Shown in pieces: positions 1 through 58,934 of a stretch of 58,934 nucleotides of DNA. Position 1 is the stretch's first letter. Every line of letters starts with the position of its first letter. The translations under genes and the position numbers were made by a program. Under the pieces are notes generated by a model. It did not search any database. It was not told the DNA's origin and worked only from the letters and a program-made list of their open reading frames with translations. This DNA comes from a virus (Duplodnaviria > Caudoviricetes): IMG/VR virus record IMGVR_UViG_3300037852_000224, positions 1-58,934 of that record. The stretch is one strand, 5' to 3'.

Positions 1-127
1 GGGAGGGCAGGCACAGTGGATGAGGATGGTGATTTGGACTTGGATTTAGGTTTGGCATTGGAGCCTACCGCCGCCGGTCGCGGGGGGCGTTGTGTCTGCC
101 CCTGGGCCTGTGTCTGTGTCTTCTGCT
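1..127. repeat. 127-bp terminal direct repeat (second copy at 58808-58934); circular-assembly overlap
   Basis: The first and last 127 nt are identical, and an ORF continues in frame across the junction. Confidence 0.95.
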
Positions 128-224
128 CCATCAAGTGTCCGAATATATCCACCACGGCGTCCGCGATTCCATCCGTGATAGCGTCGAGGAGGTCGTCGGA
201 TGGGTGGCGAGGGCGTGGCGGCAT
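1..224 (-). CDS. 5' part of J-domain (DnaJ-like) protein; joins 58597-58807 across the origin, 144 aa total
   Basis: ATG at 224 after GGAGG; MPPRPRHPSDDLLDAITDG...KSKSPSSSTVPALPDLY is in frame with the HPD-containing J domain at the right end. Confidence 0.85.
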   Translation of the reverse strand, partial: MPPRPRHPSDDLLDAITDGIADAVVDIFGHLMEQKTQTQAQGQTQRPPRPAAVGSNAKPKSKSKSPSSSTVPAL

Positions 225-225
225 G

Positions 226-1074
226 TTACTGTCCTACCTCCATAGTCATCTTCCCTCTCAACTCTTCCACCACCTTACCGCTGAGTATCTTCCCAAAACC
301 GTCGAATTTCATCCAGTCCAAAGGTTCCATGTGTACTAAGCAGCACGGTACATTACCGGCAATGTCCACTTTAGCCATCCCCCCGCAATACACACGCTTA
401 ACTCTCTCTGCCACGGCGAAGCTCCGCTCCCACCCGACGCCAGTTAATGCCGCCACCATCCGCCGCACCGTGCCAGCTTTAGCAAGGTGTGCCCGTTCTT
501 GTGGGATGTGCAACGCTAGATGGTCGTGGCGCTTGTCCAGGGGGGATTGAAAGTAATCGTACAGGTTGCACACGTATTCCACCGTCTCCTGTGGGTTCCG
601 GGTGAAATGCACCGTTAACCTCGCCATAACACTCAATGTCGTGGTGAACGAATCCAGCTCCTTCCCCAGTAAATGTTGACTGCCTAACTTCGACGGCATC
701 CACCGGCGGGCCAGGGGGAAGTACTCTTCCAAGTGCCCGGTGGCGGGATCGGTGCGGTAATCGGATTCGATGAGCAGGAATACTAATTGCGGGTCGTAGT
801 GGTCGAACAATTTAGGGAGCTGTTCCCCAGCGAGACGGCCATCTCGTTTGTCCTTGAATAATCCCTTGAGGGTTTTGCGTTCGATGCCGACCAGGGATTG
901 GAGTGAGGAGTGGCCGGCGAATGCGAAATCCCCGGCGGGGAGTAGGCGGGCGGACACCGGCGGGTGTGTACGGTGGGAGGAGAATAAGGCGATGAAGTCC
1001 TCTGTTCCAGTGGTGGAGTAGGCGGTGGGGAGGGATTCGCGAGAGTCGATGTAGATCACGACGCAACTCCCCAA
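226..1074 (-). CDS. ERCC4/XPF-family structure-specific nuclease
   Basis: IYIDSRE, GDF, IERKT..L, DGRL..EQL motifs. Confidence 0.85.
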   Translation of the reverse strand: MGSCVVIYIDSRESLPTAYSTTGTEDFIALFSSHRTHPPVSARLLPAGDFAFAGHSSLQSLVGIERKTLKGLFKDKRDGRLAGEQLPKLFDHYDPQLVFLLIESDYRTDPATGHLEEYFPLARRWMPSKLGSQHLLGKELDSFTTTLSVMARLTVHFTRNPQETVEYVCNLYDYFQSPLDKRHDHLALHIPQERAHLAKAGTVRRMVAALTGVGWERSFAVAERVKRVYCGGMAKVDIAGNVPCCLVHMEPLDWMKFDGFGKILSGKVVEELRGKMTMEVGQ

Positions 1075-1796
1075 TTGTTTCGATGGTGCATAAACAACTT
1101 TTCAATTCTAGGGATCAATTCGCCTTTGCTCGATCTGATATCCGTTCGAGTGGCCACACTAAGAACAGGGACAAAATCTGAAGGTGCTTCGTATTCACTT
1201 ACCACAATGATGCGACGTTCAGACTCTAGCCGCACCACTTCCCAAAACCTCTCATAATCCATCTCCGGCAGGCCGTAGAATTTGGTGGTGTTCTTATAGG
1301 GAGGGTCACAATAGACAACATCGGCGTCGAATGCAGCGATGGCCTGTTCGTAGTCCATGCACTCGAAGGATACATCCATCATTCCTTTGGTCAATTGCGA
1401 CTTGGCGTTGGCTGCATAGATTCGTTTGGTCAATTGCGACTTGGCGGTCATGGCGTCGGCACCATGACCGCCACGGGCATACCCTCCAAAGTATTTACCG
1501 GCGTAGGAGCAACCGAAGCCAACAAACGCCTTGAGAGCGCTGGGGGATGGCAACAGTTTAGCGGCGGCATATTCTTGCTCACTGACAAACGACGGTGGAG
1601 TCCATCCGTTCTGCATCGCTGTCCACAGAGCAATCAAGTCTGGGTTTAGGTCACAACAAATACGAACGTCCGCATGAACCAATTCGGCCACCCATGCGCT
1701 CCCACAGAACGGCTCTAGATACACTTCCGGTCGGAGTCCATTTATGAATGTGCTCACTTGTTTCCTTATTCGAAACTTACCTCCGAAGTACTGCAT
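1056..1796 (-). CDS. dam: DNA adenine methyltransferase (Dam/D12 class)
   Basis: YFGGK, YLEPFCGS, CDLN and VYCDPPY motifs. Confidence 0.9.
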   Translation of the reverse strand: MQYFGGKFRIRKQVSTFINGLRPEVYLEPFCGSAWVAELVHADVRICCDLNPDLIALWTAMQNGWTPPSFVSEQEYAAAKLLPSPSALKAFVGFGCSYAGKYFGGYARGGHGADAMTAKSQLTKRIYAANAKSQLTKGMMDVSFECMDYEQAIAAFDADVVYCDPPYKNTTKFYGLPEMDYERFWEVVRLESERRIIVVSEYEAPSDFVPVLSVATRTDIRSSKGELIPRIEKLFMHHRNNWGVAS

Positions 1797-1809
1797 GGCT
1801 GAATGTTGG

Positions 1810-2652
1810 CTAAATCAACCCCCACACTTCCGGCCTCTCCTCCGTCTCCGGCCACATCTCCATCGCTACATACCCGAACCCATAATCCCCGTTATTGCTC
1901 CACCACTGTTTGCCGGACAGAGTAAACGGGTCGCCGTATCGTATGGTTTTATGGCTAGGTACCTCCACGTAAAAGGATTTCAGCGTGGGATTCCATCCAA
2001 GGCGCAAACTGGCGTCCACCATGAACCCAATGCCAGAGTACCCCTTAATCTCGTATCCCCCGGACCAGTCCGCTTTCCCGTCCGCGCCCTTCTTATACTC
2101 CTTCCCCTGCTTATGGATCAGGATCATATTGAGATCCCGTCGTGTGTTGTACATCCGCCAGAATGTTTGGCAGTAATCGGCGTTCAACTTCGTACGAACA
2201 TCCTGATTCTGATTCCCCTGCAACTTGCCGAAGTAAGCGAGTTCAGCCAAATGCCACTTTTCCGTCTCCGTGTCGGTAACGTACGTGCGAATGGATGTAT
2301 CCGCGATCACGGCGGCCTCTATCTCTTTCACCATCTCCCAGGATTTCTTCCACTCATCCCAGGATGTTTGATTGATCGTGGTGCGGGCTTTGGACTCCGG
2401 TGGGGGAGTAGGCACCTCCATGTGCCGGTGGTAGATTACCTTACCCGCCGCACGGGCCTTGTGGACGATTGCTTCCGTCCCCGGATCGTTGCTGATGATG
2501 CATATCGGATCTGGAGCAGTGTGCAATGCCCAATGCGTCTTCCCACACTTATCCATCGCCTCCACCGATATCGCCAGCCGTGGAACAATCGCCCCGGTGG
2601 ATTTGGACTCGAAGTACTTCGCCAGTGCTGGACTCATTCCATTTTGACTCAC
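1810..2652 (-). CDS. AAA/RecA-like ATPase, Sak4-like
   Basis: Degenerate Walker A (AMDKCGKT), Walker B-like YVTD; lies near an exonuclease and an SSB-like gene. Confidence 0.6.
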   Translation of the reverse strand: MSQNGMSPALAKYFESKSTGAIVPRLAISVEAMDKCGKTHWALHTAPDPICIISNDPGTEAIVHKARAAGKVIYHRHMEVPTPPPESKARTTINQTSWDEWKKSWEMVKEIEAAVIADTSIRTYVTDTETEKWHLAELAYFGKLQGNQNQDVRTKLNADYCQTFWRMYNTRRDLNMILIHKQGKEYKKGADGKADWSGGYEIKGYSGIGFMVDASLRLGWNPTLKSFYVEVPSHKTIRYGDPFTLSGKQWWSNNGDYGFGYVAMEMWPETEERPEVWGLI

Positions 2653-2972
2653 GCGATATTCCCCCCTAGTTTCTTTCTGGTCACACTCTCCGCCTTGTCG
2701 TCCCAGTGGAATTTGGCATTCTCCGGGGCGTGGGATTCGAGGAAAGCGTACACGGCGATATTCAACAATTGCTCGTAATTCCCCTTACGCTTATACGCAT
2801 CCAGCTCCCTACGCAATCTGGTCATATACCTCTGCTCCTTCCGTGGCCGGTCACCGTAGCACAACGCCCCGACACAGCGGCGATTCACAACACATTGGAG
2901 GAAGGATGTGAACGCCTTGGTAGTGGCCGTGTCCAACGGGATGGAGTCCGGGATGTGGAGGGTGATAATCAT
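2649..2972 (-). CDS. Putative MazG-like all-alpha nucleotide pyrophosphohydrolase
   Basis: GALCYG...Y...GNYEQLLNIAVYAFLE pattern; adjacent to thyX. Confidence 0.45.
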   Translation of the reverse strand: MIITLHIPDSIPLDTATTKAFTSFLQCVVNRRCVGALCYGDRPRKEQRYMTRLRRELDAYKRKGNYEQLLNIAVYAFLESHAPENAKFHWDDKAESVTRKKLGGNIA

Positions 2973-3658
2973 CGTGGGAGCCTCAGGTTGTCGGCTTGAC
3001 GCGCCTCCGGGACAATATCGTCAAATAGCAACGGGACCATCGATTTGAACTCTTCCAGTAGCGGGATGGTTACCTGCCGCATTTGCGGGTGGGATTCCTT
3101 GGTGGTCCGCATGATTAGAAAGTGCCGCCAGTTGCGCAGGTTGCTGGTCATCACGATACGGGACGCTAGAGCGTTCGGCAGCACAGACCGTGAAATCTGC
3201 GGCGACACTCCGGCCCTAATCAGACCTAAGTAAGCCTTTTCGATTTTATCGATGGCATCTTTCCAATCGTCCATCAGCAGAGCCGAATTTATAAAAACCT
3301 CTGGCATGACGAACTTCGGCGGCATCTTCTTTTCATAATTCACAAACCGCGTGGACTCCTGCGTAAAACTGAATAGCCGGTGCCTCACAATCTCATGCGT
3401 AATCCCCCGGTCCACCACAGCGTCCACCGTCGCATTCACATGCTCCACAATCGACCAGTCCCCATGCCCCATCACTGTGGCAGGGATGAACCGCTTCCAC
3501 GATTCACTATCCGCCGCGTCTTCCGTTCGGTGCGAAATCCTCCCACACCATTCAATCCACCGGAGTGCATTTACTCCAGCGGTATCCCACCCCTGGAACC
3601 CCCTCACCACGCCGTTCAAGGATTGAATCCTAGCGTACGGTTGGATTATCTCCATCAC
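2969..3658 (-). CDS. thyX: FAD-dependent thymidylate synthase
   Basis: HEIVRHRLFSFTQESTR ThyX motif, SRSVLPNA, NLRNWRHF. Confidence 0.95.
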   Translation of the reverse strand: MMEIIQPYARIQSLNGVVRGFQGWDTAGVNALRWIEWCGRISHRTEDAADSESWKRFIPATVMGHGDWSIVEHVNATVDAVVDRGITHEIVRHRLFSFTQESTRFVNYEKKMPPKFVMPEVFINSALLMDDWKDAIDKIEKAYLGLIRAGVSPQISRSVLPNALASRIVMTSNLRNWRHFLIMRTTKESHPQMRQVTIPLLEEFKSMVPLLFDDIVPEARQADNLRLPR

Positions 3659-4317
3659 TCCCCTCCTCCGCCGTTCCCATCCACTCCGTTTACGGCGTAA
3701 ACTTCCGGTTCCGCGAGGTGCTTGTTGGCCAACATTAGCTCCCAGTTGGTCATGATTTCATCCCTGGTGAAGTCGAATTGGACAGGGAGGTAGTCGGGAT
3801 TCATCCCGCCGGTGTAATTGCCACAGAGGAAGTTAGGATGCAAGATTACTGTGGTGCATGGGGCACTGTAGGCCACTGACAACATCGCTAAGTACCCTAG
3901 AGTCTGCCATAACCAGGGGGAGAGTTTGCCGGTGGGGGAGAATTCGGTGAGTTGTTTGGAGGAGTAGTAGGTGGCCTTGATCTCGTGTAGGATTAAGCGG
4001 CCTGTCTCCGGGTCGATGTGGATGGCATCCGGCGTACCGTAAATCCCATCTAGCTCAAACTCTCCTAAGTGGTATTCGAAGTCTGGGAATTGTGTGGCCA
4101 GTCTCGGCGCTAACCAGTCCTCCCATGCGAGACCGATTATCATTTTGATTTCCCGGTGGCGGCGAGGGGGGAGGATGGCTCCGGGGGTGGGGGATGGGTA
4201 GATCCCTTGGGCAACGGCGAGTTTCTTGATGATACCGGACAGGTGGACACCGGACGACCGGGGGGCGGAAGTGGATGAGGAGGCGGAGATGGGGATGGAG
4301 AGATGGGTGAGAGTCAT
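3655..4317 (-). CDS. PD-(D/E)XK exonuclease (Cas4/lambda-exo-like)
   Basis: GLAWE, GTPDAI, HEIKAT, WQ..GY motifs. Confidence 0.75.
   Translation of the reverse strand: MTLTHLSIPISASSSTSAPRSSGVHLSGIIKKLAVAQGIYPSPTPGAILPPRRHREIKMIIGLAWEDWLAPRLATQFPDFEYHLGEFELDGIYGTPDAIHIDPETGRLILHEIKATYYSSKQLTEFSPTGKLSPWLWQTLGYLAMLSVAYSAPCTTVILHPNFLCGNYTGGMNPDYLPVQFDFTRDEIMTNWELMLANKHLAEPEVYAVNGVDGNGGGGE
3689..3701. promoter_or_regulatory. Palindrome TTTACGGCGTAAA (copy 1 of 8)
   Basis: Exact 13-bp palindrome repeated genome-wide. Confidence 0.75.
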
Positions 4318-4658
4318 ATGGATTTGGCCTTTTCGTCGGCTTTTTCTAGGGCGACAGGCAGAGAGGATATGAATTTGGTGAGATCGTCGCGGGAGCGGAA
4401 GGCGAGTTCGATAATGTTGATCCCGTCCCCAACGCGGACGATTATGGATTGGTCGATGGGTTCGTGCTCAAGGCGGGAATACACCTGAGCGTAATGGATG
4501 TTGATTAAGGTAGGGCGGTAAAGTCGGATGTCCACAGGAATTCCTTTTTCAATGTTCCGGTACAAATGCCCACGGTGGGAGTCACCAGTTAGATCTAGGA
4601 CAGGATGAAAATCCATCCCACCCATAGACTCCCACCGTGGGTGTAGTCGGGACTGCAA
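4314..4658 (-). CDS. Hypothetical protein
   Basis: ORF overlapping the next gene in the operon. Confidence 0.45.
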   Translation of the reverse strand: MQSRLHPRWESMGGMDFHPVLDLTGDSHRGHLYRNIEKGIPVDIRLYRPTLINIHYAQVYSRLEHEPIDQSIIVRVGDGINIIELAFRSRDDLTKFISSLPVALEKADEKAKSI

Positions 4659-4719
4659 CAGGCCACTCGGAGGATATAGGTCCTGAAACCCGACACAAGG
4701 AAAAGACTGAACAGTATGG

Positions 4720-5640
4720 CTATTGCGTGGACAGTGTACCGGTCATCGACCCGTCATCCGCCACGGCGAAGTCCTCAAGCAGCAGGTTGTTATCCGCCGC
4801 GATCTGTTTCATGATGTCCACCTTGCGGGATTCGCCGATGAGATTGATCCGCCCTTTGCCCTTGATGCCGCGTTCGGAGATGGCCGACAACAATTGCGCA
4901 GGGAACTGGGACATGTCGATATAGCCGTCCTTGTTGGAAGTGATGAGGGCGAGGACGATACCAGCGAGGTCGGAGGAGTGGCCGTTACCGGTAGCCACAG
5001 CGGAGGAAGCGGTAGGAGCGGCGGTGGCGGATGCGGCAGGGGAAGGGGCGGCGGTAGGGCGGCGGGCACCACCTTTGGCCTCCCAGGGGAATTTAGCGCG
5101 AGTAGGAACGAGGATTTCATTAATCCGCTTAGGGGGTTGACCAGGGGCCTGTGCCTGTGCGGCTGATGCTGGATCGTTGCGGAAGTCGCGGGCTGGGGGA
5201 AGCATGCGAACCATGGTTAGTTCAGCACCGATTAGGCACTTCATCCCTTGGGGGCCGTCCAATTGTTCCCCCGGCATACCACAGTTCTCGATGAACCCTT
5301 TGTGGTAAGCGAAGTGCCAGTTGGAGGAATCGATGAGTCTCCCTCCGGTGCCTTTCATATCCAGGTAGAACGCTGAACTGTCTGACCCTGGAGTGACGGC
5401 GGATGGATCGGGTTGGTAGTTGGCGGCGGTGCCGACGTTCCAATTGACAACTACATCCTTGCCTTCATTCCCGCCGTCGGTGGGGGTGAATAGCATTTCG
5501 ACGCACATCTGAGAGTTGGCGGGTTGGTTGCCGTTGTAGTCCCAGAGTTTATAGCCGATGTCTTTGACGACGCCGGTGCCGCCGGGATACAACCCCCCGG
5601 CGACGAATTGAGTGTTAGAGCCGCGTGATGGAGTGGGCAT
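4720..5640 (-). CDS. Putative single-stranded DNA-binding/annealing accessory protein
   Basis: Beta-rich N-terminus, Ala/Pro linker, position in the Sak4/exonuclease/helicase module. Confidence 0.4.
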   Translation of the reverse strand: MPTPSRGSNTQFVAGGLYPGGTGVVKDIGYKLWDYNGNQPANSQMCVEMLFTPTDGGNEGKDVVVNWNVGTAANYQPDPSAVTPGSDSSAFYLDMKGTGGRLIDSSNWHFAYHKGFIENCGMPGEQLDGPQGMKCLIGAELTMVRMLPPARDFRNDPASAAQAQAPGQPPKRINEILVPTRAKFPWEAKGGARRPTAAPSPAASATAAPTASSAVATGNGHSSDLAGIVLALITSNKDGYIDMSQFPAQLLSAISERGIKGKGRINLIGESRKVDIMKQIAADNNLLLEDFAVADDGSMTGTLSTQ

Positions 5641-5679
5641 TGAGAGTTAAACTGTCCTTTCGTTGATTGGGAATGGGAA

Positions 5680-7257
5680 TTATGTTGACTGTTGCGGCGG
5701 TGGTAATTTCGCCGGAGGTTGAGGTTGACCATTCGGCCACTGAATCAGTTTCAGGAACCAGGATGGAAAAAGATGACGCCACTTGCCGCCGCGATTAGCA
5801 GGCAGGAGGAGCCAGTTAATATGTTTGTCGAGGATGAAGGTTTCGCTGGAATCGTCCGGGCCACGCATCAGACGGCCACACATTTGGACGAGGGTTTGGA
5901 TGGTGAGGTACATGGCGTATTCGGGGTCGTCCTCTGATCGCGCCTTCATGATGGGGCCGCGTAGATCGATGAAGGGGACCTTGACGATGAATTGGTATTC
6001 TGCGTCAGTCATGGGGAAGTCGTAGCCGGTGGTTATGGCTGGACTCACGAGAATCAATGGAGGCGGCGACGAACGGAATACTTCTATTGCTCTGGCGAGT
6101 TCGTTGGAACGAGGGGCGAGCATGATATTCGAATACTCACTCCGTTCCTTAATGAACTGTTGGCGGGCGTAAGACACAGTGTGGATGATACCTTTGCGGT
6201 CCAACCGGCGGGAGATGAGGGTATCCATCCGGCCTAACTGTTGTTCGTATTGCGCATCCGTCGTCTTGTGGTCGATCTTGTCCGCGCCGAACAGGTAGAT
6301 TGGCGAACGGTGTGGCGGGAAAGCGAAAGGGGAGGAGATGAATTTGGACTCCTCTTCAGAGATATCGAGCAGTTGGAGTGTCTTGGGGACGATGGTGGCG
6401 GACATCAACATGACCCGCTCCGCTTTGTCGAATAGGATGGATTTAGCCTGAGAGGTCGGCCATAAGGGAGCGAATACCGTTTCCTTGTTGTTGGAATCGT
6501 CTACAATCCATTCCTCTCTGATCGCGGCGACACGCTTGAGATCGTTGAGCAGGGAGTCGGCCTGCCCGATCATTTTACGGTTCCGCGCCGCTTTCATTTG
6601 AGTCAGGCATGCTTCCATCGCCGGGAGGGACTGTTTGGCCCATTCCATGTACCAAGGGAGAGGTTTACCGATTGGGGGGTGGGGGATAGTGCCGGAGTAG
6701 AATGGCGCGTTATGGGAATGGTTCAAGTGGACTTCGAGGGCAGAGGAGAGTTCCTGGACAGCGTCGTGAGCTTCATCCAGCACGAGTAATCCACATGGCC
6801 CGAGACCTTCACTGTGCACACGGGAGGATAGGGCGTAACTGTAATTGGTAATCCCCAGGTCAGAGTCGAGAAAGTGTGTGAGATCGTTAGCATATTGGCA
6901 GTCACCGGATTTGTTGGACTGGCATCCTAGGAGCCGCCCATTGGCACAGTTGTCGAAGTCGGTGCAAGGGTAGTTCACCCGGCCACGGACATCCGCTATA
7001 CCGGTGGAGACGAAGTCTTTACTGTACTGGGATTGCAGGGCTTTTGTCGCCGTGTATATTCGTGTTTTCACTCCCAGGTATTGCCCGATGGCGACGGCCT
7101 TGACGGATTTACCACTCCCCGTGGGGTCGTTGGAAGCGATGAAGCGGACGGCGTCGAAAGCATCGGCGGCGGCGAGGATGGATTCCCATTGTCCGGTGCG
7201 CCAAGTGGAGAACTTGGGTGGGAGATTGAGGTCGGCGGGATGGATGAGAGTGGACAC
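5680..7257 (-). CDS. DinG/XPD-family SF2 helicase
   Basis: PTGSGKS, Cys cluster, LDEAH, MSAT, KVPF, QMCGRLMR. Confidence 0.9.
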   Translation of the reverse strand: MSTLIHPADLNLPPKFSTWRTGQWESILAAADAFDAVRFIASNDPTGSGKSVKAVAIGQYLGVKTRIYTATKALQSQYSKDFVSTGIADVRGRVNYPCTDFDNCANGRLLGCQSNKSGDCQYANDLTHFLDSDLGITNYSYALSSRVHSEGLGPCGLLVLDEAHDAVQELSSALEVHLNHSHNAPFYSGTIPHPPIGKPLPWYMEWAKQSLPAMEACLTQMKAARNRKMIGQADSLLNDLKRVAAIREEWIVDDSNNKETVFAPLWPTSQAKSILFDKAERVMLMSATIVPKTLQLLDISEEESKFISSPFAFPPHRSPIYLFGADKIDHKTTDAQYEQQLGRMDTLISRRLDRKGIIHTVSYARQQFIKERSEYSNIMLAPRSNELARAIEVFRSSPPPLILVSPAITTGYDFPMTDAEYQFIVKVPFIDLRGPIMKARSEDDPEYAMYLTIQTLVQMCGRLMRGPDDSSETFILDKHINWLLLPANRGGKWRHLFPSWFLKLIQWPNGQPQPPAKLPPPQQST

Positions 7258-7266
7258 AGAAGATTA

Positions 7267-7491
7267 TTATTTTGCCGGTAGGGTTCCGATGTCTTCGGGT
7301 AAGATCGGGTCGCCGAACAGCTTGTGATTCATTCGCTTTTCGGTGCCCGGTTCGTCCTTTGCGGCGCAAGCGTAGCAAATCTCACTGAAACCAGGGCCGT
7401 AGGGGCGGGTTTCGGCAATCTTGCCGCACCAGCCGCAAATGCCATCAGGTTCGGCTTCGATGATAGTTACATTGCCAACTCTGCGACTCAT
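7267..7491 (-). CDS. Small CxxC-CxxC zinc-finger protein
   Basis: CGWC...CYAC. Confidence 0.6.
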   Translation of the reverse strand: MSRRVGNVTIIEAEPDGICGWCGKIAETRPYGPGFSEICYACAAKDEPGTEKRMNHKLFGDPILPEDIGTLPAK

Positions 7492-8162
7492 GCCTGTGCC
7501 TCCACGCCAGTACGCCCCATCATTTCGTCAAGACCTTCCTCCCACCCTGGAACTCCCGCCATCACTTGACTATACCGGCGGAGGCAATTCGCGATGAACT
7601 CCCGGTGGCGGGCGGAGGATTCCACCTTGTGCATCCTGGTCATGATGAGATTGATAATCCTAACCGCCTCGCCCTGTTCGTTACTCCGCACGTAAATCTC
7701 CACTAGGCGGTCAAGATCGCGGAAGGCTTTCTCCATTCGCATTCGGAATTCCGCATCCCTGTGGACTTCCAATATGGCGTCAAGTTCAGGAATCATCTGC
7801 GGCGCCACGGTGGTACGAATCCCCGACAGCCACCGGAGATGCCGTAACCCGGCATGGCGTAATAGGTCCTCACGGTTGGCGTAGGGGAAGCGTTTGGAGT
7901 GGATCATTACATCCAAGCACCGGGCGAAAAATGGCGGGACGTGGAGAGTAATCGGCTGGGAGGCGCCTTTGTCATCGCGTCCAGGTACGAAAAAGTTGTC
8001 AATCTGCACCAAGGGGACTTCGCCGGAGTCGTGATCGGCGTCACGGTAGTTTACAGTAGAAAGTGCGGTGATGTCTTCAGGAGAGGATGAGGAATCGGCA
8101 TCGGCGGAATCGCTGCGGCCAGTGGTGCGTGCGGCGTGGCGGGCGCGGGAGTAACGGGCCAT
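7488..8162 (-). CDS. Putative ribbon-helix-helix DNA-binding protein
   Basis: ITLHVPP...LD.......YANREDLLRHA strand-helix-helix pattern. Confidence 0.45.
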   Translation of the reverse strand: MARYSRARHAARTTGRSDSADADSSSSPEDITALSTVNYRDADHDSGEVPLVQIDNFFVPGRDDKGASQPITLHVPPFFARCLDVMIHSKRFPYANREDLLRHAGLRHLRWLSGIRTTVAPQMIPELDAILEVHRDAEFRMRMEKAFRDLDRLVEIYVRSNEQGEAVRIINLIMTRMHKVESSARHREFIANCLRRYSQVMAGVPGWEEGLDEMMGRTGVEAQA

Positions 8163-8447
8163 TTAGCGTTTACTCCTCATCGTCGCTAGACCGACTTGTA
8201 TGGCCACAATTGTCGTTTGAGCGGTCATGCGTTCCAGCTTTCTCACACGCGTGGACAGGTTTGTTATGTGAGAGTTTTCATTCAGCAGTACTTCCCGCGC
8301 TGCCCAGTACACACGCTGGCAAGAACGGAGGTACGCCAGTTCCCGTTTGGAAATCGTGGTGGTGCCGTCCACTGAGGTGGGGGGTTTCGTGTGGGATTTG
8401 GAGTGGAATGCGGGCATGGGCTTACTTCTTTCCTTTGAGGAGGTCAT
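8163..8447 (-). CDS. Hypothetical protein
   Basis: Operonic ORF. Confidence 0.5.
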   Translation of the reverse strand: MTSSKERSKPMPAFHSKSHTKPPTSVDGTTTISKRELAYLRSCQRVYWAAREVLLNENSHITNLSTRVRKLERMTAQTTIVAIQVGLATMRSKR

Positions 8448-8628
8448 CCGTCACTGCCGCACACGAGATTGCAAGTGCACCGGAAAGCATTCCAATCGCA
8501 GTTAAAAGCACCAGTACATGGGCATTACCCCCACGGTCCTCCGTAGACGGTAAAATCCACCCGGCATTGGTAAACGCTACGCCAGAGATGAATCCTATGA
8601 AAGCTGCAACTTTCGCCATACCATTCAC
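8422..8628 (-). CDS. Small two-TM membrane protein
   Basis: Two hydrophobic stretches, KGKK tail. Confidence 0.55.
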   Translation of the reverse strand: MNGMAKVAAFIGFISGVAFTNAGWILPSTEDRGGNAHVLVLLTAIGMLSGALAISCAAVTDDLLKGKK

Positions 8629-8960
8629 CCTTGCCCCGGCACATGCACCATCCGTTTGGCGTCCGCAATCGACTTCTCCAACACCTGTTTCCGCTGTTCC
8701 ATCCCGGAATTCGTCATCTCCAGTTGCCTTACCTGCGTCATCAATAACCCATGCATCGCCGCCGACACCGCCGCGACCGCCGCGACAAGGTTAGTGGTCC
8801 CGATGCCAGCGTGTAATAGTTTGGCCAACGCGTCCGCCGGAGGTTGGATAAAGCTCAAGGATGCAGAGTTTACCTCCAACTGCCGGTCGATCCCGGCGAT
8901 TTCATTGGTGAACATCTCTATCGCTTGATCTCGGGTGACACCGACACTGTGGCTGGACAT
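8625..8960 (-). CDS. Coiled-coil hypothetical protein, first gene of leftward operon
   Basis: ORF directly downstream of a predicted promoter. Confidence 0.6.
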   Translation of the reverse strand: MSSHSVGVTRDQAIEMFTNEIAGIDRQLEVNSASLSFIQPPADALAKLLHAGIGTTNLVAAVAAVSAAMHGLLMTQVRQLEMTNSGMEQRKQVLEKSIADAKRMVHVPGQG

Positions 8961-8999
8961 TGAAATGGCCCTTTTCTTTCAGGATTGGACGGCTTGATT

Positions 9000-9029
9000 A
9001 CTGTATCACTAGGCGTGCCTGAGAGTCAA
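9000..9029 (-). promoter_or_regulatory. Sigma70-like promoter, leftward
   Basis: TTGACT-18 bp-TACAGT with extended TG. Confidence 0.55.
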
Positions 9030-9107
9030 CGGTTACGACACATAATTCTAGGTCCTACAGGGTATAGTACCGGCGGCCCATCCACCGGCTACCCGTAGTC
9101 TTCCCTG

Positions 9108-9137
9108 TTGACGCGCCCTCACGTTTACGATTATAGT
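9108..9137 (+). promoter_or_regulatory. Sigma70-like promoter of repressor (probably leaderless transcript)
   Basis: TTGACG-18 bp-TATAGT, with the GTG start 7 nt downstream. Confidence 0.55.
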
Positions 9138-9144
9138 TTTAGGT

Positions 9145-9390
9145 GTGAGTTCCACTCTCGCCGCAAAGATCGAATCGGCCAACCGTAGTCATCTGGCACG
9201 GGAGATGGGCGTAGATCGCAGCTACATTTCCAGGGTGCTTACCGGCCATCGCGGGATGAGTTTGGACCTAGCACTTAAACTGGGACGGAAATTCCGGGTC
9301 AGTGTCGAGGATTTAGCGGAATACCTGAACTCCCGGCGGGATGCGGAATTTGCAGTGGACGTGGAAGAGGATGAAGTGGCGGTTAATTAA
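9145..9390 (+). CDS. XRE-family HTH repressor
   Basis: SHLAREMGVDRSYISRVLTGHR...SLDLALKL; divergent from the replication operon. Confidence 0.85.
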   Translation: MSSTLAAKIESANRSHLAREMGVDRSYISRVLTGHRGMSLDLALKLGRKFRVSVEDLAEYLNSRRDAEFAVDVEEDEVAVN

Positions 9391-9923
9391 TAACTTACCG
9401 CCACCATCCACCCGGCGATTCCCATCGCCCACCCCACAATCACGTCCCCCAAGTAGTGTGCTCCCACCAGGACCCGGCTAAACCCTATCGCAATGGCGAT
9501 TAGAAGCGCTAGGACGAGCCAGGGCGTTCCTCGTCCTGTACCTACGGCAAGGGCGGCGGCAAGAGCACAGGCGGCATGCTGGGAGGGAAAGGAACGGGCG
9601 TACAGTCTACGGGCACGGGAGCCGACGATACGGATGGTGGAGCGGGAATAGGCTAGGTCCACCGCTGTGGTAGGCCGGGGACGGCGAATGAGGGATTTGA
9701 GAATGGCGGTAGCGGTCCAGGTTACAGCGATGGATTCGGCTAGGCGATGGGCAAGGATGGAGTGGCCGCCGAATCGCAGGGAGAGGTAGATGGCGGCGTA
9801 CAGTAAACCGTCTCCAAGATGGGAGAGGAAACGGTAGAAATGGCGAAGGGGATTGGATGGTGGTGCGATGGCGTAATGGTGGATTGCAGCGGTGGCGCGG
9901 CGGTCAAGGTCGATGAGGAGCAT
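9387..9923 (-). CDS. PAP2-family membrane lipid phosphatase
   Basis: KSLIRRPRP, SFPSQH, SRVLVGAHY motifs plus TM helices. Confidence 0.9.
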   Translation of the reverse strand: MLLIDLDRRATAAIHHYAIAPPSNPLRHFYRFLSHLGDGLLYAAIYLSLRFGGHSILAHRLAESIAVTWTATAILKSLIRRPRPTTAVDLAYSRSTIRIVGSRARRLYARSFPSQHAACALAAALAVGTGRGTPWLVLALLIAIAIGFSRVLVGAHYLGDVIVGWAMGIAGWMVAVSY

Positions 9924-10185
9924 GGAGCGATCTATCAGTGGGATGGATCTTAGTCATCACGAAATAGTTGAGTAGGTTTGCCAAAGTGGCTCGAAATTTA
10001 TACATCCGGGACAGCGTAATCCAATGATCTCGCGGCACGGCGTCGAAACAACGCGTGCGGCAGAAATTGCACGATTGCATGTAATCTGGGTCGGGTGCTC
10101 GGAAGTCAGCTTTACGTCGGCATCCACTACAGTCTTGGCAGTAGCAGTTAGGCCGATGAGATCGAATATGAGCCAGAATCGTCAT
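9904..10185 (-). CDS. Cys-rich hypothetical protein
   Basis: CYCQDCSGC, CNFC. Confidence 0.45.
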   Translation of the reverse strand: MTILAHIRSHRPNCYCQDCSGCRRKADFRAPDPDYMQSCNFCRTRCFDAVPRDHWITLSRMYKFRATLANLLNYFVMTKIHPTDRSLHAPHRP

Positions 10186-10348
10186 TTACTCACCGCATAC
10201 TTCTCATCTCCAGCCCCGCCGCCAGTTGGATCTTTTGCGAGCAGTTCCTGAAACACTCGTATCTTTCTGCGCTCCCGCCGGTACTTTAGGTAGGCGTCCA
10301 GTTTTTCCCGCTCTGCACGGCATAACATTTGTTCGACTTGGTCGCGGG

Positions 10349-10696
10349 TTAACATGCCACCGCGTACACCCGTGTGTTCTCTGTCAACACCACCGGCTTA
10401 TCCAAATCCTCCGCCAGCAGCATCGCCCACACGCGATCACCGACTTTAAACCCCTCCTCGAATCCCCGTGGCGTGCCCTTCACCCCTGCCTTCCGTGGCG
10501 TCATCGCCAGCACCGTCCCCCAGTATGCCACATCCCGGTACACGGAATTAAACTGTAGGTCCCTGGACCGGTCGCACAGGACAATGGATGGGTGAGATGG
10601 ATCGCACTCCGGTTTCCGTTCCAATTCCACGATGCATTTCCCCGGCATACACTTGAACGCCGGGTAGACGGTGAGGATGTGTTTTAGGTCAAGCAT
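10349..10696 (-). CDS. GroES/Cpn10-like co-chaperonin
   Basis: PGKCIVE, SIVL loop, GTVLAM, FKVGDRV, VYAV. Confidence 0.6.
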   Translation of the reverse strand: MLDLKHILTVYPAFKCMPGKCIVELERKPECDPSHPSIVLCDRSRDLQFNSVYRDVAYWGTVLAMTPRKAGVKGTPRGFEEGFKVGDRVWAMLLAEDLDKPVVLTENTRVYAVAC

Positions 10697-11015
10697 CGTA
10701 TTTATGCTCTCGGTTCATTCGTTCCAGTGTCTCCCTTTTCAGCTCCTCCAACTCCTGTTTTTCCTGTTTACGCCGTAAATCGCTGTAGTGATGCCAACCG
10801 CAATGGCAAGTAGCGCCATCGTACGCTACTTTTTCAGTCTGGTCGGTGTGGTTGATGAAGTGGACGGAGTCGGCCCATACGCTGACCCGCCAGAGCCAAC
10901 AAGATAACCATCCGGCGGAGTAGGCGAGAAAATACCGCCAGCCGAAGACACTGAAGATGCATGCGCTGGTGAGAGAGCAGAGGAAGATGACGAGAGTGCG
11001 GTAGGAGATTTTCAT
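10689..11015 (-). CDS. Membrane protein
   Basis: N-terminal hydrophobic helices, charged C-terminus. Confidence 0.5.
   Translation of the reverse strand: MKISYRTLVIFLCSLTSACIFSVFGWRYFLAYSAGWLSCWLWRVSVWADSVHFINHTDQTEKVAYDGATCHCGWHHYSDLRRKQEKQELEELKRETLERMNREHKYDA
10767..10779. promoter_or_regulatory. Palindrome TTTACGCCGTAAA (copy 2)
   Basis: Exact motif. Confidence 0.75.
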
Positions 11016-11329
11016 ACGATGATTCCCTCCGGCGATTGTGGAATTAGACTGCCGCCTACACGATCAATCCGGTGGGCTTCCTCGACGCATAGGTCGCACA
11101 TTACCACCCATTCGAACGCTCCGGCCTTATCCTTGCGGTGGTTGGTCCGTTTGCAATGCACAATGCCCATTCGAGTATTGGATGCGCGGTCCACAAACGC
11201 GACAGGCTCAAAGGATTTGGCTACACAGATGCAGACTGTGTAGCACCGGGGGCGGGGACCATGTTTGTCGCAGGTGACCGGGTATTTAGGTTTGGAGAAA
11301 GTAAGTAGATCGGCGAGTGTACGTGGCAT
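11012..11329 (-). CDS. Cys-rich hypothetical protein
   Basis: CDKHG, CICV, CDLC. Confidence 0.55.
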   Translation of the reverse strand: MPRTLADLLTFSKPKYPVTCDKHGPRPRCYTVCICVAKSFEPVAFVDRASNTRMGIVHCKRTNHRKDKAGAFEWVVMCDLCVEEAHRIDRVGGSLIPQSPEGIIV

Positions 11330-11364
11330 TGGATGGATGGTTCCTTTGATGATTGGACGTTACG

Positions 11365-11607
11365 TTAGATTGGGAATGACTGTCCGTCCGGCGTGACGAC
11401 GGAGAATTCCACCATGCTGCGTTGGTAGGCGGAAAATGTAAGGTCGAACTTCTTGCGCTCACGGCCAGTTTCGTCGGCCAGGGCGTAATTTGAAAAATGC
11501 GCTACGGCGCCGGAATGGCGGGCGACGACACGGTAAGGGTGGAGGGCCAGAGGGAGGCATTGGTCGGAGTGGAAGGATGGGAGGAGTTTGACGGCGGCGG
11601 ATGACAT
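11365..11607 (-). CDS. Hypothetical protein
   Basis: Operonic ORF. Confidence 0.5.
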   Translation of the reverse strand: MSSAAVKLLPSFHSDQCLPLALHPYRVVARHSGAVAHFSNYALADETGRERKKFDLTFSAYQRSMVEFSVVTPDGQSFPI

Positions 11608-11619
11608 GGGGATAGTATA

Positions 11620-12309
11620 TTACACCGGGAGTTTGCGCATGGCGTCCTGGTAGTCGCCACTCACATCACTCAACGCTAAGTGCGTGTAGACTTCCAGGGA
11701 ATCCCTGGTGGCATGGCCGCTGACCAGTTGGATTTGGGCGTCTTCGAGTTTGTTGCGCTTGAGCCACGTAAGGAGCTGGTGGCGGAACATGTGAGGATGG
11801 ACACGTTGGGTCAACTGCGCCATTGCGCCATACTCCGCTACGATCTGTTCAATCCGCCGGGTGGAGTAGGGGCGGCGCTGGGCGGATTCGAATAGATATA
11901 CATTGTCCGGGTGGGCGCGGATGTAGGATTCCAGGGCCAATCGGAATTCATCCTTGAACAATACCTTGCGATCCTTATCCCCCTTGCCTTTTTCGATAAA
12001 GATGGTTTTAGCGCGGAGGTCCACGTCGGACATGCGGATGGAACAGAGTTCGCTAACCCGCCCACCGGTGTAGAGCAATAGTTTGAGCATCAATTCGTGC
12101 TGGAGGTTGCCACCGGAGGCCACGGCGTCGAAGTAGGCTTTAAGGGCGTCGTCGGTGAGGATTTTAGGGAGGCGGCGACCGGTGGAGGGTGGAGTGAGGC
12201 CGGATGCGATGCGAGCGGCACGGACGGCTTTGTGGAAGGAGGGGTAGGTGAGACGGTGGCGACGGATTACCGTGGCGATTTCGCGGGCGGCGGTGGAGAG
12301 ACGGGGCAT
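11620..12309 (-). CDS. Tyrosine recombinase (XerC/D-like, short N-terminus)
   Basis: YTGGRVSEL, KGKGDK, HPHMFRH, SGH, VYTH catalytic set; start taken at MPRLST. Confidence 0.92.
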   Translation of the reverse strand: MPRLSTAAREIATVIRRHRLTYPSFHKAVRAARIASGLTPPSTGRRLPKILTDDALKAYFDAVASGGNLQHELMLKLLLYTGGRVSELCSIRMSDVDLRAKTIFIEKGKGDKDRKVLFKDEFRLALESYIRAHPDNVYLFESAQRRPYSTRRIEQIVAEYGAMAQLTQRVHPHMFRHQLLTWLKRNKLEDAQIQLVSGHATRDSLEVYTHLALSDVSGDYQDAMRKLPV

Positions 12310-12311
12310 GG

Positions 12312-12629
12312 TTAATTGTCCCCCAGTGCATCTGCCACCCAGTTTATGTACGCCCCGTGCTGCTCGGTCATCCCAGCGGTGGACATGGGGCCGCATTCTG
12401 GGCAGCGGTGGTTCCCATCCTCCACTGTCCACCCATAAGATTGAGCGATGGCATCCGCCTCCTGTTTGCTGTCGAAGGATGCGATTTTGCCCCTGGTATC
12501 ATTATGCTTCCACTTTTCGATCAAATCGAGAAGGTTTACTGCGCCGTGGAGGATGTCGCCTAGTGGGCGCCCATCCGGGTCCATGAGGCGGAAACAGCCG
12601 CAACAGAGGATCGACCAAGGTTTAAGCAT
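12312..12629 (-). CDS. Hypothetical protein (CxxC pairs)
   Basis: CCGC...CPEC; abuts the recombinase gene. Confidence 0.5.
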   Translation of the reverse strand: MLKPWSILCCGCFRLMDPDGRPLGDILHGAVNLLDLIEKWKHNDTRGKIASFDSKQEADAIAQSYGWTVEDGNHRCPECGPMSTAGMTEQHGAYINWVADALGDN

Positions 12630-12811
12630 TTCGCATTCCTATTGCTGTACCCGCAATCTATCACGTTCCCTCCCTCGTGTCCACCCCCAAACTGTACTAA
12701 TCCTGCCGGGGGATTTCGCATAAGGGGGAAAAAGCGAAATTGAAAATGCCACATTCAATGGTACCGATGGGGGATTTATCGGCGGGAGGGAGTGGGGGTA
12801 GGCTGGAAGGC

Positions 12812-13090
12812 ATGCACACACCGAGACCTTGGCATTGGGATGAGTATAGAAACCTGTGTGGCCCAGAGCCCAAGAACCGGGTGATTGCTCAACTGATTTT
12901 TAGCGAGTCCGACAATGTAGAGGATGGCAGTGACGATGCAAACGCTAGTTTGATCGAGTCGGCACCAGACCTACTGCAAGCGCTGAAGCGTCTTGGCGAT
13001 TCAACCGGCTGGGAGTGTTATTGCACCAGTGGCGACCTACCTTGTGCCATATGCAACGCAGTGACCATCATCAAAAAGGTGGAACCGTAA
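12812..13090 (+). CDS. Conserved phage hypothetical protein (HTPxPW...ANAxLIxxAPDLL family)
   Basis: MHTPRPW...DANASLIESAPDLLQAL. Confidence 0.7.
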   Translation: MHTPRPWHWDEYRNLCGPEPKNRVIAQLIFSESDNVEDGSDDANASLIESAPDLLQALKRLGDSTGWECYCTSGDLPCAICNAVTIIKKVEP

Positions 13091-13093
13091 ACC

Positions 13094-13328
13094 ATGCGAA
13101 AACTGTCTAGAGTCGTGTTGTCGGTCATCCGAGAGTTTAGAGATGAGGTGGCACCGTTAACACTCTCGGAGCATTCCGAGCTGTGGGGTGTCAGCCTTGG
13201 GGGCCTTGTATCTCGCGTTGGATGAGTTGGAAGCGGAAGGCTACATCGTTAGCCGGATTGTGCCAAGTGGGCCAGAGAGAGGAAACCGGGCAAGGCGGAT
13301 GGTGACGGCTACGGGGAAGGTGGAGTAG
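13094..13328 (+). pseudogene. PadR-like winged-helix regulator with a +1 frameshift in a G5 run (13199-13203)
   Basis: Removing one G gives ...SLGALYLALDELEAEGYIVSR...PERGNRARRMVTATGKVE*. Confidence 0.65.
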
Positions 13329-13755
13329 GCCCGATGATATTCCATTACAAAATTTCTCTGCCCCACGGCATCTACACTTTCGCCAATTCGGTGTGGGACC
13401 TAGACGGGTACGTCCGGGAAGCATTATATTCTGGAGTCGCTGCCACCGACATCCGAATCGAAGTCATCGCTGGTGAGCGGAAGACTTAAACCGGATTCCA
13501 CCCGACAGGTACAACACGGCATCGTGTAGGATTGCGGCGGCCTGCATCCGGGATTCGCAATTCACATCCCAATTACACGTGGCCTCCACGGCGGCACGAT
13601 GGAGAATCTGGACGGCGTCTACAGTAGTTTGGTTCATGGTTAGATTGTGCCGCCGGTACCCGTACCCGCCAATAGACCAAAAGTCCCAATCTCACCTTAG
13701 TGCCAGACCCTACCACCAACCCCATTCACCCTACGCCTATGGTATGCTCCCAGTC

Positions 13756-14241
13756 ATGGCTAACAACCCAACACCAACTCCTCCCAACACCCCGCCGTTT
13801 ACGTATCCCGACGGGGCGAAATTGATGAACAACCCTCTACCCCCAGCAGACACCGATCTACTGTGTGAGCAGTCCGACGCCCAAACTCTCATCCCGGCGT
13901 ATCAAGCTGCAATGGCACGACAGGGCCTGTCCATTGCCGCGGTGGCCAACGCCGCGTTGAACGTCGTGGATGGCAGCGCCGAGAATTTCATTACCGGCCC
14001 GCCGAACGATCCGAATTGCAAAGTGTGGTTGATTCAAGGCGTACTGACCGACGGCAAGGCGAATTACGCGTTGAACGATTACGCCGGGCAGATTTTCTAC
14101 CGGCTGTTCCGTCCGAACCTCGCGGCGGGCGACAGGGTAAGCAATCCCCCTGGGACGCTGGCGATTGGCCTGCTGGCCCTGCCACCGATGCCGGATGGAA
14201 GTCAAGGGAATTGGTTGGCCCAGGGCGTGTACACTCAATAA
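13756..14241 (+). CDS. Hypothetical Pro/Asn-rich protein
   Basis: ATG 7 nt after TGgTATGCT -10 box; followed by a terminator. Confidence 0.65.
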   Translation: MANNPTPTPPNTPPFTYPDGAKLMNNPLPPADTDLLCEQSDAQTLIPAYQAAMARQGLSIAAVANAALNVVDGSAENFITGPPNDPNCKVWLIQGVLTDGKANYALNDYAGQIFYRLFRPNLAAGDRVSNPPGTLAIGLLALPPMPDGSQGNWLAQGVYTQ

Positions 14242-14280
14242 CCGCAAACACCCACACCTTTTCAGGGAGCAACCACAACA

Positions 14281-14315
14281 ACCCTCAGGCCCAGCAATGG
14301 TCCTGGGGGTTTTTT
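14281..14315 (+). terminator. Intrinsic terminator
   Basis: Stem with GCAA loop followed by a T run. Confidence 0.6.
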
Positions 14316-14373
14316 CACTTTTGAATCTCCAGTACTATTCTCAGTTCAGCTTCCTGTGTGATACCCTCTCCTC

Positions 14374-14664
14374 ATGCCAAAATCTACATCCAAACCATCT
14401 ACATCAGTTCGACCGTTCGAAGTTGGACAGTCCTACTTCATCCGCACAGTCACCTACCACTTAACCGGCCGCGTCACGGTCATTGTTGACGGATTCCTCA
14501 TGCTAGAGGACGCCGCATGGATAGCCGACAGTGGCAGATTCATGCAAGCCATTGTCAATGGGACGCTGAACGAGGTGGAGCCGGTCGGGAAGGCCATCGT
14601 AAACATCGCTTCAATCACCGACGCGTTCCCATGGAAGCACGAACTACCAAAAACACAGAAGTAA
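14374..14664 (+). CDS. Small beta-barrel (Sm-like) phage protein
   Basis: GQSYFIRTVTYHLTGRV...LEDAAWIADSGRF pattern. Confidence 0.6.
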   Translation: MPKSTSKPSTSVRPFEVGQSYFIRTVTYHLTGRVTVIVDGFLMLEDAAWIADSGRFMQAIVNGTLNEVEPVGKAIVNIASITDAFPWKHELPKTQK

Positions 14665-14675
14665 AGGGGGTCAAT

Positions 14676-14942
14676 ATGAAACTCCCAGGTTGGCTCACGT
14701 CGAGGTCGAGGTCGGGGTCGAGGTCGTGGTCGTGGTCGAGGTCGTGGTCGTGGTCGAGGTCGAGGTCGAGGTCGAGGTCGAGGTCGTGGTCGTGGTCGAG
14801 GTCGTGGTCGTGGTCGAGGTCGAGGTCGAGGTCGAGGTCGGGGTCGGAGTCGGAGTCGGAGTCGGAGTCGGAGTCGAGGTCGAGGTCGAGGTCGGGGTCG
14901 AGGTCGAGGTCGGGGTCGAGGTCGAGGTCGGGGTCGTGGTGA
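14676..14942 (+). CDS. Ser/Arg (RS-domain-like) low-complexity protein, 88 aa
   Basis: MKLPGWLT followed by (SR/SW/SG/SE)n; SD-like AAGGGGG upstream. Confidence 0.6.
   Translation: MKLPGWLTSRSRSGSRSWSWSRSWSWSRSRSRSRSRSWSWSRSWSWSRSRSRSRSGSESESESESESRSRSRSGSRSRSGSRSRSGSW
14700..14939 (+). repeat. Hexamer tandem repeat (TCGAGG/TCGTGG/TCGGGG/TCGGAG), about 40 units
   Basis: Directly visible. Confidence 0.95.
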
Positions 14943-14945
14943 TTT

Positions 14946-15407
14946 TTATTGATCTGGAGTGGACGACGTAGCCTGTGCCGCCTGTGCCAGCGACGTTAAC
15001 ACCGCTTGCATCATCACCGGCAAGTGGGATTCGAACGCCGCTTGATACACGGGTTTATTCACGTACCAGCACACGTTAATGTTCTCATCGTTACCTCCCC
15101 ACAGGTGCCACATGGCTTCAGCGTTCGTGTCGGGGTCTAGTAGCAACTCCGGGTGACCGTCGAGCTGTGGCATGTGAGGCAACAGAGTCGTGCGCACCGC
15201 CGCCACGGCCCAATTTATCTGACCTATGCCGTAGCTGTCGTCGCCGGTGTCCGGGTCCACATTGTGCGCTGTAGGATCTGCCGTCGTCGCCCCTGGACCA
15301 CCAGACTCCCGCAATGCAATCGCCCCCATCGCTACGGCCTGCCACAGCGGGAATCGCTTACGGAACAACGCCAGTAGATCCGCTGGTGTGAGTTTGCCGG
15401 TCGTCAT
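14946..15407 (-). CDS. Lysozyme-like/SLT muralytic enzyme (probable endolysin)
   Basis: AIALRESGG, DDSYGIGQIN, LLDPDTNA. Confidence 0.75.
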   Translation of the reverse strand: MTTGKLTPADLLALFRKRFPLWQAVAMGAIALRESGGPGATTADPTAHNVDPDTGDDSYGIGQINWAVAAVRTTLLPHMPQLDGHPELLLDPDTNAEAMWHLWGGNDENINVCWYVNKPVYQAAFESHLPVMMQAVLTSLAQAAQATSSTPDQ

Positions 15408-15805
15408 CGCGCCGTAGTCGCGGTCACACTTTCAGTGGCGGTCTCGTTCACCGTAGTGGTCCCTGGTGGAACCGGCGTCGATGGTGCCGTGGGATTCGGC
15501 GCCGGTACTGGTATCGCCCCTCCCAACGCCGCCGCCAGTGTCGCGGCGGATATCACCCCACTGTTCTTAATCGCCGTCACCGCTGTAACCGCCGTTACAA
15601 TGTCCTGCAAATGCTGTGCGCTCAACGCTCCCGTCGTCGGCTGTGGGAGCAGTCCCAACACATCCTCCAGCGCTTGAATCAACGGGACTAAGGATGGATC
15701 GATAGCGCCGATGATCGGCTCGGCAATCTTCAACCCATCCTCGATCCACGATCCCAAGTGGGAGAGGTCCTTACCCACGGTTTTCAGTATGCCGATGAGT
15801 GACAT
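15404..15805 (-). CDS. Amphipathic helical protein (lysis or membrane)
   Basis: Amphipathic N-terminus, Pro/Thr tail. Confidence 0.55.
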   Translation of the reverse strand: MSLIGILKTVGKDLSHLGSWIEDGLKIAEPIIGAIDPSLVPLIQALEDVLGLLPQPTTGALSAQHLQDIVTAVTAVTAIKNSGVISAATLAAALGGAIPVPAPNPTAPSTPVPPGTTTVNETATESVTATTAR

Positions 15806-15851
15806 GGGACGATTGAATCCTCTCCTGGAATGAGTTTACGCCGTATTCCCT

Positions 15852-16118
15852 TTACGCCGCCGCCGGTGCCGCCGCTTTCTTGAAGTATGCCTGCAATGCG
15901 TCCGCCACGGCGTTACTCAAGTCTGTCACCAATGCCGGTGGGATGTTAATTTTCCCCGGAAACGCCGAAGTCAACGCCGATACCGCAGGACTAGCCAATG
16001 CACTAATCTGCGCTCCCGTCCACTGCGATGCCGGTTCGGTTTTGGCCAAAGTGACAAACCCTTCCACGACCGACCCAATTTCAAGCGCGAGTCCCAGGTA
16101 AACAAAAATCGATCCCAT
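15852..16118 (-). CDS. Small hydrophobic helical protein
   Basis: SD GGAGG; hydrophobic N-terminus. Confidence 0.6.
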   Translation of the reverse strand: MGSIFVYLGLALEIGSVVEGFVTLAKTEPASQWTGAQISALASPAVSALTSAFPGKINIPPALVTDLSNAVADALQAYFKKAAAPAAA

Positions 16119-16204
16119 GGTGTATTCCCTCCCTAAAATGTTGAATCTGACTGCGAACGGTCAAAGCATACCACAATTACCCTAGGCGATATCAGCGCCC
16201 ACAG

Positions 16205-16537
16205 TCAGCGCCCACGGTAAGGTTCTCCATCAGTTGTTTTTGCGCCGACTCCACCGATGTTCATGTGGTTGGTTCGCTGGAAGTAGCTCCCTACCACCAT
16301 CCCACATAGAGTCGCGAGCACTGTTGGAACCTCTTGTCCGGCGTGCTCCACGAAAACGATTCGAACTTCAATCGAGATGAACGCCCCCACCAGCATGATC
16401 GCGATGAAGGCTTGAGTGTATTCCCAGATGACACTGATGTGCCGTTGCGCGGCTACTACAAGATCCTGTTGAACCGTAGTGGTAGGCGGTAAGCTCGTGG
16501 GCGGTAAGCTCGTGGGCGGTAAGCTCTTCTCTTCCAT
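16205..16537 (-). CDS. Holin-like two-TM protein
   Basis: Two TM segments near muralytic genes; SLPPT x3 repeat. Confidence 0.5.
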   Translation of the reverse strand: MEEKSLPPTSLPPTSLPPTTTVQQDLVVAAQRHISVIWEYTQAFIAIMLVGAFISIEVRIVFVEHAGQEVPTVLATLCGMVVGSYFQRTNHMNIGGVGAKTTDGEPYRGR

Positions 16538-16558
16538 GTGATCCTCACAGTTCGTAGT

Positions 16559-16879
16559 TCACCGCTTAATCAGCATCCTGGTTATGTCGTCCAGCCGCTC
16601 AATCTGGTACTTTTGGTTATTTTCCATCGCGGAGATGCGTGCAATGTTCTGGTCGTGCCGATCCTCTGTGTTCTCCTCGATCTGCGCGAATCGCTTTTCA
16701 TCGGACTGCTCATGCGCTTGCATCCGTTCCTGTATCGGCTTCAACTGTTCCTGCATCGCATACACCACCGCGCCTACCACTACCTGCTTCCCCCACCGGT
16801 AGATTGCAAACACGATCCCGCCGATGGTGGCACAACTGTTGGCGATGCGTTCGGCTGTATCCCAGGTTACCTGTATCAT
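16559..16879 (-). CDS. Single-TM coiled-coil protein (holin/XhlA-like)
   Basis: TM helix followed by heptad-rich region. Confidence 0.5.
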   Translation of the reverse strand: MIQVTWDTAERIANSCATIGGIVFAIYRWGKQVVVGAVVYAMQEQLKPIQERMQAHEQSDEKRFAQIEENTEDRHDQNIARISAMENNQKYQIERLDDITRMLIKR

Positions 16880-16897
16880 TTAGTCGAGAGTTCCTTT

Positions 16898-17560
16898 TTA
16901 CGCTGCCACCGCCGCAATCCCCACGGCGCCCGCGACCAGCGCCACCACGGTCCAGTCCACTACGTCGGTTCCCGGTGGATCGCCGAGCATCCACGATAGA
17001 TCCAATCCACTCACAGTAGAAACATCGGGCGCACCTCCACTTACATCCCCATTAACATTCCCACCTGCATTTACCGTGCCATTCCCCCCGGATTGGGCGG
17101 CTGCTACGTTCACCGTCCCCGCCGCGCTGGGGTAGGAGTTCACATACCCAATCAGCCCAATGGTCTGGGCACTGGGTGCCAGCCCCGCCTGCACCGTCCC
17201 AGGGCCATCCGAGAATGCCTGTAGCGCTTGATTCCAGTTCCCATACTGCTGGTAATACTGTGCCAGCAGTCCCACTCCGGCCTGCACGTTCTGTTGGGCG
17301 TCGTAGGGGTTGGTCACCCCCATAGTTTGTTGTGTGGCGGAGATTAACTGGAACACTCCGGCGGCACTGGACCCAGGATTCTGCGCTCCCGGTTGGAATT
17401 GCGATTCATGGGAGGCCACGGCGGTTGCAACTTGCGCCAACCCAGGTATGTTGTACCCAGCGGCGGTGGATTGAATCATGGATTGGACTGCGCTTGCAGA
17501 CTGTCCCAGCCCACGGAGGTACCCGAGACTGCTGTACGATTTATTCAGTCTCAGCACCAT
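16898..17560 (-). CDS. Membrane-anchored lytic transglycosylase (SLT), probably virion-associated
   Basis: HESQF, AAGVFQL, NPYDAQQNVQAG, ALQAF; C-terminal TM; LRGLGQ motif. Confidence 0.85.
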   Translation of the reverse strand: MVLRLNKSYSSLGYLRGLGQSASAVQSMIQSTAAGYNIPGLAQVATAVASHESQFQPGAQNPGSSAAGVFQLISATQQTMGVTNPYDAQQNVQAGVGLLAQYYQQYGNWNQALQAFSDGPGTVQAGLAPSAQTIGLIGYVNSYPSAAGTVNVAAAQSGGNGTVNAGGNVNGDVSGGAPDVSTVSGLDLSWMLGDPPGTDVVDWTVVALVAGAVGIAAVAA

Positions 17561-17568
17561 AAAAAGGG

Positions 17569-18450
17569 TTAGAACAATGTGGACGCCACAGTCTCCCAGT
17601 CGAACAAGTGCATCATCGGCCCTTCGTTCGACGCCAGAGAATTCACAAAATACCCGATCTCAGTGGGCGTGATGAAATCGGTGTCGCCTATCGATTGCAC
17701 CACGGTCCAATCCTGCCGGTTGAACGAGTACGCTGTTTTCCGCGTTGTTCCATCATCCTGAATGGCGAAGCACACAGGAGTATTTAGCCCCGGGATGCTA
17801 GGAGAGATCGTGTAACTTGATCCGGCTCCGGTAACTCCAGTGCGTTTTTGAATGGCCATACCGAACGGAGAGGTGGCGGCCTGAAGGACATACTGGACTT
17901 CGATGATTCCCGACGTGGATGTATTTGTTCCATTGGTTAGAACCAGCCCTACCTCTCCAAACGCTACATGGGAATCGATAAGACCTTCAAAGCACCCGAT
18001 CTGTGTGTAGGGCGTCGAGGGCACCGCTTTGATTCGAGCTTGTGTATTCGATGCATTGTTGCCCGTTCCGGTGAGCACCACTCCCGCCGCTGCGGTGTCG
18101 GTGGTCAATGTAGCAGAAGATTGATTGAACCACGATGTATCGGCTGTTCCAAACGGCACGACTAGGAATGAGCCGTAGTGGTATTGTACATCCGACGACC
18201 CATCGCAGTACTCAACAATCGGGGAGTTGTTAGACCCATAGATAAACGGGGAACTGGAGCAGGCTGGCCGGGAAGCGAATGCACCAAAGGAAACCGTAGC
18301 TCCCCCGGCGGCGGAAACCACGGGAGGCCCAATTTGCCGCGATCCCACGCCGGAGATAATCATCGTTCCAAACACCTGGGCGAGAGCAAAGGAAGCCGTC
18401 ATCACCACCATACCAGTGATGATAATTCCAATCAGTTTTACGTGTTTCAT
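17569..18450 (-). CDS. Secreted beta-sandwich (lectin-like) spike/receptor-binding candidate
   Basis: Signal peptide ending ALA-Q; Ser/Thr/Gly beta-rich sequence. Confidence 0.55.
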   Translation of the reverse strand: MKHVKLIGIIITGMVVMTASFALAQVFGTMIISGVGSRQIGPPVVSAAGGATVSFGAFASRPACSSSPFIYGSNNSPIVEYCDGSSDVQYHYGSFLVVPFGTADTSWFNQSSATLTTDTAAAGVVLTGTGNNASNTQARIKAVPSTPYTQIGCFEGLIDSHVAFGEVGLVLTNGTNTSTSGIIEVQYVLQAATSPFGMAIQKRTGVTGAGSSYTISPSIPGLNTPVCFAIQDDGTTRKTAYSFNRQDWTVVQSIGDTDFITPTEIGYFVNSLASNEGPMMHLFDWETVASTLF

Positions 18451-18806
18451 TTTGCCTCCGGCGGAGTTGGGTTAGCCGTGCCCGCGCCATTGGCGGGAGT
18501 CGGTTTAGCTTTACATTTCGGTTCAGGGCCGCTTAAATCCAGATCGAACCCAACACACATTGTATTTTCTACCGCCTTCTTAACCGCTGCGGCGCGTTCC
18601 ATTTCCCGCTGGGATTGCTGCACATCCACCTGGGCCTTTTGAACTTCAGCTTGAGCGTTATTGAAGTTCGCCGCCGCCCCGGCTAGATTGGCCGCCGCTT
18701 TCCAGTACTCCGCCCGTTGGGCATCGGTGAGCGCCGGTGGATCGTCTTTGGGACCTTCCGCAAACGCGGCGATACCAACTAAAAAACAGATCGTTAGATG
18801 TTTCAT
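18447..18806 (-). CDS. Secreted coiled-coil protein
   Basis: Signal peptide AFA-E; Ala/Gln helix; Cys pair. Confidence 0.6.
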   Translation of the reverse strand: MKHLTICFLVGIAAFAEGPKDDPPALTDAQRAEYWKAAANLAGAAANFNNAQAEVQKAQVDVQQSQREMERAAAVKKAVENTMCVGFDLDLSGPEPKCKAKPTPANGAGTANPTPPEAK

Positions 18807-19366
18807 GGTGTGTGTGTTATTCCTACCGCCACAGTCGAATTAATAGTCGCATTCGCCGTTACAATCGCAGCTTGCTGCGCCGCCACCAATGGACCGGGCT
18901 TGTTGACCATGGTGTTCTGAATCATCTGCTGAAGCAGCCCCACCAGCATGCACGTGCCATTCCCCGTTGCTGTAAAACTCACTGTCGCATCATTCGCATA
19001 TGTTGACTTGGTCGTGCCCACCGTGCCGCGCACCACGGTTAACGTGAATGGTGCGCTTGACCCGCTTATTGCAGTAATCAGCGACAATTCCCCACCGGGA
19101 AACTCCAACCCCATACACGTGGTAACGCCCAGGATGCTCTGAACCTGTATCGAAGTCTGAGCTGTAGTGGTGACCGCGGCGGCGAGCGTAGTGGGAGATG
19201 TTCCCGGCCCGACCGTGCTCGTAATGTTCGAAATCATGCTCGATACCGCTTCAGCCGACATGGTCACAGAAATGCTTGGGTCCGTGGCGACCGCCATCGT
19301 GAAGGTCACTTGACCAGATACTGCCCGCAGGCAGAACGAGGAAAGCAGCAAAAGGAAGATTTTCAT
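18803..19366 (-). CDS. Secreted structural protein
   Basis: Signal peptide; TTLAAAVTT...ELSLITAISG...LTVVRG beta module. Confidence 0.55.
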   Translation of the reverse strand: MKIFLLLLSSFCLRAVSGQVTFTMAVATDPSISVTMSAEAVSSMISNITSTVGPGTSPTTLAAAVTTTAQTSIQVQSILGVTTCMGLEFPGGELSLITAISGSSAPFTLTVVRGTVGTTKSTYANDATVSFTATGNGTCMLVGLLQQMIQNTMVNKPGPLVAAQQAAIVTANATINSTVAVGITHTP

Positions 19367-19375
19367 TGATAGCCC

Positions 19376-21610
19376 CTAATACCCAATACAGCTAAAATCG
19401 ATCACGTCGAACGTTCCCGCTGTCGCCGGAACCGTTAATGTTGCCGTGGTGGTTGAATAGGCCGAAAAGTACAGACCCGTGTTTCCGGCGGCTGTTGTTT
19501 CATCGTTGGCCTTACATCCCCAACCGTTCGGTGCGGTGATCCCCGTAGCTCCGTTCAGTGTGATGACCACATTGCAGGCATTCGCCCCAAGTGTGAAATT
19601 ACCCGCTGTCGCGCCGCCTACCGTAGTTCCTGCCGAGCAGCCCGAGATAGTGAATTTGGTAGTTCCTCCGCAGGGATTGCCAAGCGCCACTCTAGTCAGT
19701 TGCCAATTAGTGGCGTTGTAACAAGCGGTTCCGTCGCCTGCGCCTGTGGCTGCGACACCTGGGCCGGAAGAGGACCCATTCGCAATCTGAAACTGCGAAC
19801 CGCCTGGAGCTGATAATATCCAGCCACTCGTTATTCTAAACAATCCGTTGGAGGGCGCATTGAATCCGGCGAGAGTGCCACTGGTATTCGCACCCCCAAT
19901 ACCGAGAGCGCCATAACTTGACAACGTCATAGCGTCTGAAAACGCTTCCGTTCCAAGCGGGCCAATCGCAAACTGTAAGTGCATTACCGCTGTGGGAGAT
20001 GAGCTAGATGTAGGAATGCAGTACTGGCGGAAGCGAACGTAGTTGTCAGCGGGAGTTCCGCTCGTGTTCCATGCGTGGCCGTCTTGCTCCCAAGCAGGGC
20101 AATACTGCGCTGTTGCGCCACTAGTCGAGGGCGTTGTGTTATTCGCAAGCACTCTGGTGCTCGGCGTGGTTCCCAATCCCGTCGTAGAAACGGTAACCAC
20201 TCCCCCGCTCCCCGCATACGTAAACCCCGAATCACACGTCAGCTGCCCCGCCGTCCCGCTGGCATACGCGACTTGCCCCGATGTGCCGCCGCAACTTGTT
20301 ACTGGCGCGATGGCCGCGACCAGAGTGCCGTTGCTATTCGTCGCAACATACGGCGTAGCAGTTAACCCCGACAGCGTTAATCCTCCAGCCCCTGGGTCGG
20401 CTTCGCCACCAGTCCCTAGACCCAATCCACCGCCTGCAAACAATCGTAAGCGTTCGGCATTCACAGTTGCTCCGGAGGCCGTTACGCCAACCGTCACATA
20501 CGTTGAATGGTCGGATGTTGTCCAATTGTTCAACGCATAGATATTAAACACGCCATTGGCATTAGAAACAGCCGTTCCATCGTATCCACCCGCCTGCTCC
20601 GCCAGTATTTGCTCTCCTGCCTGTACCGCTGTGGGAGACGCCGAAGTACCATCGTAGCGGTGGTAGTTGATGACGGGGAGGGTGCCATACGCATCAAATG
20701 AAATCCTAGGTGGTGATGCGTTAGCGCCAACTAAATGCAGCAAGGTTCCAGCGGGAGGAGTTGGTAGAGTGCCGGAGTTTGTACTCAAGGTCAACATGTC
20801 ACTGGTGAGGAATGCTCCAGCGTCACAGGTTAACTGCCCCGTGGTGCCATTCTGGTAGTAAATCCCACCGGTTACCGCACAATTCACTGGACTGCCATTG
20901 ATCCCGGTGACTTTCCCGGTTACCGGGTTTGCGTCCCCACCGGATAGGAACATCTTGAACACCGACCCAGCGGAATTCTTAATCTCAGCGTCTAAATCCG
21001 TGCTGTCGATCCACGAATAGATGAATCCTGATGCCGGGTTTCCACTAGGCGCGGCCTGCGTTGGTACATACCCCGGCCCCGCGTCCACTGTTGCGGAACT
21101 TGTTGGCTGGGCGTTACTCCCATCCCAAAAGAATTGCTGCCGGGTGCACGCCGATGCAGTCGGTGATATTGTCACAGCCAAACTAAACCCAGTGGGCCAT
21201 GTAAAGGTCCTTCCACCCGTCCCATCTTGACACAGCTTGAAAGTGAGCAGTTCCCCGGTCGATGGAGTGGCGAGAGTCGAAGATGAGACATTCCCCGTCA
21301 ACGTAATCGTCCACTCATCCGCTGTATTCGATGTTGCCGTGAACGTAGGAGTAGACGAGAACGAAACACTATGGAACGCCGCCGCTCCGCCGCCTGAACC
21401 AGACGCGGTCATGGTCACAGTCCCACCCGATGCCGAACAAGTCAACCCCGTGGAGCAATTAACAATAATCCCTGCGCCAATCGGCGAGCTGGCTTGCTGA
21501 AATTGCGTCGGAGGGTTTGACACTTGCGCTACAACCGGCAGCGCCAGCGCCATCCCCACTACAATCGACAGGATTAATCTCAATCTCAATCTCAGTCTGT
21601 AGCTGACCAT
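19376..21610 (-). CDS. Large secreted fiber/spike-like protein
   Basis: Signal peptide VVA-Q; QDGTGGRTFTWP and ERLR fiber-type motifs; G/S/T-rich with Cys pairs. Confidence 0.7.
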   Translation of the reverse strand: MVSYRLRLRLRLILSIVVGMALALPVVAQVSNPPTQFQQASSPIGAGIIVNCSTGLTCSASGGTVTMTASGSGGGAAAFHSVSFSSTPTFTATSNTADEWTITLTGNVSSSTLATPSTGELLTFKLCQDGTGGRTFTWPTGFSLAVTISPTASACTRQQFFWDGSNAQPTSSATVDAGPGYVPTQAAPSGNPASGFIYSWIDSTDLDAEIKNSAGSVFKMFLSGGDANPVTGKVTGINGSPVNCAVTGGIYYQNGTTGQLTCDAGAFLTSDMLTLSTNSGTLPTPPAGTLLHLVGANASPPRISFDAYGTLPVINYHRYDGTSASPTAVQAGEQILAEQAGGYDGTAVSNANGVFNIYALNNWTTSDHSTYVTVGVTASGATVNAERLRLFAGGGLGLGTGGEADPGAGGLTLSGLTATPYVATNSNGTLVAAIAPVTSCGGTSGQVAYASGTAGQLTCDSGFTYAGSGGVVTVSTTGLGTTPSTRVLANNTTPSTSGATAQYCPAWEQDGHAWNTSGTPADNYVRFRQYCIPTSSSSPTAVMHLQFAIGPLGTEAFSDAMTLSSYGALGIGGANTSGTLAGFNAPSNGLFRITSGWILSAPGGSQFQIANGSSSGPGVAATGAGDGTACYNATNWQLTRVALGNPCGGTTKFTISGCSAGTTVGGATAGNFTLGANACNVVITLNGATGITAPNGWGCKANDETTAAGNTGLYFSAYSTTTATLTVPATAGTFDVIDFSCIGY

Positions 21611-22389
21611 TCTATCTTTGCTCCCACAGTCCCGACCACGTTAACCAGATTTACATTAGCAAGCTGAAAGCACGTGCTCTGCCCTGCCACCAGAGGCAAT
21701 CCGGTGGAACTCGTCACACCAGAAGGGCCGACGTACAATGTCGTGGTATTCCCAATGTCCGCCACCACACACACTTGCCGTGATGCCTGCGTACTCAACG
21801 CCGCTGCCGATCCCGTTACATTCTGCTGCCCCGTAACCAGTGTCGATAGCCCATACAGCGCCTCTTGCCACGGCACAGTGGATTGTGGAACCGGACATGG
21901 GTTAGGGCACCCCGACCCACTCCCTCCTCCCCCTCCCCCCGTCCCCCCCGTCTGCCCAGTCTTATACCCATACAACACCCCTTTGGTCTGCCCGCTACTC
22001 CCCATCACAACATTCACTCTCACCCACGGCGTATCCACCACTGTACCGGTCTGCAAATTACTAAACGTGGCAATCCCCGTGCCACTGAATACCGTGGTTC
22101 CGGTGTAGGTTCCATATGATGTGGGAGTGGCAACACCAACACTGCTCTGAAACGTCACTGTAGGACTTAAACTCGACTGCCATTCCAGCGTCCACGTCAC
22201 ACACCCAGCGGTGCGGTTATCGAACCCATTCCCCACTGGAAAATTGTATGTCGCCGCCGCCGCTCCCGCTCCGGTATCAAAAGGGATTAGGCAATCCGGT
22301 TGCGGTGGTTGTCCATTGACGTTTACGGCGTAAACTACGGCCACGGTGAGAATCAGGATGTAACGGAAATGTTTTATTGACGTTAACAT
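21592..22389 (-). CDS. Secreted two-domain beta protein with Gly linker
   Basis: Signal peptide; GGGGGGSGSG linker; NTTTLYVG...GLPLVAGQS beta domain. Confidence 0.6.
   Translation of the reverse strand: MLTSIKHFRYILILTVAVVYAVNVNGQPPQPDCLIPFDTGAGAAAATYNFPVGNGFDNRTAGCVTWTLEWQSSLSPTVTFQSSVGVATPTSYGTYTGTTVFSGTGIATFSNLQTGTVVDTPWVRVNVVMGSSGQTKGVLYGYKTGQTGGTGGGGGGSGSGCPNPCPVPQSTVPWQEALYGLSTLVTGQQNVTGSAAALSTQASRQVCVVADIGNTTTLYVGPSGVTSSTGLPLVAGQSTCFQLANVNLVNVVGTVGAKIEWSATD
22322..22334. promoter_or_regulatory. Palindrome TTTACGGCGTAAA (copy 3)
   Basis: Exact motif. Confidence 0.75.
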
Positions 22390-23687
22390 GGGATGCGGGC
22401 TACTCCTTTAAAAGTGAGCGTTACCGTGGGGCCGGTGCCGCTGAGAGGGGAACCTACAAAGTTAATAAAAGACTGCCCCGCTCCGGGGGAGATGAGGACG
22501 GCGCCGGGATCGTCGGTGAGTTGGTTGTAAACCTGCACCTTGGGCGTCCAGGAGCCGAAGGATGGACTGGTGGCGAGGTAGAGGATGGAGGAATCGCCTA
22601 CGGTGGTGTCACCGGGTTGAGCGGCAAACCAGAGCATGGAGACGATACCACTGGAGACGGAGATGGCACCGGCGATGATGTTGGCGTTGGCGGCGATGGC
22701 GCCGGGGTCTACGGCAGTGTCGATGGTCCAGACAGGGGCGGAGGAGGGGGAACCGTAGAGGACGATAGGGATGGGGAAAGTGCCGGTGGGATCGTAACCG
22801 GCGGCGGAGACGATGAGTTTACCGCCGGAGACGACGCCTTGGCCAATCCAGATTTCGTTTCCGCCGTAGGTGGGGAAGGTATGAGGCGAACCCAATACGT
22901 TGGCGGAGGAGAAGGATAGGTAGTAAGTGTTGGGGGTGTTATCGGATAGGAAAATGTGGCAGGTTTGCAAGATTGGATCGAAAACCAATTCCATCCAACT
23001 GTTACCCGCGTATACTCCCCCGGCGTTTTGACGTTGGAGGGTGTGGCCGCCAGTGAAGAATGAGGATACAGTCTGTGGTGCCCCCCAGACACCGGAAGCG
23101 TAAACCGCTACGTTGAGGACTGTATTGCTGCTGGTGGTGTAGAACGCCACTAGGGACCCATCGGCCCGTTTGACCAGAGCGGAGCATCCGGTGGTGGATG
23201 GGCCACCGGTGCCGTAGGCGGCCCCGAATGTGCCGGTTGAGAAATTGAAATCGACAAATTGAAGTGGAGAGAGGGCCAATTGGCTGGCGGGAGGATAGCA
23301 GACTGTGGCCGCCGGGGAAGCGCCGTCCCAGTACACACCGTAAAACCCGCCGCCGTTTAGGGCGAGAGTGCCGGTGATGGTGATGTGATCGGAGAGGGTC
23401 CAGGTGGAGCCGCCGTTGGAGGAGACGTAGACCTTAATAGCACTGGAACCGACTGCGATAGTTTGAAGAAATAGGAACAGCTTGCCGCCTACGGAGAATA
23501 GATGGATGTTGGCGTTGGCCGATTGGGAAGCGGACGTAGACGCGGATTTATCGATGAGGACGGGAGTGTAGGGTGGAGAACCACCAGTGGCCTTCATCCA
23601 AATGGTGGAGAATTGATAGCCAAACGGTTCTGATGTTGCTACACCGTCGAACACCAGATTAAACGGGATGCGGGAAGAGGATGGCAT
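22383..23687 (-). CDS. Beta-propeller protein (BNR/Asp-box), vertex or receptor-binding candidate
   Basis: YVSSNGGSTWT Asp-box-like motif; repeated W/F-G blade patterns. Confidence 0.6.
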   Translation of the reverse strand: MPSSSRIPFNLVFDGVATSEPFGYQFSTIWMKATGGSPPYTPVLIDKSASTSASQSANANIHLFSVGGKLFLFLQTIAVGSSAIKVYVSSNGGSTWTLSDHITITGTLALNGGGFYGVYWDGASPAATVCYPPASQLALSPLQFVDFNFSTGTFGAAYGTGGPSTTGCSALVKRADGSLVAFYTTSSNTVLNVAVYASGVWGAPQTVSSFFTGGHTLQRQNAGGVYAGNSWMELVFDPILQTCHIFLSDNTPNTYYLSFSSANVLGSPHTFPTYGGNEIWIGQGVVSGGKLIVSAAGYDPTGTFPIPIVLYGSPSSAPVWTIDTAVDPGAIAANANIIAGAISVSSGIVSMLWFAAQPGDTTVGDSSILYLATSPSFGSWTPKVQVYNQLTDDPGAVLISPGAGQSFINFVGSPLSGTGPTVTLTFKGVARIPC

Positions 23688-23697
23688 GCGTTCCAGT

Positions 23698-24363
23698 CTA
23701 CCGCGAGTAAAACCAGCCGCTTAATGATGCCACTACAGAGGCATCGGGGGCCAACACACCACGACCGGAGGCGAAGAAATCGGCGTAGACTGTGACGAGG
23801 TCGCCAGAGTACACACGGAGACTGGAATTGGGAGTGGGCACGGGGATGGTAAGTGACCCGATAGAGAATTGCACGTTGCCTAAGTCGCGGAGGAAACGTG
23901 GAGTGGCGATGGCGTCTGCCGCCACACGCCATGCTAAGGTACCGGAGCCTTCAATGAATCCAGTTGATCCACTGGTGCCGGGGGTGGTGCCTAGGACGAC
24001 TGTATCGATTACACCGTCGTAGCCGATGGGGACGGTGAATGATAATACCGCTACGAGTGTATCCCCTGCCACTGGCGGATTGGTGCCGACCAGGATGGAG
24101 TTAATCTCCCGGAATCGCCTGCCTGAATCCGGCATGGCGATGTAGGGTTTAAGGATGTACGGTTCTCTCCCACGGGGGCAGCAGATTTGATTGAGGCCGC
24201 CAGCCACAACCTCATCCCATAGGCATTTTTCCGCCTGTAGACACTGGTCGTACACATTACCAGGGGGACGATTGGAGATTCTTCCAATGTCCATGTAGGT
24301 GCGGACTTGCGGCGGGAGCACTGAAGTTCCGAATCCCGCGATGGTGTAAGGAAGTTGGGGCAT
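23698..24363 (-). CDS. Probable single jelly-roll structural protein
   Basis: LSFTVPIGYDGVI...GSLTIP...VYSGDLVTVYA...VASLSGWFY strand pattern. Confidence 0.5.
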   Translation of the reverse strand: MPQLPYTIAGFGTSVLPPQVRTYMDIGRISNRPPGNVYDQCLQAEKCLWDEVVAGGLNQICCPRGREPYILKPYIAMPDSGRRFREINSILVGTNPPVAGDTLVAVLSFTVPIGYDGVIDTVVLGTTPGTSGSTGFIEGSGTLAWRVAADAIATPRFLRDLGNVQFSIGSLTIPVPTPNSSLRVYSGDLVTVYADFFASGRGVLAPDASVVASLSGWFYSR

Positions 24364-24372
24364 GCGATTCCT

Positions 24373-24963
24373 TTAATAGTTGGGTCCACGCTTACCGTTG
24401 TGGTGGAAACCGGGGTTGCCATCGAATGCGTAAGGCTGTGGGCCGGGACGCGGCGCGGCGGTGAACAGGACCAATTGGACGGCTTGAGTGGAACTGGAAT
24501 TGTTGTAAATCTCCACGTTGACTAGTCCGGGGTCGGAGATTAACCGTGGCTGAGAGAGTAGGAACGGCGCCCGTTGAATTCCAGTGGGGGAAGCGCTGAA
24601 CAGTGACCCCAGGGCATAGTCGGAGAAGATGGGCGTTTCAGTGCACGCATCGGTGACTTGGATGTGGAAATTGGAGTTGGCGCCACCGGCTGTAATCACC
24701 GCGAGGAGCCAGCCGTACAAGTAGGAACCTGGGTCGATTGACAATTGCTGTTCCACTTGGGAGTACGCCGGGATGTCGCCGATGGGATTGTTGTTGGCCC
24801 CGCCGCCGGGGGAGGGGTTTTCAGGAGTGGGGACGACGTAAGCCTTGAACTGGTAGGAGCTGGCGAGACGCAGGGTCTCCATTTGAGCCAGCACGGACGC
24901 CCGATGAGAGATCGGGAGGAGCAGTTGGCTAAGGGAGTAAGTGAAACCGTCGATTGGGTCCAT
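24373..24963 (-). CDS. Probable single jelly-roll structural protein
   Basis: LSIDPGSYLYG..FHIQVTD..PFLLSQP..VEIYNNS..VQLVLF. Confidence 0.5.
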   Translation of the reverse strand: MDPIDGFTYSLSQLLLPISHRASVLAQMETLRLASSYQFKAYVVPTPENPSPGGGANNNPIGDIPAYSQVEQQLSIDPGSYLYGWLLAVITAGGANSNFHIQVTDACTETPIFSDYALGSLFSASPTGIQRAPFLLSQPRLISDPGLVNVEIYNNSSSTQAVQLVLFTAAPRPGPQPYAFDGNPGFHHNGKRGPNY

Positions 24964-24976
24964 GGTGGATTGTGGT

Positions 24977-25882
24977 TTATGGTATCAGGCTTAAAACGTC
25001 GAAACGGATAACGCTGTTGACTTTGTACGTAATTCCCGGCGAGGGAAAGAAATTAAGCGGATTATTGGCCGCGTTGACGTAATGGCACAGACGATTGCAA
25101 TTGACCGGGCCGTTCGACCGTGCCCGCCAATTGTTGTCGTAAAGTACCATTTGGAACTCCGGGTGGTTGGGGTCCTGTGAATTGGTCACTCCACCGGCAT
25201 TGGTGAAAGTGTATTCAATACGGCGGAGTTCAAAATCATTGTCCTGAATCGGGATGGTGAATTGGACTGGGCTACCTGGGCCTGTGGCGGTGGCGTCGGT
25301 GTTGAGAGTGAATGTGATGGAATAGGAGAAGTCCTCTTCCTTATACGCGTAGTCGCTGGGGGCAGGGTCAGAGACGGCGCTCATTTCACGACGAACCCCG
25401 TAGAAGGCCAGTTGCGACACTGGGGTGACAGCGGTCAAGTCCAGTGCCAACTGCACATTGGATAAGTCGAAGCGGAGAGCGGAGTTAAGGGGGAATTCCT
25501 TCTCCGGCAGTACCGCAGTGTTGGTGTTGGAATTGGAAAACACACTCACCGGCACGTCGAAAAACAACCGTGTGGATGCGTCGTAGATTTGAATCTTTCC
25601 CCAGGTGGATACCGCCCCGGCGCCGGACAGTGTGGAACTTGCCCCGCCCCATGCGCGGAGTACAAACCCACCATCCTGAATCTCAATGGGGATGTAAGCG
25701 TAGGATTGACCGTTGATTAATCCCTTCTGTCCTGGGTTGTAAACGTAGACGTAGAAATAATCTCCATACCCTTCCGGCGTTTTGTAATCGTACATCCCCG
25801 CGCTCCTTTTCACCGTTGCGTCCGAGAATGCGCATGGAATCCTCCGCACCCCCTTGAATATCAATGTGGCTGTGGCGGCCAT
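24977..25882 (-). CDS. Probable tandem (double) jelly-roll structural protein
   Basis: Internal duplication IEIQDGGFVLR / IPIQDNDFELR and NSALRFDL / NSVIRFDV. Confidence 0.55.
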   Translation of the reverse strand: MAATATLIFKGVRRIPCAFSDATVKRSAGMYDYKTPEGYGDYFYVYVYNPGQKGLINGQSYAYIPIEIQDGGFVLRAWGGASSTLSGAGAVSTWGKIQIYDASTRLFFDVPVSVFSNSNTNTAVLPEKEFPLNSALRFDLSNVQLALDLTAVTPVSQLAFYGVRREMSAVSDPAPSDYAYKEEDFSYSITFTLNTDATATGPGSPVQFTIPIQDNDFELRRIEYTFTNAGGVTNSQDPNHPEFQMVLYDNNWRARSNGPVNCNRLCHYVNAANNPLNFFPSPGITYKVNSVIRFDVLSLIP

Positions 25883-26296
25883 TTAGTATTTGTACCGGTT
25901 CGCTCCCAGGAATAGGATCTGCCCGCTGTTGGCGGCGCCACTTAGGTCTTGGATGTCGATGGTGATTCTCCCTCCGGCTGGGTACCACACTTCAGGGAAG
26001 TAGGGGTAGGGGTCGCCAGCGGAATTGGGCATGCACAGGGAGTTAATCAGCCCCGCGCTTAAAGCATATTGCTGACCATCGTAGAGACGGATTTGGAATC
26101 CCCCGGTGGAGGTGAACAATAAGCCACGGAACATAAAATCCGCGTCGGTCTGGATGCTCAATGTGTTGCCCAGGGATAGTTGATTGGATGTAAGTGAGAA
26201 AGAAAATGGGTAGCCGTAGGCCACGTCCAGATAGCCGGACGGAACGTTCGTGGGCATCGTGCCCTGGATGGCGGCGGGGGAAATCGGGTTGGTCAT
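25883..26296 (-). CDS. Probable single jelly-roll capsid/penton protein
   Basis: SIQTDADFMFRG..FQIRLYD..PEVWYPAGGRITIDIQD..QILFLGANR, paralogous to the halves of 24977-25882. Confidence 0.55.
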   Translation of the reverse strand: MTNPISPAAIQGTMPTNVPSGYLDVAYGYPFSFSLTSNQLSLGNTLSIQTDADFMFRGLLFTSTGGFQIRLYDGQQYALSAGLINSLCMPNSAGDPYPYFPEVWYPAGGRITIDIQDLSGAANSGQILFLGANRYKY

Positions 26297-26336
26297 TGCG
26301 TCTCCTCTTGGATGATGGAATGTCGATGTTGAATAT

Positions 26337-26526
26337 GCCGACCGGAGCGAGAGTTAGGCGGTGTGGCTACCCCTCGCCCCTGCCAGCGTTGCACGCATCA
26401 CTGGATGCCCATCCAAAACACCCAGTGGAGTGCAGATTGAGTCCCATGCCAAGGGGGAATAATCCCGGCACGGGGCTCAAACACAGGGGGATGAGTATAG
26501 AGGCCGAAACCACCATGCCCATCCCC
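26337..26526 (-). ncRNA. Structured intergenic RNA element with four consecutive hairpins
   Basis: Stems at 26487-26526, 26437-26480, 26390-26434 and 26337-26387; most mismatches become G-U pairs on the minus strand. Confidence 0.55.
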
Positions 26527-26537
26527 AATCGCGTGGT

Positions 26538-27215
26538 TTACTGGACGCCGCGAGCGTGCAGACCGTCGAGCAGCATGCGCAGAGTGGCGCCGGTGCCACC
26601 ACTGCCAGAGGCCGCGAGTACCGCCGCCGACCCGACCAATTGACCGAAGAACGACGCTTGGTTGTCGATCACGATGTTAATGGCGAGTTCATGCCGGTGT
26701 CCCTTGGCCGGTAGGCCGTTGGAATAAGCCGAAGTGGCGGAGGCAGTGGAGAATCCTGCGATTCCGGTACCGGAATTGTAGAACGGCACGGGTCCACGGT
26801 TGTAATACTTCTGGCCGATCCACAGTTCCAGTTCGAACGAAGTGGAGATCAGGATCGCGTCGGCAAGCAGAATGTTCGGCCACCAGTCGAAATTGATGCC
26901 CATAACGGCGAACGCTTCCGGCGCGTCCAATCGCTTGGGTGACGTTACGTTGGTGTACGCCAGATTCTTCGCGGCGGCGCTGCCACCAATCGGCGTGAGG
27001 TTCGCCGTCGGGTTGGTGAAGAATTGCGTGTTGTTCGCAACGGTTCCAGCGGCGGCGGTCTGTACGGTGTCGTACAAAGGCTCGTGCTGAACGTCCATTG
27101 CGTTAGCTTGGAACGTTGTGCCATTGAATTGGCTGTAGATCCACGCTTGTTGTTCGGAACTGATTTGCCCACCCGCAGACATCATCTGGGGAGTGGCGGT
27201 TGCACCTGCGGACAT
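26538..27215 (-). CDS. Candidate major capsid protein (single jelly-roll type)
   Basis: Strong AAGGAG SD, flanking stem-loops, first gene of the jelly-roll array, ends in LRMLLDGLHARGVQ strand. Confidence 0.55.
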   Translation of the reverse strand: MSAGATATPQMMSAGGQISSEQQAWIYSQFNGTTFQANAMDVQHEPLYDTVQTAAAGTVANNTQFFTNPTANLTPIGGSAAAKNLAYTNVTSPKRLDAPEAFAVMGINFDWWPNILLADAILISTSFELELWIGQKYYNRGPVPFYNSGTGIAGFSTASATSAYSNGLPAKGHRHELAINIVIDNQASFFGQLVGSAAVLAASGSGGTGATLRMLLDGLHARGVQ

Positions 27216-27254
27216 ATTATTCAAGTCTCCTTGTGGAATTTGGTTTCAACCTGC

Positions 27255-27295
27255 ACAGGGAGGGATGGGGACGAATCCCCACCGCGACTCCCTGC
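27255..27295 (-). promoter_or_regulatory. 5' stem-loop (GGGGA-UUCG-UCCCC) upstream of candidate MCP
   Basis: UUCG-loop hairpin nested within a longer stem. Confidence 0.5.
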
Positions 27296-27333
27296 ATGGA
27301 TTACTGAATGAATCGTGGACTGTGCGTCGTGTG

Positions 27334-28359
27334 TTACCGCCGCATCCCGAACGCGCCACGGAACGCTCCGACGCCGGACGGTGGGGTCTTGCTCACCGGA
27401 GCCAGCATCATCGGCATTCCCGCTTTAATGGGGTTCTGCGGGACAACAAAACTCCCCGCCATGATATCCCCCATACCGGACAATGCAAGCGCGTTGGTCA
27501 GCGATGGAGGAGCGATGATGGTCAGGATCTGACTGGCCGCCTGCGCCAGCCCGCCCAACATTACTGCATCCCCAAACGGTTCACCAACAAATTTGCGCCC
27601 TGCCCACCCGGCGGCAAACGCCCCGCCGACGGTGATGGCCACTCCCATCCACGGACTCCCCCCGCCGAGACTGGTGATACTCGCCGGAAGCAATGTGGGT
27701 AAGTACTTGGTCGCAGCCACGCCGATGAGAATCCCACCGGTCATGGTCAACAGGTCTTTGCCCGAGCTGCGCCCAAAAATCGACGGGTTGCGATGACGCA
27801 TGGTGTAACGCCGGTGGGAATTATGCCGACGCCGACGATGCCTCACTACTCCCGTGTTGTGCCGACGATACCGGCGGCGGCGGTGAACCGGGGGGTTGTG
27901 CGCCACTCGGGTACGCCGACGATGCATTGTGTATCTCCGCCTGCGCCGGGGAACCGCAGCACGCGTGTTACGGCGGCGGCGGCGGATACTGGTCTTACGT
28001 TTACGTGCTGCCACTGACTTTGTTCTCCTTTTTCTTGGATTGATCGCGCCCAGTTCGATGAGGATCGGATTGGGCCGTACTGCGGCACGACGGCGGCGAG
28101 TGTATCGCTTACGTCGTGAATGCACAGGACGGGAGGTAGGGTTGGCCCGTACTCCCCGCTTGCGCAATTCCTTTTTCAATTGCTTGACCGAATACCGCTT
28201 GATGACGGCGCCTGTACGCCGACGGTGGGCGGTGCGCTTACCATGGGATGATGCGTTCCGCTTTAGGAATCTTCCCTTGGAGTTACGTTTTAACGAGAAT
28301 CGTTTGCGACCGGCGCGGCGTGGATTCGAGATCCGGCGGACCAGTCTGACAGTTGCCAT
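27334..28359 (-). CDS. Arg-rich protamine-like core protein with C-terminal TM helices
   Basis: About 190 aa of R/K-rich sequence punctuated by NP, then three hydrophobic helices and GMGD...VPQNPI. Confidence 0.7.
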   Translation of the reverse strand: MATVRLVRRISNPRRAGRKRFSLKRNSKGRFLKRNASSHGKRTAHRRRTGAVIKRYSVKQLKKELRKRGVRANPTSRPVHSRRKRYTRRRRAAVRPNPILIELGAINPRKRRTKSVAARKRKTSIRRRRRNTRAAVPRRRRRYTMHRRRTRVAHNPPVHRRRRYRRHNTGVVRHRRRRHNSHRRYTMRHRNPSIFGRSSGKDLLTMTGGILIGVAATKYLPTLLPASITSLGGGSPWMGVAITVGGAFAAGWAGRKFVGEPFGDAVMLGGLAQAASQILTIIAPPSLTNALALSGMGDIMAGSFVVPQNPIKAGMPMMLAPVSKTPPSGVGAFRGAFGMRR

Positions 28360-28408
28360 TTACATTACTCCTTCCTTCCTGTATGTCGTGTCGTGTCCTG
28401 GTCCCCTA

Positions 28409-28777
28409 CTACGTCGTGATCGAATTGGGCCGCATGATCGCGATTTCACTGGTGAATCCAGACCCAGTGGCGGCGGTTTTACTCACCGTCACAGTGTTGG
28501 AATCCGTCAGTACGACGTTCGGCGGAGTGGTTACCGCTGTCGTCCCAGTCTGTGACGCCAAACGGAAATCGACAATCGGGAATCCAAATCCCAATCCGAA
28601 TCCCGCGACCGCCATGTTGTGTACTACCGCTGCGGTAGTGTCTGCATCGCCCATAATCACCTGAGCGGTGACCGTGGAGATGTCCACTGCTTGTGCGGCG
28701 GTAGGAGGTACGGTCCCGGCGACAAAACCGTTGCCGGTTAACTGCCCCGCGTACCTGTAATTGATTGTTGCTGCCAT
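28409..28777 (-). CDS. Small beta-rich structural protein
   Basis: SD GGAGG; Thr/Val/Ala-rich strands. Confidence 0.55.
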   Translation of the reverse strand: MAATINYRYAGQLTGNGFVAGTVPPTAAQAVDISTVTAQVIMGDADTTAAVVHNMAVAGFGLGFGFPIVDFRLASQTGTTAVTTPPNVVLTDSNTVTVSKTAATGSGFTSEIAIMRPNSITT

Positions 28778-28803
28778 TTACTGCCTCCTTTCTTCCTTTC
28801 GTT

Positions 28804-30351
28804 CTATACCGCCGCTGGACATGCAAACACAGGGACAATGTCCTCGTCCTTTGCGTCCATTCGTGGTAGCTTCGGAGCCTTGGATGGTGGAGCAGGGACA
28901 GTGGCAGTGTTAAACTTCACTCCCCCCGCAGGCAAAGTTAAAATGTCACGTAACTTTAAGTGTGGAACGGCCACACGGCGGTCCACGTAAATCTGGAATC
29001 CCTTGTCGATGGCACGGGAGCAGAAGGATACGTCTTCACCGCTGAAATCGAATCCCCCGCCGTCCACGCCGGTGTCGGTTCGAATTAACGGTGAGAACGC
29101 CAATGGGGTCATGGCTTCAAGTAAACTGCGGCGGAACAGTACAACCGGGAATCCCGTGTAATCCACCCGGTGGAAATCGGCACATTCCGGCCCCAGGAAT
29201 TCTTCCTCTGGGATAGGGATGGTGGTATTGTCGTTGGCCAATGCCCCACACGATATCTTCCGCTCCGTATGGACGAACGGCGTGCCGATTAACGTCCACC
29301 CGGCGACCATCGCGGCGTGTGGAGCGTACTCCAGGTCGGTAATCAATTGCAGGACGTTGGCCAGTGTGACGAGGTTGTCATCGTCAATCGACAACATGTA
29401 GTCCACCGGGGGAGTAATCGCCAGCGCCTCCCGTGCCGCGACGATTCGCGTCTGATACACATTGGAGGAATTGAACTGGATGACGATGGCGTGATGATAT
29501 TGGCCAATGGTGGAGATTAACGTGGTCCATGCGTTCACCCATGCGGCACTAAACGTCTCCCCGGAGACACACAGAGCGATCCTTCGCCGTGGGATAGGGG
29601 CAGTGGTGGCGATAGCGGTATGGGTGGCTATGTCCACTTCCTTAAACCCGTTTGCCCGCCGCGCCATGAACAACTGCTGCCCTAGATTGTACGCCGTCTG
29701 CCGATTCTGCGCCGCGTAGGCGCCATCCATCTGCACGGTGGAGTCGAAGTAGGGGTGACGATGGGGGAACAGGATGGAGCGATCCATCCGCACGATGACG
29801 CATTCCCCGTTCGATTCGTCCTGTATTGCGTGCTCACAGAGGTCGTTGTCGGAGTACATGGATTCGTACCCTGGATAGAGGAGGTATCCAAGGGAGTGGT
29901 AACGCTCACGAGAGACGATGGGCATAGGCATGATGCGGCGTTCCACTTCATGTGGAGTTCCTGTGTTGACCCAGACAACGAATCGGGACTCATCCCCGGC
30001 CTGTGAAGTAATCGCCTGCTCCATCAGCGTGTCCCAATGCAGGGCTGGGTACTGGTCGTCGGCGTTGACAATGAACACATCGCCAGTAGCGTACTTGGCG
30101 GCGAGGTTGACACCGTCCACGTAGCACTTGCGTTCTGTGTTCCAGACCAATTTATCCTTGTGTCCGCCAAATCTCTCCAGATCCATGAAACCGTTGGGCC
30201 ATTCCTCTTCCTTTTCCGTAAACCCCCATCTCTTATCCGCGCACAACACGTACTCCACGTTAGATGGATTGTCCGCCGCCGCAATCCACGCGTTGTATAC
30301 TTCCTTCCACTTCCCCGGTCGTGCACTGGTGTGTAAAATGCTAAACGTCAT
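28804..30351 (-). CDS. Tandem two-domain GT-A glycosyltransferase
   Basis: FSILH...VNADDQY...YSDNDL and SIDDDN...TGF...GEDVSFC. Confidence 0.8.
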   Translation of the reverse strand: MTFSILHTSARPGKWKEVYNAWIAAADNPSNVEYVLCADKRWGFTEKEEEWPNGFMDLERFGGHKDKLVWNTERKCYVDGVNLAAKYATGDVFIVNADDQYPALHWDTLMEQAITSQAGDESRFVVWVNTGTPHEVERRIMPMPIVSRERYHSLGYLLYPGYESMYSDNDLCEHAIQDESNGECVIVRMDRSILFPHRHPYFDSTVQMDGAYAAQNRQTAYNLGQQLFMARRANGFKEVDIATHTAIATTAPIPRRRIALCVSGETFSAAWVNAWTTLISTIGQYHHAIVIQFNSSNVYQTRIVAAREALAITPPVDYMLSIDDDNLVTLANVLQLITDLEYAPHAAMVAGWTLIGTPFVHTERKISCGALANDNTTIPIPEEEFLGPECADFHRVDYTGFPVVLFRRSLLEAMTPLAFSPLIRTDTGVDGGGFDFSGEDVSFCSRAIDKGFQIYVDRRVAVPHLKLRDILTLPAGGVKFNTATVPAPPSKAPKLPRMDAKDEDIVPVFACPAAV

Positions 30352-30725
30352 TGGATGGTCATTCCCCTCTTCAAATCGTTTTCACGATACGGCAGCCTGT
30401 GTCCTCTCAACCGCTCCAAGTACACTGTATCCATGCTCTCCATGGTCGGCACCCCTGGAATCAATTGAGCACGCATGCTCCCGATGTATTTGTCACAATC
30501 CTCTGTACACCCTGTCCCACTCGCACACCCAAGGCAGCAAAACTGACTACACCACTCCGCTGAAGCAGTGCAGGCGAAACGGTCACACTCCGATTTCTTA
30601 CATGCGTAGAAGTGTACGATATAGCGTTTGCCCACCGGCTCCGGCCCAAACGCAAAAGCGGAATACACTTTCACGTTCACAGCCGAATTGTCAAACCCAG
30701 GTTTAAACTTGTTCTCCATGTTCAA
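30348..30725 (-). CDS. Cys-rich hypothetical protein
   Basis: Dense Cys cluster in the central segment; translational coupling on both sides. Confidence 0.55.
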   Translation of the reverse strand: MNMENKFKPGFDNSAVNVKVYSAFAFGPEPVGKRYIVHFYACKKSECDRFACTASAEWCSQFCCLGCASGTGCTEDCDKYIGSMRAQLIPGVPTMESMDTVYLERLRGHRLPYRENDLKRGMTIQ

Positions 30726-32626
30726 TCTTCAATCCCCGGACTCGTTTCCAACACCGGCAGGGAGATAAAATACACCCCCCCGTCCAAATACAATTGCTGA
30801 TTCCTAATGTCGTACCGCAATTGCGGCATGGTCCCGCCGGAATCCTCACTGAAGGAGTGGATGTACTGTGTTGGTTGGAACTTGTCGAAGTCCTTTTCCG
30901 TCTCGTACGCGATGCACACCACATCACCGACGATGTACGATTCCTTATCCTTCTCCTCACCCGTCGCCTGAAACACACTCAGGTCTAATTCCTGATCCCC
31001 ACCGTCGAGGAATAGTTGTTTCCCATTCTCCGTGGACGTGAGCATGCAATCTTCCGTGGACTGGTCGGCTTTGACGAATCCCCCGTCCCGTTTGTCGTTC
31101 CACTTGTAATCCCGTGGGATGTGGCCCTTCCATTCGTAGCCTGACAGGCCGATGACGATTCGCCCTACCGTGGGGGAATCGACAATGAGACCGCAGCATA
31201 CCGCGAGTCCACCGACATTCTCGTGGTAGTGGAAGTCTTTTTCGATAACGATGGTGGAGGTGGAGGGCTTACCGTGGAATTTTGCGTAAAGATCGTTGGC
31301 GGTGGATTCAGGATTGGACTTCATTGGCTTACCCACTCGGCCACTAGCAAGTACCGCTCTATTCTCCGGTGTGTCATCAACAAAATAGAGATTGGACTTA
31401 GAGCCGAGGGAAACAGGCCCATACCACTTAACTCCCGACACCATCTTTTTCAGTCTTCCAGCTTGACTATGGGAGGATACCTGCACCAACAATTTGCCAT
31501 CCCGCTTTGCCCTTTCCTTGGCGTGTTTAGTAAGTGTGTAAGATGGATTCCGCCGGAGCGGCCCAAATCCTTTCGGCAATCTCGACATGCCCGGCCCGGC
31601 CCGCCGTTCCACCTCAATCCTCAATTCCGTTTGCTTCCGATGCAGCTCTTTCATCCGCCTTGCCAATGGATCGTCCAACTTAAAGGTCTCGGAAGGACGT
31701 TCATTCCCCCGTCCTGCATCGATCATTTCCCGAGTTAACTTACTACTCTGCACGTCCAGCTTGTCCAGTGCCTTGTTAATCTGCCCAGCGGTCATACTGT
31801 GGATATCGGGATTGTGTTTGCCCGCAAGCTTACTCCCCACCCTCCCCAACTGCCGATCCAAATACCTCCCCACGGATTTCCCAGTCTGAGTAATGCCGGA
31901 GACGGTGGATTCAATGGGGCCGGGATTACCCTGATACGGCGTCAGCCTTCCAGACGACAGGGCACGTTCAGGCCCAAGCGTTTCGTGCAATCGCTGCCAG
32001 TCTCCAAACTTATTCCCATCCGGTCCCTTCCCAGGTTTGAATCCAGGGTGGCGGAAGGACGGACGGATATACCACTTTTTTCCACGCTTCTGGAACAGAG
32101 AGCCATAAGCGGCATCGATATAAACCGGGCTGTTACTGTTGGGATTCGACGCCACAAATCTTTTCGCCTCCGCCAGCGATTCAAACCGGGATTCCTTGTC
32201 AATCGCCGGAATTATATATTCATCTCCCACCCGATCAATCTTGTACCCCTTAAACCGCACACTCCCGCCAGCCTCCACCTTCTCCGGGCCGGTCTTTTTC
32301 ACATACTCCCTATGCTCATCCCTCACTCCCTTTTCATACGCCGACCGCAGCTTGTTCACCAAACTGGAATGGTGCGTATCCCGTTCGCTCTGCGGCAGTC
32401 TGCGGTACCAATCCTCAAACCCTCCGGTGTCCCTCATCCCACCCTGCCCACGGTAGCCGTCGTCATACGCTTGTTGCAGATACCGGGATGAGAACGTGAC
32501 GGTGGGACGGGCAGTCTTACCACTACCCTTGGCCTTACCTTTGGCCTTGGATTTTGACTTGGACCCACCAAACCCAAAAAGGTTCGATTTCGCCTTTCTC
32601 CTCCGGGATGTTGCCGTTGCCGCCAT
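30722..32626 (-). CDS. Basic mosaic protein of NP-delimited modules (core/cargo candidate)
   Basis: K/R-rich; segments end in SNP, GNP, HNP, RNP, SNP; globular C-terminal domain. Confidence 0.65.
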   Translation of the reverse strand: MAATATSRRRKAKSNLFGFGGSKSKSKAKGKAKGSGKTARPTVTFSSRYLQQAYDDGYRGQGGMRDTGGFEDWYRRLPQSERDTHHSSLVNKLRSAYEKGVRDEHREYVKKTGPEKVEAGGSVRFKGYKIDRVGDEYIIPAIDKESRFESLAEAKRFVASNPNSNSPVYIDAAYGSLFQKRGKKWYIRPSFRHPGFKPGKGPDGNKFGDWQRLHETLGPERALSSGRLTPYQGNPGPIESTVSGITQTGKSVGRYLDRQLGRVGSKLAGKHNPDIHSMTAGQINKALDKLDVQSSKLTREMIDAGRGNERPSETFKLDDPLARRMKELHRKQTELRIEVERRAGPGMSRLPKGFGPLRRNPSYTLTKHAKERAKRDGKLLVQVSSHSQAGRLKKMVSGVKWYGPVSLGSKSNLYFVDDTPENRAVLASGRVGKPMKSNPESTANDLYAKFHGKPSTSTIVIEKDFHYHENVGGLAVCCGLIVDSPTVGRIVIGLSGYEWKGHIPRDYKWNDKRDGGFVKADQSTEDCMLTSTENGKQLFLDGGDQELDLSVFQATGEEKDKESYIVGDVVCIAYETEKDFDKFQPTQYIHSFSEDSGGTMPQLRYDIRNQQLYLDGGVYFISLPVLETSPGIED

Positions 32627-32632
32627 CGTGAG

Positions 32633-32645
32633 TTTACGCCGTAAA
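32633..32645. promoter_or_regulatory. Palindrome TTTACGCCGTAAA (copy 4, intergenic)
   Basis: Exact motif. Confidence 0.75.
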
Positions 32646-32649
32646 CATC

Positions 32650-33156
32650 CTACGACCGGTACGCCCGGTACGCGCTACGGGCACGGCTGACACGGGATGG
32701 ACCAGTAGACCCCGACAGGAAAAAGAACAGTACCGCCGCTCCCAGTAAATACCCATATACCGGGATGCCCATAATCGTGTCGGACAACGCGGTGGAATAA
32801 TTCCCCGCGCCTAAATCCGTGGTGAATTGAGTCCAATCCGTTGTCAGCGTCCCCATCCCACCGTGGCCGCCACATCCTCCGCCACATCCACACCCACCGC
32901 CACATCCCCCCACCTTGCTCCCGTTCAACTGCCCAGGGGTGGTGGACTGTTGCCCAATTAATTTCACCCGACCGGAGGTGTAATCCTTAATCGGGTTCTG
33001 TGGTACGGCGAATGCCGCTGGGAGGATGTCGCCGATCCCAGGGGTGTAGGTGATTCCAGACAAGCCGACATCGATGGGGTTCTGTGGGACGGCGAACCAC
33101 CCCGCGAGTAGATCGCCTAATCCCGGTGCCGGATGAATGCTAAGATTGCCAGCCAT
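32650..33156 (-). CDS. Membrane protein with two G(L/I)GD...F.VPQNPI repeats and a Gly/Cys tract
   Basis: Repeats visible; GGCGGGCGCGGGCGG; TM helix and basic tail. Confidence 0.7.
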   Translation of the reverse strand: MAGNLSIHPAPGLGDLLAGWFAVPQNPIDVGLSGITYTPGIGDILPAAFAVPQNPIKDYTSGRVKLIGQQSTTPGQLNGSKVGGCGGGCGCGGGCGGHGGMGTLTTDWTQFTTDLGAGNYSTALSDTIMGIPVYGYLLGAAVLFFFLSGSTGPSRVSRARSAYRAYRS

Positions 33157-33181
33157 GTTCAATTTCCTTTCCGTTTCCGTT

Positions 33182-33502
33182 TCATTTCTTGATAACTGCG
33201 ATGAGCACCAACCCACCGAGAAGTAAGCCAATTAACGTGCCGCAACTCACACCGGCATAAGTGGAACACACATCCGGTAAGCCGACCGCTCCGGGGTTGG
33301 CAGCGAGACACGCCATTTCACTGGCGGAGCAAGTGGTGGTGGCTGGGTTGCCGCCGATGAGTGGAATGGCGCTGTACACCACCGTGGACAGACTGGAGCA
33401 GTGGACTTCTCCAGGATCGTGCGTGGCGTCATAACACGTACCTCCCGGCGGGATGCCGGTTTGGCCGAGACCAGACAGTGCAGGGAGTGTGGCGAGTGTC
33501 AT
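33182..33502 (-). CDS. Cys-rich tail-anchored membrane protein
   Basis: LSGLGQ; 6 Cys; TM-KK end. Confidence 0.7.
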   Translation of the reverse strand: MTLATLPALSGLGQTGIPPGGTCYDATHDPGEVHCSSLSTVVYSAIPLIGGNPATTTCSASEMACLAANPGAVGLPDVCSTYAGVSCGTLIGLLLGGLVLIAVIKK

Positions 33503-33985
33503 CTACTTTTTACCTGCCGACAGGATGATGAATGCGCCGCCTAGGACCAGTAACACCGGGAGGACGGATGGAGACGGCGATGTAACGCCGGGGCTGGAGG
33601 CCGCCGCGTTCAATTGAGCAGTGTAGGGACTCACTGTACTGTCGCCACCCACCGGCATTTGATTGTTCAACGCATCCAAGGCATTGGCGGAATAGGTGTC
33701 TAGGTTGACCGCCGGTCCAGTAGTGGAAACGTACGGCATGACCAGACTGGTATCCACCGGCGAGACCGGCTGGACGAATGCCGGTTGATACGCCATGGTC
33801 TGCCCCAGGTTGGCCCGCCGAGTTAGTGTATACCCCGCCCCTGTGCCGGAATCGCCTCCGGTGTCGTAGGGGAACGATAGTGCCGTCTGTCCCAATCCAC
33901 GCACCGTTCCAATCCCCACGCCACGATTCGCGATGGGGGAAGTTTGCACGCCACACCTTACGGCTTGATTGAGGATGTTGTTCAC
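33503..33985 (-). CDS. Tail-anchored membrane protein
   Basis: GTG start overlaps upstream TGA; VRGLGQ, ANLGQ; TM-GKK end. Confidence 0.65.
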   Translation of the reverse strand: MNNILNQAVRCGVQTSPIANRGVGIGTVRGLGQTALSFPYDTGGDSGTGAGYTLTRRANLGQTMAYQPAFVQPVSPVDTSLVMPYVSTTGPAVNLDTYSANALDALNNQMPVGGDSTVSPYTAQLNAAASSPGVTSPSPSVLPVLLVLGGAFIILSAGKK

Positions 33986-34377
33986 TTTCCACCTCCACCG
34001 CTGAATAGGAATAGAGCAAGACCACCGAGGATGAGCAATACACCAGGGGATAGGAACGATGCCGGAGCCGCCACCACTGGCGTGCTCACTACCGCCGCCA
34101 TTGTGCCAGGGGATACAGCATACACACCGACCGTGCCGGGGACACATTGATTTTGGCTTGCATCCATTTCATACCCACTGGGACATGCGCACGGCGTGTA
34201 ACCAGTAAGGTTCACATTCAACGGACACGCTGGAGTCCCCGGTGGGATGACGCCAATACAATTCCCCGACCCTTGTGGATCGCACACGGTTCCAGGAGGA
34301 CACACGATGAGATCCCCGGTTAACTGGTCGGTGCAGGTTGCCGCCTGCCCCATACCACGGCGGGATGTAGTGGCCAT
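33982..34377 (-). CDS. Cys-rich tail-anchored membrane protein
   Basis: RRGMGQ; 8 Cys; C-terminal TM. Confidence 0.7.
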   Translation of the reverse strand: MATTSRRGMGQAATCTDQLTGDLIVCPPGTVCDPQGSGNCIGVIPPGTPACPLNVNLTGYTPCACPSGYEMDASQNQCVPGTVGVYAVSPGTMAAVVSTPVVAAPASFLSPGVLLILGGLALFLFSGGGGK

Positions 34378-34389
34378 CGTCACAGTGGA

Positions 34390-34551
34390 TTACTGTTCCT
34401 TCTTACCTTTCCCGCCGAATAGGCCCAGCAACAGTACTCCTGCACTGGTGAGCCAGAACCACGTGATGTCGGGGCAGGATTGTTGCCCGCCGATTTGGTA
34501 CGATGGCCGACCGGCGCAAGTGGGTTTGGTGGACCACCCAAGACACATCAT
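34390..34551 (-). CDS. 53-aa tail-anchored membrane protein (absent from the ORF track)
   Basis: AAGGAG SD; MMCLGWSTKPTCAGRPSYQIGGQQSCPDITWFWLTSAGVLLLGLFGGKGKKEQ. Confidence 0.6.
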   Translation of the reverse strand: MMCLGWSTKPTCAGRPSYQIGGQQSCPDITWFWLTSAGVLLLGLFGGKGKKEQ

Positions 34552-34590
34552 TGTCGAATCTCCTTATTCATGTTCGATGTTCATCGATGC

Positions 34591-35226
34591 TCAATTGACC
34601 ATAGACTTTCGGAACGGCCCACGGAATCCACCACTAAACCCCTTGCCGCCGCCGAAGGATGGAAGGTTGGGGAGGTCAACGATATTGCCCATCCCTTGCA
34701 GTCCACTCCCTTGAGGATTGATGGTAAAATTCAGGCTCACTGGTTGGGCTTGCCCAACCTGCCATGTCTCCTGCCATACCCCGACATCGGTAGAGTCCCA
34801 AGACCCCGTAATTATCTTTTGTCCGTTGGCGTCGGTCGTGCCGAATTGGCTGCTGGATACAGCTCCACCGTTGAAACTTGCGGTGCCGGTCACAGGTTGA
34901 TTCGGCGGTCCTTTGACGATGAGTTGGAAAGAGTCGCCAGCGGCATACACGCCGGTCGCACCAGTGGACACGTCATTCAACTGTACTGTGGTGGCAGCAG
35001 GGAGAGACACTGTGCCGGTTGCGCCAGCGGCGGGGGCGGTAGTGACCGGAGCGGCTACTGCGGGAGTGGTTGTGCCACCGAACCATTGCTGCCAATATGT
35101 CGGCCCAACCTGTACCCCAGTGGCGCTGAACGCCGCACCGTTGGGTCCGTAATTGTTGAGATACCAGTACAGTAAGTAGCCGCCACCAGCCACCAACGCC
35201 AAAGTCATCAAGTCGTCTTTTTTCAT
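34591..35226 (-). CDS. N-anchored membrane protein with Ig-like domain
   Basis: N-terminal TM; GTTDANGQ beta domain; LQGMGN near the C-terminus. Confidence 0.65.
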   Translation of the reverse strand: MKKDDLMTLALVAGGGYLLYWYLNNYGPNGAAFSATGVQVGPTYWQQWFGGTTTPAVAAPVTTAPAAGATGTVSLPAATTVQLNDVSTGATGVYAAGDSFQLIVKGPPNQPVTGTASFNGGAVSSSQFGTTDANGQKIITGSWDSTDVGVWQETWQVGQAQPVSLNFTINPQGSGLQGMGNIVDLPNLPSFGGGKGFSGGFRGPFRKSMVN

Positions 35227-35240
35227 ATTCCCTTTGCCTC

Positions 35241-35681
35241 TTACCGTTTATTCCTGCCGCCACTGGTCACCAACAACGCCAACGCACCGAGACCCAATAG
35301 TGCGAGGAGTGGATTGTCGTTCACCCAACTGGACATCACATCCGCGCAAGGTTGAGCGATCACAGCGGGAGTGGTGTCTATAATCGACGGCATCCTCGCT
35401 GCCATCCCCGGCACCGTCACCACTGGCATCGGTGCCACCACAGCGGCAGTGTTGACCATCGACGGCATAGTAGCGAGTGCCGCCGATTGTGATTTCGGTG
35501 TGCACCCTGGGATGCGGCTTTGATACGGAACACACTGCGGGTCGTCGCACACTTTAGCCCCGACGTATCCAGCGAGACTACAGGCTTGGATCGTAGCCGG
35601 ATCGGTCGGCACTCCACATTGCGCCATGAGGCACACAGTGGGATCTACACCGGAGGGAGTGGACAATTGGCCTAGTCTCAT
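35241..35681 (-). CDS. Cys-rich tail-anchored membrane protein
   Basis: MRLGQ; ends WVNDNPLLALLGLGALALL. Confidence 0.7.
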   Translation of the reverse strand: MRLGQLSTPSGVDPTVCLMAQCGVPTDPATIQACSLAGYVGAKVCDDPQCVPYQSRIPGCTPKSQSAALATMPSMVNTAAVVAPMPVVTVPGMAARMPSIIDTTPAVIAQPCADVMSSWVNDNPLLALLGLGALALLVTSGGRNKR

Positions 35682-36211
35682 CGCCGTGCCACCAGCCATG
35701 CCAACGCCGCCAGCCCCGCGAGTGCAAGCAGGGGATTGTCATTGATCCATTGCGCCATGGGATTCCCACATCCACCAATCACCATCGTGTTGGGTTGCAC
35801 AATGGACGGCATGCGTTGGCGTAAGTCATACGGCCCCGGTCCAGGTGCGGCACCATAACCATAGCCACCATCGGGTCCATAACTCCCTCCAGGACCATAG
35901 CCGCCGGATGGGCCATTGCCTGTGTCCGTGATCGACGGCATCCCAGCGGTGGTTGCCGATGGCATGGGTACAGTGGACGCCGATGGCACAGGACTACCGG
36001 TTCCAGTTGGCGCCGCCGATGTGGTGACCAAAGGATTGGCGGTGGAGGCTATATTCACCGGTATGGCTTGCCCGGCCTGTCCAGGGTTGTAGTAGCTGGC
36101 TCCACCACTCAATGAGTAAAGAGTACTGAGGAACAATGGAGCGGACGGTGAGTAATCCGGCGCGTTCTGCAACTGCGCCGCTACGATATCGCCCATGCTC
36201 AATTTCGCCAT
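35678..36211 (-). CDS. Tail-anchored membrane protein with an anchor paralogous to 35241-35681
   Basis: LSMGD; GGYGP repeats; WINDNPLLALAGLAALAWL. Confidence 0.7.
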   Translation of the reverse strand: MAKLSMGDIVAAQLQNAPDYSPSAPLFLSTLYSLSGGASYYNPGQAGQAIPVNIASTANPLVTTSAAPTGTGSPVPSASTVPMPSATTAGMPSITDTGNGPSGGYGPGGSYGPDGGYGYGAAPGPGPYDLRQRMPSIVQPNTMVIGGCGNPMAQWINDNPLLALAGLAALAWLVARR

Positions 36212-36216
36212 GTGGA

Positions 36217-37017
36217 TTACGCCTTCCCCAGCAGGAACAATCCCGCCGCCGCTGCCGCAAGGATTATCCAATTAGCCTGCAACCATTGCGTGATCTCGTC
36301 CGGCGCCACGGTGGATTGTGTCTGCTGCGTCCCACCCACTGGTTGCGTCCCACTACCGGATTGATTGGTTGCGTTATTAATCTGCGCCTGTGTCGGCGTG
36401 GCCGGGGCGGTCGGGGCGTTTGTCACCAGTGCATTAGCTGTCGGTGCACCAGTAGTGATGCTCACCGGCGGGCCGTACTGTATCGCGGCTTGCGACGGCA
36501 TGTTCTGCGGCGACGTGTTGGGGTTGACCACAATCGGCCCGTAGTAATCCCCACTCGCCGCGTTCGCCGCTTCCGTCGCCCACACCGACGCTGGGAATCC
36601 GCCGAAGAAAGATTGCAATTGCGAGATGTACGGAGCCAACGCAGCGGGCAGATTATTACACGCCGCATCCGGTGGGCATCCAATCAATCCAACATCCTGA
36701 TTCACCACGGCGCAATACTGTTGCGCAATCGCCATGGCCTGCTGCTGCGCCGCTTCACTGGGGGAGCCGCATGGCGCACCGCCACCAGGGCCACACCCTA
36801 CCGCCGCGTCCGTTTGTGGTTCCGCCGACAACGATGCCATCCACTGTTGCATGTATCCATCGAAATTGGATTCTGGACATCCCGCCGGGGCTTGACCTAA
36901 TCGTCCCAACCCCCGCATTCCCGGATAACCAGCACGCCGACGATACGCATACGCCCGTGCGGCGCCGGGAGGGATCGGGGTCATCGGTCCTGTTGACTGG
37001 CGGGATGCAAGCACCAT
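36217..37017 (-). CDS. Cys-containing tail-anchored membrane protein
   Basis: MRGLGRLGQ; C-terminal TM. Confidence 0.7.
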   Translation of the reverse strand: MVLASRQSTGPMTPIPPGAARAYAYRRRAGYPGMRGLGRLGQAPAGCPESNFDGYMQQWMASLSAEPQTDAAVGCGPGGGAPCGSPSEAAQQQAMAIAQQYCAVVNQDVGLIGCPPDAACNNLPAALAPYISQLQSFFGGFPASVWATEAANAASGDYYGPIVVNPNTSPQNMPSQAAIQYGPPVSITTGAPTANALVTNAPTAPATPTQAQINNATNQSGSGTQPVGGTQQTQSTVAPDEITQWLQANWIILAAAAAGLFLLGKA

Positions 37018-37029
37018 AAGGATTCTCCT

Positions 37030-37914
37030 TTAACCTTCCATCATCAGTACCGCCGCCAGCACCAACCCGATAATCAATGGAACCGGCAGACCACTTTGTG
37101 TCCCTCCGGCCACTGTCCCGCCGCTACCAACTGTCGTGTTTGCATTAACGCCACTGCCCGTTGCAACTGTATACGCAGTTCCCGTGTCCGTTCCAGTTCC
37201 CGTTGCACTGTTCGTTGTATCCGCTGCTCCTGCCACTGGGTCCGGCACAACTGTAGGGTCGTTGGCGATGGGGTCGTGGTATCCAATGAACCAGTTCCAA
37301 CAGGCTGGTCCACTTCCATTTGTTCCGGGGTAGACATACGACCAATTCCCTCCCAGGTTCTGTTGCCATCCACCAGGACTAGTCTTGTAATGACATGCTC
37401 CCGCCTGCCGGTCGGCAATACAGTTAACTCCCGCTTGGCCAAGGGCGGATTGTCCACATGCGGCAAGCACGGCCTGCCATGCCGTGTTGAAATTGTTTAG
37501 TGCCGCTTGTTGTAGAGAGTAATAGTGGACCGGAGCGGCAAGGTAATTGTCGAGATTCTGTTGCAGGATGGGTTCGGCTTGATTGACGTAACTGGTAGCT
37601 TCAGTACAAGTCTGCCCACAGCCGGAGAACACTTGATACAACGCTGCACCTAGAGCGATGGCCCCGGTGATTGCCAGCCCGATTGGTCCCGCGATAGATG
37701 TTCCTGCCGCGATAGCGGAGAGGGAACCGAGGATGCCTACTGTGACGGATGCACCAGCGGCGGCGATCTTGGAGGCGTCACCAGCGACGGTTTGGCCGAG
37801 ACCGGATAATCGTGGCGTGCGTCGGGGACGAAATTGTACGCGGGATTGCGGCAGGGTGCTCAACGCTGGGTACGCGTAGGTGGAGGAGGCGAATTGGCGT
37901 TGGGCGTAATTCAC
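37030..37914 (-). CDS. Membrane protein with Gly/Ala hydrophobic hairpin and C-terminal TM (DNA-delivery candidate)
   Basis: LSGLGQ followed by an AAAGASVTVGILG...AGPIGLAI segment; Cys pairs. Confidence 0.65.
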   Translation of the reverse strand: MNYAQRQFASSTYAYPALSTLPQSRVQFRPRRTPRLSGLGQTVAGDASKIAAAGASVTVGILGSLSAIAAGTSIAGPIGLAITGAIALGAALYQVFSGCGQTCTEATSYVNQAEPILQQNLDNYLAAPVHYYSLQQAALNNFNTAWQAVLAACGQSALGQAGVNCIADRQAGACHYKTSPGGWQQNLGGNWSYVYPGTNGSGPACWNWFIGYHDPIANDPTVVPDPVAGAADTTNSATGTGTDTGTAYTVATGSGVNANTTVGSGGTVAGGTQSGLPVPLIIGLVLAAVLMMEG

Positions 37915-38339
37915 TTGCCTTGCAGTTGCTTCCTTTTCTTTATAGCCTGTGACTTTGTTGCGTAAGGACCGGCCACGATGGTAGGAGCTTTCTTTGGTCC
38001 CGTCTCCACTACCCATCCATGTCCAGCGAACGCGATGCGTAAAGGTTCAGGATTGCGGATGTGCCGTGGGTTGACGAACACCCTCACCGTCCCATCCCTA
38101 CTAATCTTCACCTTCGCCGGGATCATCCCACCGGGATTCCCCCGCGCCAACTTACGACCGGAACGCACTGGGTTCTTTGCCCGCTTCCACATTCCGTGAA
38201 TCTTCTTAAGCCGTTTCTGTAGAGCTTTTGTGTAGGCCGACGTTCTGCCACCAGATTTGCTGTCGGCATGCTGGGACTTTTCCAAATCCTTGTACGCCTG
38301 ATTGAGCATCAATCCTAGTTGGTGTTTTGTATCAGCCAT
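37911..38339 (-). CDS. Basic protein with NP motifs
   Basis: AKNP, RGNP, VNP, RNP; K/R-rich. Confidence 0.6.
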   Translation of the reverse strand: MADTKHQLGLMLNQAYKDLEKSQHADSKSGGRTSAYTKALQKRLKKIHGMWKRAKNPVRSGRKLARGNPGGMIPAKVKISRDGTVRVFVNPRHIRNPEPLRIAFAGHGWVVETGPKKAPTIVAGPYATKSQAIKKRKQLQGK

Positions 38340-38347
38340 GAGCTTGC

Positions 38348-39058
38348 CTACTTCCCCCGCCCCATAAACAAAAACAGCAACACTGCCCCACCAATCAACA
38401 GCACCGCCGGATTCGCCACTCCACTCACCGCCCCTGCCACTCCCGCCGTCGCCGCACTCGCCGGACTCCCATAAATAAGAGTGGACCCATTCGCCAGCTT
38501 CAACGCCGCCCCACCCTGCGCCACTGCCAGCACACTGGCCAACTGCTGTCCACTTTGATTAATCACCTGTGCCCACTGATACCCGGCTGGAGGTTGTGGC
38601 GGCTGCACTCCGGGAGGGTAACTTAATTGCCCGTTGTACCCAGGGGGCTGTGTTTGCGCCACGGTACCCTGTGGAAACGACAGACTGTACCCACTCGTTC
38701 CCGGTTGCGGCATCGACACTGTCAAATCCGGATTACTCAGCGTTAACGACGCCGCGTTCAAATCCGCCTGACTCAAATCCTGGTTCGCCAAATCCACCGA
38801 ATCCGCATTCGCCAAACATGCCACGTCCGACGGGTCACACACCTGTCCCATCCCCAGTCCATGCAACGCCGCCACCCGCCGCAATTGTCCTACCCCACTG
38901 GTCCCCGTGGACCGCCGCAACCTCACTCCCACCACGGGATTGGAATTCGCCATATACAACCCCGGCACAATGGGATTCTGCGGGACGATGAATGCACCCT
39001 TAGTAATATCCCCCAGTCCCACTTTCCCGCCACCGGTACTCGGCACCGTTAAATTCAT
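38348..39058 (-). CDS. Tail-anchored membrane protein with GLGD...F.VPQNPI motif
   Basis: VGLGDITKGAFIVPQNPI, SGVGQ, LHGLGMGQ; C-terminal TM. Confidence 0.7.
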   Translation of the reverse strand: MNLTVPSTGGGKVGLGDITKGAFIVPQNPIVPGLYMANSNPVVGVRLRRSTGTSGVGQLRRVAALHGLGMGQVCDPSDVACLANADSVDLANQDLSQADLNAASLTLSNPDLTVSMPQPGTSGYSLSFPQGTVAQTQPPGYNGQLSYPPGVQPPQPPAGYQWAQVINQSGQQLASVLAVAQGGAALKLANGSTLIYGSPASAATAGVAGAVSGVANPAVLLIGGAVLLFLFMGRGK

Positions 39059-39786
39059 GCGATCCACCCCCATTTCTTGCCTGTCCACCACACGCCCATA
39101 GCCACCAGCGTGTACCCGATGGCTCCCACCATCCACTCCAGTCCACCGGCGATCCCACCGCTAATCCCCCACTCCGTTTTGCGCCTTACCTCTACCGCTT
39201 GTTCCGCTTCCCATCCTGGAGCCGACCCGTGGGATGCATCCAACGGGATGCGTATACTTGTGCCGTCTATATGTGGATACGCCGCAACGTACACATGAGA
39301 GTACTGGTACGGGGCGGTGGCGTCGGCTGCGACAGTGACAAACGCACAGGGAATGCCAACCGCCTCCAGCAATGCGGCAAGGTACATGGAATAGTCGTCG
39401 CAATCGCCAACGCTCAATCCCAACTCTACGTACCGTTTCATATCCAACGGTCGGATGATGACTTCAATCACATCATCAGGATTGATTCCAGTGCCCGCTA
39501 ACCGTGCCGCGTTCAATTCATCCCGTTCAAACCGGAGGGAGCCTTTGGTATGTGCATAAGCATTGGCCACCTGTTCCAGTTGTGTGCCGTTACCGCAGAC
39601 TCCCCCTGCCCACTGTTGAAACTCTGGTGCCTGTGCATCCTCACTCACCCTCTGCCGCATCAATCCAATGGTCTGCCCCACTTGTGCATCCGGCCACGCC
39701 CCTAGTTCCCTCACTGAGAATCGCACCGCGCCCAGTCGATCATGCGTTGCCGTGGCCGCCGTGGCTTTGTCGATGTGCATTCGCAT
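39055..39786 (-). CDS. Transglutaminase-like (papain-fold) Cys enzyme, membrane-anchored; candidate maturation protease
   Basis: GDCDDYS..LAALL (Cys), YSHVY (His), IPLDAS (Asp) triad; C-terminal TM. Confidence 0.85.
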   Translation of the reverse strand: MRMHIDKATAATATHDRLGAVRFSVRELGAWPDAQVGQTIGLMRQRVSEDAQAPEFQQWAGGVCGNGTQLEQVANAYAHTKGSLRFERDELNAARLAGTGINPDDVIEVIIRPLDMKRYVELGLSVGDCDDYSMYLAALLEAVGIPCAFVTVAADATAPYQYSHVYVAAYPHIDGTSIRIPLDASHGSAPGWEAEQAVEVRRKTEWGISGGIAGGLEWMVGAIGYTLVAMGVWWTGKKWGWIA

Positions 39787-39794
39787 CGCGATAG

Positions 39795-39807
39795 TTTACG
39801 CCGTAAA
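39795..39807. promoter_or_regulatory. Palindrome TTTACGCCGTAAA (copy 5), at the head of the morphogenesis operon
   Basis: Exact motif in a divergent intergenic region. Confidence 0.8.
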
Positions 39808-39997
39808 ATCCATGGTGAATGTTTAATGGAGTGGTTCGCGTGCATTATGCCGCGTTGGAAACCCCGCCGCAACGGTGTTGGTGGTTGGTATATGTGGCGG
39901 TTGAACGCCGATTGCCAAAGGTAAGCGCTTGACTTATCAGTTGGATGGGCCATACAATAATTTCGACCCGCAAAATCATCCACAGGGAGGCGTAAAA

Positions 39998-41872
39998 GTG
40001 GCAGATGAAGAGGCTGGAGTGTTGCTGGAGGGGCTGGAGGGAGAGGGGAATGAGGAGGGCAACGTAGAAAGCGGCACTGAGAGTGCTATTGAGGTCATTC
40101 CAGAGGTATCGGATGGTGTAAAGGAGATTAGAGGCCCTGGAAGGCCACGGAATGTGGCCGGATCGGCCCCACTGAAGAAATTACGCTTTCCCAACCCGCG
40201 ATTCCGGCAGTACAATTCGGATTCGGATGTGAGGGAGCAGCGGCCTAACTATGCTTTCAAGTGGGTGGCGGCATTGCCACAGGTGTTTAAGGACCGGTGT
40301 GACTGGTTCATATACCGGCGGCATCCGATTCTAGTGGAACCTCCGTTGGACGCCGACAGGAAACCACAGTGGTACAAGTACATTGACAAAATCCCCGGTG
40401 CGGACCCGAATCCAATTACGGATGAATCGGATCTGCTCAATCGGTTCGGGTGTGGTAGATACGAATTGTATTTGAATGAAACGGACGTGCCTAAAGGGGA
40501 TGAGGCCAGGACGATCCTTAGGGTGTTCGTGCAGAATCTCGGTGGGGGGGATTATCGCGCTCATCCGCCGAACGATCCGTTGATTAGCGATGTGAATAAG
40601 GTGGACTTGAGCCACCCGAACAATAAGGGGTATCTTTCGTACCTCATGAGCATTGGGAAACTACCAGAGCAGGTTAACGCGGAAAAGGAGAGACAGGACG
40701 TGGCTACGGCAACTGTGGTGGATAAGTTGACTGACGGGTACGAGAAGATGGCGGACAAGGTGGTGAAGATGGCCGAGAGCCGGTCGTCGCGGCCTGATCC
40801 AGTGGCGGCCCCGGCAGGGTACGACTCCAACGCCATCGCGGGACTGTTGAATTCGACTGGTGAAGTGATGAAGCAATCCGCCATGACCGTGATGGAGCAG
40901 AGCAAAGGCATGGGACTAGATGAAGTGTTGAAGGTGGCGAAGGAATTGAAAGCCGACGACACACATTCGACCAGTGAGATTAAAGAACTGCGGAATATGT
41001 TGTTTACGATGCAAACCGAACGCATCAATAAGTTGGAAACGATGTTGATCGAGCAGGCTACGACGAGGACGGCAAATCCAAGCTCAACGTCCAGTGACGG
41101 TCCACCTCCCTCTCCCGCCGATCCCTTCTCCTATTTCAAATCCGGCATTAGCGCACTGAAGGAAATGAAATCCACCATTGACGATTTCTCCGGCGGCGGG
41201 GAAGGGGACGGTGGAACGGGAGTGGGCAAGAACGCGCCGTGGTGGGCGGGGTTATTGGCCGCGAGTATGCCGCACGTGGCCACGATTGCGCAGACTGTCA
41301 TGGGACTGTACATTGCGTCACAACGTGCGGGGCAACCGGGAGCACAACAGCAACCGATGGGACCGGCACCTATGCCGCAAGGGTTCCCTGGAATGCCAAT
41401 GCAACCACAACCACAACCAGCCCAAGCACCGGCACCTACCATGGCTCTGAATCCAGCTCCAGCACCGGCGGGGGCCACTCCCAGTGGTATGCCTCCCCCT
41501 GCCCCTGCCTCCGGCGCCGGTGGATTCGACATGGGGCAGTTTATCTCCCTCATCCAAGTCCCTCTGCTCAATTACCTCAGTGATCCCACGGCCAACGGGG
41601 ATCATTTCGCAGAGTGGCTGGTCGGCGGGTATGGGTTGGATGTGTTTAAGCAGGTGAAACAGTACGGTCCCCTGGTGGCTCCGATATTGATGGAGCACAC
41701 GATTCAATTGCCCACTGGCCCGGTGAAACCGTTTGCCGATCTATCTCCCGGCAGGTTGGATAAGTTTGTGCAGGAGTTCTTGAGCGTTACGCCGGAGGAC
41801 TTTGAGAAGGACCCGGTGGATGGTGGTGGTGGTGGAGACGATAACGGCGGTGGAACGAACGGAGCGGCGTGA
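39998..41872 (+). CDS. Large hypothetical protein (acidic N-terminus, coiled coil, hydrophobic helix, P/Q-rich linker)
   Basis: GGGAGG SD before GTG at 39998; long ORF. Confidence 0.75.
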   Translation: MADEEAGVLLEGLEGEGNEEGNVESGTESAIEVIPEVSDGVKEIRGPGRPRNVAGSAPLKKLRFPNPRFRQYNSDSDVREQRPNYAFKWVAALPQVFKDRCDWFIYRRHPILVEPPLDADRKPQWYKYIDKIPGADPNPITDESDLLNRFGCGRYELYLNETDVPKGDEARTILRVFVQNLGGGDYRAHPPNDPLISDVNKVDLSHPNNKGYLSYLMSIGKLPEQVNAEKERQDVATATVVDKLTDGYEKMADKVVKMAESRSSRPDPVAAPAGYDSNAIAGLLNSTGEVMKQSAMTVMEQSKGMGLDEVLKVAKELKADDTHSTSEIKELRNMLFTMQTERINKLETMLIEQATTRTANPSSTSSDGPPPSPADPFSYFKSGISALKEMKSTIDDFSGGGEGDGGTGVGKNAPWWAGLLAASMPHVATIAQTVMGLYIASQRAGQPGAQQQPMGPAPMPQGFPGMPMQPQPQPAQAPAPTMALNPAPAPAGATPSGMPPPAPASGAGGFDMGQFISLIQVPLLNYLSDPTANGDHFAEWLVGGYGLDVFKQVKQYGPLVAPILMEHTIQLPTGPVKPFADLSPGRLDKFVQEFLSVTPEDFEKDPVDGGGGGDDNGGGTNGAA

Positions 41873-42102
41873 TGCATACAGCAATCCACTGGGCGGAGTT
41901 CCTGTTGGCATTCTGGGTCACATGGGGTGTAGCGGGAACGGCATATCTTATATTCGCCGTCATTCCTCTGCACACACTGAAGTGGTCGGATCTACTGGGT
42001 GTGGCGGCAGCGGTATTGTTCATGGCCCAACTTACATCGTGGTGGCTGGCAGTGGATTGGGTGCATGCACAATGGGAGAAGGTGACGCAGTGGGAGGAAT
42101 GA
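41869..42102 (+). CDS. Small membrane protein
   Basis: Two TM helices; GTGA coupling. Confidence 0.6.
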   Translation: MMHTAIHWAEFLLAFWVTWGVAGTAYLIFAVIPLHTLKWSDLLGVAAAVLFMAQLTSWWLAVDWVHAQWEKVTQWEE

Positions 42103-42105
42103 ACA

Positions 42106-42501
42106 GTGCGCCTTAGTCCCGCCACCGCTCTCCCTACCGTCACCTTAACCTGTAACGGTGCCGTGATCGGCGATCATATTACCGTGGCACGGGATTTGCA
42201 TTCCCGTCAACGGGGGTTGCTCGATTACGATTCCCTCCCCCTTGGCGGCGGGATGTGGATCAATCCAGGTTCAGCAATCCACACAGTAGGGATGAAATTC
42301 CCCATCGATGTGGTGTTCTTGGAAGTAACTCCAGTGCGTTATGCCGTCGTGTGCTGCTTCTCCAACGTCCAACCTGAGGGGGATGTAATCACCTGTGGAC
42401 TGGCCAATCCTACTCGCTCTGTACTAGAACTTCCAGTCGGCACTATTGCACGGTGTGGTCTGCGCCCAGGGATGACCGTTACCACCCAATCGAATCAATA
42501 A
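42106..42501 (+). CDS. DUF192-family protein
   Basis: SRQRGLL, IHTVGMKFPIDVVFL, SVLELPVG. Confidence 0.8.
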   Translation: MRLSPATALPTVTLTCNGAVIGDHITVARDLHSRQRGLLDYDSLPLGGGMWINPGSAIHTVGMKFPIDVVFLEVTPVRYAVVCCFSNVQPEGDVITCGLANPTRSVLELPVGTIARCGLRPGMTVTTQSNQ

Positions 42502-42542
42502 TCGGCCATTGTCGTGCTACCTTGAACGTGGAGGTTCCCCCC

Positions 42543-42749
42543 ATGCTGTTTCCCAGTTTTTTGCTCACACTTCTGATCGTGTTGGTGGTCGTTGGTTTAA
42601 TTTTGTGGATTCTCGGTCAGATACCGATGGACCCAACATTTGCCAAGATCGCCCGAGTGATTATTATCGTGATTTTTGCGCTGTGGCTGCTGTCTGTGTT
42701 GATTGGATTCCTACCGGCTGGAGGATACTACGGCCCTAGGTTGAGGTGA
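42543..42749 (+). CDS. Small two-TM protein (Thivi_2564-like)
   Basis: LLIVLVVVGLILWIL..IPMDP...IA.VII..LWLL. Confidence 0.7.
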   Translation: MLFPSFLLTLLIVLVVVGLILWILGQIPMDPTFAKIARVIIIVIFALWLLSVLIGFLPAGGYYGPRLR

Positions 42750-43047
42750 CTTTAGCGAATCCCGGCTGTAGAACTTCGAGGGCTTGTTTCAGTCTCAGAG
42801 AATACCCTAGATTTCTTTTGTCACCCACTGAGGACAATCGATATCTATGCGCCGGGAATAGCTCCATCTGGTCCAGAAGGCCCAACTGCACCAATTTTCG
42901 TGTGTGGTGTCTAGCCGTCCTCGGTTGGACTGTGGCTGACTCAGGGAGCATCTTCAGGACTTCCGTATTGCTCATCCACTTGTCCGGGTGGCTTAGGAAC
43001 ACACTCCACACCAGAACCTCATGAACTGAGATCTCATTCTTTTCCAT
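42736..43047 (-). CDS. Winged-helix DNA-binding protein
   Basis: WMSNTEV..RTARHHTRKLVQLGLL..HRYRL. Confidence 0.55.
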   Translation of the reverse strand: MEKNEISVHEVLVWSVFLSHPDKWMSNTEVLKMLPESATVQPRTARHHTRKLVQLGLLDQMELFPAHRYRLSSVGDKRNLGYSLRLKQALEVLQPGFAKVTST

Positions 43048-43402
43048 GCCAGATGGTAACACACTATGCCACACCTTGCCAGTGGCAAAAGTACCGTGAC
43101 GTACCGAAACGCAAAAGGGAAGTGTCGGTGTCCCACCTCCCTCTTGTGCCCAACCATCCCCACCGGGTTTCGCGGCTTCACGCGTCTGGTGAAATAGGGA
43201 TGCTGTTCCGGCTAGTCTACCACACCTGCAACAAACTTAACTTGGCATTCCCGGCACACTTTATCCCGGCCACGAGGATTGAATATCCGCCGCGATCCCC
43301 GGCACCGTTTACACGGCCAGTGCACGTCCGCCATCTCATACCCGTGCCGCGTGGCCGCCGCCCGCATCCACCGGGGATTAGGTTTGGCCACCTTCTTACG
43401 TC

Positions 43403-44203
43403 TCACAGTGTAGGCACCAGTCTCCAAGTGTTGACCGCCGTGCACACGTAATAATTCTGTGCCACCGTGTCGGTGTAGGTATCCCTCCCGACGACGCAAT
43501 TTATCGTGGGGGCGCCCACGCCGGTGAAATACCGGGGTTGCGTGGTGGAGTCTATCTCCACTGTTATTTCTCCACTTACCGGATCTGGCATGATAACAAT
43601 CCCCTGCCCTGGGACGATGGATGTGGATGGTGACGGTGATGGTGTAGGCGTAGGCGTTGGTGTCGGCGCTGGCGGCGTATACGGCGCATCCGATAGCACC
43701 ACACTGGTAAGTTGTGCACTCGCTCCAGGGGATGACTGATTAGCGAAGAATGCGAAGTACTGCCCTGTCACCATGGGAGTAAACGGCACATTCGACACTA
43801 ATACTGCTGGTGCCTGTGCATTCGGCGCTAACCCGTAAATCTCATCCACCAGTGCACAATTAACCGGGGAATTACACCCGGACATTCCCACTAGTGCAAC
43901 AGTGTACGACGCTAACGACGGGCCGCCAATTAACGAGAATGACAGATAATATTTCGTCCCTGCCGTGAGATTCACCGACCCCAATTTAATCTCACCGCCC
44001 GTTCCAAATGTAACGTAATTCCCACCGCCCGCCGCCGCCACTGTAACCGGCCCTACCACCACGGTCGCCGTATTCAGCGTCTTACCGGTCTGGTATACAC
44101 CGGGAGCCACTCCGGCGAAGGATTCCGACAACAGCACCGCGCCATGTACAGCGGTGGTGGCTAACAGTGCACACGCGATTCGGAGCATAGCGTGTGGTTT
44201 CAT
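43403..44203 (-). CDS. Secreted carbohydrate-binding-like protein with PT/PS linker
   Basis: Signal peptide VHG-A; LTAGTKYYLSFSL beta-sandwich; PTPTPTPSPSPS; CVVG..YVCTAVNTW tail. Confidence 0.6.
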   Translation of the reverse strand: MKPHAMLRIACALLATTAVHGAVLLSESFAGVAPGVYQTGKTLNTATVVVGPVTVAAAGGGNYVTFGTGGEIKLGSVNLTAGTKYYLSFSLIGGPSLASYTVALVGMSGCNSPVNCALVDEIYGLAPNAQAPAVLVSNVPFTPMVTGQYFAFFANQSSPGASAQLTSVVLSDAPYTPPAPTPTPTPTPSPSPSTSIVPGQGIVIMPDPVSGEITVEIDSTTQPRYFTGVGAPTINCVVGRDTYTDTVAQNYYVCTAVNTWRLVPTL

Positions 44204-44443
44204 CCTATCGTGATTCCTTCCACGCCGCGCCCAGTGCAAACACCACCAGTGCCACCCCGATAACTACCACGATATGACCAAGCTGTATGTATCCCATGAC
44301 CGGATTGTGCCCCATGAAGTACCGGCATACAATAGTACTCCAGTACCGATTTACAACAAAAGTGTCCTCCGATTTTCTCCACGGCTCGGAGGAACACCGC
44401 TATGGTTAGAAGGGGTCTGGTAGTCCCCCTCCCTGGAGAACCT

Positions 44444-45418
44444 TTACAGCAACTCCGCTAGTTTCCGGTTAAACGCCGGTCCACCGAGCTTCCCACTCAA
44501 CAGCTTTATCACCAGGGTCAACACCCCTTCTACCGCCGCCTGCCGCTTAGTAGGTTCCTTACCCTCCGGGATCTCCTCTTTCACCCCAGCAATCCCATCC
44601 TCACACACCTGTATGGCCTTTTTCGCCGAAATCGCCAGTTTCTTCCCCGGCGTCTCCGCGTCGTCCTTAGCCGCCTTGCCCTTTTTCCCCTTCCGCCCAC
44701 TCCCGGTGGTGCCCCCGGCCTCTTTCTCCGCCGCCAGCTTGGCAAGGAATGCATCCTGATCGGCCTCACTCATCGTCACCAAATCCCGCGCCACGGTCCA
44801 CCCGATGTCCCCGGTGTGGATCTTGTTTTGAATCTCCGGGCGTAATTCCATCAACCGTTTCATCTGACTGACCCCGCCCTTACTCAGCCGGATCTTCGCA
44901 CATACCTCCGGCAGTTTGTACCCGGCCTCCAACATCTTGCATATCGCTTTGGCCTTGTCCATCGGCGAGAAATCCTCCCGCTGGGCGTTCTCCGACACGT
45001 TGACGCCGAGCATTAACTTTGCTGTGGTGGCGGCATCTACACCCTTCCCCTTGGCCTCCTCAATATGCACCGGCACGAACCCGTCATGCTGTTTCGTTTC
45101 CATCGCCGCCACCACCGCCGCCGCACGACTGTATCCAGCCTCCAACTGATACAGGAAATGCACATCCGCGTCCACCGCGCCGTTCCCATTCCCATTCCCA
45201 TTCTCAATCCGGCTCACGATCAGCGGCTCATGCATCCCTTCCGCCACAATCGACGCCGACAGCTCCGCGATTTTCTTCGCCGACGGCGGGCCATACCGTG
45301 TATTCCGTTCCGGGTTGATAAGAATATCCGTGATGGGCACGGTACGAAAATCCCCCGTAGCCGTCACCATCGATGTACCTGCATTCGCACTTGTGCTCAC
45401 GTCTTTCTCCTTTTTCAT
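44444..45418 (-). CDS. parB: ParB/KorB-family CTPase-HTH DNA-binding protein
   Basis: NTR, LSASIVAEGMHEPLIV, AGYSR, ENAQREDFSPMDKA, followed by an HTH. Confidence 0.85.
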   Translation of the reverse strand: MKKEKDVSTSANAGTSMVTATGDFRTVPITDILINPERNTRYGPPSAKKIAELSASIVAEGMHEPLIVSRIENGNGNGNGAVDADVHFLYQLEAGYSRAAAVVAAMETKQHDGFVPVHIEEAKGKGVDAATTAKLMLGVNVSENAQREDFSPMDKAKAICKMLEAGYKLPEVCAKIRLSKGGVSQMKRLMELRPEIQNKIHTGDIGWTVARDLVTMSEADQDAFLAKLAAEKEAGGTTGSGRKGKKGKAAKDDAETPGKKLAISAKKAIQVCEDGIAGVKEEIPEGKEPTKRQAAVEGVLTLVIKLLSGKLGGPAFNRKLAELL

Positions 45419-45440
45419 TTTGATGTATTCCCCTTCCGGC

Positions 45441-45656
45441 CTAGGCCGAGAATTTAGATTTCCACTTCACCGCAAACTTACTACACTTGAACTCTTCCCA
45501 TTCCGGTTTAATGTCCAGTAGCCAAACGTGTGTCACCCACCACACTGTAACTCCGGCCACGAACGCCACCGGTTGCACCACAATCCCCCACCACGCCGCC
45601 ACCGCCCACCACCATGCCACCCAAAGTGCAATCTTAACTCGCACCCACGCGCCCAT
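45441..45656 (-). CDS. Trp-rich small membrane protein
   Basis: Hydrophobic; TAATG coupling. Confidence 0.45.
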   Translation of the reverse strand: MGAWVRVKIALWVAWWWAVAAWWGIVVQPVAFVAGVTVWWVTHVWLLDIKPEWEEFKCSKFAVKWKSKFSA

Positions 45657-46006
45657 TACGCCGCTGGCTCGTCCACCCCTACCAATACCGTGCCATCCTC
45701 ACCGTCGTCATCGTCGTCCCCGTCATCATCGCTGTCCCCATCTTCCTCTTCCGGTTCCGCCCCGGTGTCAATAAGCTTAAACACCCACCCATCGGCGTCG
45801 ATCCTCGACTCCAACTCGGTAGACGCATCCGCCCCGTCCGGCAAATCCACATCCGCGACATACGTTACACCGTCGCACTCATACACCAGCGGCCCTTCCC
45901 CGAACCCCATGGTGTCGCTCATTTCCTCATCCACGCGGATGGCATACCCATCCTCTTGAATCACCAGTCCTACGCCCTTCGTGTGTTTTGGCATTTCCAG
46001 TATCAT
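45656..46006 (-). CDS. Highly acidic protein
   Basis: GGAGG SD; D/E-rich tail. Confidence 0.65.
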   Translation of the reverse strand: MILEMPKHTKGVGLVIQEDGYAIRVDEEMSDTMGFGEGPLVYECDGVTYVADVDLPDGADASTELESRIDADGWVFKLIDTGAEPEEEDGDSDDDGDDDDDGEDGTVLVGVDEPAA

Positions 46007-46023
46007 CCTACCTCCTGTGAGAG

Positions 46024-46036
46024 TTTACGCCGTAAA
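46024..46036. promoter_or_regulatory. Palindrome TTTACGCCGTAAA (copy 6), upstream of the operon containing parB
   Basis: Exact motif. Confidence 0.8.
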
Positions 46037-46277
46037 AGGGTGGAGAGTCAAGAGAGTAATTGGGGACCCTGGGTAGAGTCCCCAATTGTGCAGCCATACC
46101 ATGCCAACGCCTTACCCGGCCAGACCCGAGCTTGCCACACCATGACCCACCACGCCAAAACTTTTCTTCATTTCACCGTCAAAGATAGGATTGTCATCAA
46201 CAGTACCACTACAGCGATGGCAGCTATAGCTATGCAGATGTCACGCTTTCGATAAATCGACGCACGCGATCTGAGGA

Positions 46278-47855
46278 TCATTCTTCCCACCACTCCACAT
46301 CGCCATCCGCTGACTTCTTTTTAGCCGTGGGGACAACAACTTCAATTAACTCCCGTTTCGACCGAGTCGTGGCGATGTACTCCAAATTCTCCTCCTGCAC
46401 CAATGCCTTGGCATTCCCGTTCTCCGCCGATTTCACCGCAAAGTAACTGGGCATGTACCGGTTCCTGCCAATCAAGAACACTCGCATGGCTTCTCTGCCT
46501 TTGGATCGGTGCACGGTAGTCAGTTTGAGTAAATTAGACTCGCCGGAATCGTCAAACATCCGCTCAATCCGTTTGACCAATTCTGGTACGCGGTCGTCAT
46601 CGGCTAGACCATCCATAACATCGAACATCACCGCCACTTTCTCCACCACGGCGTCCGCCCGCTCATCCTGTCCCTTGTCCAAGAACTTTTTTGACTCATG
46701 CGCCCGGTATTCAACCAACATTGCTGTCAACTGCTCAATGGTGATGTCGTCCCCCCACTTCTCTGCTAAGGCAATAAGCCCCCGGCCATTCCCACCCTCA
46801 ACCACACAGGGAATGTTCATTCGGCGCAATCTTTTGGCAACCCCGACCAATGGCCGCCGGTTCCGACAGATGATTAGATCGTTGTCGGCGTCGAATTCCT
46901 GCTTCCATAGGGCGTCGTGTTTAATCGCGGTTATGGACCCTTCCAAATTGTCTTCATGCGCGGTGAAATCCGGCACCCAACGTTGCGCCAGCTTTACAAT
47001 GGATTTAGGGCAACGGTATGTAGTGGTAAGAGGGAAAATGGCGCAGTTCATGTACTTCGCCGTCAATTCCATGGAATCCGAATCCGCGCCCGCGAATGCA
47101 TAGCAAGCCTGCCGGTCGTCACCCACGCCAATGAACCGGCCCCCCTTTTTCAGTATCCGTTCGGCGAGAATCCTACGGGTGGCATTCTGGTCTTGAAGCT
47201 CATCGACCATGACCCAATCAAAATACCGGAATTGGTCTTCACTTCCGGCCAGGAGCAACGGGGCAAATATCATGTCGTTGAAGTCGATCCGTGCCGATGC
47301 CGCCTTGCACATTTCGATGGATTTGCCATACACCCATACGCAGGATTCAATAATCCGCTCATCCGAAATGTCCGACGGGATTTCATCGTTCAATTCGTGC
47401 TCATCGAAGATTTGCCGCCAGATTGCAACGTCCGTGTAGTCGCGGATGCCGTCGATAGGCAGTCCCAGCCCCATTTGCTTGGCGTACCCTACGGCGTCGG
47501 TGACCACCCCGGAGGATTTCTTGTCGAATGCATGACGTTGACGGGCGAGAGATGACACCTTGCGAGAGTCAATCTCGAAAGTGGGCCGGATGGATTTGTA
47601 ACAGCGGAGTCCCGCCGCGTGCATAGTCTGGACGGTGACCGCTGAATAAGGGATGCGAGCCTTCAACTCCTCCGCGATGGATTTGTTGAACGCCCCAAGG
47701 AACTGGCGCAATCGTGGATGGGTTTTAGCGATGGCCTCACTCAATTGGATGAGGGTTGATGTCTTCCCGCACCCTGCACGGGCGATTACATTGGCGTTCC
47801 CGGTGCCGGTTAGGCCGAATTGGATAATGGTTTGTTGCTGTGGATTTGGAACCAT
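46278..47855 (-). CDS. UvrD/Rep-family SF1 helicase
   Basis: ARAGCGKT, AFNK, VDELQD, VGDDRQACYAF, TYRCP, TVHRSKGRE, YIATTR. Confidence 0.92.
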   Translation of the reverse strand: MVPNPQQQTIIQFGLTGTGNANVIARAGCGKTSTLIQLSEAIAKTHPRLRQFLGAFNKSIAEELKARIPYSAVTVQTMHAAGLRCYKSIRPTFEIDSRKVSSLARQRHAFDKKSSGVVTDAVGYAKQMGLGLPIDGIRDYTDVAIWRQIFDEHELNDEIPSDISDERIIESCVWVYGKSIEMCKAASARIDFNDMIFAPLLLAGSEDQFRYFDWVMVDELQDQNATRRILAERILKKGGRFIGVGDDRQACYAFAGADSDSMELTAKYMNCAIFPLTTTYRCPKSIVKLAQRWVPDFTAHEDNLEGSITAIKHDALWKQEFDADNDLIICRNRRPLVGVAKRLRRMNIPCVVEGGNGRGLIALAEKWGDDITIEQLTAMLVEYRAHESKKFLDKGQDERADAVVEKVAVMFDVMDGLADDDRVPELVKRIERMFDDSGESNLLKLTTVHRSKGREAMRVFLIGRNRYMPSYFAVKSAENGNAKALVQEENLEYIATTRSKRELIEVVVPTAKKKSADGDVEWWEE

Positions 47856-47966
47856 GGATGGAAGCTCCTCATTCTTCCAGGAGCGGCGGGAGGGGTCAGT
47901 CCCCTGCCATCCCTGCAAGATTCCCAAATCCCACGATGTGAGGAGAGGGAATGGGGCTTGCAAACC

Positions 47967-48470
47967 CTACAAGTCGTCCATGCTCGACGCTTGACACTCA
48001 TCTTTCCACTGCTCCGTGCCCATAGTTTTGCCGCATGCACACGATACGGTGATCTCCAACTCCGCCCCATAAAACCGCTTTTGGAATCGCGGCGGGATCG
48101 GCACATCCACCGTCTGCCCTTTCTTCGGCCCGATCTTGTACGTTTTCGGCTCGGACGTTTCCTGCCTGTCCACGATCTCACCCGACGCCTCAACCTCCAA
48201 TGCAGTAAGATCGCAGTTACATCCCTCCGCCCGCGCGATGTCAATATCCACGTCGCTGATCTCAAACGTGGTTTCCTTCATCTCCTCACCACAACATTCA
48301 CTGGTGAGCACAATCCGGCAATCACCGTTGACTCTGGCTGTGGCCTTGTCTACATCGGACGGTTCATCGGGGTCAGTGACTAACAGTTCCGATTCCACAC
48401 CCACGTTGATTTCCGGTTCCGATGAAGAATCTAACGCAGCAAATTTATTACAGCTTGGGCATAGCGCCAT
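47967..48470 (-). CDS. Cys-containing acidic hypothetical protein
   Basis: MALCPSC start after GAGGAG SD. Confidence 0.65.
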   Translation of the reverse strand: MALCPSCNKFAALDSSSEPEINVGVESELLVTDPDEPSDVDKATARVNGDCRIVLTSECCGEEMKETTFEISDVDIDIARAEGCNCDLTALEVEASGEIVDRQETSEPKTYKIGPKKGQTVDVPIPPRFQKRFYGAELEITVSCACGKTMGTEQWKDECQASSMDDL

Positions 48471-48503
48471 GTTCCCGTGGCTCCTCACTTCCACACTTTG
48501 GAT

Positions 48504-48516
48504 TTTACGGCGTAAA
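48504..48516. promoter_or_regulatory. Palindrome TTTACGGCGTAAA (copy 7)
   Basis: Exact motif upstream of the helicase operon. Confidence 0.75.
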
Positions 48517-48817
48517 CAGCGACAGAGACAATGGTACCGGAGTACTGTTTCAGTCCACCCCGCGCATTGCATACTGCCGCTTGGTGTGAACGACCCTCTT
48601 AGGTCGCCTCCCTGGTTTGGTGGAGAGTACATGGCGGCGTTTGAGTGTAGGTTTCTTTGGTATGCGCTTCATCTTCAGTGGAATCAATAGTTTAACGGTT
48701 AAATTTGGATCATACTGCCGATTTCGCTGTAGAACGCGCTGTAACGCGCTGGTAGCCTCACCCCCGCCCCTACCCCTCGACAGACCCCTTCCAGCTCGCC
48801 CTACGTTGCGCTGTGGC

Positions 48818-49060
48818 CTAATCCGCCCCTTCCAGCCATCGTGCCACCTGCCTCCGGAACCCTTCCACCACAGCGTCCACCGTCGCGGCTTTCATCCCCT
48901 TGCGGTATCCGGCGCGGTGAGCGGCTTGGATTTCGATGACCACACTGTTTATCAATGTCTGCTCATTCATCGAGACGCCGCAAAGAGACAAGGCGGTCCT
49001 GGCTCGACGTGTGGCCGCTTCCAGTTCCATTTCTTCAGCGTGCATTACAATTCCCCCCAT
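48818..49060 (-). CDS. Hypothetical protein
   Basis: ORF following the polymerase gene. Confidence 0.45.
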   Translation of the reverse strand: MGGIVMHAEEMELEAATRRARTALSLCGVSMNEQTLINSVVIEIQAAHRAGYRKGMKAATVDAVVEGFRRQVARWLEGAD

Positions 49061-50436
49061 CGTTCTCCAATCGAGATTGACGACAACACCGGGACGCCGT
49101 CGAGTGGACTGGCGTGCTCAAATTCGTATCGTGCGAGTTGCGCGTAGTCGTCGGCGATGGATCGGTGAACATCGCTCAAGCAATCATCGTGAATCTGCAA
49201 CACCGGGCGACATTGTACGTCCTGGTTAATGTCCTCCATCAATGGCCACAGTCCCGCCATGCCTAGTTTCTCCGTCCCCTGGGCACCAGCTTGTTCGGGA
49301 TGGTTACCGGCCTTGCGGATTCCTTCCTCTCGAATCCGCCGGTGACAGGATTTCGCCTCAGGCACCAGCCGCACTCTGCCGAAGTCGTCCCAGATTAAGG
49401 CGTACCGTCTCGCGGTAGAGTGGTCACGTTCAAGCATGTCGCGGAGTCTCGGGTAGACACCGAAAAACTTGTTCTGGATTAAGTCTTCACACTCCTCTAG
49501 CGTCCAGTCCACTCCTTCGGTCGCGAGGGACGATTGTAGCCCTTGCGCAGTCTGGCCATACAGCACGCCGAATCCTACGGTCTTGCACGGCAACCGTTGG
49601 AACTGTTTAAAATGCTTGTACTCTTTCACTTCATCCACCGATGCGGTTTTGGTCTCCACTCTGCGGGTTAATTCCGCGATGTGGCCGTAGTCGAGACCAA
49701 ACACGTTGCACGTCGTACGAGAGTGGATGTCTTCCCCTTTTTGGAACACGCTTAGCATCGTCGGGTCCTGCGACCGGTGTGCTGCCCAGCGCATTTCGAT
49801 TTGGGATAGGTCGGTAGAGACCAGCACACACCCAGGGGACGCAACGAACGCCATACGCACCTCCCGACCCAAGGAGGTACGCACGGGGATGTTTTGAAGG
49901 TTCGGGTTCTTGCTCGACAATCTACCGGTGGCCGCTGTGGTGACGGTGAGTTCCGTGTGTAGGTAGGAATTGGAATCGACTTTGCGTTGGATCGGGCGTA
50001 TGTAGGTGCCCAACAGTTTGTCCCGCTCCCGCCATTCGAGGATTAAGTCGCATACCGGATGAGCAGTATGAAACATACCAATCGTCTCATCGTCGGTAGA
50101 TTCCCGTTTGCCCTTTTTGGTCATCGGCACCGGTTGATCCCCCTGGACTTTCAAGTGGTGGAACAGTAACCTTGCGCAGTGATCCGGCGACCCAACATTA
50201 AACGGCACTCGCACCTTGCCGTTGAAATCCTGATACCCGGCACCAATCGCCAAATGGATCTGGGATTCTATCTCCGCCTGCTGCACCGACACTTTAGTTT
50301 CCAACGAACGAAGGAACGGGAGATCGATCCGTATCCCATACCGATGCATTGCTGCAATCATCGGCATCGCCCCGTGGTCGATCCGTGCGACGTTGTCCAA
50401 ATCTGGTCCGTCGGCGAAGTGTACGCCGTCACGCAT
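49045..50436 (-). CDS. polA: Family A DNA polymerase, polymerase domain only
   Basis: TATGRLSSKNPNLQNIP, DLSQIEMR (motif A), KTVGFGVLYG (motif B), QIHD (motif C). Confidence 0.95.
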   Translation of the reverse strand: MRDGVHFADGPDLDNVARIDHGAMPMIAAMHRYGIRIDLPFLRSLETKVSVQQAEIESQIHLAIGAGYQDFNGKVRVPFNVGSPDHCARLLFHHLKVQGDQPVPMTKKGKRESTDDETIGMFHTAHPVCDLILEWRERDKLLGTYIRPIQRKVDSNSYLHTELTVTTAATGRLSSKNPNLQNIPVRTSLGREVRMAFVASPGCVLVSTDLSQIEMRWAAHRSQDPTMLSVFQKGEDIHSRTTCNVFGLDYGHIAELTRRVETKTASVDEVKEYKHFKQFQRLPCKTVGFGVLYGQTAQGLQSSLATEGVDWTLEECEDLIQNKFFGVYPRLRDMLERDHSTARRYALIWDDFGRVRLVPEAKSCHRRIREEGIRKAGNHPEQAGAQGTEKLGMAGLWPLMEDINQDVQCRPVLQIHDDCLSDVHRSIADDYAQLARYEFEHASPLDGVPVLSSISIGERWGEL

Positions 50437-50848
50437 CGCCTTCTCCCATTACCTCTCTCTGCCGCGTTGGGCGTTTCTTCGACCGCTTGATTGCCGCCGA
50501 CGCCGAAAACCATCGAATGATTTCCACAGGTAGATAGTACTCAAATGCTAGGTTTGACATCCGGTCGTATACATCCGGGTCCACCTGATTGTGACTCTCC
50601 ATGTAAATCAGTTTCGACAGGCTTATACCCAACCGGCTTGCTAACTGCTCATCTTTCAGCCCCGTGAATTTGCGCAGGATGGATAGGCATCCTGGGAGGT
50701 CCAGCGGACGGAATCCCATCTTCAATCCATCCACGGCCTTCTTTATCGCTTTCTCCCGGCTACTGTGGCGGCGGCGAAACAAGCGCTGCCAGAATTGCAA
50801 CGGTGGTGGCTGGGGCGATGCGGGTGGCGTCGGTGTGGGTTTACCCAT
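50429..50848 (-). CDS. XRE-like HTH protein
   Basis: LRKFTGLKDEQLASRLGISLSKLIYME. Confidence 0.6.
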   Translation of the reverse strand: MGKPTPTPPASPQPPPLQFWQRLFRRRHSSREKAIKKAVDGLKMGFRPLDLPGCLSILRKFTGLKDEQLASRLGISLSKLIYMESHNQVDPDVYDRMSNLAFEYYLPVEIIRWFSASAAIKRSKKRPTRQREVMGEGDA

Positions 50849-50854
50849 GTTCCT

Positions 50855-51193
50855 CTACCCCGCCCATCCCATCATCGTCGGGTCCTTCCCTACCGGCCCG
50901 TTCAATTCCACCACGTCGGTGAATGTATCGTTGGCCAGTTCCATGATCGCGCCGGAGCGGATCTGTTCGGCCAGCGACCGTGTAAGTGGGGAGCGCACGA
51001 CGGTCTCCCGTTCATCCCACGGGGCGTTCTCAAGATGACGCTCACGGATGATTTGGTGGGAGTAATGAAATTCCACCTTGCCATCTTGATTCGAGTGTGC
51101 GTACACGATGGTTTCAACCTGGGTAAGCGGCAGGTCGGTGGTGAGAAAGGAAAGCTTCAAAGTGTCGGGATCGCGGGTCTGGGTGACGGACAT
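50855..51193 (-). CDS. Hypothetical protein
   Basis: GAGGAGG SD; own promoter-like TTGCGC-18-TAGTCT. Confidence 0.6.
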   Translation of the reverse strand: MSVTQTRDPDTLKLSFLTTDLPLTQVETIVYAHSNQDGKVEFHYSHQIIRERHLENAPWDERETVVRSPLTRSLAEQIRSGAIMELANDTFTDVVELNGPVGKDPTMMGWAG

Positions 51194-51428
51194 TGGATGG
51201 TTCCTCCTCAGTAAGACTACACATAGAACATTAACACGCGCAAGTATATTCTGGAACTAGTCGCGTACATTAAAGGGGGATACCTATGCATAGTACACCT
51301 TGGTATAAATTTGACTTGGTATCACTACCAAGATGCAAACCAAAAATGACACATTTCGAGTCGTTTTTTGGTCATCATTTGGTACCGGTGTTGATGCCAA
51401 TAGTGCTACAGAGGTCCCAAATTTTGGC

Positions 51429-51457
51429 TTGACGTGTGATCCATGAGTAGTTATAAT
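51429..51457 (+). promoter_or_regulatory. Near-consensus sigma70 promoter
   Basis: TTGACG-17 bp-TATAAT. Confidence 0.75.
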
Positions 51458-51466
51458 GTCACTATC

Positions 51467-51811
51467 ATGATTTGCTTCCAATGCCTCAACTTCGACACCT
51501 CCGTAGTCGATTCACGGCTTACTGAATTTGGTAAGACGGTTTGGCGGCGGCGAGTGTGCCCAAAGTGCAAATACAAATTCACCACCTACGAGCGGCCACC
51601 CATAGAGGTTCTAGCGTTGGCTCATGTCAATGTGACCAAGCTGCAAAAGAAATCGAATCGTCTAAAGCCCAATCCATACGCCGCTCCGATGGCAGAAGAA
51701 TCCTTACCGGTACCACCCAATACCGCCGTTCTCAGTGAGGTGGAAGAATTGAAATTGTTGGAGCGAGATTTAGCTAAAGCGCTCAAAGCCAAAGGGAGCA
51801 ACACCGCATAA
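51467..51811 (+). CDS. NrdR-like zinc-ribbon protein lacking the ATP-cone
   Basis: CFQC...TSVVDSR......RRRVCPKCKYKFTTYE. Confidence 0.75.
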   Translation: MICFQCLNFDTSVVDSRLTEFGKTVWRRRVCPKCKYKFTTYERPPIEVLALAHVNVTKLQKKSNRLKPNPYAAPMAEESLPVPPNTAVLSEVEELKLLERDLAKALKAKGSNTA

Positions 51812-51824
51812 AGGTACGACTACA

Positions 51825-52151
51825 ATGCTTTGCCCGATCTGCGAGAGTCCCACTGTAGTCATAGGTAGAGTCAAATATCAATACCGCTATAGGAAGTGCA
51901 AGATCTGTGGCCACAAATTTGGCACTAAGCTCGATATGTATCTCCACGAGAGTCTGTCCAGACCGGATGTGCACGAAAGGAACGAAGATTTCATCGCTAT
52001 GAATGTATTGGCTGAAAAACTCAAACGCGCCAACATGGAAAATTCATTGGCCCCATCTGAAGATCTGCTTCAATTCGAAGATTTCTTGCTGTCGGAGATT
52101 GAAAGAGGTTGGAAGAAGGTCAGTAGAATAGCCAGGGGTAGTAATTTCTAA
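51825..52151 (+). CDS. Second NrdR-like/Ogr-like zinc-ribbon protein
   Basis: MLCPIC...YRYRKCKICGHKFGT. Confidence 0.6.
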   Translation: MLCPICESPTVVIGRVKYQYRYRKCKICGHKFGTKLDMYLHESLSRPDVHERNEDFIAMNVLAEKLKRANMENSLAPSEDLLQFEDFLLSEIERGWKKVSRIARGSNF

Positions 52152-53205
52152 GGAACTGATACAGTCTCAACGTGGCATCCGCATCCCTCACGGCATACTG
52201 CACTAAATCCCCCTCCGGCACGTCCGCAATGGACGGTCTCGGCCATTCCCCCACCAGCATCCGCATCATCTCATGATCATGCCTGTGCCAATTCCTCACC
52301 CGCTTAAACGGGTCGAACTCCTCATCCTTCCACCGGGAGTTTACGCCGTAAATTGAATCCTCATCCACGGTGGAGGGGTCGGTATCATCCTCATCGTCTC
52401 CTAGATAGGAATACTGTGTAGTGGTGGAGATTCCGGCCAACAGGTTGTTAGTCTTGCGCAGCAGTAAACCTAGGAGCCTGTCAGTGGCGTCCTTTTTAGG
52501 GTTGTGGAGCTTATAGTGGGCGCAGGGGCAGGAGGGGGTGGTACAGGCCCCTTTGAGCTTGCCGGTGGCTCCACGGGCGTTGTGGGCGTCCCTAGGGCAT
52601 CCACAGAGGCAGACTGGGCCTTCCGGGCCGGTGCCGATGGAGGAGACCAGGGATTCCAGGTAGGCGGCTAGTTTCGGCGCTGAGTTAGGGTACACAGTGT
52701 CCCGGAAGGATGTCATTTTGATGTTGCAGTGGCGATAGGCGAGGGATTTAAGGCTGAGGCTCCCTCGTCCCGCCATTCCACTCTCATCGTCCGATCCACC
52801 GCCGCCGAGACAGGCGAGGTAGGCCAAGACCATCGTGTCCCGGAAATGTGGGATGGGGAGGCCCAGTATGCTAAACGGGTGGACATCGTGGAGGTAGTTA
52901 TGAAACAGCAACGGTGCCGTCGGAGTGGCGATGGCGCACATCTCTTTCAACGCTGCCAGGGACGCCCTATCCCGTGTGTATATCAACCTGCCTGTGCCGG
53001 GTTGGATGGAGAAGGTTACACAGTATGGCCGGTGGTCGGGGGTGGATTCGGTGTCCAGGGCGAGTTCGGGGTAATTGCCCCATAGGTGACCGTAAAAGTA
53101 GTCGTGGACTTGGATTGGTGTGCGGCAGATAGAGTAATCGAGGGTGGAAGGGGGGTGGGGGTCGAGACGGAGAGTGGAGATGTAGGAGAGGGCGGCGGCA
53201 TTCAT
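52120..53205 (-). CDS. Stand-alone PolA-type 3'-5' exonuclease
   Basis: ExoI ALDTE, ExoII FHNYLHD, RDTMVLAY, SLKSLA, ExoIII YAVRDAD. Confidence 0.85.
   Translation of the reverse strand: MNAAALSYISTLRLDPHPPSTLDYSICRTPIQVHDYFYGHLWGNYPELALDTESTPDHRPYCVTFSIQPGTGRLIYTRDRASLAALKEMCAIATPTAPLLFHNYLHDVHPFSILGLPIPHFRDTMVLAYLACLGGGGSDDESGMAGRGSLSLKSLAYRHCNIKMTSFRDTVYPNSAPKLAAYLESLVSSIGTGPEGPVCLCGCPRDAHNARGATGKLKGACTTPSCPCAHYKLHNPKKDATDRLLGLLLRKTNNLLAGISTTTQYSYLGDDEDDTDPSTVDEDSIYGVNSRWKDEEFDPFKRVRNWHRHDHEMMRMLVGEWPRPSIADVPEGDLVQYAVRDADATLRLYQFLRNYYPWLFY
52340..52352. promoter_or_regulatory. Palindrome TTTACGCCGTAAA (copy 8, intragenic)
   Basis: Exact motif. Confidence 0.75.
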
Positions 53206-53531
53206 CGGTGCCCTTCACCCGGCCACACTCCAAAATCATCGGTGTCCCGGAACCATTCAGGGGTGGAGGTAAGGCAAAGTTGTAGTCCTCTAACGCGTTG
53301 CTTTACGCGTTTGATGAAATCTTTGTATTCTTCCGGGGTTTGGAACTCGAACGCCATGTAAGCCTTGTTTTTGAATTTATTGCCATCGAAGTGGCAGTAA
53401 CCTAGCGCTGGGATAGCAGTGCTGTAGTTGTGACCTTTGACTCTAGCGATGGATCGGAGGCGGTTGTATATTGGGCGCCATACGGAGCGGTCACGACTGA
53501 GTAAGTCTGGGTGGGAGACTAGGATAATCAT
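53202..53531 (-). CDS. Hypothetical protein
   Basis: ATGA-coupled ORF. Confidence 0.55.
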   Translation of the reverse strand: MIILVSHPDLLSRDRSVWRPIYNRLRSIARVKGHNYSTAIPALGYCHFDGNKFKNKAYMAFEFQTPEEYKDFIKRVKQRVRGLQLCLTSTPEWFRDTDDFGVWPGEGHR

Positions 53532-53764
53532 GCCAACGACTTTAGTACGCGGTTGGCCCGTTGGATACGCCCTTTGACCGCGCCGATGGAGAGGTTTAGA
53601 GCGCGGGCGATTTGTGGGGCGGTGAGTCCGTCGGCACGCATGGATAGGACTTGAGATTGCTTTTCAGTGGTCGGATTGCAAACAGACCAAGGGCATTGAC
53701 AGTGCGTGGAGCCACACCGCCTACATTTGATTTTGGCTGAGTAACAAGCGGGGCAGTACATCAC
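53528..53764 (-). CDS. Zinc-finger plus sigma-region-4/LuxR-type HTH regulator
   Basis: CPAC..CRRC; GLTAPQIARALNLSIGAVKGRIQR. Confidence 0.7.
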   Translation of the reverse strand: MMYCPACYSAKIKCRRCGSTHCQCPWSVCNPTTEKQSQVLSMRADGLTAPQIARALNLSIGAVKGRIQRANRVLKSLA

Positions 53765-53991
53765 TGTGGCTTGATCTCCAACCGGTCCCCACGTTGAGGC
53801 TCAAGCGTTGGATAATGTGCCCCGGCGATGTGACGGATTTTTTTGACGGTCAAATGTTGTGGTGTTTCTAGCTTATTCTCAATCAACAACTCATTGCAGA
53901 TTTTGTGGATGCGCTTGAGTGCGGCGGTCTTTTTGTCCATCTCCCAAAGGAGTTCTTCGCGAGACGCAGATTGCCTAGTTTTGATAGTCAT
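53761..53991 (-). CDS. Hypothetical protein
   Basis: ATGA-coupled ORF. Confidence 0.5.
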   Translation of the reverse strand: MTIKTRQSASREELLWEMDKKTAALKRIHKICNELLIENKLETPQHLTVKKIRHIAGAHYPTLEPQRGDRLEIKPQ

Positions 53992-54236
53992 TGAAGTGTA
54001 CCGGGATCTTCAGGCAAAATGTCTCTACGTCTACGCCGAGCGGTATAGGAGCCGGTAGGATTACGGCGTAAATGTGAACCGGCACGCTCTACAAACCATC
54101 CCGCTCCGACGATCTGACCGCTGTGGAAGAATTTAGCGGCTTCTGTCTGTATAGAGTCCAAAGCGTGCTTCAGTATGTCCCTGTCTGGGTGGTCCGGTAC
54201 TTCTATTCTCACAGTGAGAGTGACAATCTTTTTCAT
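53988..54236 (-). CDS. Hypothetical protein
   Basis: ATGA-coupled ORF. Confidence 0.5.
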   Translation of the reverse strand: MKKIVTLTVRIEVPDHPDRDILKHALDSIQTEAAKFFHSGQIVGAGWFVERAGSHLRRNPTGSYTARRRRRDILPEDPGTLQ

Positions 54237-54772
54237 TGTGGAAGCTCCTTCAGCAGTTTGCCCAGGGCGGTGAAGTCGGACATTAATGGGATCATATACC
54301 CTGTCGAGTGTAATCCCGCACTAGGATGGAACATGGGGAAGACCACACCCTGCCATGCGCTCCCCCAGGAACCGGCTATCGGTATGCCGTGGTCCCGATT
54401 CAAATTCACGTTAGTAAACAGCCCACACGCCACTGCGCCCATGGGGACCACGATTACAGGTTTAACCGCCGCCAGCAATGGACCAAGGTGGACGGACATA
54501 CAGGATTGCGCTTCCTCTGCCGTGGGGTTGGAGTAATTCTCATCTGAACAGTACACGGCATTGGCCAAGTGGATGTCGTTGATCGTTAAATTAGCCAGTG
54601 GGAGATACGTGTACCGGAATTCCTGCCCGGTGTAGCCGATGAAGGGTTCACCTAGGCGGTCCTCATCCTTCGATGGCCGTTCACCAAGGAACAGTACACG
54701 GCATGGCGTGGGGCCTATGGGGAGGACCTTGGGACGGCATCGGGCGCAGAGTGGGCAGACGGTGGTGGTCAT
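54233..54772 (-). CDS. Family-4 uracil-DNA glycosylase (SPO1 polymerase N-terminal-like)
   Basis: CPLC, VLFLGERPS..ED..GEPFIG, NAVYC, PMGAVA, MFHPSA. Confidence 0.88.
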   Translation of the reverse strand: MTTTVCPLCARCRPKVLPIGPTPCRVLFLGERPSKDEDRLGEPFIGYTGQEFRYTYLPLANLTINDIHLANAVYCSDENYSNPTAEEAQSCMSVHLGPLLAAVKPVIVVPMGAVACGLFTNVNLNRDHGIPIAGSWGSAWQGVVFPMFHPSAGLHSTGYMIPLMSDFTALGKLLKELPQ

Positions 54773-54958
54773 TGAAAACGGAGTGATTATTGTTTACGTT
54801 TCCATTTACCCGCTAGAATCCATGCCACAGTGGCGCCGTTCAAAAGAAGTGCATCAATGTGTATCGTGCCGGAGTGGAGCACAATTACCAACGCCGCAAT
54901 TTGCAAGATCGTACCAACAATGGCCATGGTTGTACTGGCAATGGACATTGCATCCGAT

Positions 54959-55588
54959 CTAGTCGCCACCATGTTCTTTTTCCTCCCGGATTCTTTTCTC
55001 CAGCTCCAAAATCTCCCGGATTTGCTCCTCCGCCACACGGCGTTGCACGTTATGTTCTGGCCGACGGTACATCCTATCCTCATCCATCGCGTAGGGCATG
55101 TGAGTGATGGGGACATTGCATAGGCGGCAGGGATTCAGCCCTGTAAAGATCCGGTCGCACTCACGGAGCAACATTGGACCCAGAGGGTAGTAGGCAAGGT
55201 ACCGATTGAAGGTGGGGACGATCAGTGACCTAGGGATTACGGAGCCGAATCCCAACAGTTGCGTCGGGCCAGGATAATTCTTCCGGTATTCCTTCGGCAT
55301 GTTGCAGAGTACGTGATTGCCGGTGAGATCCCAGGGGTAGGCGGATAAATCGACAATGCAATCGTCATCCTGAAAATACACGTAATCCGATGGTGCGTTC
55401 TGCGCCGCGATGAAACGGGAGAATACTTTAAAGTCCAGTCCGGTGGAATTGTTGTACACCACGAGTCCAAAGAAGCGGTCGGTGAGGGATTGGACCACGG
55501 CGGAAATGTCGTGGTCGCCGCGAGTGATGAGGACGGCGGAGATGTTTTGTGGGGGAGGTACGATTCGGAGTTGTCCCATGTTTACCAC
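54959..55588 (-). CDS. GT-A-fold glycosyltransferase
   Basis: ISAVLIT, SRF, YVYFQDDDC. Confidence 0.7.
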   Translation of the reverse strand: MVNMGQLRIVPPPQNISAVLITRGDHDISAVVQSLTDRFFGLVVYNNSTGLDFKVFSRFIAAQNAPSDYVYFQDDDCIVDLSAYPWDLTGNHVLCNMPKEYRKNYPGPTQLLGFGSVIPRSLIVPTFNRYLAYYPLGPMLLRECDRIFTGLNPCRLCNVPITHMPYAMDEDRMYRRPEHNVQRRVAEEQIREILELEKRIREEKEHGGD

Positions 55589-55863
55589 ACGTGCTCACTT
55601 AACAGTGTTTGTTTTCTTTCCTTCGTTTGACCGGCGCGGAATGCGATGGCCCCGGCTTGGAATCGGTTGACGAACTCGCCGGTGTCGGTTACGAACCCTT
55701 GTTCACTTTGTGGGATTTTGGCTTTTTCATCCACTTTCCAAATGTCGTACATGATCTCTGAGTGGCGCCGTCCAGTCCAGATTTTACCGTTGTGGTTGAT
55801 GGCGGCGGAGGCGATGCGGGGTGTGTAGGGCATGGCATTCGCAGGTTTGGTTAGCTTGTCCAT
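55582..55863 (-). CDS. Conserved phage hypothetical protein
   Basis: GRRH...QGFVT..GEFVNR..A..IA..AGQ...LLSE pattern. Confidence 0.7.
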   Translation of the reverse strand: MDKLTKPANAMPYTPRIASAAINHNGKIWTGRRHSEIMYDIWKVDEKAKIPQSEQGFVTDTGEFVNRFQAGAIAFRAGQTKERKQTLLSEHVW

Positions 55864-56531
55864 TAAACTGTCCTCTCCGCCACCAGTCCATATCCCAGAG
55901 GGAAACGGAATCCACCCACCTGCACCACGGCGCGTAATTCATGGTGCAGAATGTTAAACCGGCTGAGGCACCGGAAGGGGCCGGAATGTTCCGTTGGGAT
56001 CATCGCTTCCATCCCCAGTTTGGTAAACCTGTGCATGTCGAAACTCTCTCCACCTAATCCTCTAGGCTCACCGTAGCGGTCGTTGGGCACTTCATCCCAA
56101 TTGGTCGGGTAGGTAAGGATTAAGTGTCCACGGGGGTGGAGGAGGAAACCTAAGCGGCAGATTAACGATATCGGGTCCGGGACGTATTGGAGGACTTGAG
56201 TGCACAGTACAGTGGAGAATTTCGGTGTGTCGACGTGGAATGGGTCATCGTAGGGACTGTGTTGGGAGTCCTGCCAGCCTCCGTTGTGCCGGTCCCAGGG
56301 GATGTATTCTGTGCTGGGTAAATGTTCAATCAATTTACGGTAGGGCTGGGCGCCACAACCATAATCCAGCACGCGACCCCGAAAGTATTGGTGGTGTTCG
56401 GTGAGGAAGGCGAGGATAGAGCAGCGTTCCATATCACGGATGGGATCGTTGGCATACTCCGCCTGCCGGTTGGTTGGCGATGCGATGGTAGTCCAATTGA
56501 TTAGCGATGCGTTGAGAATGTAAGGTCGCAT
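55863..56531 (-). CDS. Class I SAM-dependent methyltransferase
   Basis: VLDYGCG, VLCTQVLQYVPDP, LHPRGHLILT. Confidence 0.85.
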   Translation of the reverse strand: MRPYILNASLINWTTIASPTNRQAEYANDPIRDMERCSILAFLTEHHQYFRGRVLDYGCGAQPYRKLIEHLPSTEYIPWDRHNGGWQDSQHSPYDDPFHVDTPKFSTVLCTQVLQYVPDPISLICRLGFLLHPRGHLILTYPTNWDEVPNDRYGEPRGLGGESFDMHRFTKLGMEAMIPTEHSGPFRCLSRFNILHHELRAVVQVGGFRFPLGYGLVAERTV

Positions 56532-56532
56532 G

Positions 56533-57144
56533 TTAGATTGCCCGGTCGGGGTGGATGATGTATTCGTTGAGGTCGCTGAGGAACCACGGTTGGCAGCCGG
56601 TCTCAGGTTGCATTTGCGACCGGTAACAGGCTAGTGCTCGATGCTTGGCCACCAGCGCGTCCGGGGACGGCACGGGGTAGGCGGTGGAAGTGCGGGTCCT
56701 GCCGCCGGTTCGCGTGTAGGTTGTATACCGACGCAGGCGGCGGCAGTCCACACCGAATGCTTCGACCGCCGCCATGGTTACGAGATTGTGTTGGACGTGG
56801 CCGTGGTCTTCACCTAAGGGGCAGTACACTTCACACTTGCCGTCGTCGAATTGTTTGAGCATAGTGGAAAGGGTTATCATCCACCGTTCTAGGTCCGCAT
56901 TGTAGTCCATATCATCACGGAGCTTTAGGAAGTGGATTCTGCCTGCTGTGTCCGGGAGTAGGTATTTATATGCGGCGATGGATTCCTCTACACGGTCCAT
57001 GACGGAGCAGTTGGGGATGCCACGAGCAGGCTGGATGTAAGAATCAAACGCGATGATAATGTGGGCGTCGTCGCGGTGCTCCCAGAGGGGGAAGGCGCAG
57101 AACAAGGGGACATCATCCCCGTGTGGGCAGAGGAATAGCGTCAT
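56533..57144 (-). CDS. PIG-L/LmbE-family deacetylase
   Basis: PHGDD, HVQH, KHRALACYRSQ. Confidence 0.8.
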   Translation of the reverse strand: MTLFLCPHGDDVPLFCAFPLWEHRDDAHIIIAFDSYIQPARGIPNCSVMDRVEESIAAYKYLLPDTAGRIHFLKLRDDMDYNADLERWMITLSTMLKQFDDGKCEVYCPLGEDHGHVQHNLVTMAAVEAFGVDCRRLRRYTTYTRTGGRTRTSTAYPVPSPDALVAKHRALACYRSQMQPETGCQPWFLSDLNEYIIHPDRAI

Positions 57145-57410
57145 GATTCAATCGGTCCAATCTCCGTCAGGATTTTGCTGATGTGTTTATGTAGGCAGGA
57201 CTCGGAACATAGGTCACGCTTCTCAGTAGTGCAATTAAGCACGGCCATCGTGTAGGGCTGATGTTTTCCCATGGAGAACCCAGTCACCTTGGCTTCTACC
57301 GCTCCATTTGATGCGTCCACGGCATGTGAGTACACCCACACCTTCCACCACTTGTTGGCCTCTTTCTTGATGGCAGGACATTCGTCACACTTAATCCCGT
57401 TAAAGTCCAT
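57141..57410 (-). CDS. Small zinc-binding protein
   Basis: CDEC...DLCSESC. Confidence 0.6.
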   Translation of the reverse strand: MDFNGIKCDECPAIKKEANKWWKVWVYSHAVDASNGAVEAKVTGFSMGKHQPYTMAVLNCTTEKRDLCSESCLHKHISKILTEIGPIES

Positions 57411-57650
57411 GTCCTGATCCTCCCGGAGCCTTCAATTTCTCTCTAACAGCGTGCAAACAGTGTTCACCGAACGTTCCCAACACATCGATAGACAATCGGT
57501 CGTACTTATCCTGGTCGAATACCCAAAACCGGTTGAAACGCAGGAGTTCGATGAATAGCAATTCAATCTCGGTGAAATCCCCGGCGGGGTCGTTGCGCAT
57601 GTAGGGTTTATCCTTCCTGTTTTCTCTTCTCAGGGTCCATTTCCGCCCCC

Positions 57651-58427
57651 TCATACGGCCCGCCCGCGTTTGGTGGCTATGTTCTCTGGACTCCCTTCCC
57701 ACCACTGCCAGAGGTCCCGGCAGTGTTCCGGGTACTCCCGCCACACGCGGCGTTGCACGCCACTGGCGTCGTATTGAGCGTTCAGTGTCCGCCACGGTTC
57801 GAACGGCAAGTGATCCAGTAAAAACACAGGCAACGGTGGATCGATGAACGCTTTAATTGCCTGTGGGTTGTTCCACTGCCATTCCGAAAGACCGAATCTC
57901 CCACTGGCGCCGTTGGGTGTAGGCAGGGGACGGGACTCGAACGCCCTCCGGCGGAATAACCCGATCCCACCGATGTTAGGGACGATGCGGACGCAACGGG
58001 ATGCATTCCCCCAGGTATCAGCGGGGTTTAGGGTAGGGGGGAATACTGTAGGGTCTGGCGCCCACGCTTCAATGCCTAGGAGGTCTACGCGGAAATCGTT
58101 GAGGACGGTGCAGGATTGCTCCAGCCATCGCGGGGGGACTATGGTGTCATTGTCGATTTTGGCGATGTAATCGGCAGAGGAAATGGACAGTGCATGATTG
58201 AGAATGGCGACGGGGCCACCAAAACATTCCTTGATAAAATATAGATTGAGCGGGAACTTAGGGGAGGTATCTGGGTAATATAATGCTTCTGTCTCTCCAT
58301 CGGTGTAGATCCAGAAATGCTCCACCATGGCCCAGTTCGTGTTCTTAATCAGATTGAGCAGGGACACGGAGGTGAATTCAGGCCGCCCGTGGGCGAGGAA
58401 GATTAGATCGATGGTTGGATGTGTCAT
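57651..58427 (-). CDS. GT2-family glycosyltransferase
   Basis: IDLIFLAHGR, YIAKIDNDT..PPRWL, IGGIGLFRR. Confidence 0.8.
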   Translation of the reverse strand: MTHPTIDLIFLAHGRPEFTSVSLLNLIKNTNWAMVEHFWIYTDGETEALYYPDTSPKFPLNLYFIKECFGGPVAILNHALSISSADYIAKIDNDTIVPPRWLEQSCTVLNDFRVDLLGIEAWAPDPTVFPPTLNPADTWGNASRCVRIVPNIGGIGLFRRRAFESRPLPTPNGASGRFGLSEWQWNNPQAIKAFIDPPLPVFLLDHLPFEPWRTLNAQYDASGVQRRVWREYPEHCRDLWQWWEGSPENIATKRGRAV

Positions 58428-58600
58428 GCCAATTCCCCCCGTTTAAACTTCTCCACCATCTCATCCATCTGCGTCTTGGTCCAATCCTCGCAGGGGAATT
58501 GCATCTGGGTCCTCACCGTGCCGTTGGGCCGGTGGATGACGATGAGGTAGTAGGTGGAATAGATGCGGAGTTCCACGTCGATGGTCGGTGGCACATTCAT
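58424..58600 (-). CDS. 58-aa hypothetical protein (absent from the ORF track)
   Basis: ATGA-coupled at both ends: MNVPPTIDVELRIY...KFKRGELA. Confidence 0.5.
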   Translation of the reverse strand: MNVPPTIDVELRIYSTYYLIVIHRPNGTVRTQMQFPCEDWTKTQMDEMVEKFKRGELA

Positions 58601-58934
58601 CGTATTCCTGCCTTTCGGTCGTACTCTGAGCGCTTAACCTTGTCCTTCAGCGTCGTGTATGCCACATTGATTGATTGCATGCGACTGGCGGCACGAGGGT
58701 TATCAGGGTGGCGGTCGGGATGGAATTTGATCGCTAGTGACCGGTATGCCGCCGTGATGGTTTCCGTGGACGCGTAGGGAGAGACTTCGAGGATGCGGTA
58801 GAGATCTGGGAGGGCAGGCACAGTGGATGAGGATGGTGATTTGGACTTGGATTTAGGTTTGGCATTGGAGCCTACCGCCGCCGGTCGCGGGGGGCGTTGT
58901 GTCTGCCCCTGGGCCTGTGTCTGTGTCTTCTGCT
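58597..58934 (-). CDS. J-domain protein, 3' part (gene starts at 224 across the origin)
   Basis: DLYRILEV..AYRSLAIKFHPDR..INVAYTTLKD..RSEYD. Confidence 0.9.
   Translation of the reverse strand, partial: QKTQTQAQGQTQRPPRPAAVGSNAKPKSKSKSPSSSTVPALPDLYRILEVSPYASTETITAAYRSLAIKFHPDRHPDNPRAASRMQSINVAYTTLKDKVKRSEYDRKAGIR
58808..58934. repeat. Terminal direct repeat, copy of 1-127
   Basis: Exact identity. Confidence 0.95.

What the first reader, a model, noticed from the sequence alone, without database searches (positions are those of the whole stretch)
3689..52352. Strand composition flips from C-rich to G-rich at a repeated palindrome: multiple origin-like sites?
Seen: at several TTTACG(C/G)CGTAAA copies the + strand is C-rich to the left and G-rich to the right, with no change in gene orientation. 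Hand counts on chosen 60-nt lines: 3541-3600 C25/G9 versus 3901-3960 G25/C8 (site 3689). Lines 52201-52260 (C27/G11) and 52501-52560 (G27/C10) lie inside one ORF (site 52340). The same flip is visible at 10767, 22322 and 39795 (genes do diverge at 39795), and is weaker at 32633, 46024 and 48504. Some flips (near 0.7 and 9.2 kb) have no perfect site. Known: this polarity is the signature of a bidirectional replication origin. Inference: the palindromes mark repeated loading or initiation sites (multi-origin replication, or bidirectional helicase/repair tracts), which is unexpected in a 59-kb virus.
Basis: partly seen in the sequence, partly recalled or inferred. Interest (0 to 1): 0.9.

Follow-up and report, generated by a model that had tools for sequence, protein, structure and literature searches.

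The report
Strand-bias flips at a repeated phage palindrome
In a novel 59-kb soil phage, the G-versus-C balance of the DNA strands really does flip at most copies of a 13-base palindrome that resembles a plasmid KorB/ParB binding site, as if some two-way DNA process starts there, but which process is unproven.

Summary
The + strand switches from C-rich to G-rich at the copies. The mean jump is +0.32; 0 of 100,000 random placements and 0 of 50,000 draws of motif-less gene starts reach it. The flip sits at synonymous sites: four-fold skew goes from about -0.6 to +0.5..+0.8 at four sites. It is uniform over all eight codon families, independent of gene strand, and occurs once inside the PolA-exonuclease ORF. 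Five sites are strong, two weak or displaced, and 48504 shows none.

The motif has the architecture of the IncP KorB operator TTTAGCSGCTAAA, and the phage encodes a ParB-family protein. The only syntenic relative has 12 copies of a different 13-mer at partly matching places.

ParB-type sites alone do not cause skew: neither that relative nor plasmid R751 flips.

My best reading, at confidence 0.4, is two-way DNA synthesis starting at these sites. Divergent transcription is the main rival. No read-level data were available.

The parts
3689..3701 (.). Palindrome copy 1. TTTACGGCGTAAAC reads on the + strand. It lies in the 3' tail of ORF 3655-4317, 30 nt upstream of the ThyX gene start at 3658. 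Strong flip.
   Evidence: Four-fold skew -0.64 to +0.49. Change-point 3712-3715, support interval 3682-3748.
10767..10779 (.). Palindrome copy 2 (G-centre form on the - strand), 70 nt upstream of the - strand start at 10696. The flip is local.
   Evidence: Four-fold skew -0.58 to +0.47. Position-3 change-point 10773-10782. Dropping this site improves the equal-strength global model by 12 lnL.
22322..22334 (.). Palindrome copy 3 (G-centre form on the + strand), 55-67 nt inside the 5' end of the longest ORF 21592-22389 and just past the stop of the 434-aa gene. Strongest flip.
   Evidence: Four-fold skew -0.59 to +0.78. Change-point 22303-22318. Leave-one-out loss 90.6 lnL.
32633..32645 (.). Palindrome copy 4, in a 23-nt spacer 6 nt upstream of the ATG at 32626. 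Weak flip, displaced about 300 nt to the right.
   Evidence: Four-fold skew -0.39 to -0.13. Change-point 32932-32974. Dropping it improves the global model by 13 lnL.
39795..39807 (.). Palindrome copy 5, in the divergent intergenic region: 8 nt from the - strand ATG at 39786 and 121 nt from the + strand gene start at 39929. Strong flip.
   Evidence: Four-fold skew at w=1000: -0.35 to +0.60. A sigma-70-like match uses the motif as its -10. A G006 site at 57985 occupies the matching divergent position.
46024..46036 (.). Palindrome copy 6, 17 nt upstream of the - strand ATG at 46006. It heads the short run of genes that ends in the ParB-family gene. Partial flip: the skew becomes less negative but not positive.
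   Evidence: Four-fold skew -0.63 to -0.17. Leave-one-out loss 26.9 lnL. Sigma-70-like match at 46051-46022.
48504..48516 (.). Palindrome copy 7, 116-128 nt inside the 5' end of the longest ORF 47967-48632. No long-range flip.
   Evidence: Jump 0.12 at w=500 and -0.04 at w=1000. Leave-one-out loss 3.0 lnL.
52340..52352 (.). Palindrome copy 8, in frame (I-Y-G-V-N) inside the PolA 3'-5' exonuclease ORF, between the ExoII-like and ExoIII-like stretches. The flip is strong and lies within one gene.
   Evidence: Four-fold skew -0.50 to +0.49. Change-point 52333-52336, support interval 52300-52375. The Exo motif labels are my own reading of the translation, from memory.
15835..15847 (.). Degenerate copy (2 mismatches), 29 nt upstream of a - strand start. 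No flip. Serves as an internal negative control.
   Evidence: Jump -0.09 to -0.17. Adding it worsens the model from -4228.5 to -4252.2.
54060..54072 (.). Degenerate copy (1 mismatch). No flip. Serves as an internal negative control.
   Evidence: Jump -0.12 to -0.21. Adding it worsens the model to -4241.2.
44444..45418 (-). ParB-family protein (N-terminal ParB/Srx-like domain plus HTH). It is the candidate binder of the palindrome, and copy 6 lies about 600 nt upstream in the same gene run.
   Evidence: Pfam HTH_ParB 1.4e-8. PHROG ParB-like 2.5e-17. PDB profile search: Spo0J 1.5e-14, ParB 2.8e-14, Noc 1.9e-13, KorB 6.1e-6. 25% identity to R751 KorB over 252 aa, E 2e-5.
52120..53205 (-). PolA exonuclease-domain ORF, separate from the polymerase-domain ORF 49045-50436. 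It carries both skew regimes.
22335..26400 (.). Example of a G-rich (+ strand) flank to the right of a site. All genes here are on the - strand. Four-fold skew falls from +0.56..0.63 to about +0.1, and reaches about -0.3 before the next site at 32633.
   Evidence: The genes are confirmed as - strand by homology to G006.
8961..9500 (.). Motif-less upward flip at a divergent promoter-like gap (- gene 8625-8960, + gene 9145-9390).
   Evidence: Jump peak at 9496. Minimum at 9489. Sigma-70-like sites at 9108-9137(+) and 9029-9000(-). No copy with 3 or fewer mismatches within 400 nt.

Best explanation
There are two linked claims.

(1) What the motif is (about 0.65; inferred, binding not shown). The 13-bp palindrome, extended to TTTACGGCGTAAAC(T), is a protein-binding site of the ParB/KorB operator type. 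It is most likely bound by the phage's own ParB-family protein (44444-45418). Copies sit at or just inside the 5' ends of leftward gene blocks, much as the 12 O_B sites sit on the ~60-kb IncP plasmids.

(2) What the flips are (about 0.4; inferred). They are the footprint of a strand-asymmetric mutation process. It starts at the exact copies, runs both ways with equal strength, and fades over about 2-3 kb. It enriches G (and T over C at two-fold sites) on the strand that reads 5'->3' away from the site. Among known processes, the best match is DNA synthesis starting at or beside the sites in both directions: true initiation zones, or nick/break-primed synthesis. In either case one strand stays single-stranded for long. 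That gives the same polarity as a bidirectional origin and a saw-tooth like mammalian skew N-domains.

Shown: the motif, the flips, their synonymous-site nature, their symmetry, and their independence of gene strand. Inferred: who binds the motif, and that DNA synthesis is the source.
For: Motif excess: 8 copies against 0 expected.

Flips tied to the motif and not to gene boundaries: 69 motif-less - strand gene starts have mean jump -0.07, and 0 of 50,000 draws of 8 reach the motif mean. 0 of 2 degenerate copies flip. Change-points lie within about 60 nt of the motif at 4 sites, one of them inside the PolA-exo ORF.

Mutational rather than selective:
- the G<->C shift is alike in all 8 four-fold families, roughly C 0.37-0.71 / G 0.07-0.29 on one side against C 0.12-0.41 / G 0.38-0.62 on the other;
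- two-fold sites shift too: C/(C+T) 0.66 vs 0.50 and G/(G+A) 0.43 vs 0.61;
- no polar oligomer stands out beyond base composition.

Symmetry and strand independence, from a logistic model on 6374 four-fold G/C sites:
- null -4417.5; gene strand alone -4415.8;
- symmetric two-way decay with lambda 3 kb -4228.5, with left and right amplitudes +1.03 and -1.12;
- the same coefficient in - strand genes (1.09, n = 5749) and + strand genes (1.02, n = 625);
- sense-only plus baseline at best -4237.1; square wave -4305.2;
- 0 of 300 random 8-site sets reach the observed fit.

Size of the effect: four-fold skew varies 2.8 times more than binomial sampling predicts, against 1.7 times in G006 and 1.3 times in NP1.

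ParB link:
- a ParB-family protein is encoded;
- O_B is TTTAGC(G/C)GCTAAA, with twelve sites on a ~60-kb plasmid and clamps that slide kilobases (passages read in PMC11790492, and PMC13768133);
- the syntenic relative G006 has a 37%-identical ParB-like protein and 12 copies of another 6-1-6 13-mer, TTTCACAGGGAAA, again at 5' gene ends. Two of them (57985, 41044) lie at places matching window sites 39795 and 22322.
Against: Against the origin-like reading:
- no physical evidence exists, because only Logan contigs could be laid;
- nothing beyond 13-15 bp is conserved around the sites, so there are no iterons, DnaA boxes or AT-rich element;
- raw AT skew does not flip consistently, and A/T at four-fold sites barely moves;
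- 48504 shows no flip, 32633 is displaced by about 300 nt, and dropping 10767 or 32633 improves the equal-strength model;
- at least 3 flips (about 720, 9490, 37250-37490) have no motif copy with 3 or fewer mismatches nearby;
- the relative G006 shows no jump at its 12 sites (mean -0.10 to -0.03), and R751 shows none at 9 O_B sites (mean -0.065 to +0.008).
So a ParB-type site is not sufficient, and the effect is so far known from this one genome.

Against the ParB link:
- the CTP-binding arginine patch is degenerate, GYSRAAA aligned to GERRYRA;
- no ParA-like partner appeared among the 61 of 89 ORFs scanned;
- the flank base C (8 of 8) and T (6 of 8) on one side only make the site directional, which a symmetric dimer does not require.
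Confidence: 0.4

Rival explanations
1. The flips are linked to transcription. The palindrome is, or overlaps, a promoter/operator that fires in both directions: sense to the left and antisense to the right. Alternatively, skew depends on position within the operon, with the coding strand G-rich at the 5' end and C-rich at the 3' end. In either case the exposed non-template strand loses C. The flip then marks where one transcription unit ends and the next begins.
For: - 7 of 8 copies lie within 130 nt of a - strand ORF 5' end, and 3 lie 6-17 nt upstream of an ATG. The same holds for most G006 sites.
- The motif's TAAAC(T) end scores as a -10 hexamer at 3 sites: 46051-46022, 48531-48502 and 39780-39809.
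- Motif-less flips at about 9.1-9.5 kb and about 51.0-51.4 kb coincide with divergent gaps that hold good sigma-70-like matches, 10 of 12 and 11 of 12.
- A post hoc lead: the four sites with a rightward TAAAnT (3689, 22322, 39795, 52340) are the four with the highest raw right-side skew at w = 500. This is 1 chance in 70 before allowing for the many features I looked at. With four-fold skew, 10767 breaks the separation.
- Opposite skews at the 5' and 3' ends of genes, also at four-fold sites, are described for fungi (abstract of PMC3315797 read).
Against: - Gene strand by itself explains nothing (lnL gain 1.7), and adds nothing to the two-way model.
- Mean coding-strand four-fold skew is only 0.02.
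- Left and right amplitudes are equal, which would require antisense transcription as strong as sense transcription across kilobases of genes.
- The sense-only model fits worse by 8.6 lnL despite having one more parameter.
- Promoter-like matches are no more frequent than in shuffles: 11 vs 12.6, 8 vs 10.9, 9 vs 13.3.
- No -35 element is conserved.
- G006 has the same operon layout and no such pattern.
- The skew is far larger than in the two comparison phages.
Confidence: 0.3
2. The flips follow from protein traffic, or from selection, rather than from DNA synthesis or transcription starts. Clamps loaded at the palindrome move outward and bias repair or recruit a strand-specific enzyme. Alternatively, strand composition is selected, for example to control R-loops or Rho loading at operon ends.
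For: The 2-3 kb decay length is on the scale of the kilobase sliding described for KorB and ParB (passages read in PMC13768133). A ParB-family gene is present.
Against: R751 O_B sites and G006 sites show no flips. The arginine patch needed for CTP clamping is degenerate. The shift is uniform over all codon families and no polar words stand out, which argues against selection on particular signals. I recall no known mechanism by which a symmetric clamp produces opposite strand biases.
Confidence: 0.12
3. The pattern comes from mosaicism or chance. The conserved 13-mer would be a recombination joint between modules that come from lineages with opposite strand bias, or the association would be accidental.
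For: Phage genomes are mosaic. Many genes here have no counterpart in G006: only 32 of 89 are shared.
Against: - All 8 jumps have the same sign at w = 500, whereas joints would give up and down steps equally.
- The downward returns are gradual and never fall at a motif.
- One flip lies inside a single exonuclease domain.
- The permutation tests give 0 of 100,000, 0 of 50,000 and 0 of 300.
Confidence: 0.05

Closest known systems
KorB - O_B operator network of IncP-1 plasmids (RK2, R751)
   Same: Both have a 13-bp 6-1-6 palindrome with TTTA...TAAA arms and a central G/C: O_B is TTTAGC(G/C)GCTAAA, here it is TTTACG(G/C)CGTAAA. Copy number is similar, twelve sites on a ~60-kb replicon against 8 on 59 kb. 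Sites lie from a few bp to over 1 kb from promoters. The binder belongs to the ParB family and slides kilobases from its loading site (passages read in PMC11790492 and PMC13768133). The phage protein aligns with R751 KorB at 25% identity over 252 aa.
   Different: The inner dinucleotide is swapped (GC to CG). PDB similarity is stronger to Spo0J, ParB and Noc than to KorB. The GERR-type arginine patch is degenerate. No IncC/ParA or KorA-like partner was found among the 61 of 89 ORFs scanned. R751 shows no skew jump at 9 O_B sites in its first 50 kb.
Bidirectional replication origins read from cumulative GC skew, and mammalian skew 'N-domains'
   Same: The + strand goes from C-rich to G-rich across the site. 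There is a sharp upward step, then a gradual fall to the next site. The decaying or linear shape fits better than a square wave (-4228.5 and -4240.0 against -4305.2). The pattern is independent of gene orientation. The N-domain literature is recalled from memory and was not read here.
   Different: There are up to eight sites in 59 kb. Only 13-15 bp are conserved and no unwinding element is present. AT skew does not follow. Four-fold skew of +/-0.5-0.8 is much larger than in the two comparison phages. No physical evidence of initiation exists.
Prophage-plasmid N15 SopB with its IR1-4 centromere sites
   Same: A phage genome that carries several copies of an inverted-repeat site for its own ParB-family protein (N15 SopB and IR1-4 named in passages of PMC7205306).
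   Different: N15 has a SopA partner and four sites. That its sites are dispersed and affect gene expression is recalled from memory, not read here. No skew link is known to me. Here no ParA was found, and a small tyrosine recombinase is present (11620-12432).
Mycobacteriophage stoperators (cluster A) and start-associated sequences (cluster K)
   Same: Many copies of a 13-bp site are spread through a ~50-60 kb phage genome, close to gene starts or stops. This is recalled from memory and was not read here.
   Different: Those sites are asymmetric and follow the direction of transcription. Stoperators are bound by the immunity repressor, not a ParB-type protein. I recall no strand-composition effect. 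G006's one-orientation 13-mer (11 of 12) resembles them more than the window's palindrome does.
[quoted passage not shown]
   Same: The skew changes sign along a transcription unit, also at four-fold sites (abstract of PMC3315797).
   Different: The sign is reversed: fungal genes are C-biased at the 5' end, whereas here the 5' end is G-rich. The fungal pattern is per gene, not per multi-gene block, and is not anchored on a sequence motif.

Membership tests
ParB/KorB-type operator (parS / O_B-like) system | A ParB-family protein (N-terminal ParB/Srx-like domain plus HTH) is encoded on the same replicon | tested here: met
   Pfam HTH_ParB 1.4e-8. PHROG ParB-like 2.5e-17 over residues 17-265. A 3-sequence profile matches Spo0J at 1.5e-14 over positions 20-205, and KorB at 6.1e-6 over the HTH only.
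ParB/KorB-type operator (parS / O_B-like) system | A short palindromic site in several copies with the architecture of the family's sites | tested here: met
   8 copies against 0 expected. Same 6-1-6 length, TTTA/TAAA arms and central S as O_B. This is a resemblance, not proof of binding.
ParB/KorB-type operator (parS / O_B-like) system | The protein binds the site specifically | not testable with these tools
   No protein-DNA tool was available. The only indirect support is one relative, G006: its protein is 37% identical with a different putative recognition helix, and its 13-mer differs but has the same architecture.
ParB/KorB-type operator (parS / O_B-like) system | CTP-binding arginine patch (GERRxR) needed for clamp closure and sliding | tested here: not met
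   The profile alignment to Spo0J puts GYSRAAA opposite GERRYRA, so one of three arginines is kept. The ENxQRxDLSP box is conserved. The box names are recalled from memory.
ParB/KorB-type operator (parS / O_B-like) system | A partner ATPase (ParA/IncC) or clamp-locking co-repressor (KorA/TrbA) | tested here: inconclusive
   No ParA-like or KorA-like hit among the 61 of 89 ORFs scanned with Pfam and/or PHROGs. 28 mostly small ORFs were not scanned.
Bidirectional replication origin | GC-skew polarity switch (a minimum of cumulative skew) at the site | tested here: met
   6 of 8 motifs lie within 300 nt of a minimum, and 0 of 5000 random sets match this.
Bidirectional replication origin | The switch is independent of gene orientation and present at synonymous sites | tested here: met
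   The gene strand term is null. The coefficient is 1.09 in - strand genes and 1.02 in + strand genes.
Bidirectional replication origin | Origin architecture: repeated initiator sites plus an easily melted AT-rich element | tested here: not met
   Only the 13-mer plus two flank bases are conserved in 45 nt upstream and 35 nt downstream. One copy lies in a coding sequence.
Bidirectional replication origin | Physical evidence: copy-number peaks, nascent strands, fork direction | not testable with these tools
   All three runs that hold the sequence are kept as contigs. No raw reads or RNA holders were listed.
Bidirectional replication origin | The signature is conserved at equivalent sites in relatives | tested here: not met
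   G006's 12 sites have mean jump -0.096, -0.058 and -0.028 at w = 300, 500 and 1000. There is no saw-tooth at four-fold sites.
Sigma-70-type promoter | -35 and -10 hexamers at proper spacing, conserved among copies | tested here: inconclusive
   3 of 8 copies give a 9-of-12 match that uses the motif end as the -10. Totals are not above shuffles. No -35 is conserved.

The most novel reading that the evidence does not exclude
A temperate-looking soil phage of an undescribed lineage starts DNA synthesis (replication, or nick/break-primed copying) in both directions from about six dispersed ParB/KorB-type protein loading sites. On this reading a partition/silencing-type operator doubles as an initiation zone. 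The 59-kb genome then carries a mammalian-style saw-tooth of skew domains, with extreme single-strand exposure.
Probability: 0.2. Interest if true: 0.9.

Novelty: new variant of a known kind. Interest (0 to 1): 0.7.

Why it matters
If the flips mark starts of DNA synthesis, this would be a small phage with many sequence-defined, two-way initiation zones. It would also link ParB/KorB-type sites to replication or repair priming, which I do not know from the literature. My two full-text searches for repeated skew inversions in phage genomes listed no such case (listings only).

If the flips are transcriptional, the genome would show unusually strong two-way transcription-coupled mutation from palindromic operators.

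Either way, the sequence alone points to eight exact places where a directional process begins. That makes the question directly testable by read-depth profiling, end mapping or start-site mapping once the phage, or deep raw reads, are in hand.

Separately, the motif together with the ParB-family gene suggests a KorB-like, genome-wide regulon in a phage lineage whose structural genes have almost no known relatives.

Tried and rejected
Explanations tested and rejected:
- Amino-acid composition. The flip is largest at four-fold sites.
- Translational (tRNA) selection. All 8 four-fold families shift alike.
- A general gene-boundary effect. 69 motif-less starts have mean jump -0.07.
- Polar words of the Chi or KOPS kind. 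The largest |z| is about 4.5 among thousands of words, and none stands out.
- G-quadruplex motifs. 0 on the + strand and 6 on the - strand with G3 runs, with no pattern.
- Hidden degenerate motif copies at the motif-less flips. None with 3 or fewer mismatches lies within 400 nt.
- Mosaic joints. All jumps have the same sign.

Searches that led nowhere:
- Megablast of 6 kb against phage records found no match.
- tblastn of the 634-aa protein found no match.
- The 434-aa protein found only itself among the candidates scored.
- The UvrD-like helicase finds only 32-36% identical phage proteins, for example Nipunavirus NP1.
- A 15-mer scan of IMG/VR gave 62 stretches. No other contig carries the motif at this density: at most 3 copies in 156 kb and 2 in 38 kb.
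- Protein-pattern scans of IMG/VR returned only G006, a 24%-identical fragment and a 28%-identical protein on an unrelated 118-kb contig.
- The metagenome scan gave six loci of 1.7-10.8 kb held (contigs up to 13 kb), three of them only about 30% identical; they were too short or too distant to test.
- The protein atlas gave only unnamed viral clusters for the 647-aa protein.
- Pfam and PHROG scans found nothing for most ORFs.

Sequencing runs. No RNA holder was listed. Three soil-metagenome runs from three studies hold the stretch, all kept as contigs. The listed pieces from the two runs that are not the possible source carried no other letters (table 8). No depth profile, molecule ends or polymorphism could be read, so nothing about replication, expression or mutation spectrum follows from them.

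Tools and material not available.

Full report
WHAT THE WINDOW IS. The window is a complete IMG/VR virus record of 58,934 bp whose two ends share an identical 127-bp repeat. G and C are balanced overall: G 16,440 and C 16,407. My own codon-usage gene caller gives 86 ORFs. I added three by eye, and almost all lie on the - strand. The + strand islands are 9145-9390, 12740-14971, 39929-42501 and 51443-52151.

Recognisable genes:
- a UvrD-like helicase (46278-47963);
- a DinG/XPD-like helicase (5680-7257);
- family-A DNA polymerase split into an exonuclease ORF (52120-53205) and a polymerase ORF (49045-50436);
- an ERCC4 nuclease, a DNA methyltransferase, a thymidylate synthase and a small tyrosine recombinase;
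- a ParB-family protein (44444-45418).

Most other ORFs match nothing. The 434-aa protein found only itself among the candidates scored from 5.8 billion sequences. Three soil-metagenome runs from three studies hold the sequence; one of them may be its source.

TTTACGSCGTAAA occurs 8 times against 0.00 expected.

The skew jump across the sites (right 500 nt minus left 500 nt) is positive at 8 of 8, with mean +0.324. None of 100,000 random placements reaches that, and circular shifts that keep the spacing give p = 0.0004. Seven of the 15 largest jumps in the genome lie within about 300 nt of a copy. Six of 8 copies lie within 300 nt of a minimum of cumulative skew, and 6 of 9 minima have a copy (0 of 5000 random sets). 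At third positions and at four-fold sites it is 5 of 8 (P = 0.0006 and 0.0004).

This is not a general property of gene boundaries. 69 - strand gene starts without the motif have mean jump -0.07, and 0 of 50,000 draws of eight reach the motif mean. The two near-copies (15835, 54060) show no flip, and adding them to the model makes it worse.

WHERE THE SIGNAL SITS. It is concentrated at synonymous sites. Four-fold skew, left versus right over 500 nt:
- 3689: -0.64 / +0.49
- 10767: -0.58 / +0.47
- 22322: -0.59 / +0.78
- 52340: -0.50 / +0.49
- 39795: -0.11 / +0.44
- 46024: -0.63 / -0.17
- 32633: -0.39 / -0.13
- 48504: -0.50 / -0.08

Maximum-likelihood change-points fall within about 60 nt of the motif at 3689, 10767, 22322 and 52340. 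At 32633 the change-point lies about 300 nt to the right, and 48504 has no upward one.

Copy 52340 is read in frame (I-Y-G-V-N) inside the exonuclease ORF, between stretches I read as ExoII-like and ExoIII-like. So one gene carries both regimes, with the change-point 12 nt from the motif centre.

The G<->C exchange is alike in all eight four-fold families. Two-fold codons shift as well: C/(C+T) is 0.66 against 0.50, and G/(G+A) is 0.43 against 0.61. A and T at four-fold sites hardly move. No oriented oligomer stands out beyond base composition. This pattern indicates a strand-level mutational asymmetry. It does not fit amino-acid composition, tRNA-driven codon choice or a polar signal.

SHAPE. 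After each strong site the + strand is G-rich, and the skew declines to C-rich before the next site. It is a saw-tooth.

A logistic model on 6374 four-fold G/C sites gave these log-likelihoods:
- null: -4417.5
- gene strand only: -4415.8
- symmetric two-way exponential decay from the eight sites, lambda 3 kb: -4228.5
- linear saw-tooth: -4240.0
- square wave: -4305.2
- 'sense direction only plus a per-strand baseline': at best -4237.1

In the two-way model the left and right amplitudes are +1.03 and -1.12. The coefficient is the same in - strand genes (1.09) and + strand genes (1.02). None of 300 random eight-site sets came close; their best was -4351.

Leave-one-out losses are 90.6 (22322), 56.6 (3689), 46.0 (52340), 40.6 (39795), 26.9 (46024) and 3.0 (48504). 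Dropping 10767 or 32633 improves this equal-strength model by 12-13 units. So five sites act over kilobases, 10767 acts only locally, and 32633 and 48504 act hardly at all.

The spread of four-fold skew among 600-nt bins is 2.8 times the binomial expectation. It is 1.7 times in the relative G006 and 1.3 times in the first 30 kb of phage NP1.

WHAT THE MOTIF IS. Read with G at the centre, all 8 copies are followed by C and 6 of 8 then by T. The site is therefore really TTTACGGCGTAAAC(T). It reads on the + strand at 3689, 22322 and 48504 and on the - strand elsewhere. Nothing else is conserved in 45 nt upstream or 35 nt downstream.

Positions relative to genes:
- three copies lie 6-17 nt upstream of - strand ATGs (32633, 39795, 46024);
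- two lie in the 3' tail of one ORF, 30 or 70 nt upstream of the next start (3689, 10767);
- two lie within 130 nt of the 5' end of a longest ORF (22322, 48504);
- one is clearly internal (52340).

The architecture is that of the KorB operator. [quoted passage not shown] KorB is a ParB-family CTP-dependent clamp that loads there and slides kilobases (passages read in PMC11790492, and PMC13768133).

The phage's ParB-family protein matches Spo0J, ParB and Noc over both the N-terminal domain and the HTH (E 1e-14 to 1e-13 with a three-sequence profile). It matches KorB over the HTH (6e-6). It is 25% identical to R751 KorB over 252 aa.

THE ONE RELATIVE. A 37%-identical ParB-like protein led to IMG/VR record G006, which is 60,646 bp and 56% GC. 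32 of the window's 89 ORFs have collinear tblastn matches there at 27-59% identity.

G006 lacks the window's motif. It has 12 copies of another 13-mer of the same 6-1-6 build, TTTCACAGGGAAA. Eleven are in one orientation, mostly at - strand gene 5' ends. Copies at 57985 and 41044 occupy places that match window sites 39795 and 22322. The stretch I take to be the HTH recognition helix differs between the two proteins.

This co-variation is the best indirect support for 'ParB-family protein plus its own sites'. It rests on two genomes, and every other regulator has diverged between them too.

WHAT THE CONTROLS SAY ABOUT CAUSE. G006's 12 sites show no upward jump (means -0.096, -0.058 and -0.028 at 300, 500 and 1000 nt), and its four-fold profile has no saw-tooth. 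Nine O_B sites in the first 50 kb of plasmid R751 show none either (means -0.065, -0.022 and +0.008).

So a ParB/KorB-type site is not sufficient for a skew flip. The flips are, so far, a peculiarity of this genome, whose sites are perfect palindromes.

Flips also occur without a motif at about 720, about 9490 and about 37250-37490, and more weakly near 47.4 and 51.0-51.4 kb. Those at 9.1-9.5 kb and 51.0-51.4 kb lie in divergent gaps with good sigma-70-like matches.

MECHANISM: MY CHOICE AND ITS LIMITS. Four features point to a DNA-strand-level process that leaves each site in both directions: equal amplitudes on the two sides, indifference to gene orientation, no net effect of sense transcription, and the very large size of the skew. 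Bidirectional DNA synthesis gives exactly this polarity. A decaying or linear saw-tooth is what variable fork travel or termination between sites would give, as in mammalian skew N-domains. Skews this large are otherwise known to me from strand-displacement replication, where one strand stays single for long. Both comparisons are recalled from memory and were not read here.

Nick- or break-primed copying from the palindrome would look the same as a true origin. I put this family of explanations at about 0.4.

The main rival, at about 0.3, is transcription:
- the sites sit where promoters should be;
- the TAAAC(T) end scores as a -10 at three sites;
- the four sites with a rightward TAAAnT are the four with the highest raw right-side skew at w = 500. 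This is a post hoc observation, and 10767 breaks the separation when four-fold skew is used;
- fungi show opposite skews at gene ends (abstract of PMC3315797).

Against this rival, antisense transcription would have to be as strong as sense transcription over kilobases, and G006 shares the operon layout without the pattern.

Clamp traffic or selection (about 0.12) and mosaicism or chance (about 0.05) fit worse.

No read-level data could be obtained, so the choice between these explanations rests on sequence statistics alone.

NOVELTY. Three full-text searches on GC skew in phage genomes (listings only) turned up no described case of repeated skew inversions in a phage. A fourth search, on dispersed ParB sites in phages (listing only), turned up none of a KorB-like network in a phage. 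That is weak evidence of absence, since most subscription papers are not in the library.

I class the finding as a new variant of known kinds: the KorB/O_B network, and origin-type skew switches. The combination would be new if the origin-like reading proves right.

Noticed in passing
window 14690-14971 (+): A 93-aa ORF made almost entirely of hexanucleotide repeats (GGTCGA / GGTCGT units), that is, a Gly-Arg repeat protein. It produces a local skew spike at codon positions 1 and 2, and assemblers seem to break contigs there.
   Followed up: partly
window 50437-52119: The family-A polymerase is split into an exonuclease ORF and a polymerase ORF. The 1.7 kb between them has lower GC (0.475-0.51). 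It holds two + strand zinc-ribbon genes (one matches NrdR-like Zn ribbon at 5e-16) behind an 11-of-12 sigma-70-like promoter at 51429-51457. It looks like an inserted cassette.
   Followed up: partly
window 19376-39786: The presumed structural genes are nearly orphan. There was no PHROG or Pfam hit for the 744-, 634-, 434-, 341- and 328-aa proteins. The 434-aa protein found only itself among the candidates scored. No terminase, portal or capsid family was recognised.
   Followed up: partly
G006 (L071-L074): 1064, 3833, 4499, 14028, 16993, 20465, 33600, 36324, 41044, 47163, 50907, 57985: The related 60.6-kb virus record carries 12 exact copies of TTTCACAGGGAAA, 11 in one orientation. From memory, its halves resemble a parS half-site and a Noc-site half-site. 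A second short repeat (AGGAACGGGTAAA-like, 3-4 copies) lies beside some of them.
   Followed up: partly
window 32633 and 39795: The ATG lies only 6-8 nt after the motif with no Shine-Dalgarno sequence. If the TAAACT end acts as a -10, these messages would be leaderless.
   Followed up: no
window 11620-12432 (-) and 12740-14971 (+): A small (270 aa) tyrosine recombinase lies next to the largest + strand island. This suggests a temperate or plasmid-like lifestyle. No attachment site or repressor was identified.
   Followed up: no
window 1-127 and 58808-58934: An identical 127-bp repeat at the two ends. It is either a real terminal repeat or a circular-assembly overlap. Model distances were computed on the 58,807-bp circle.
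   Followed up: partly
window 3001-23000: The listed contig pieces from the two soil metagenome runs that are not the possible source carried no other letters. The phage therefore recurs unchanged across three studies, one of which may be the source.
   Followed up: partly
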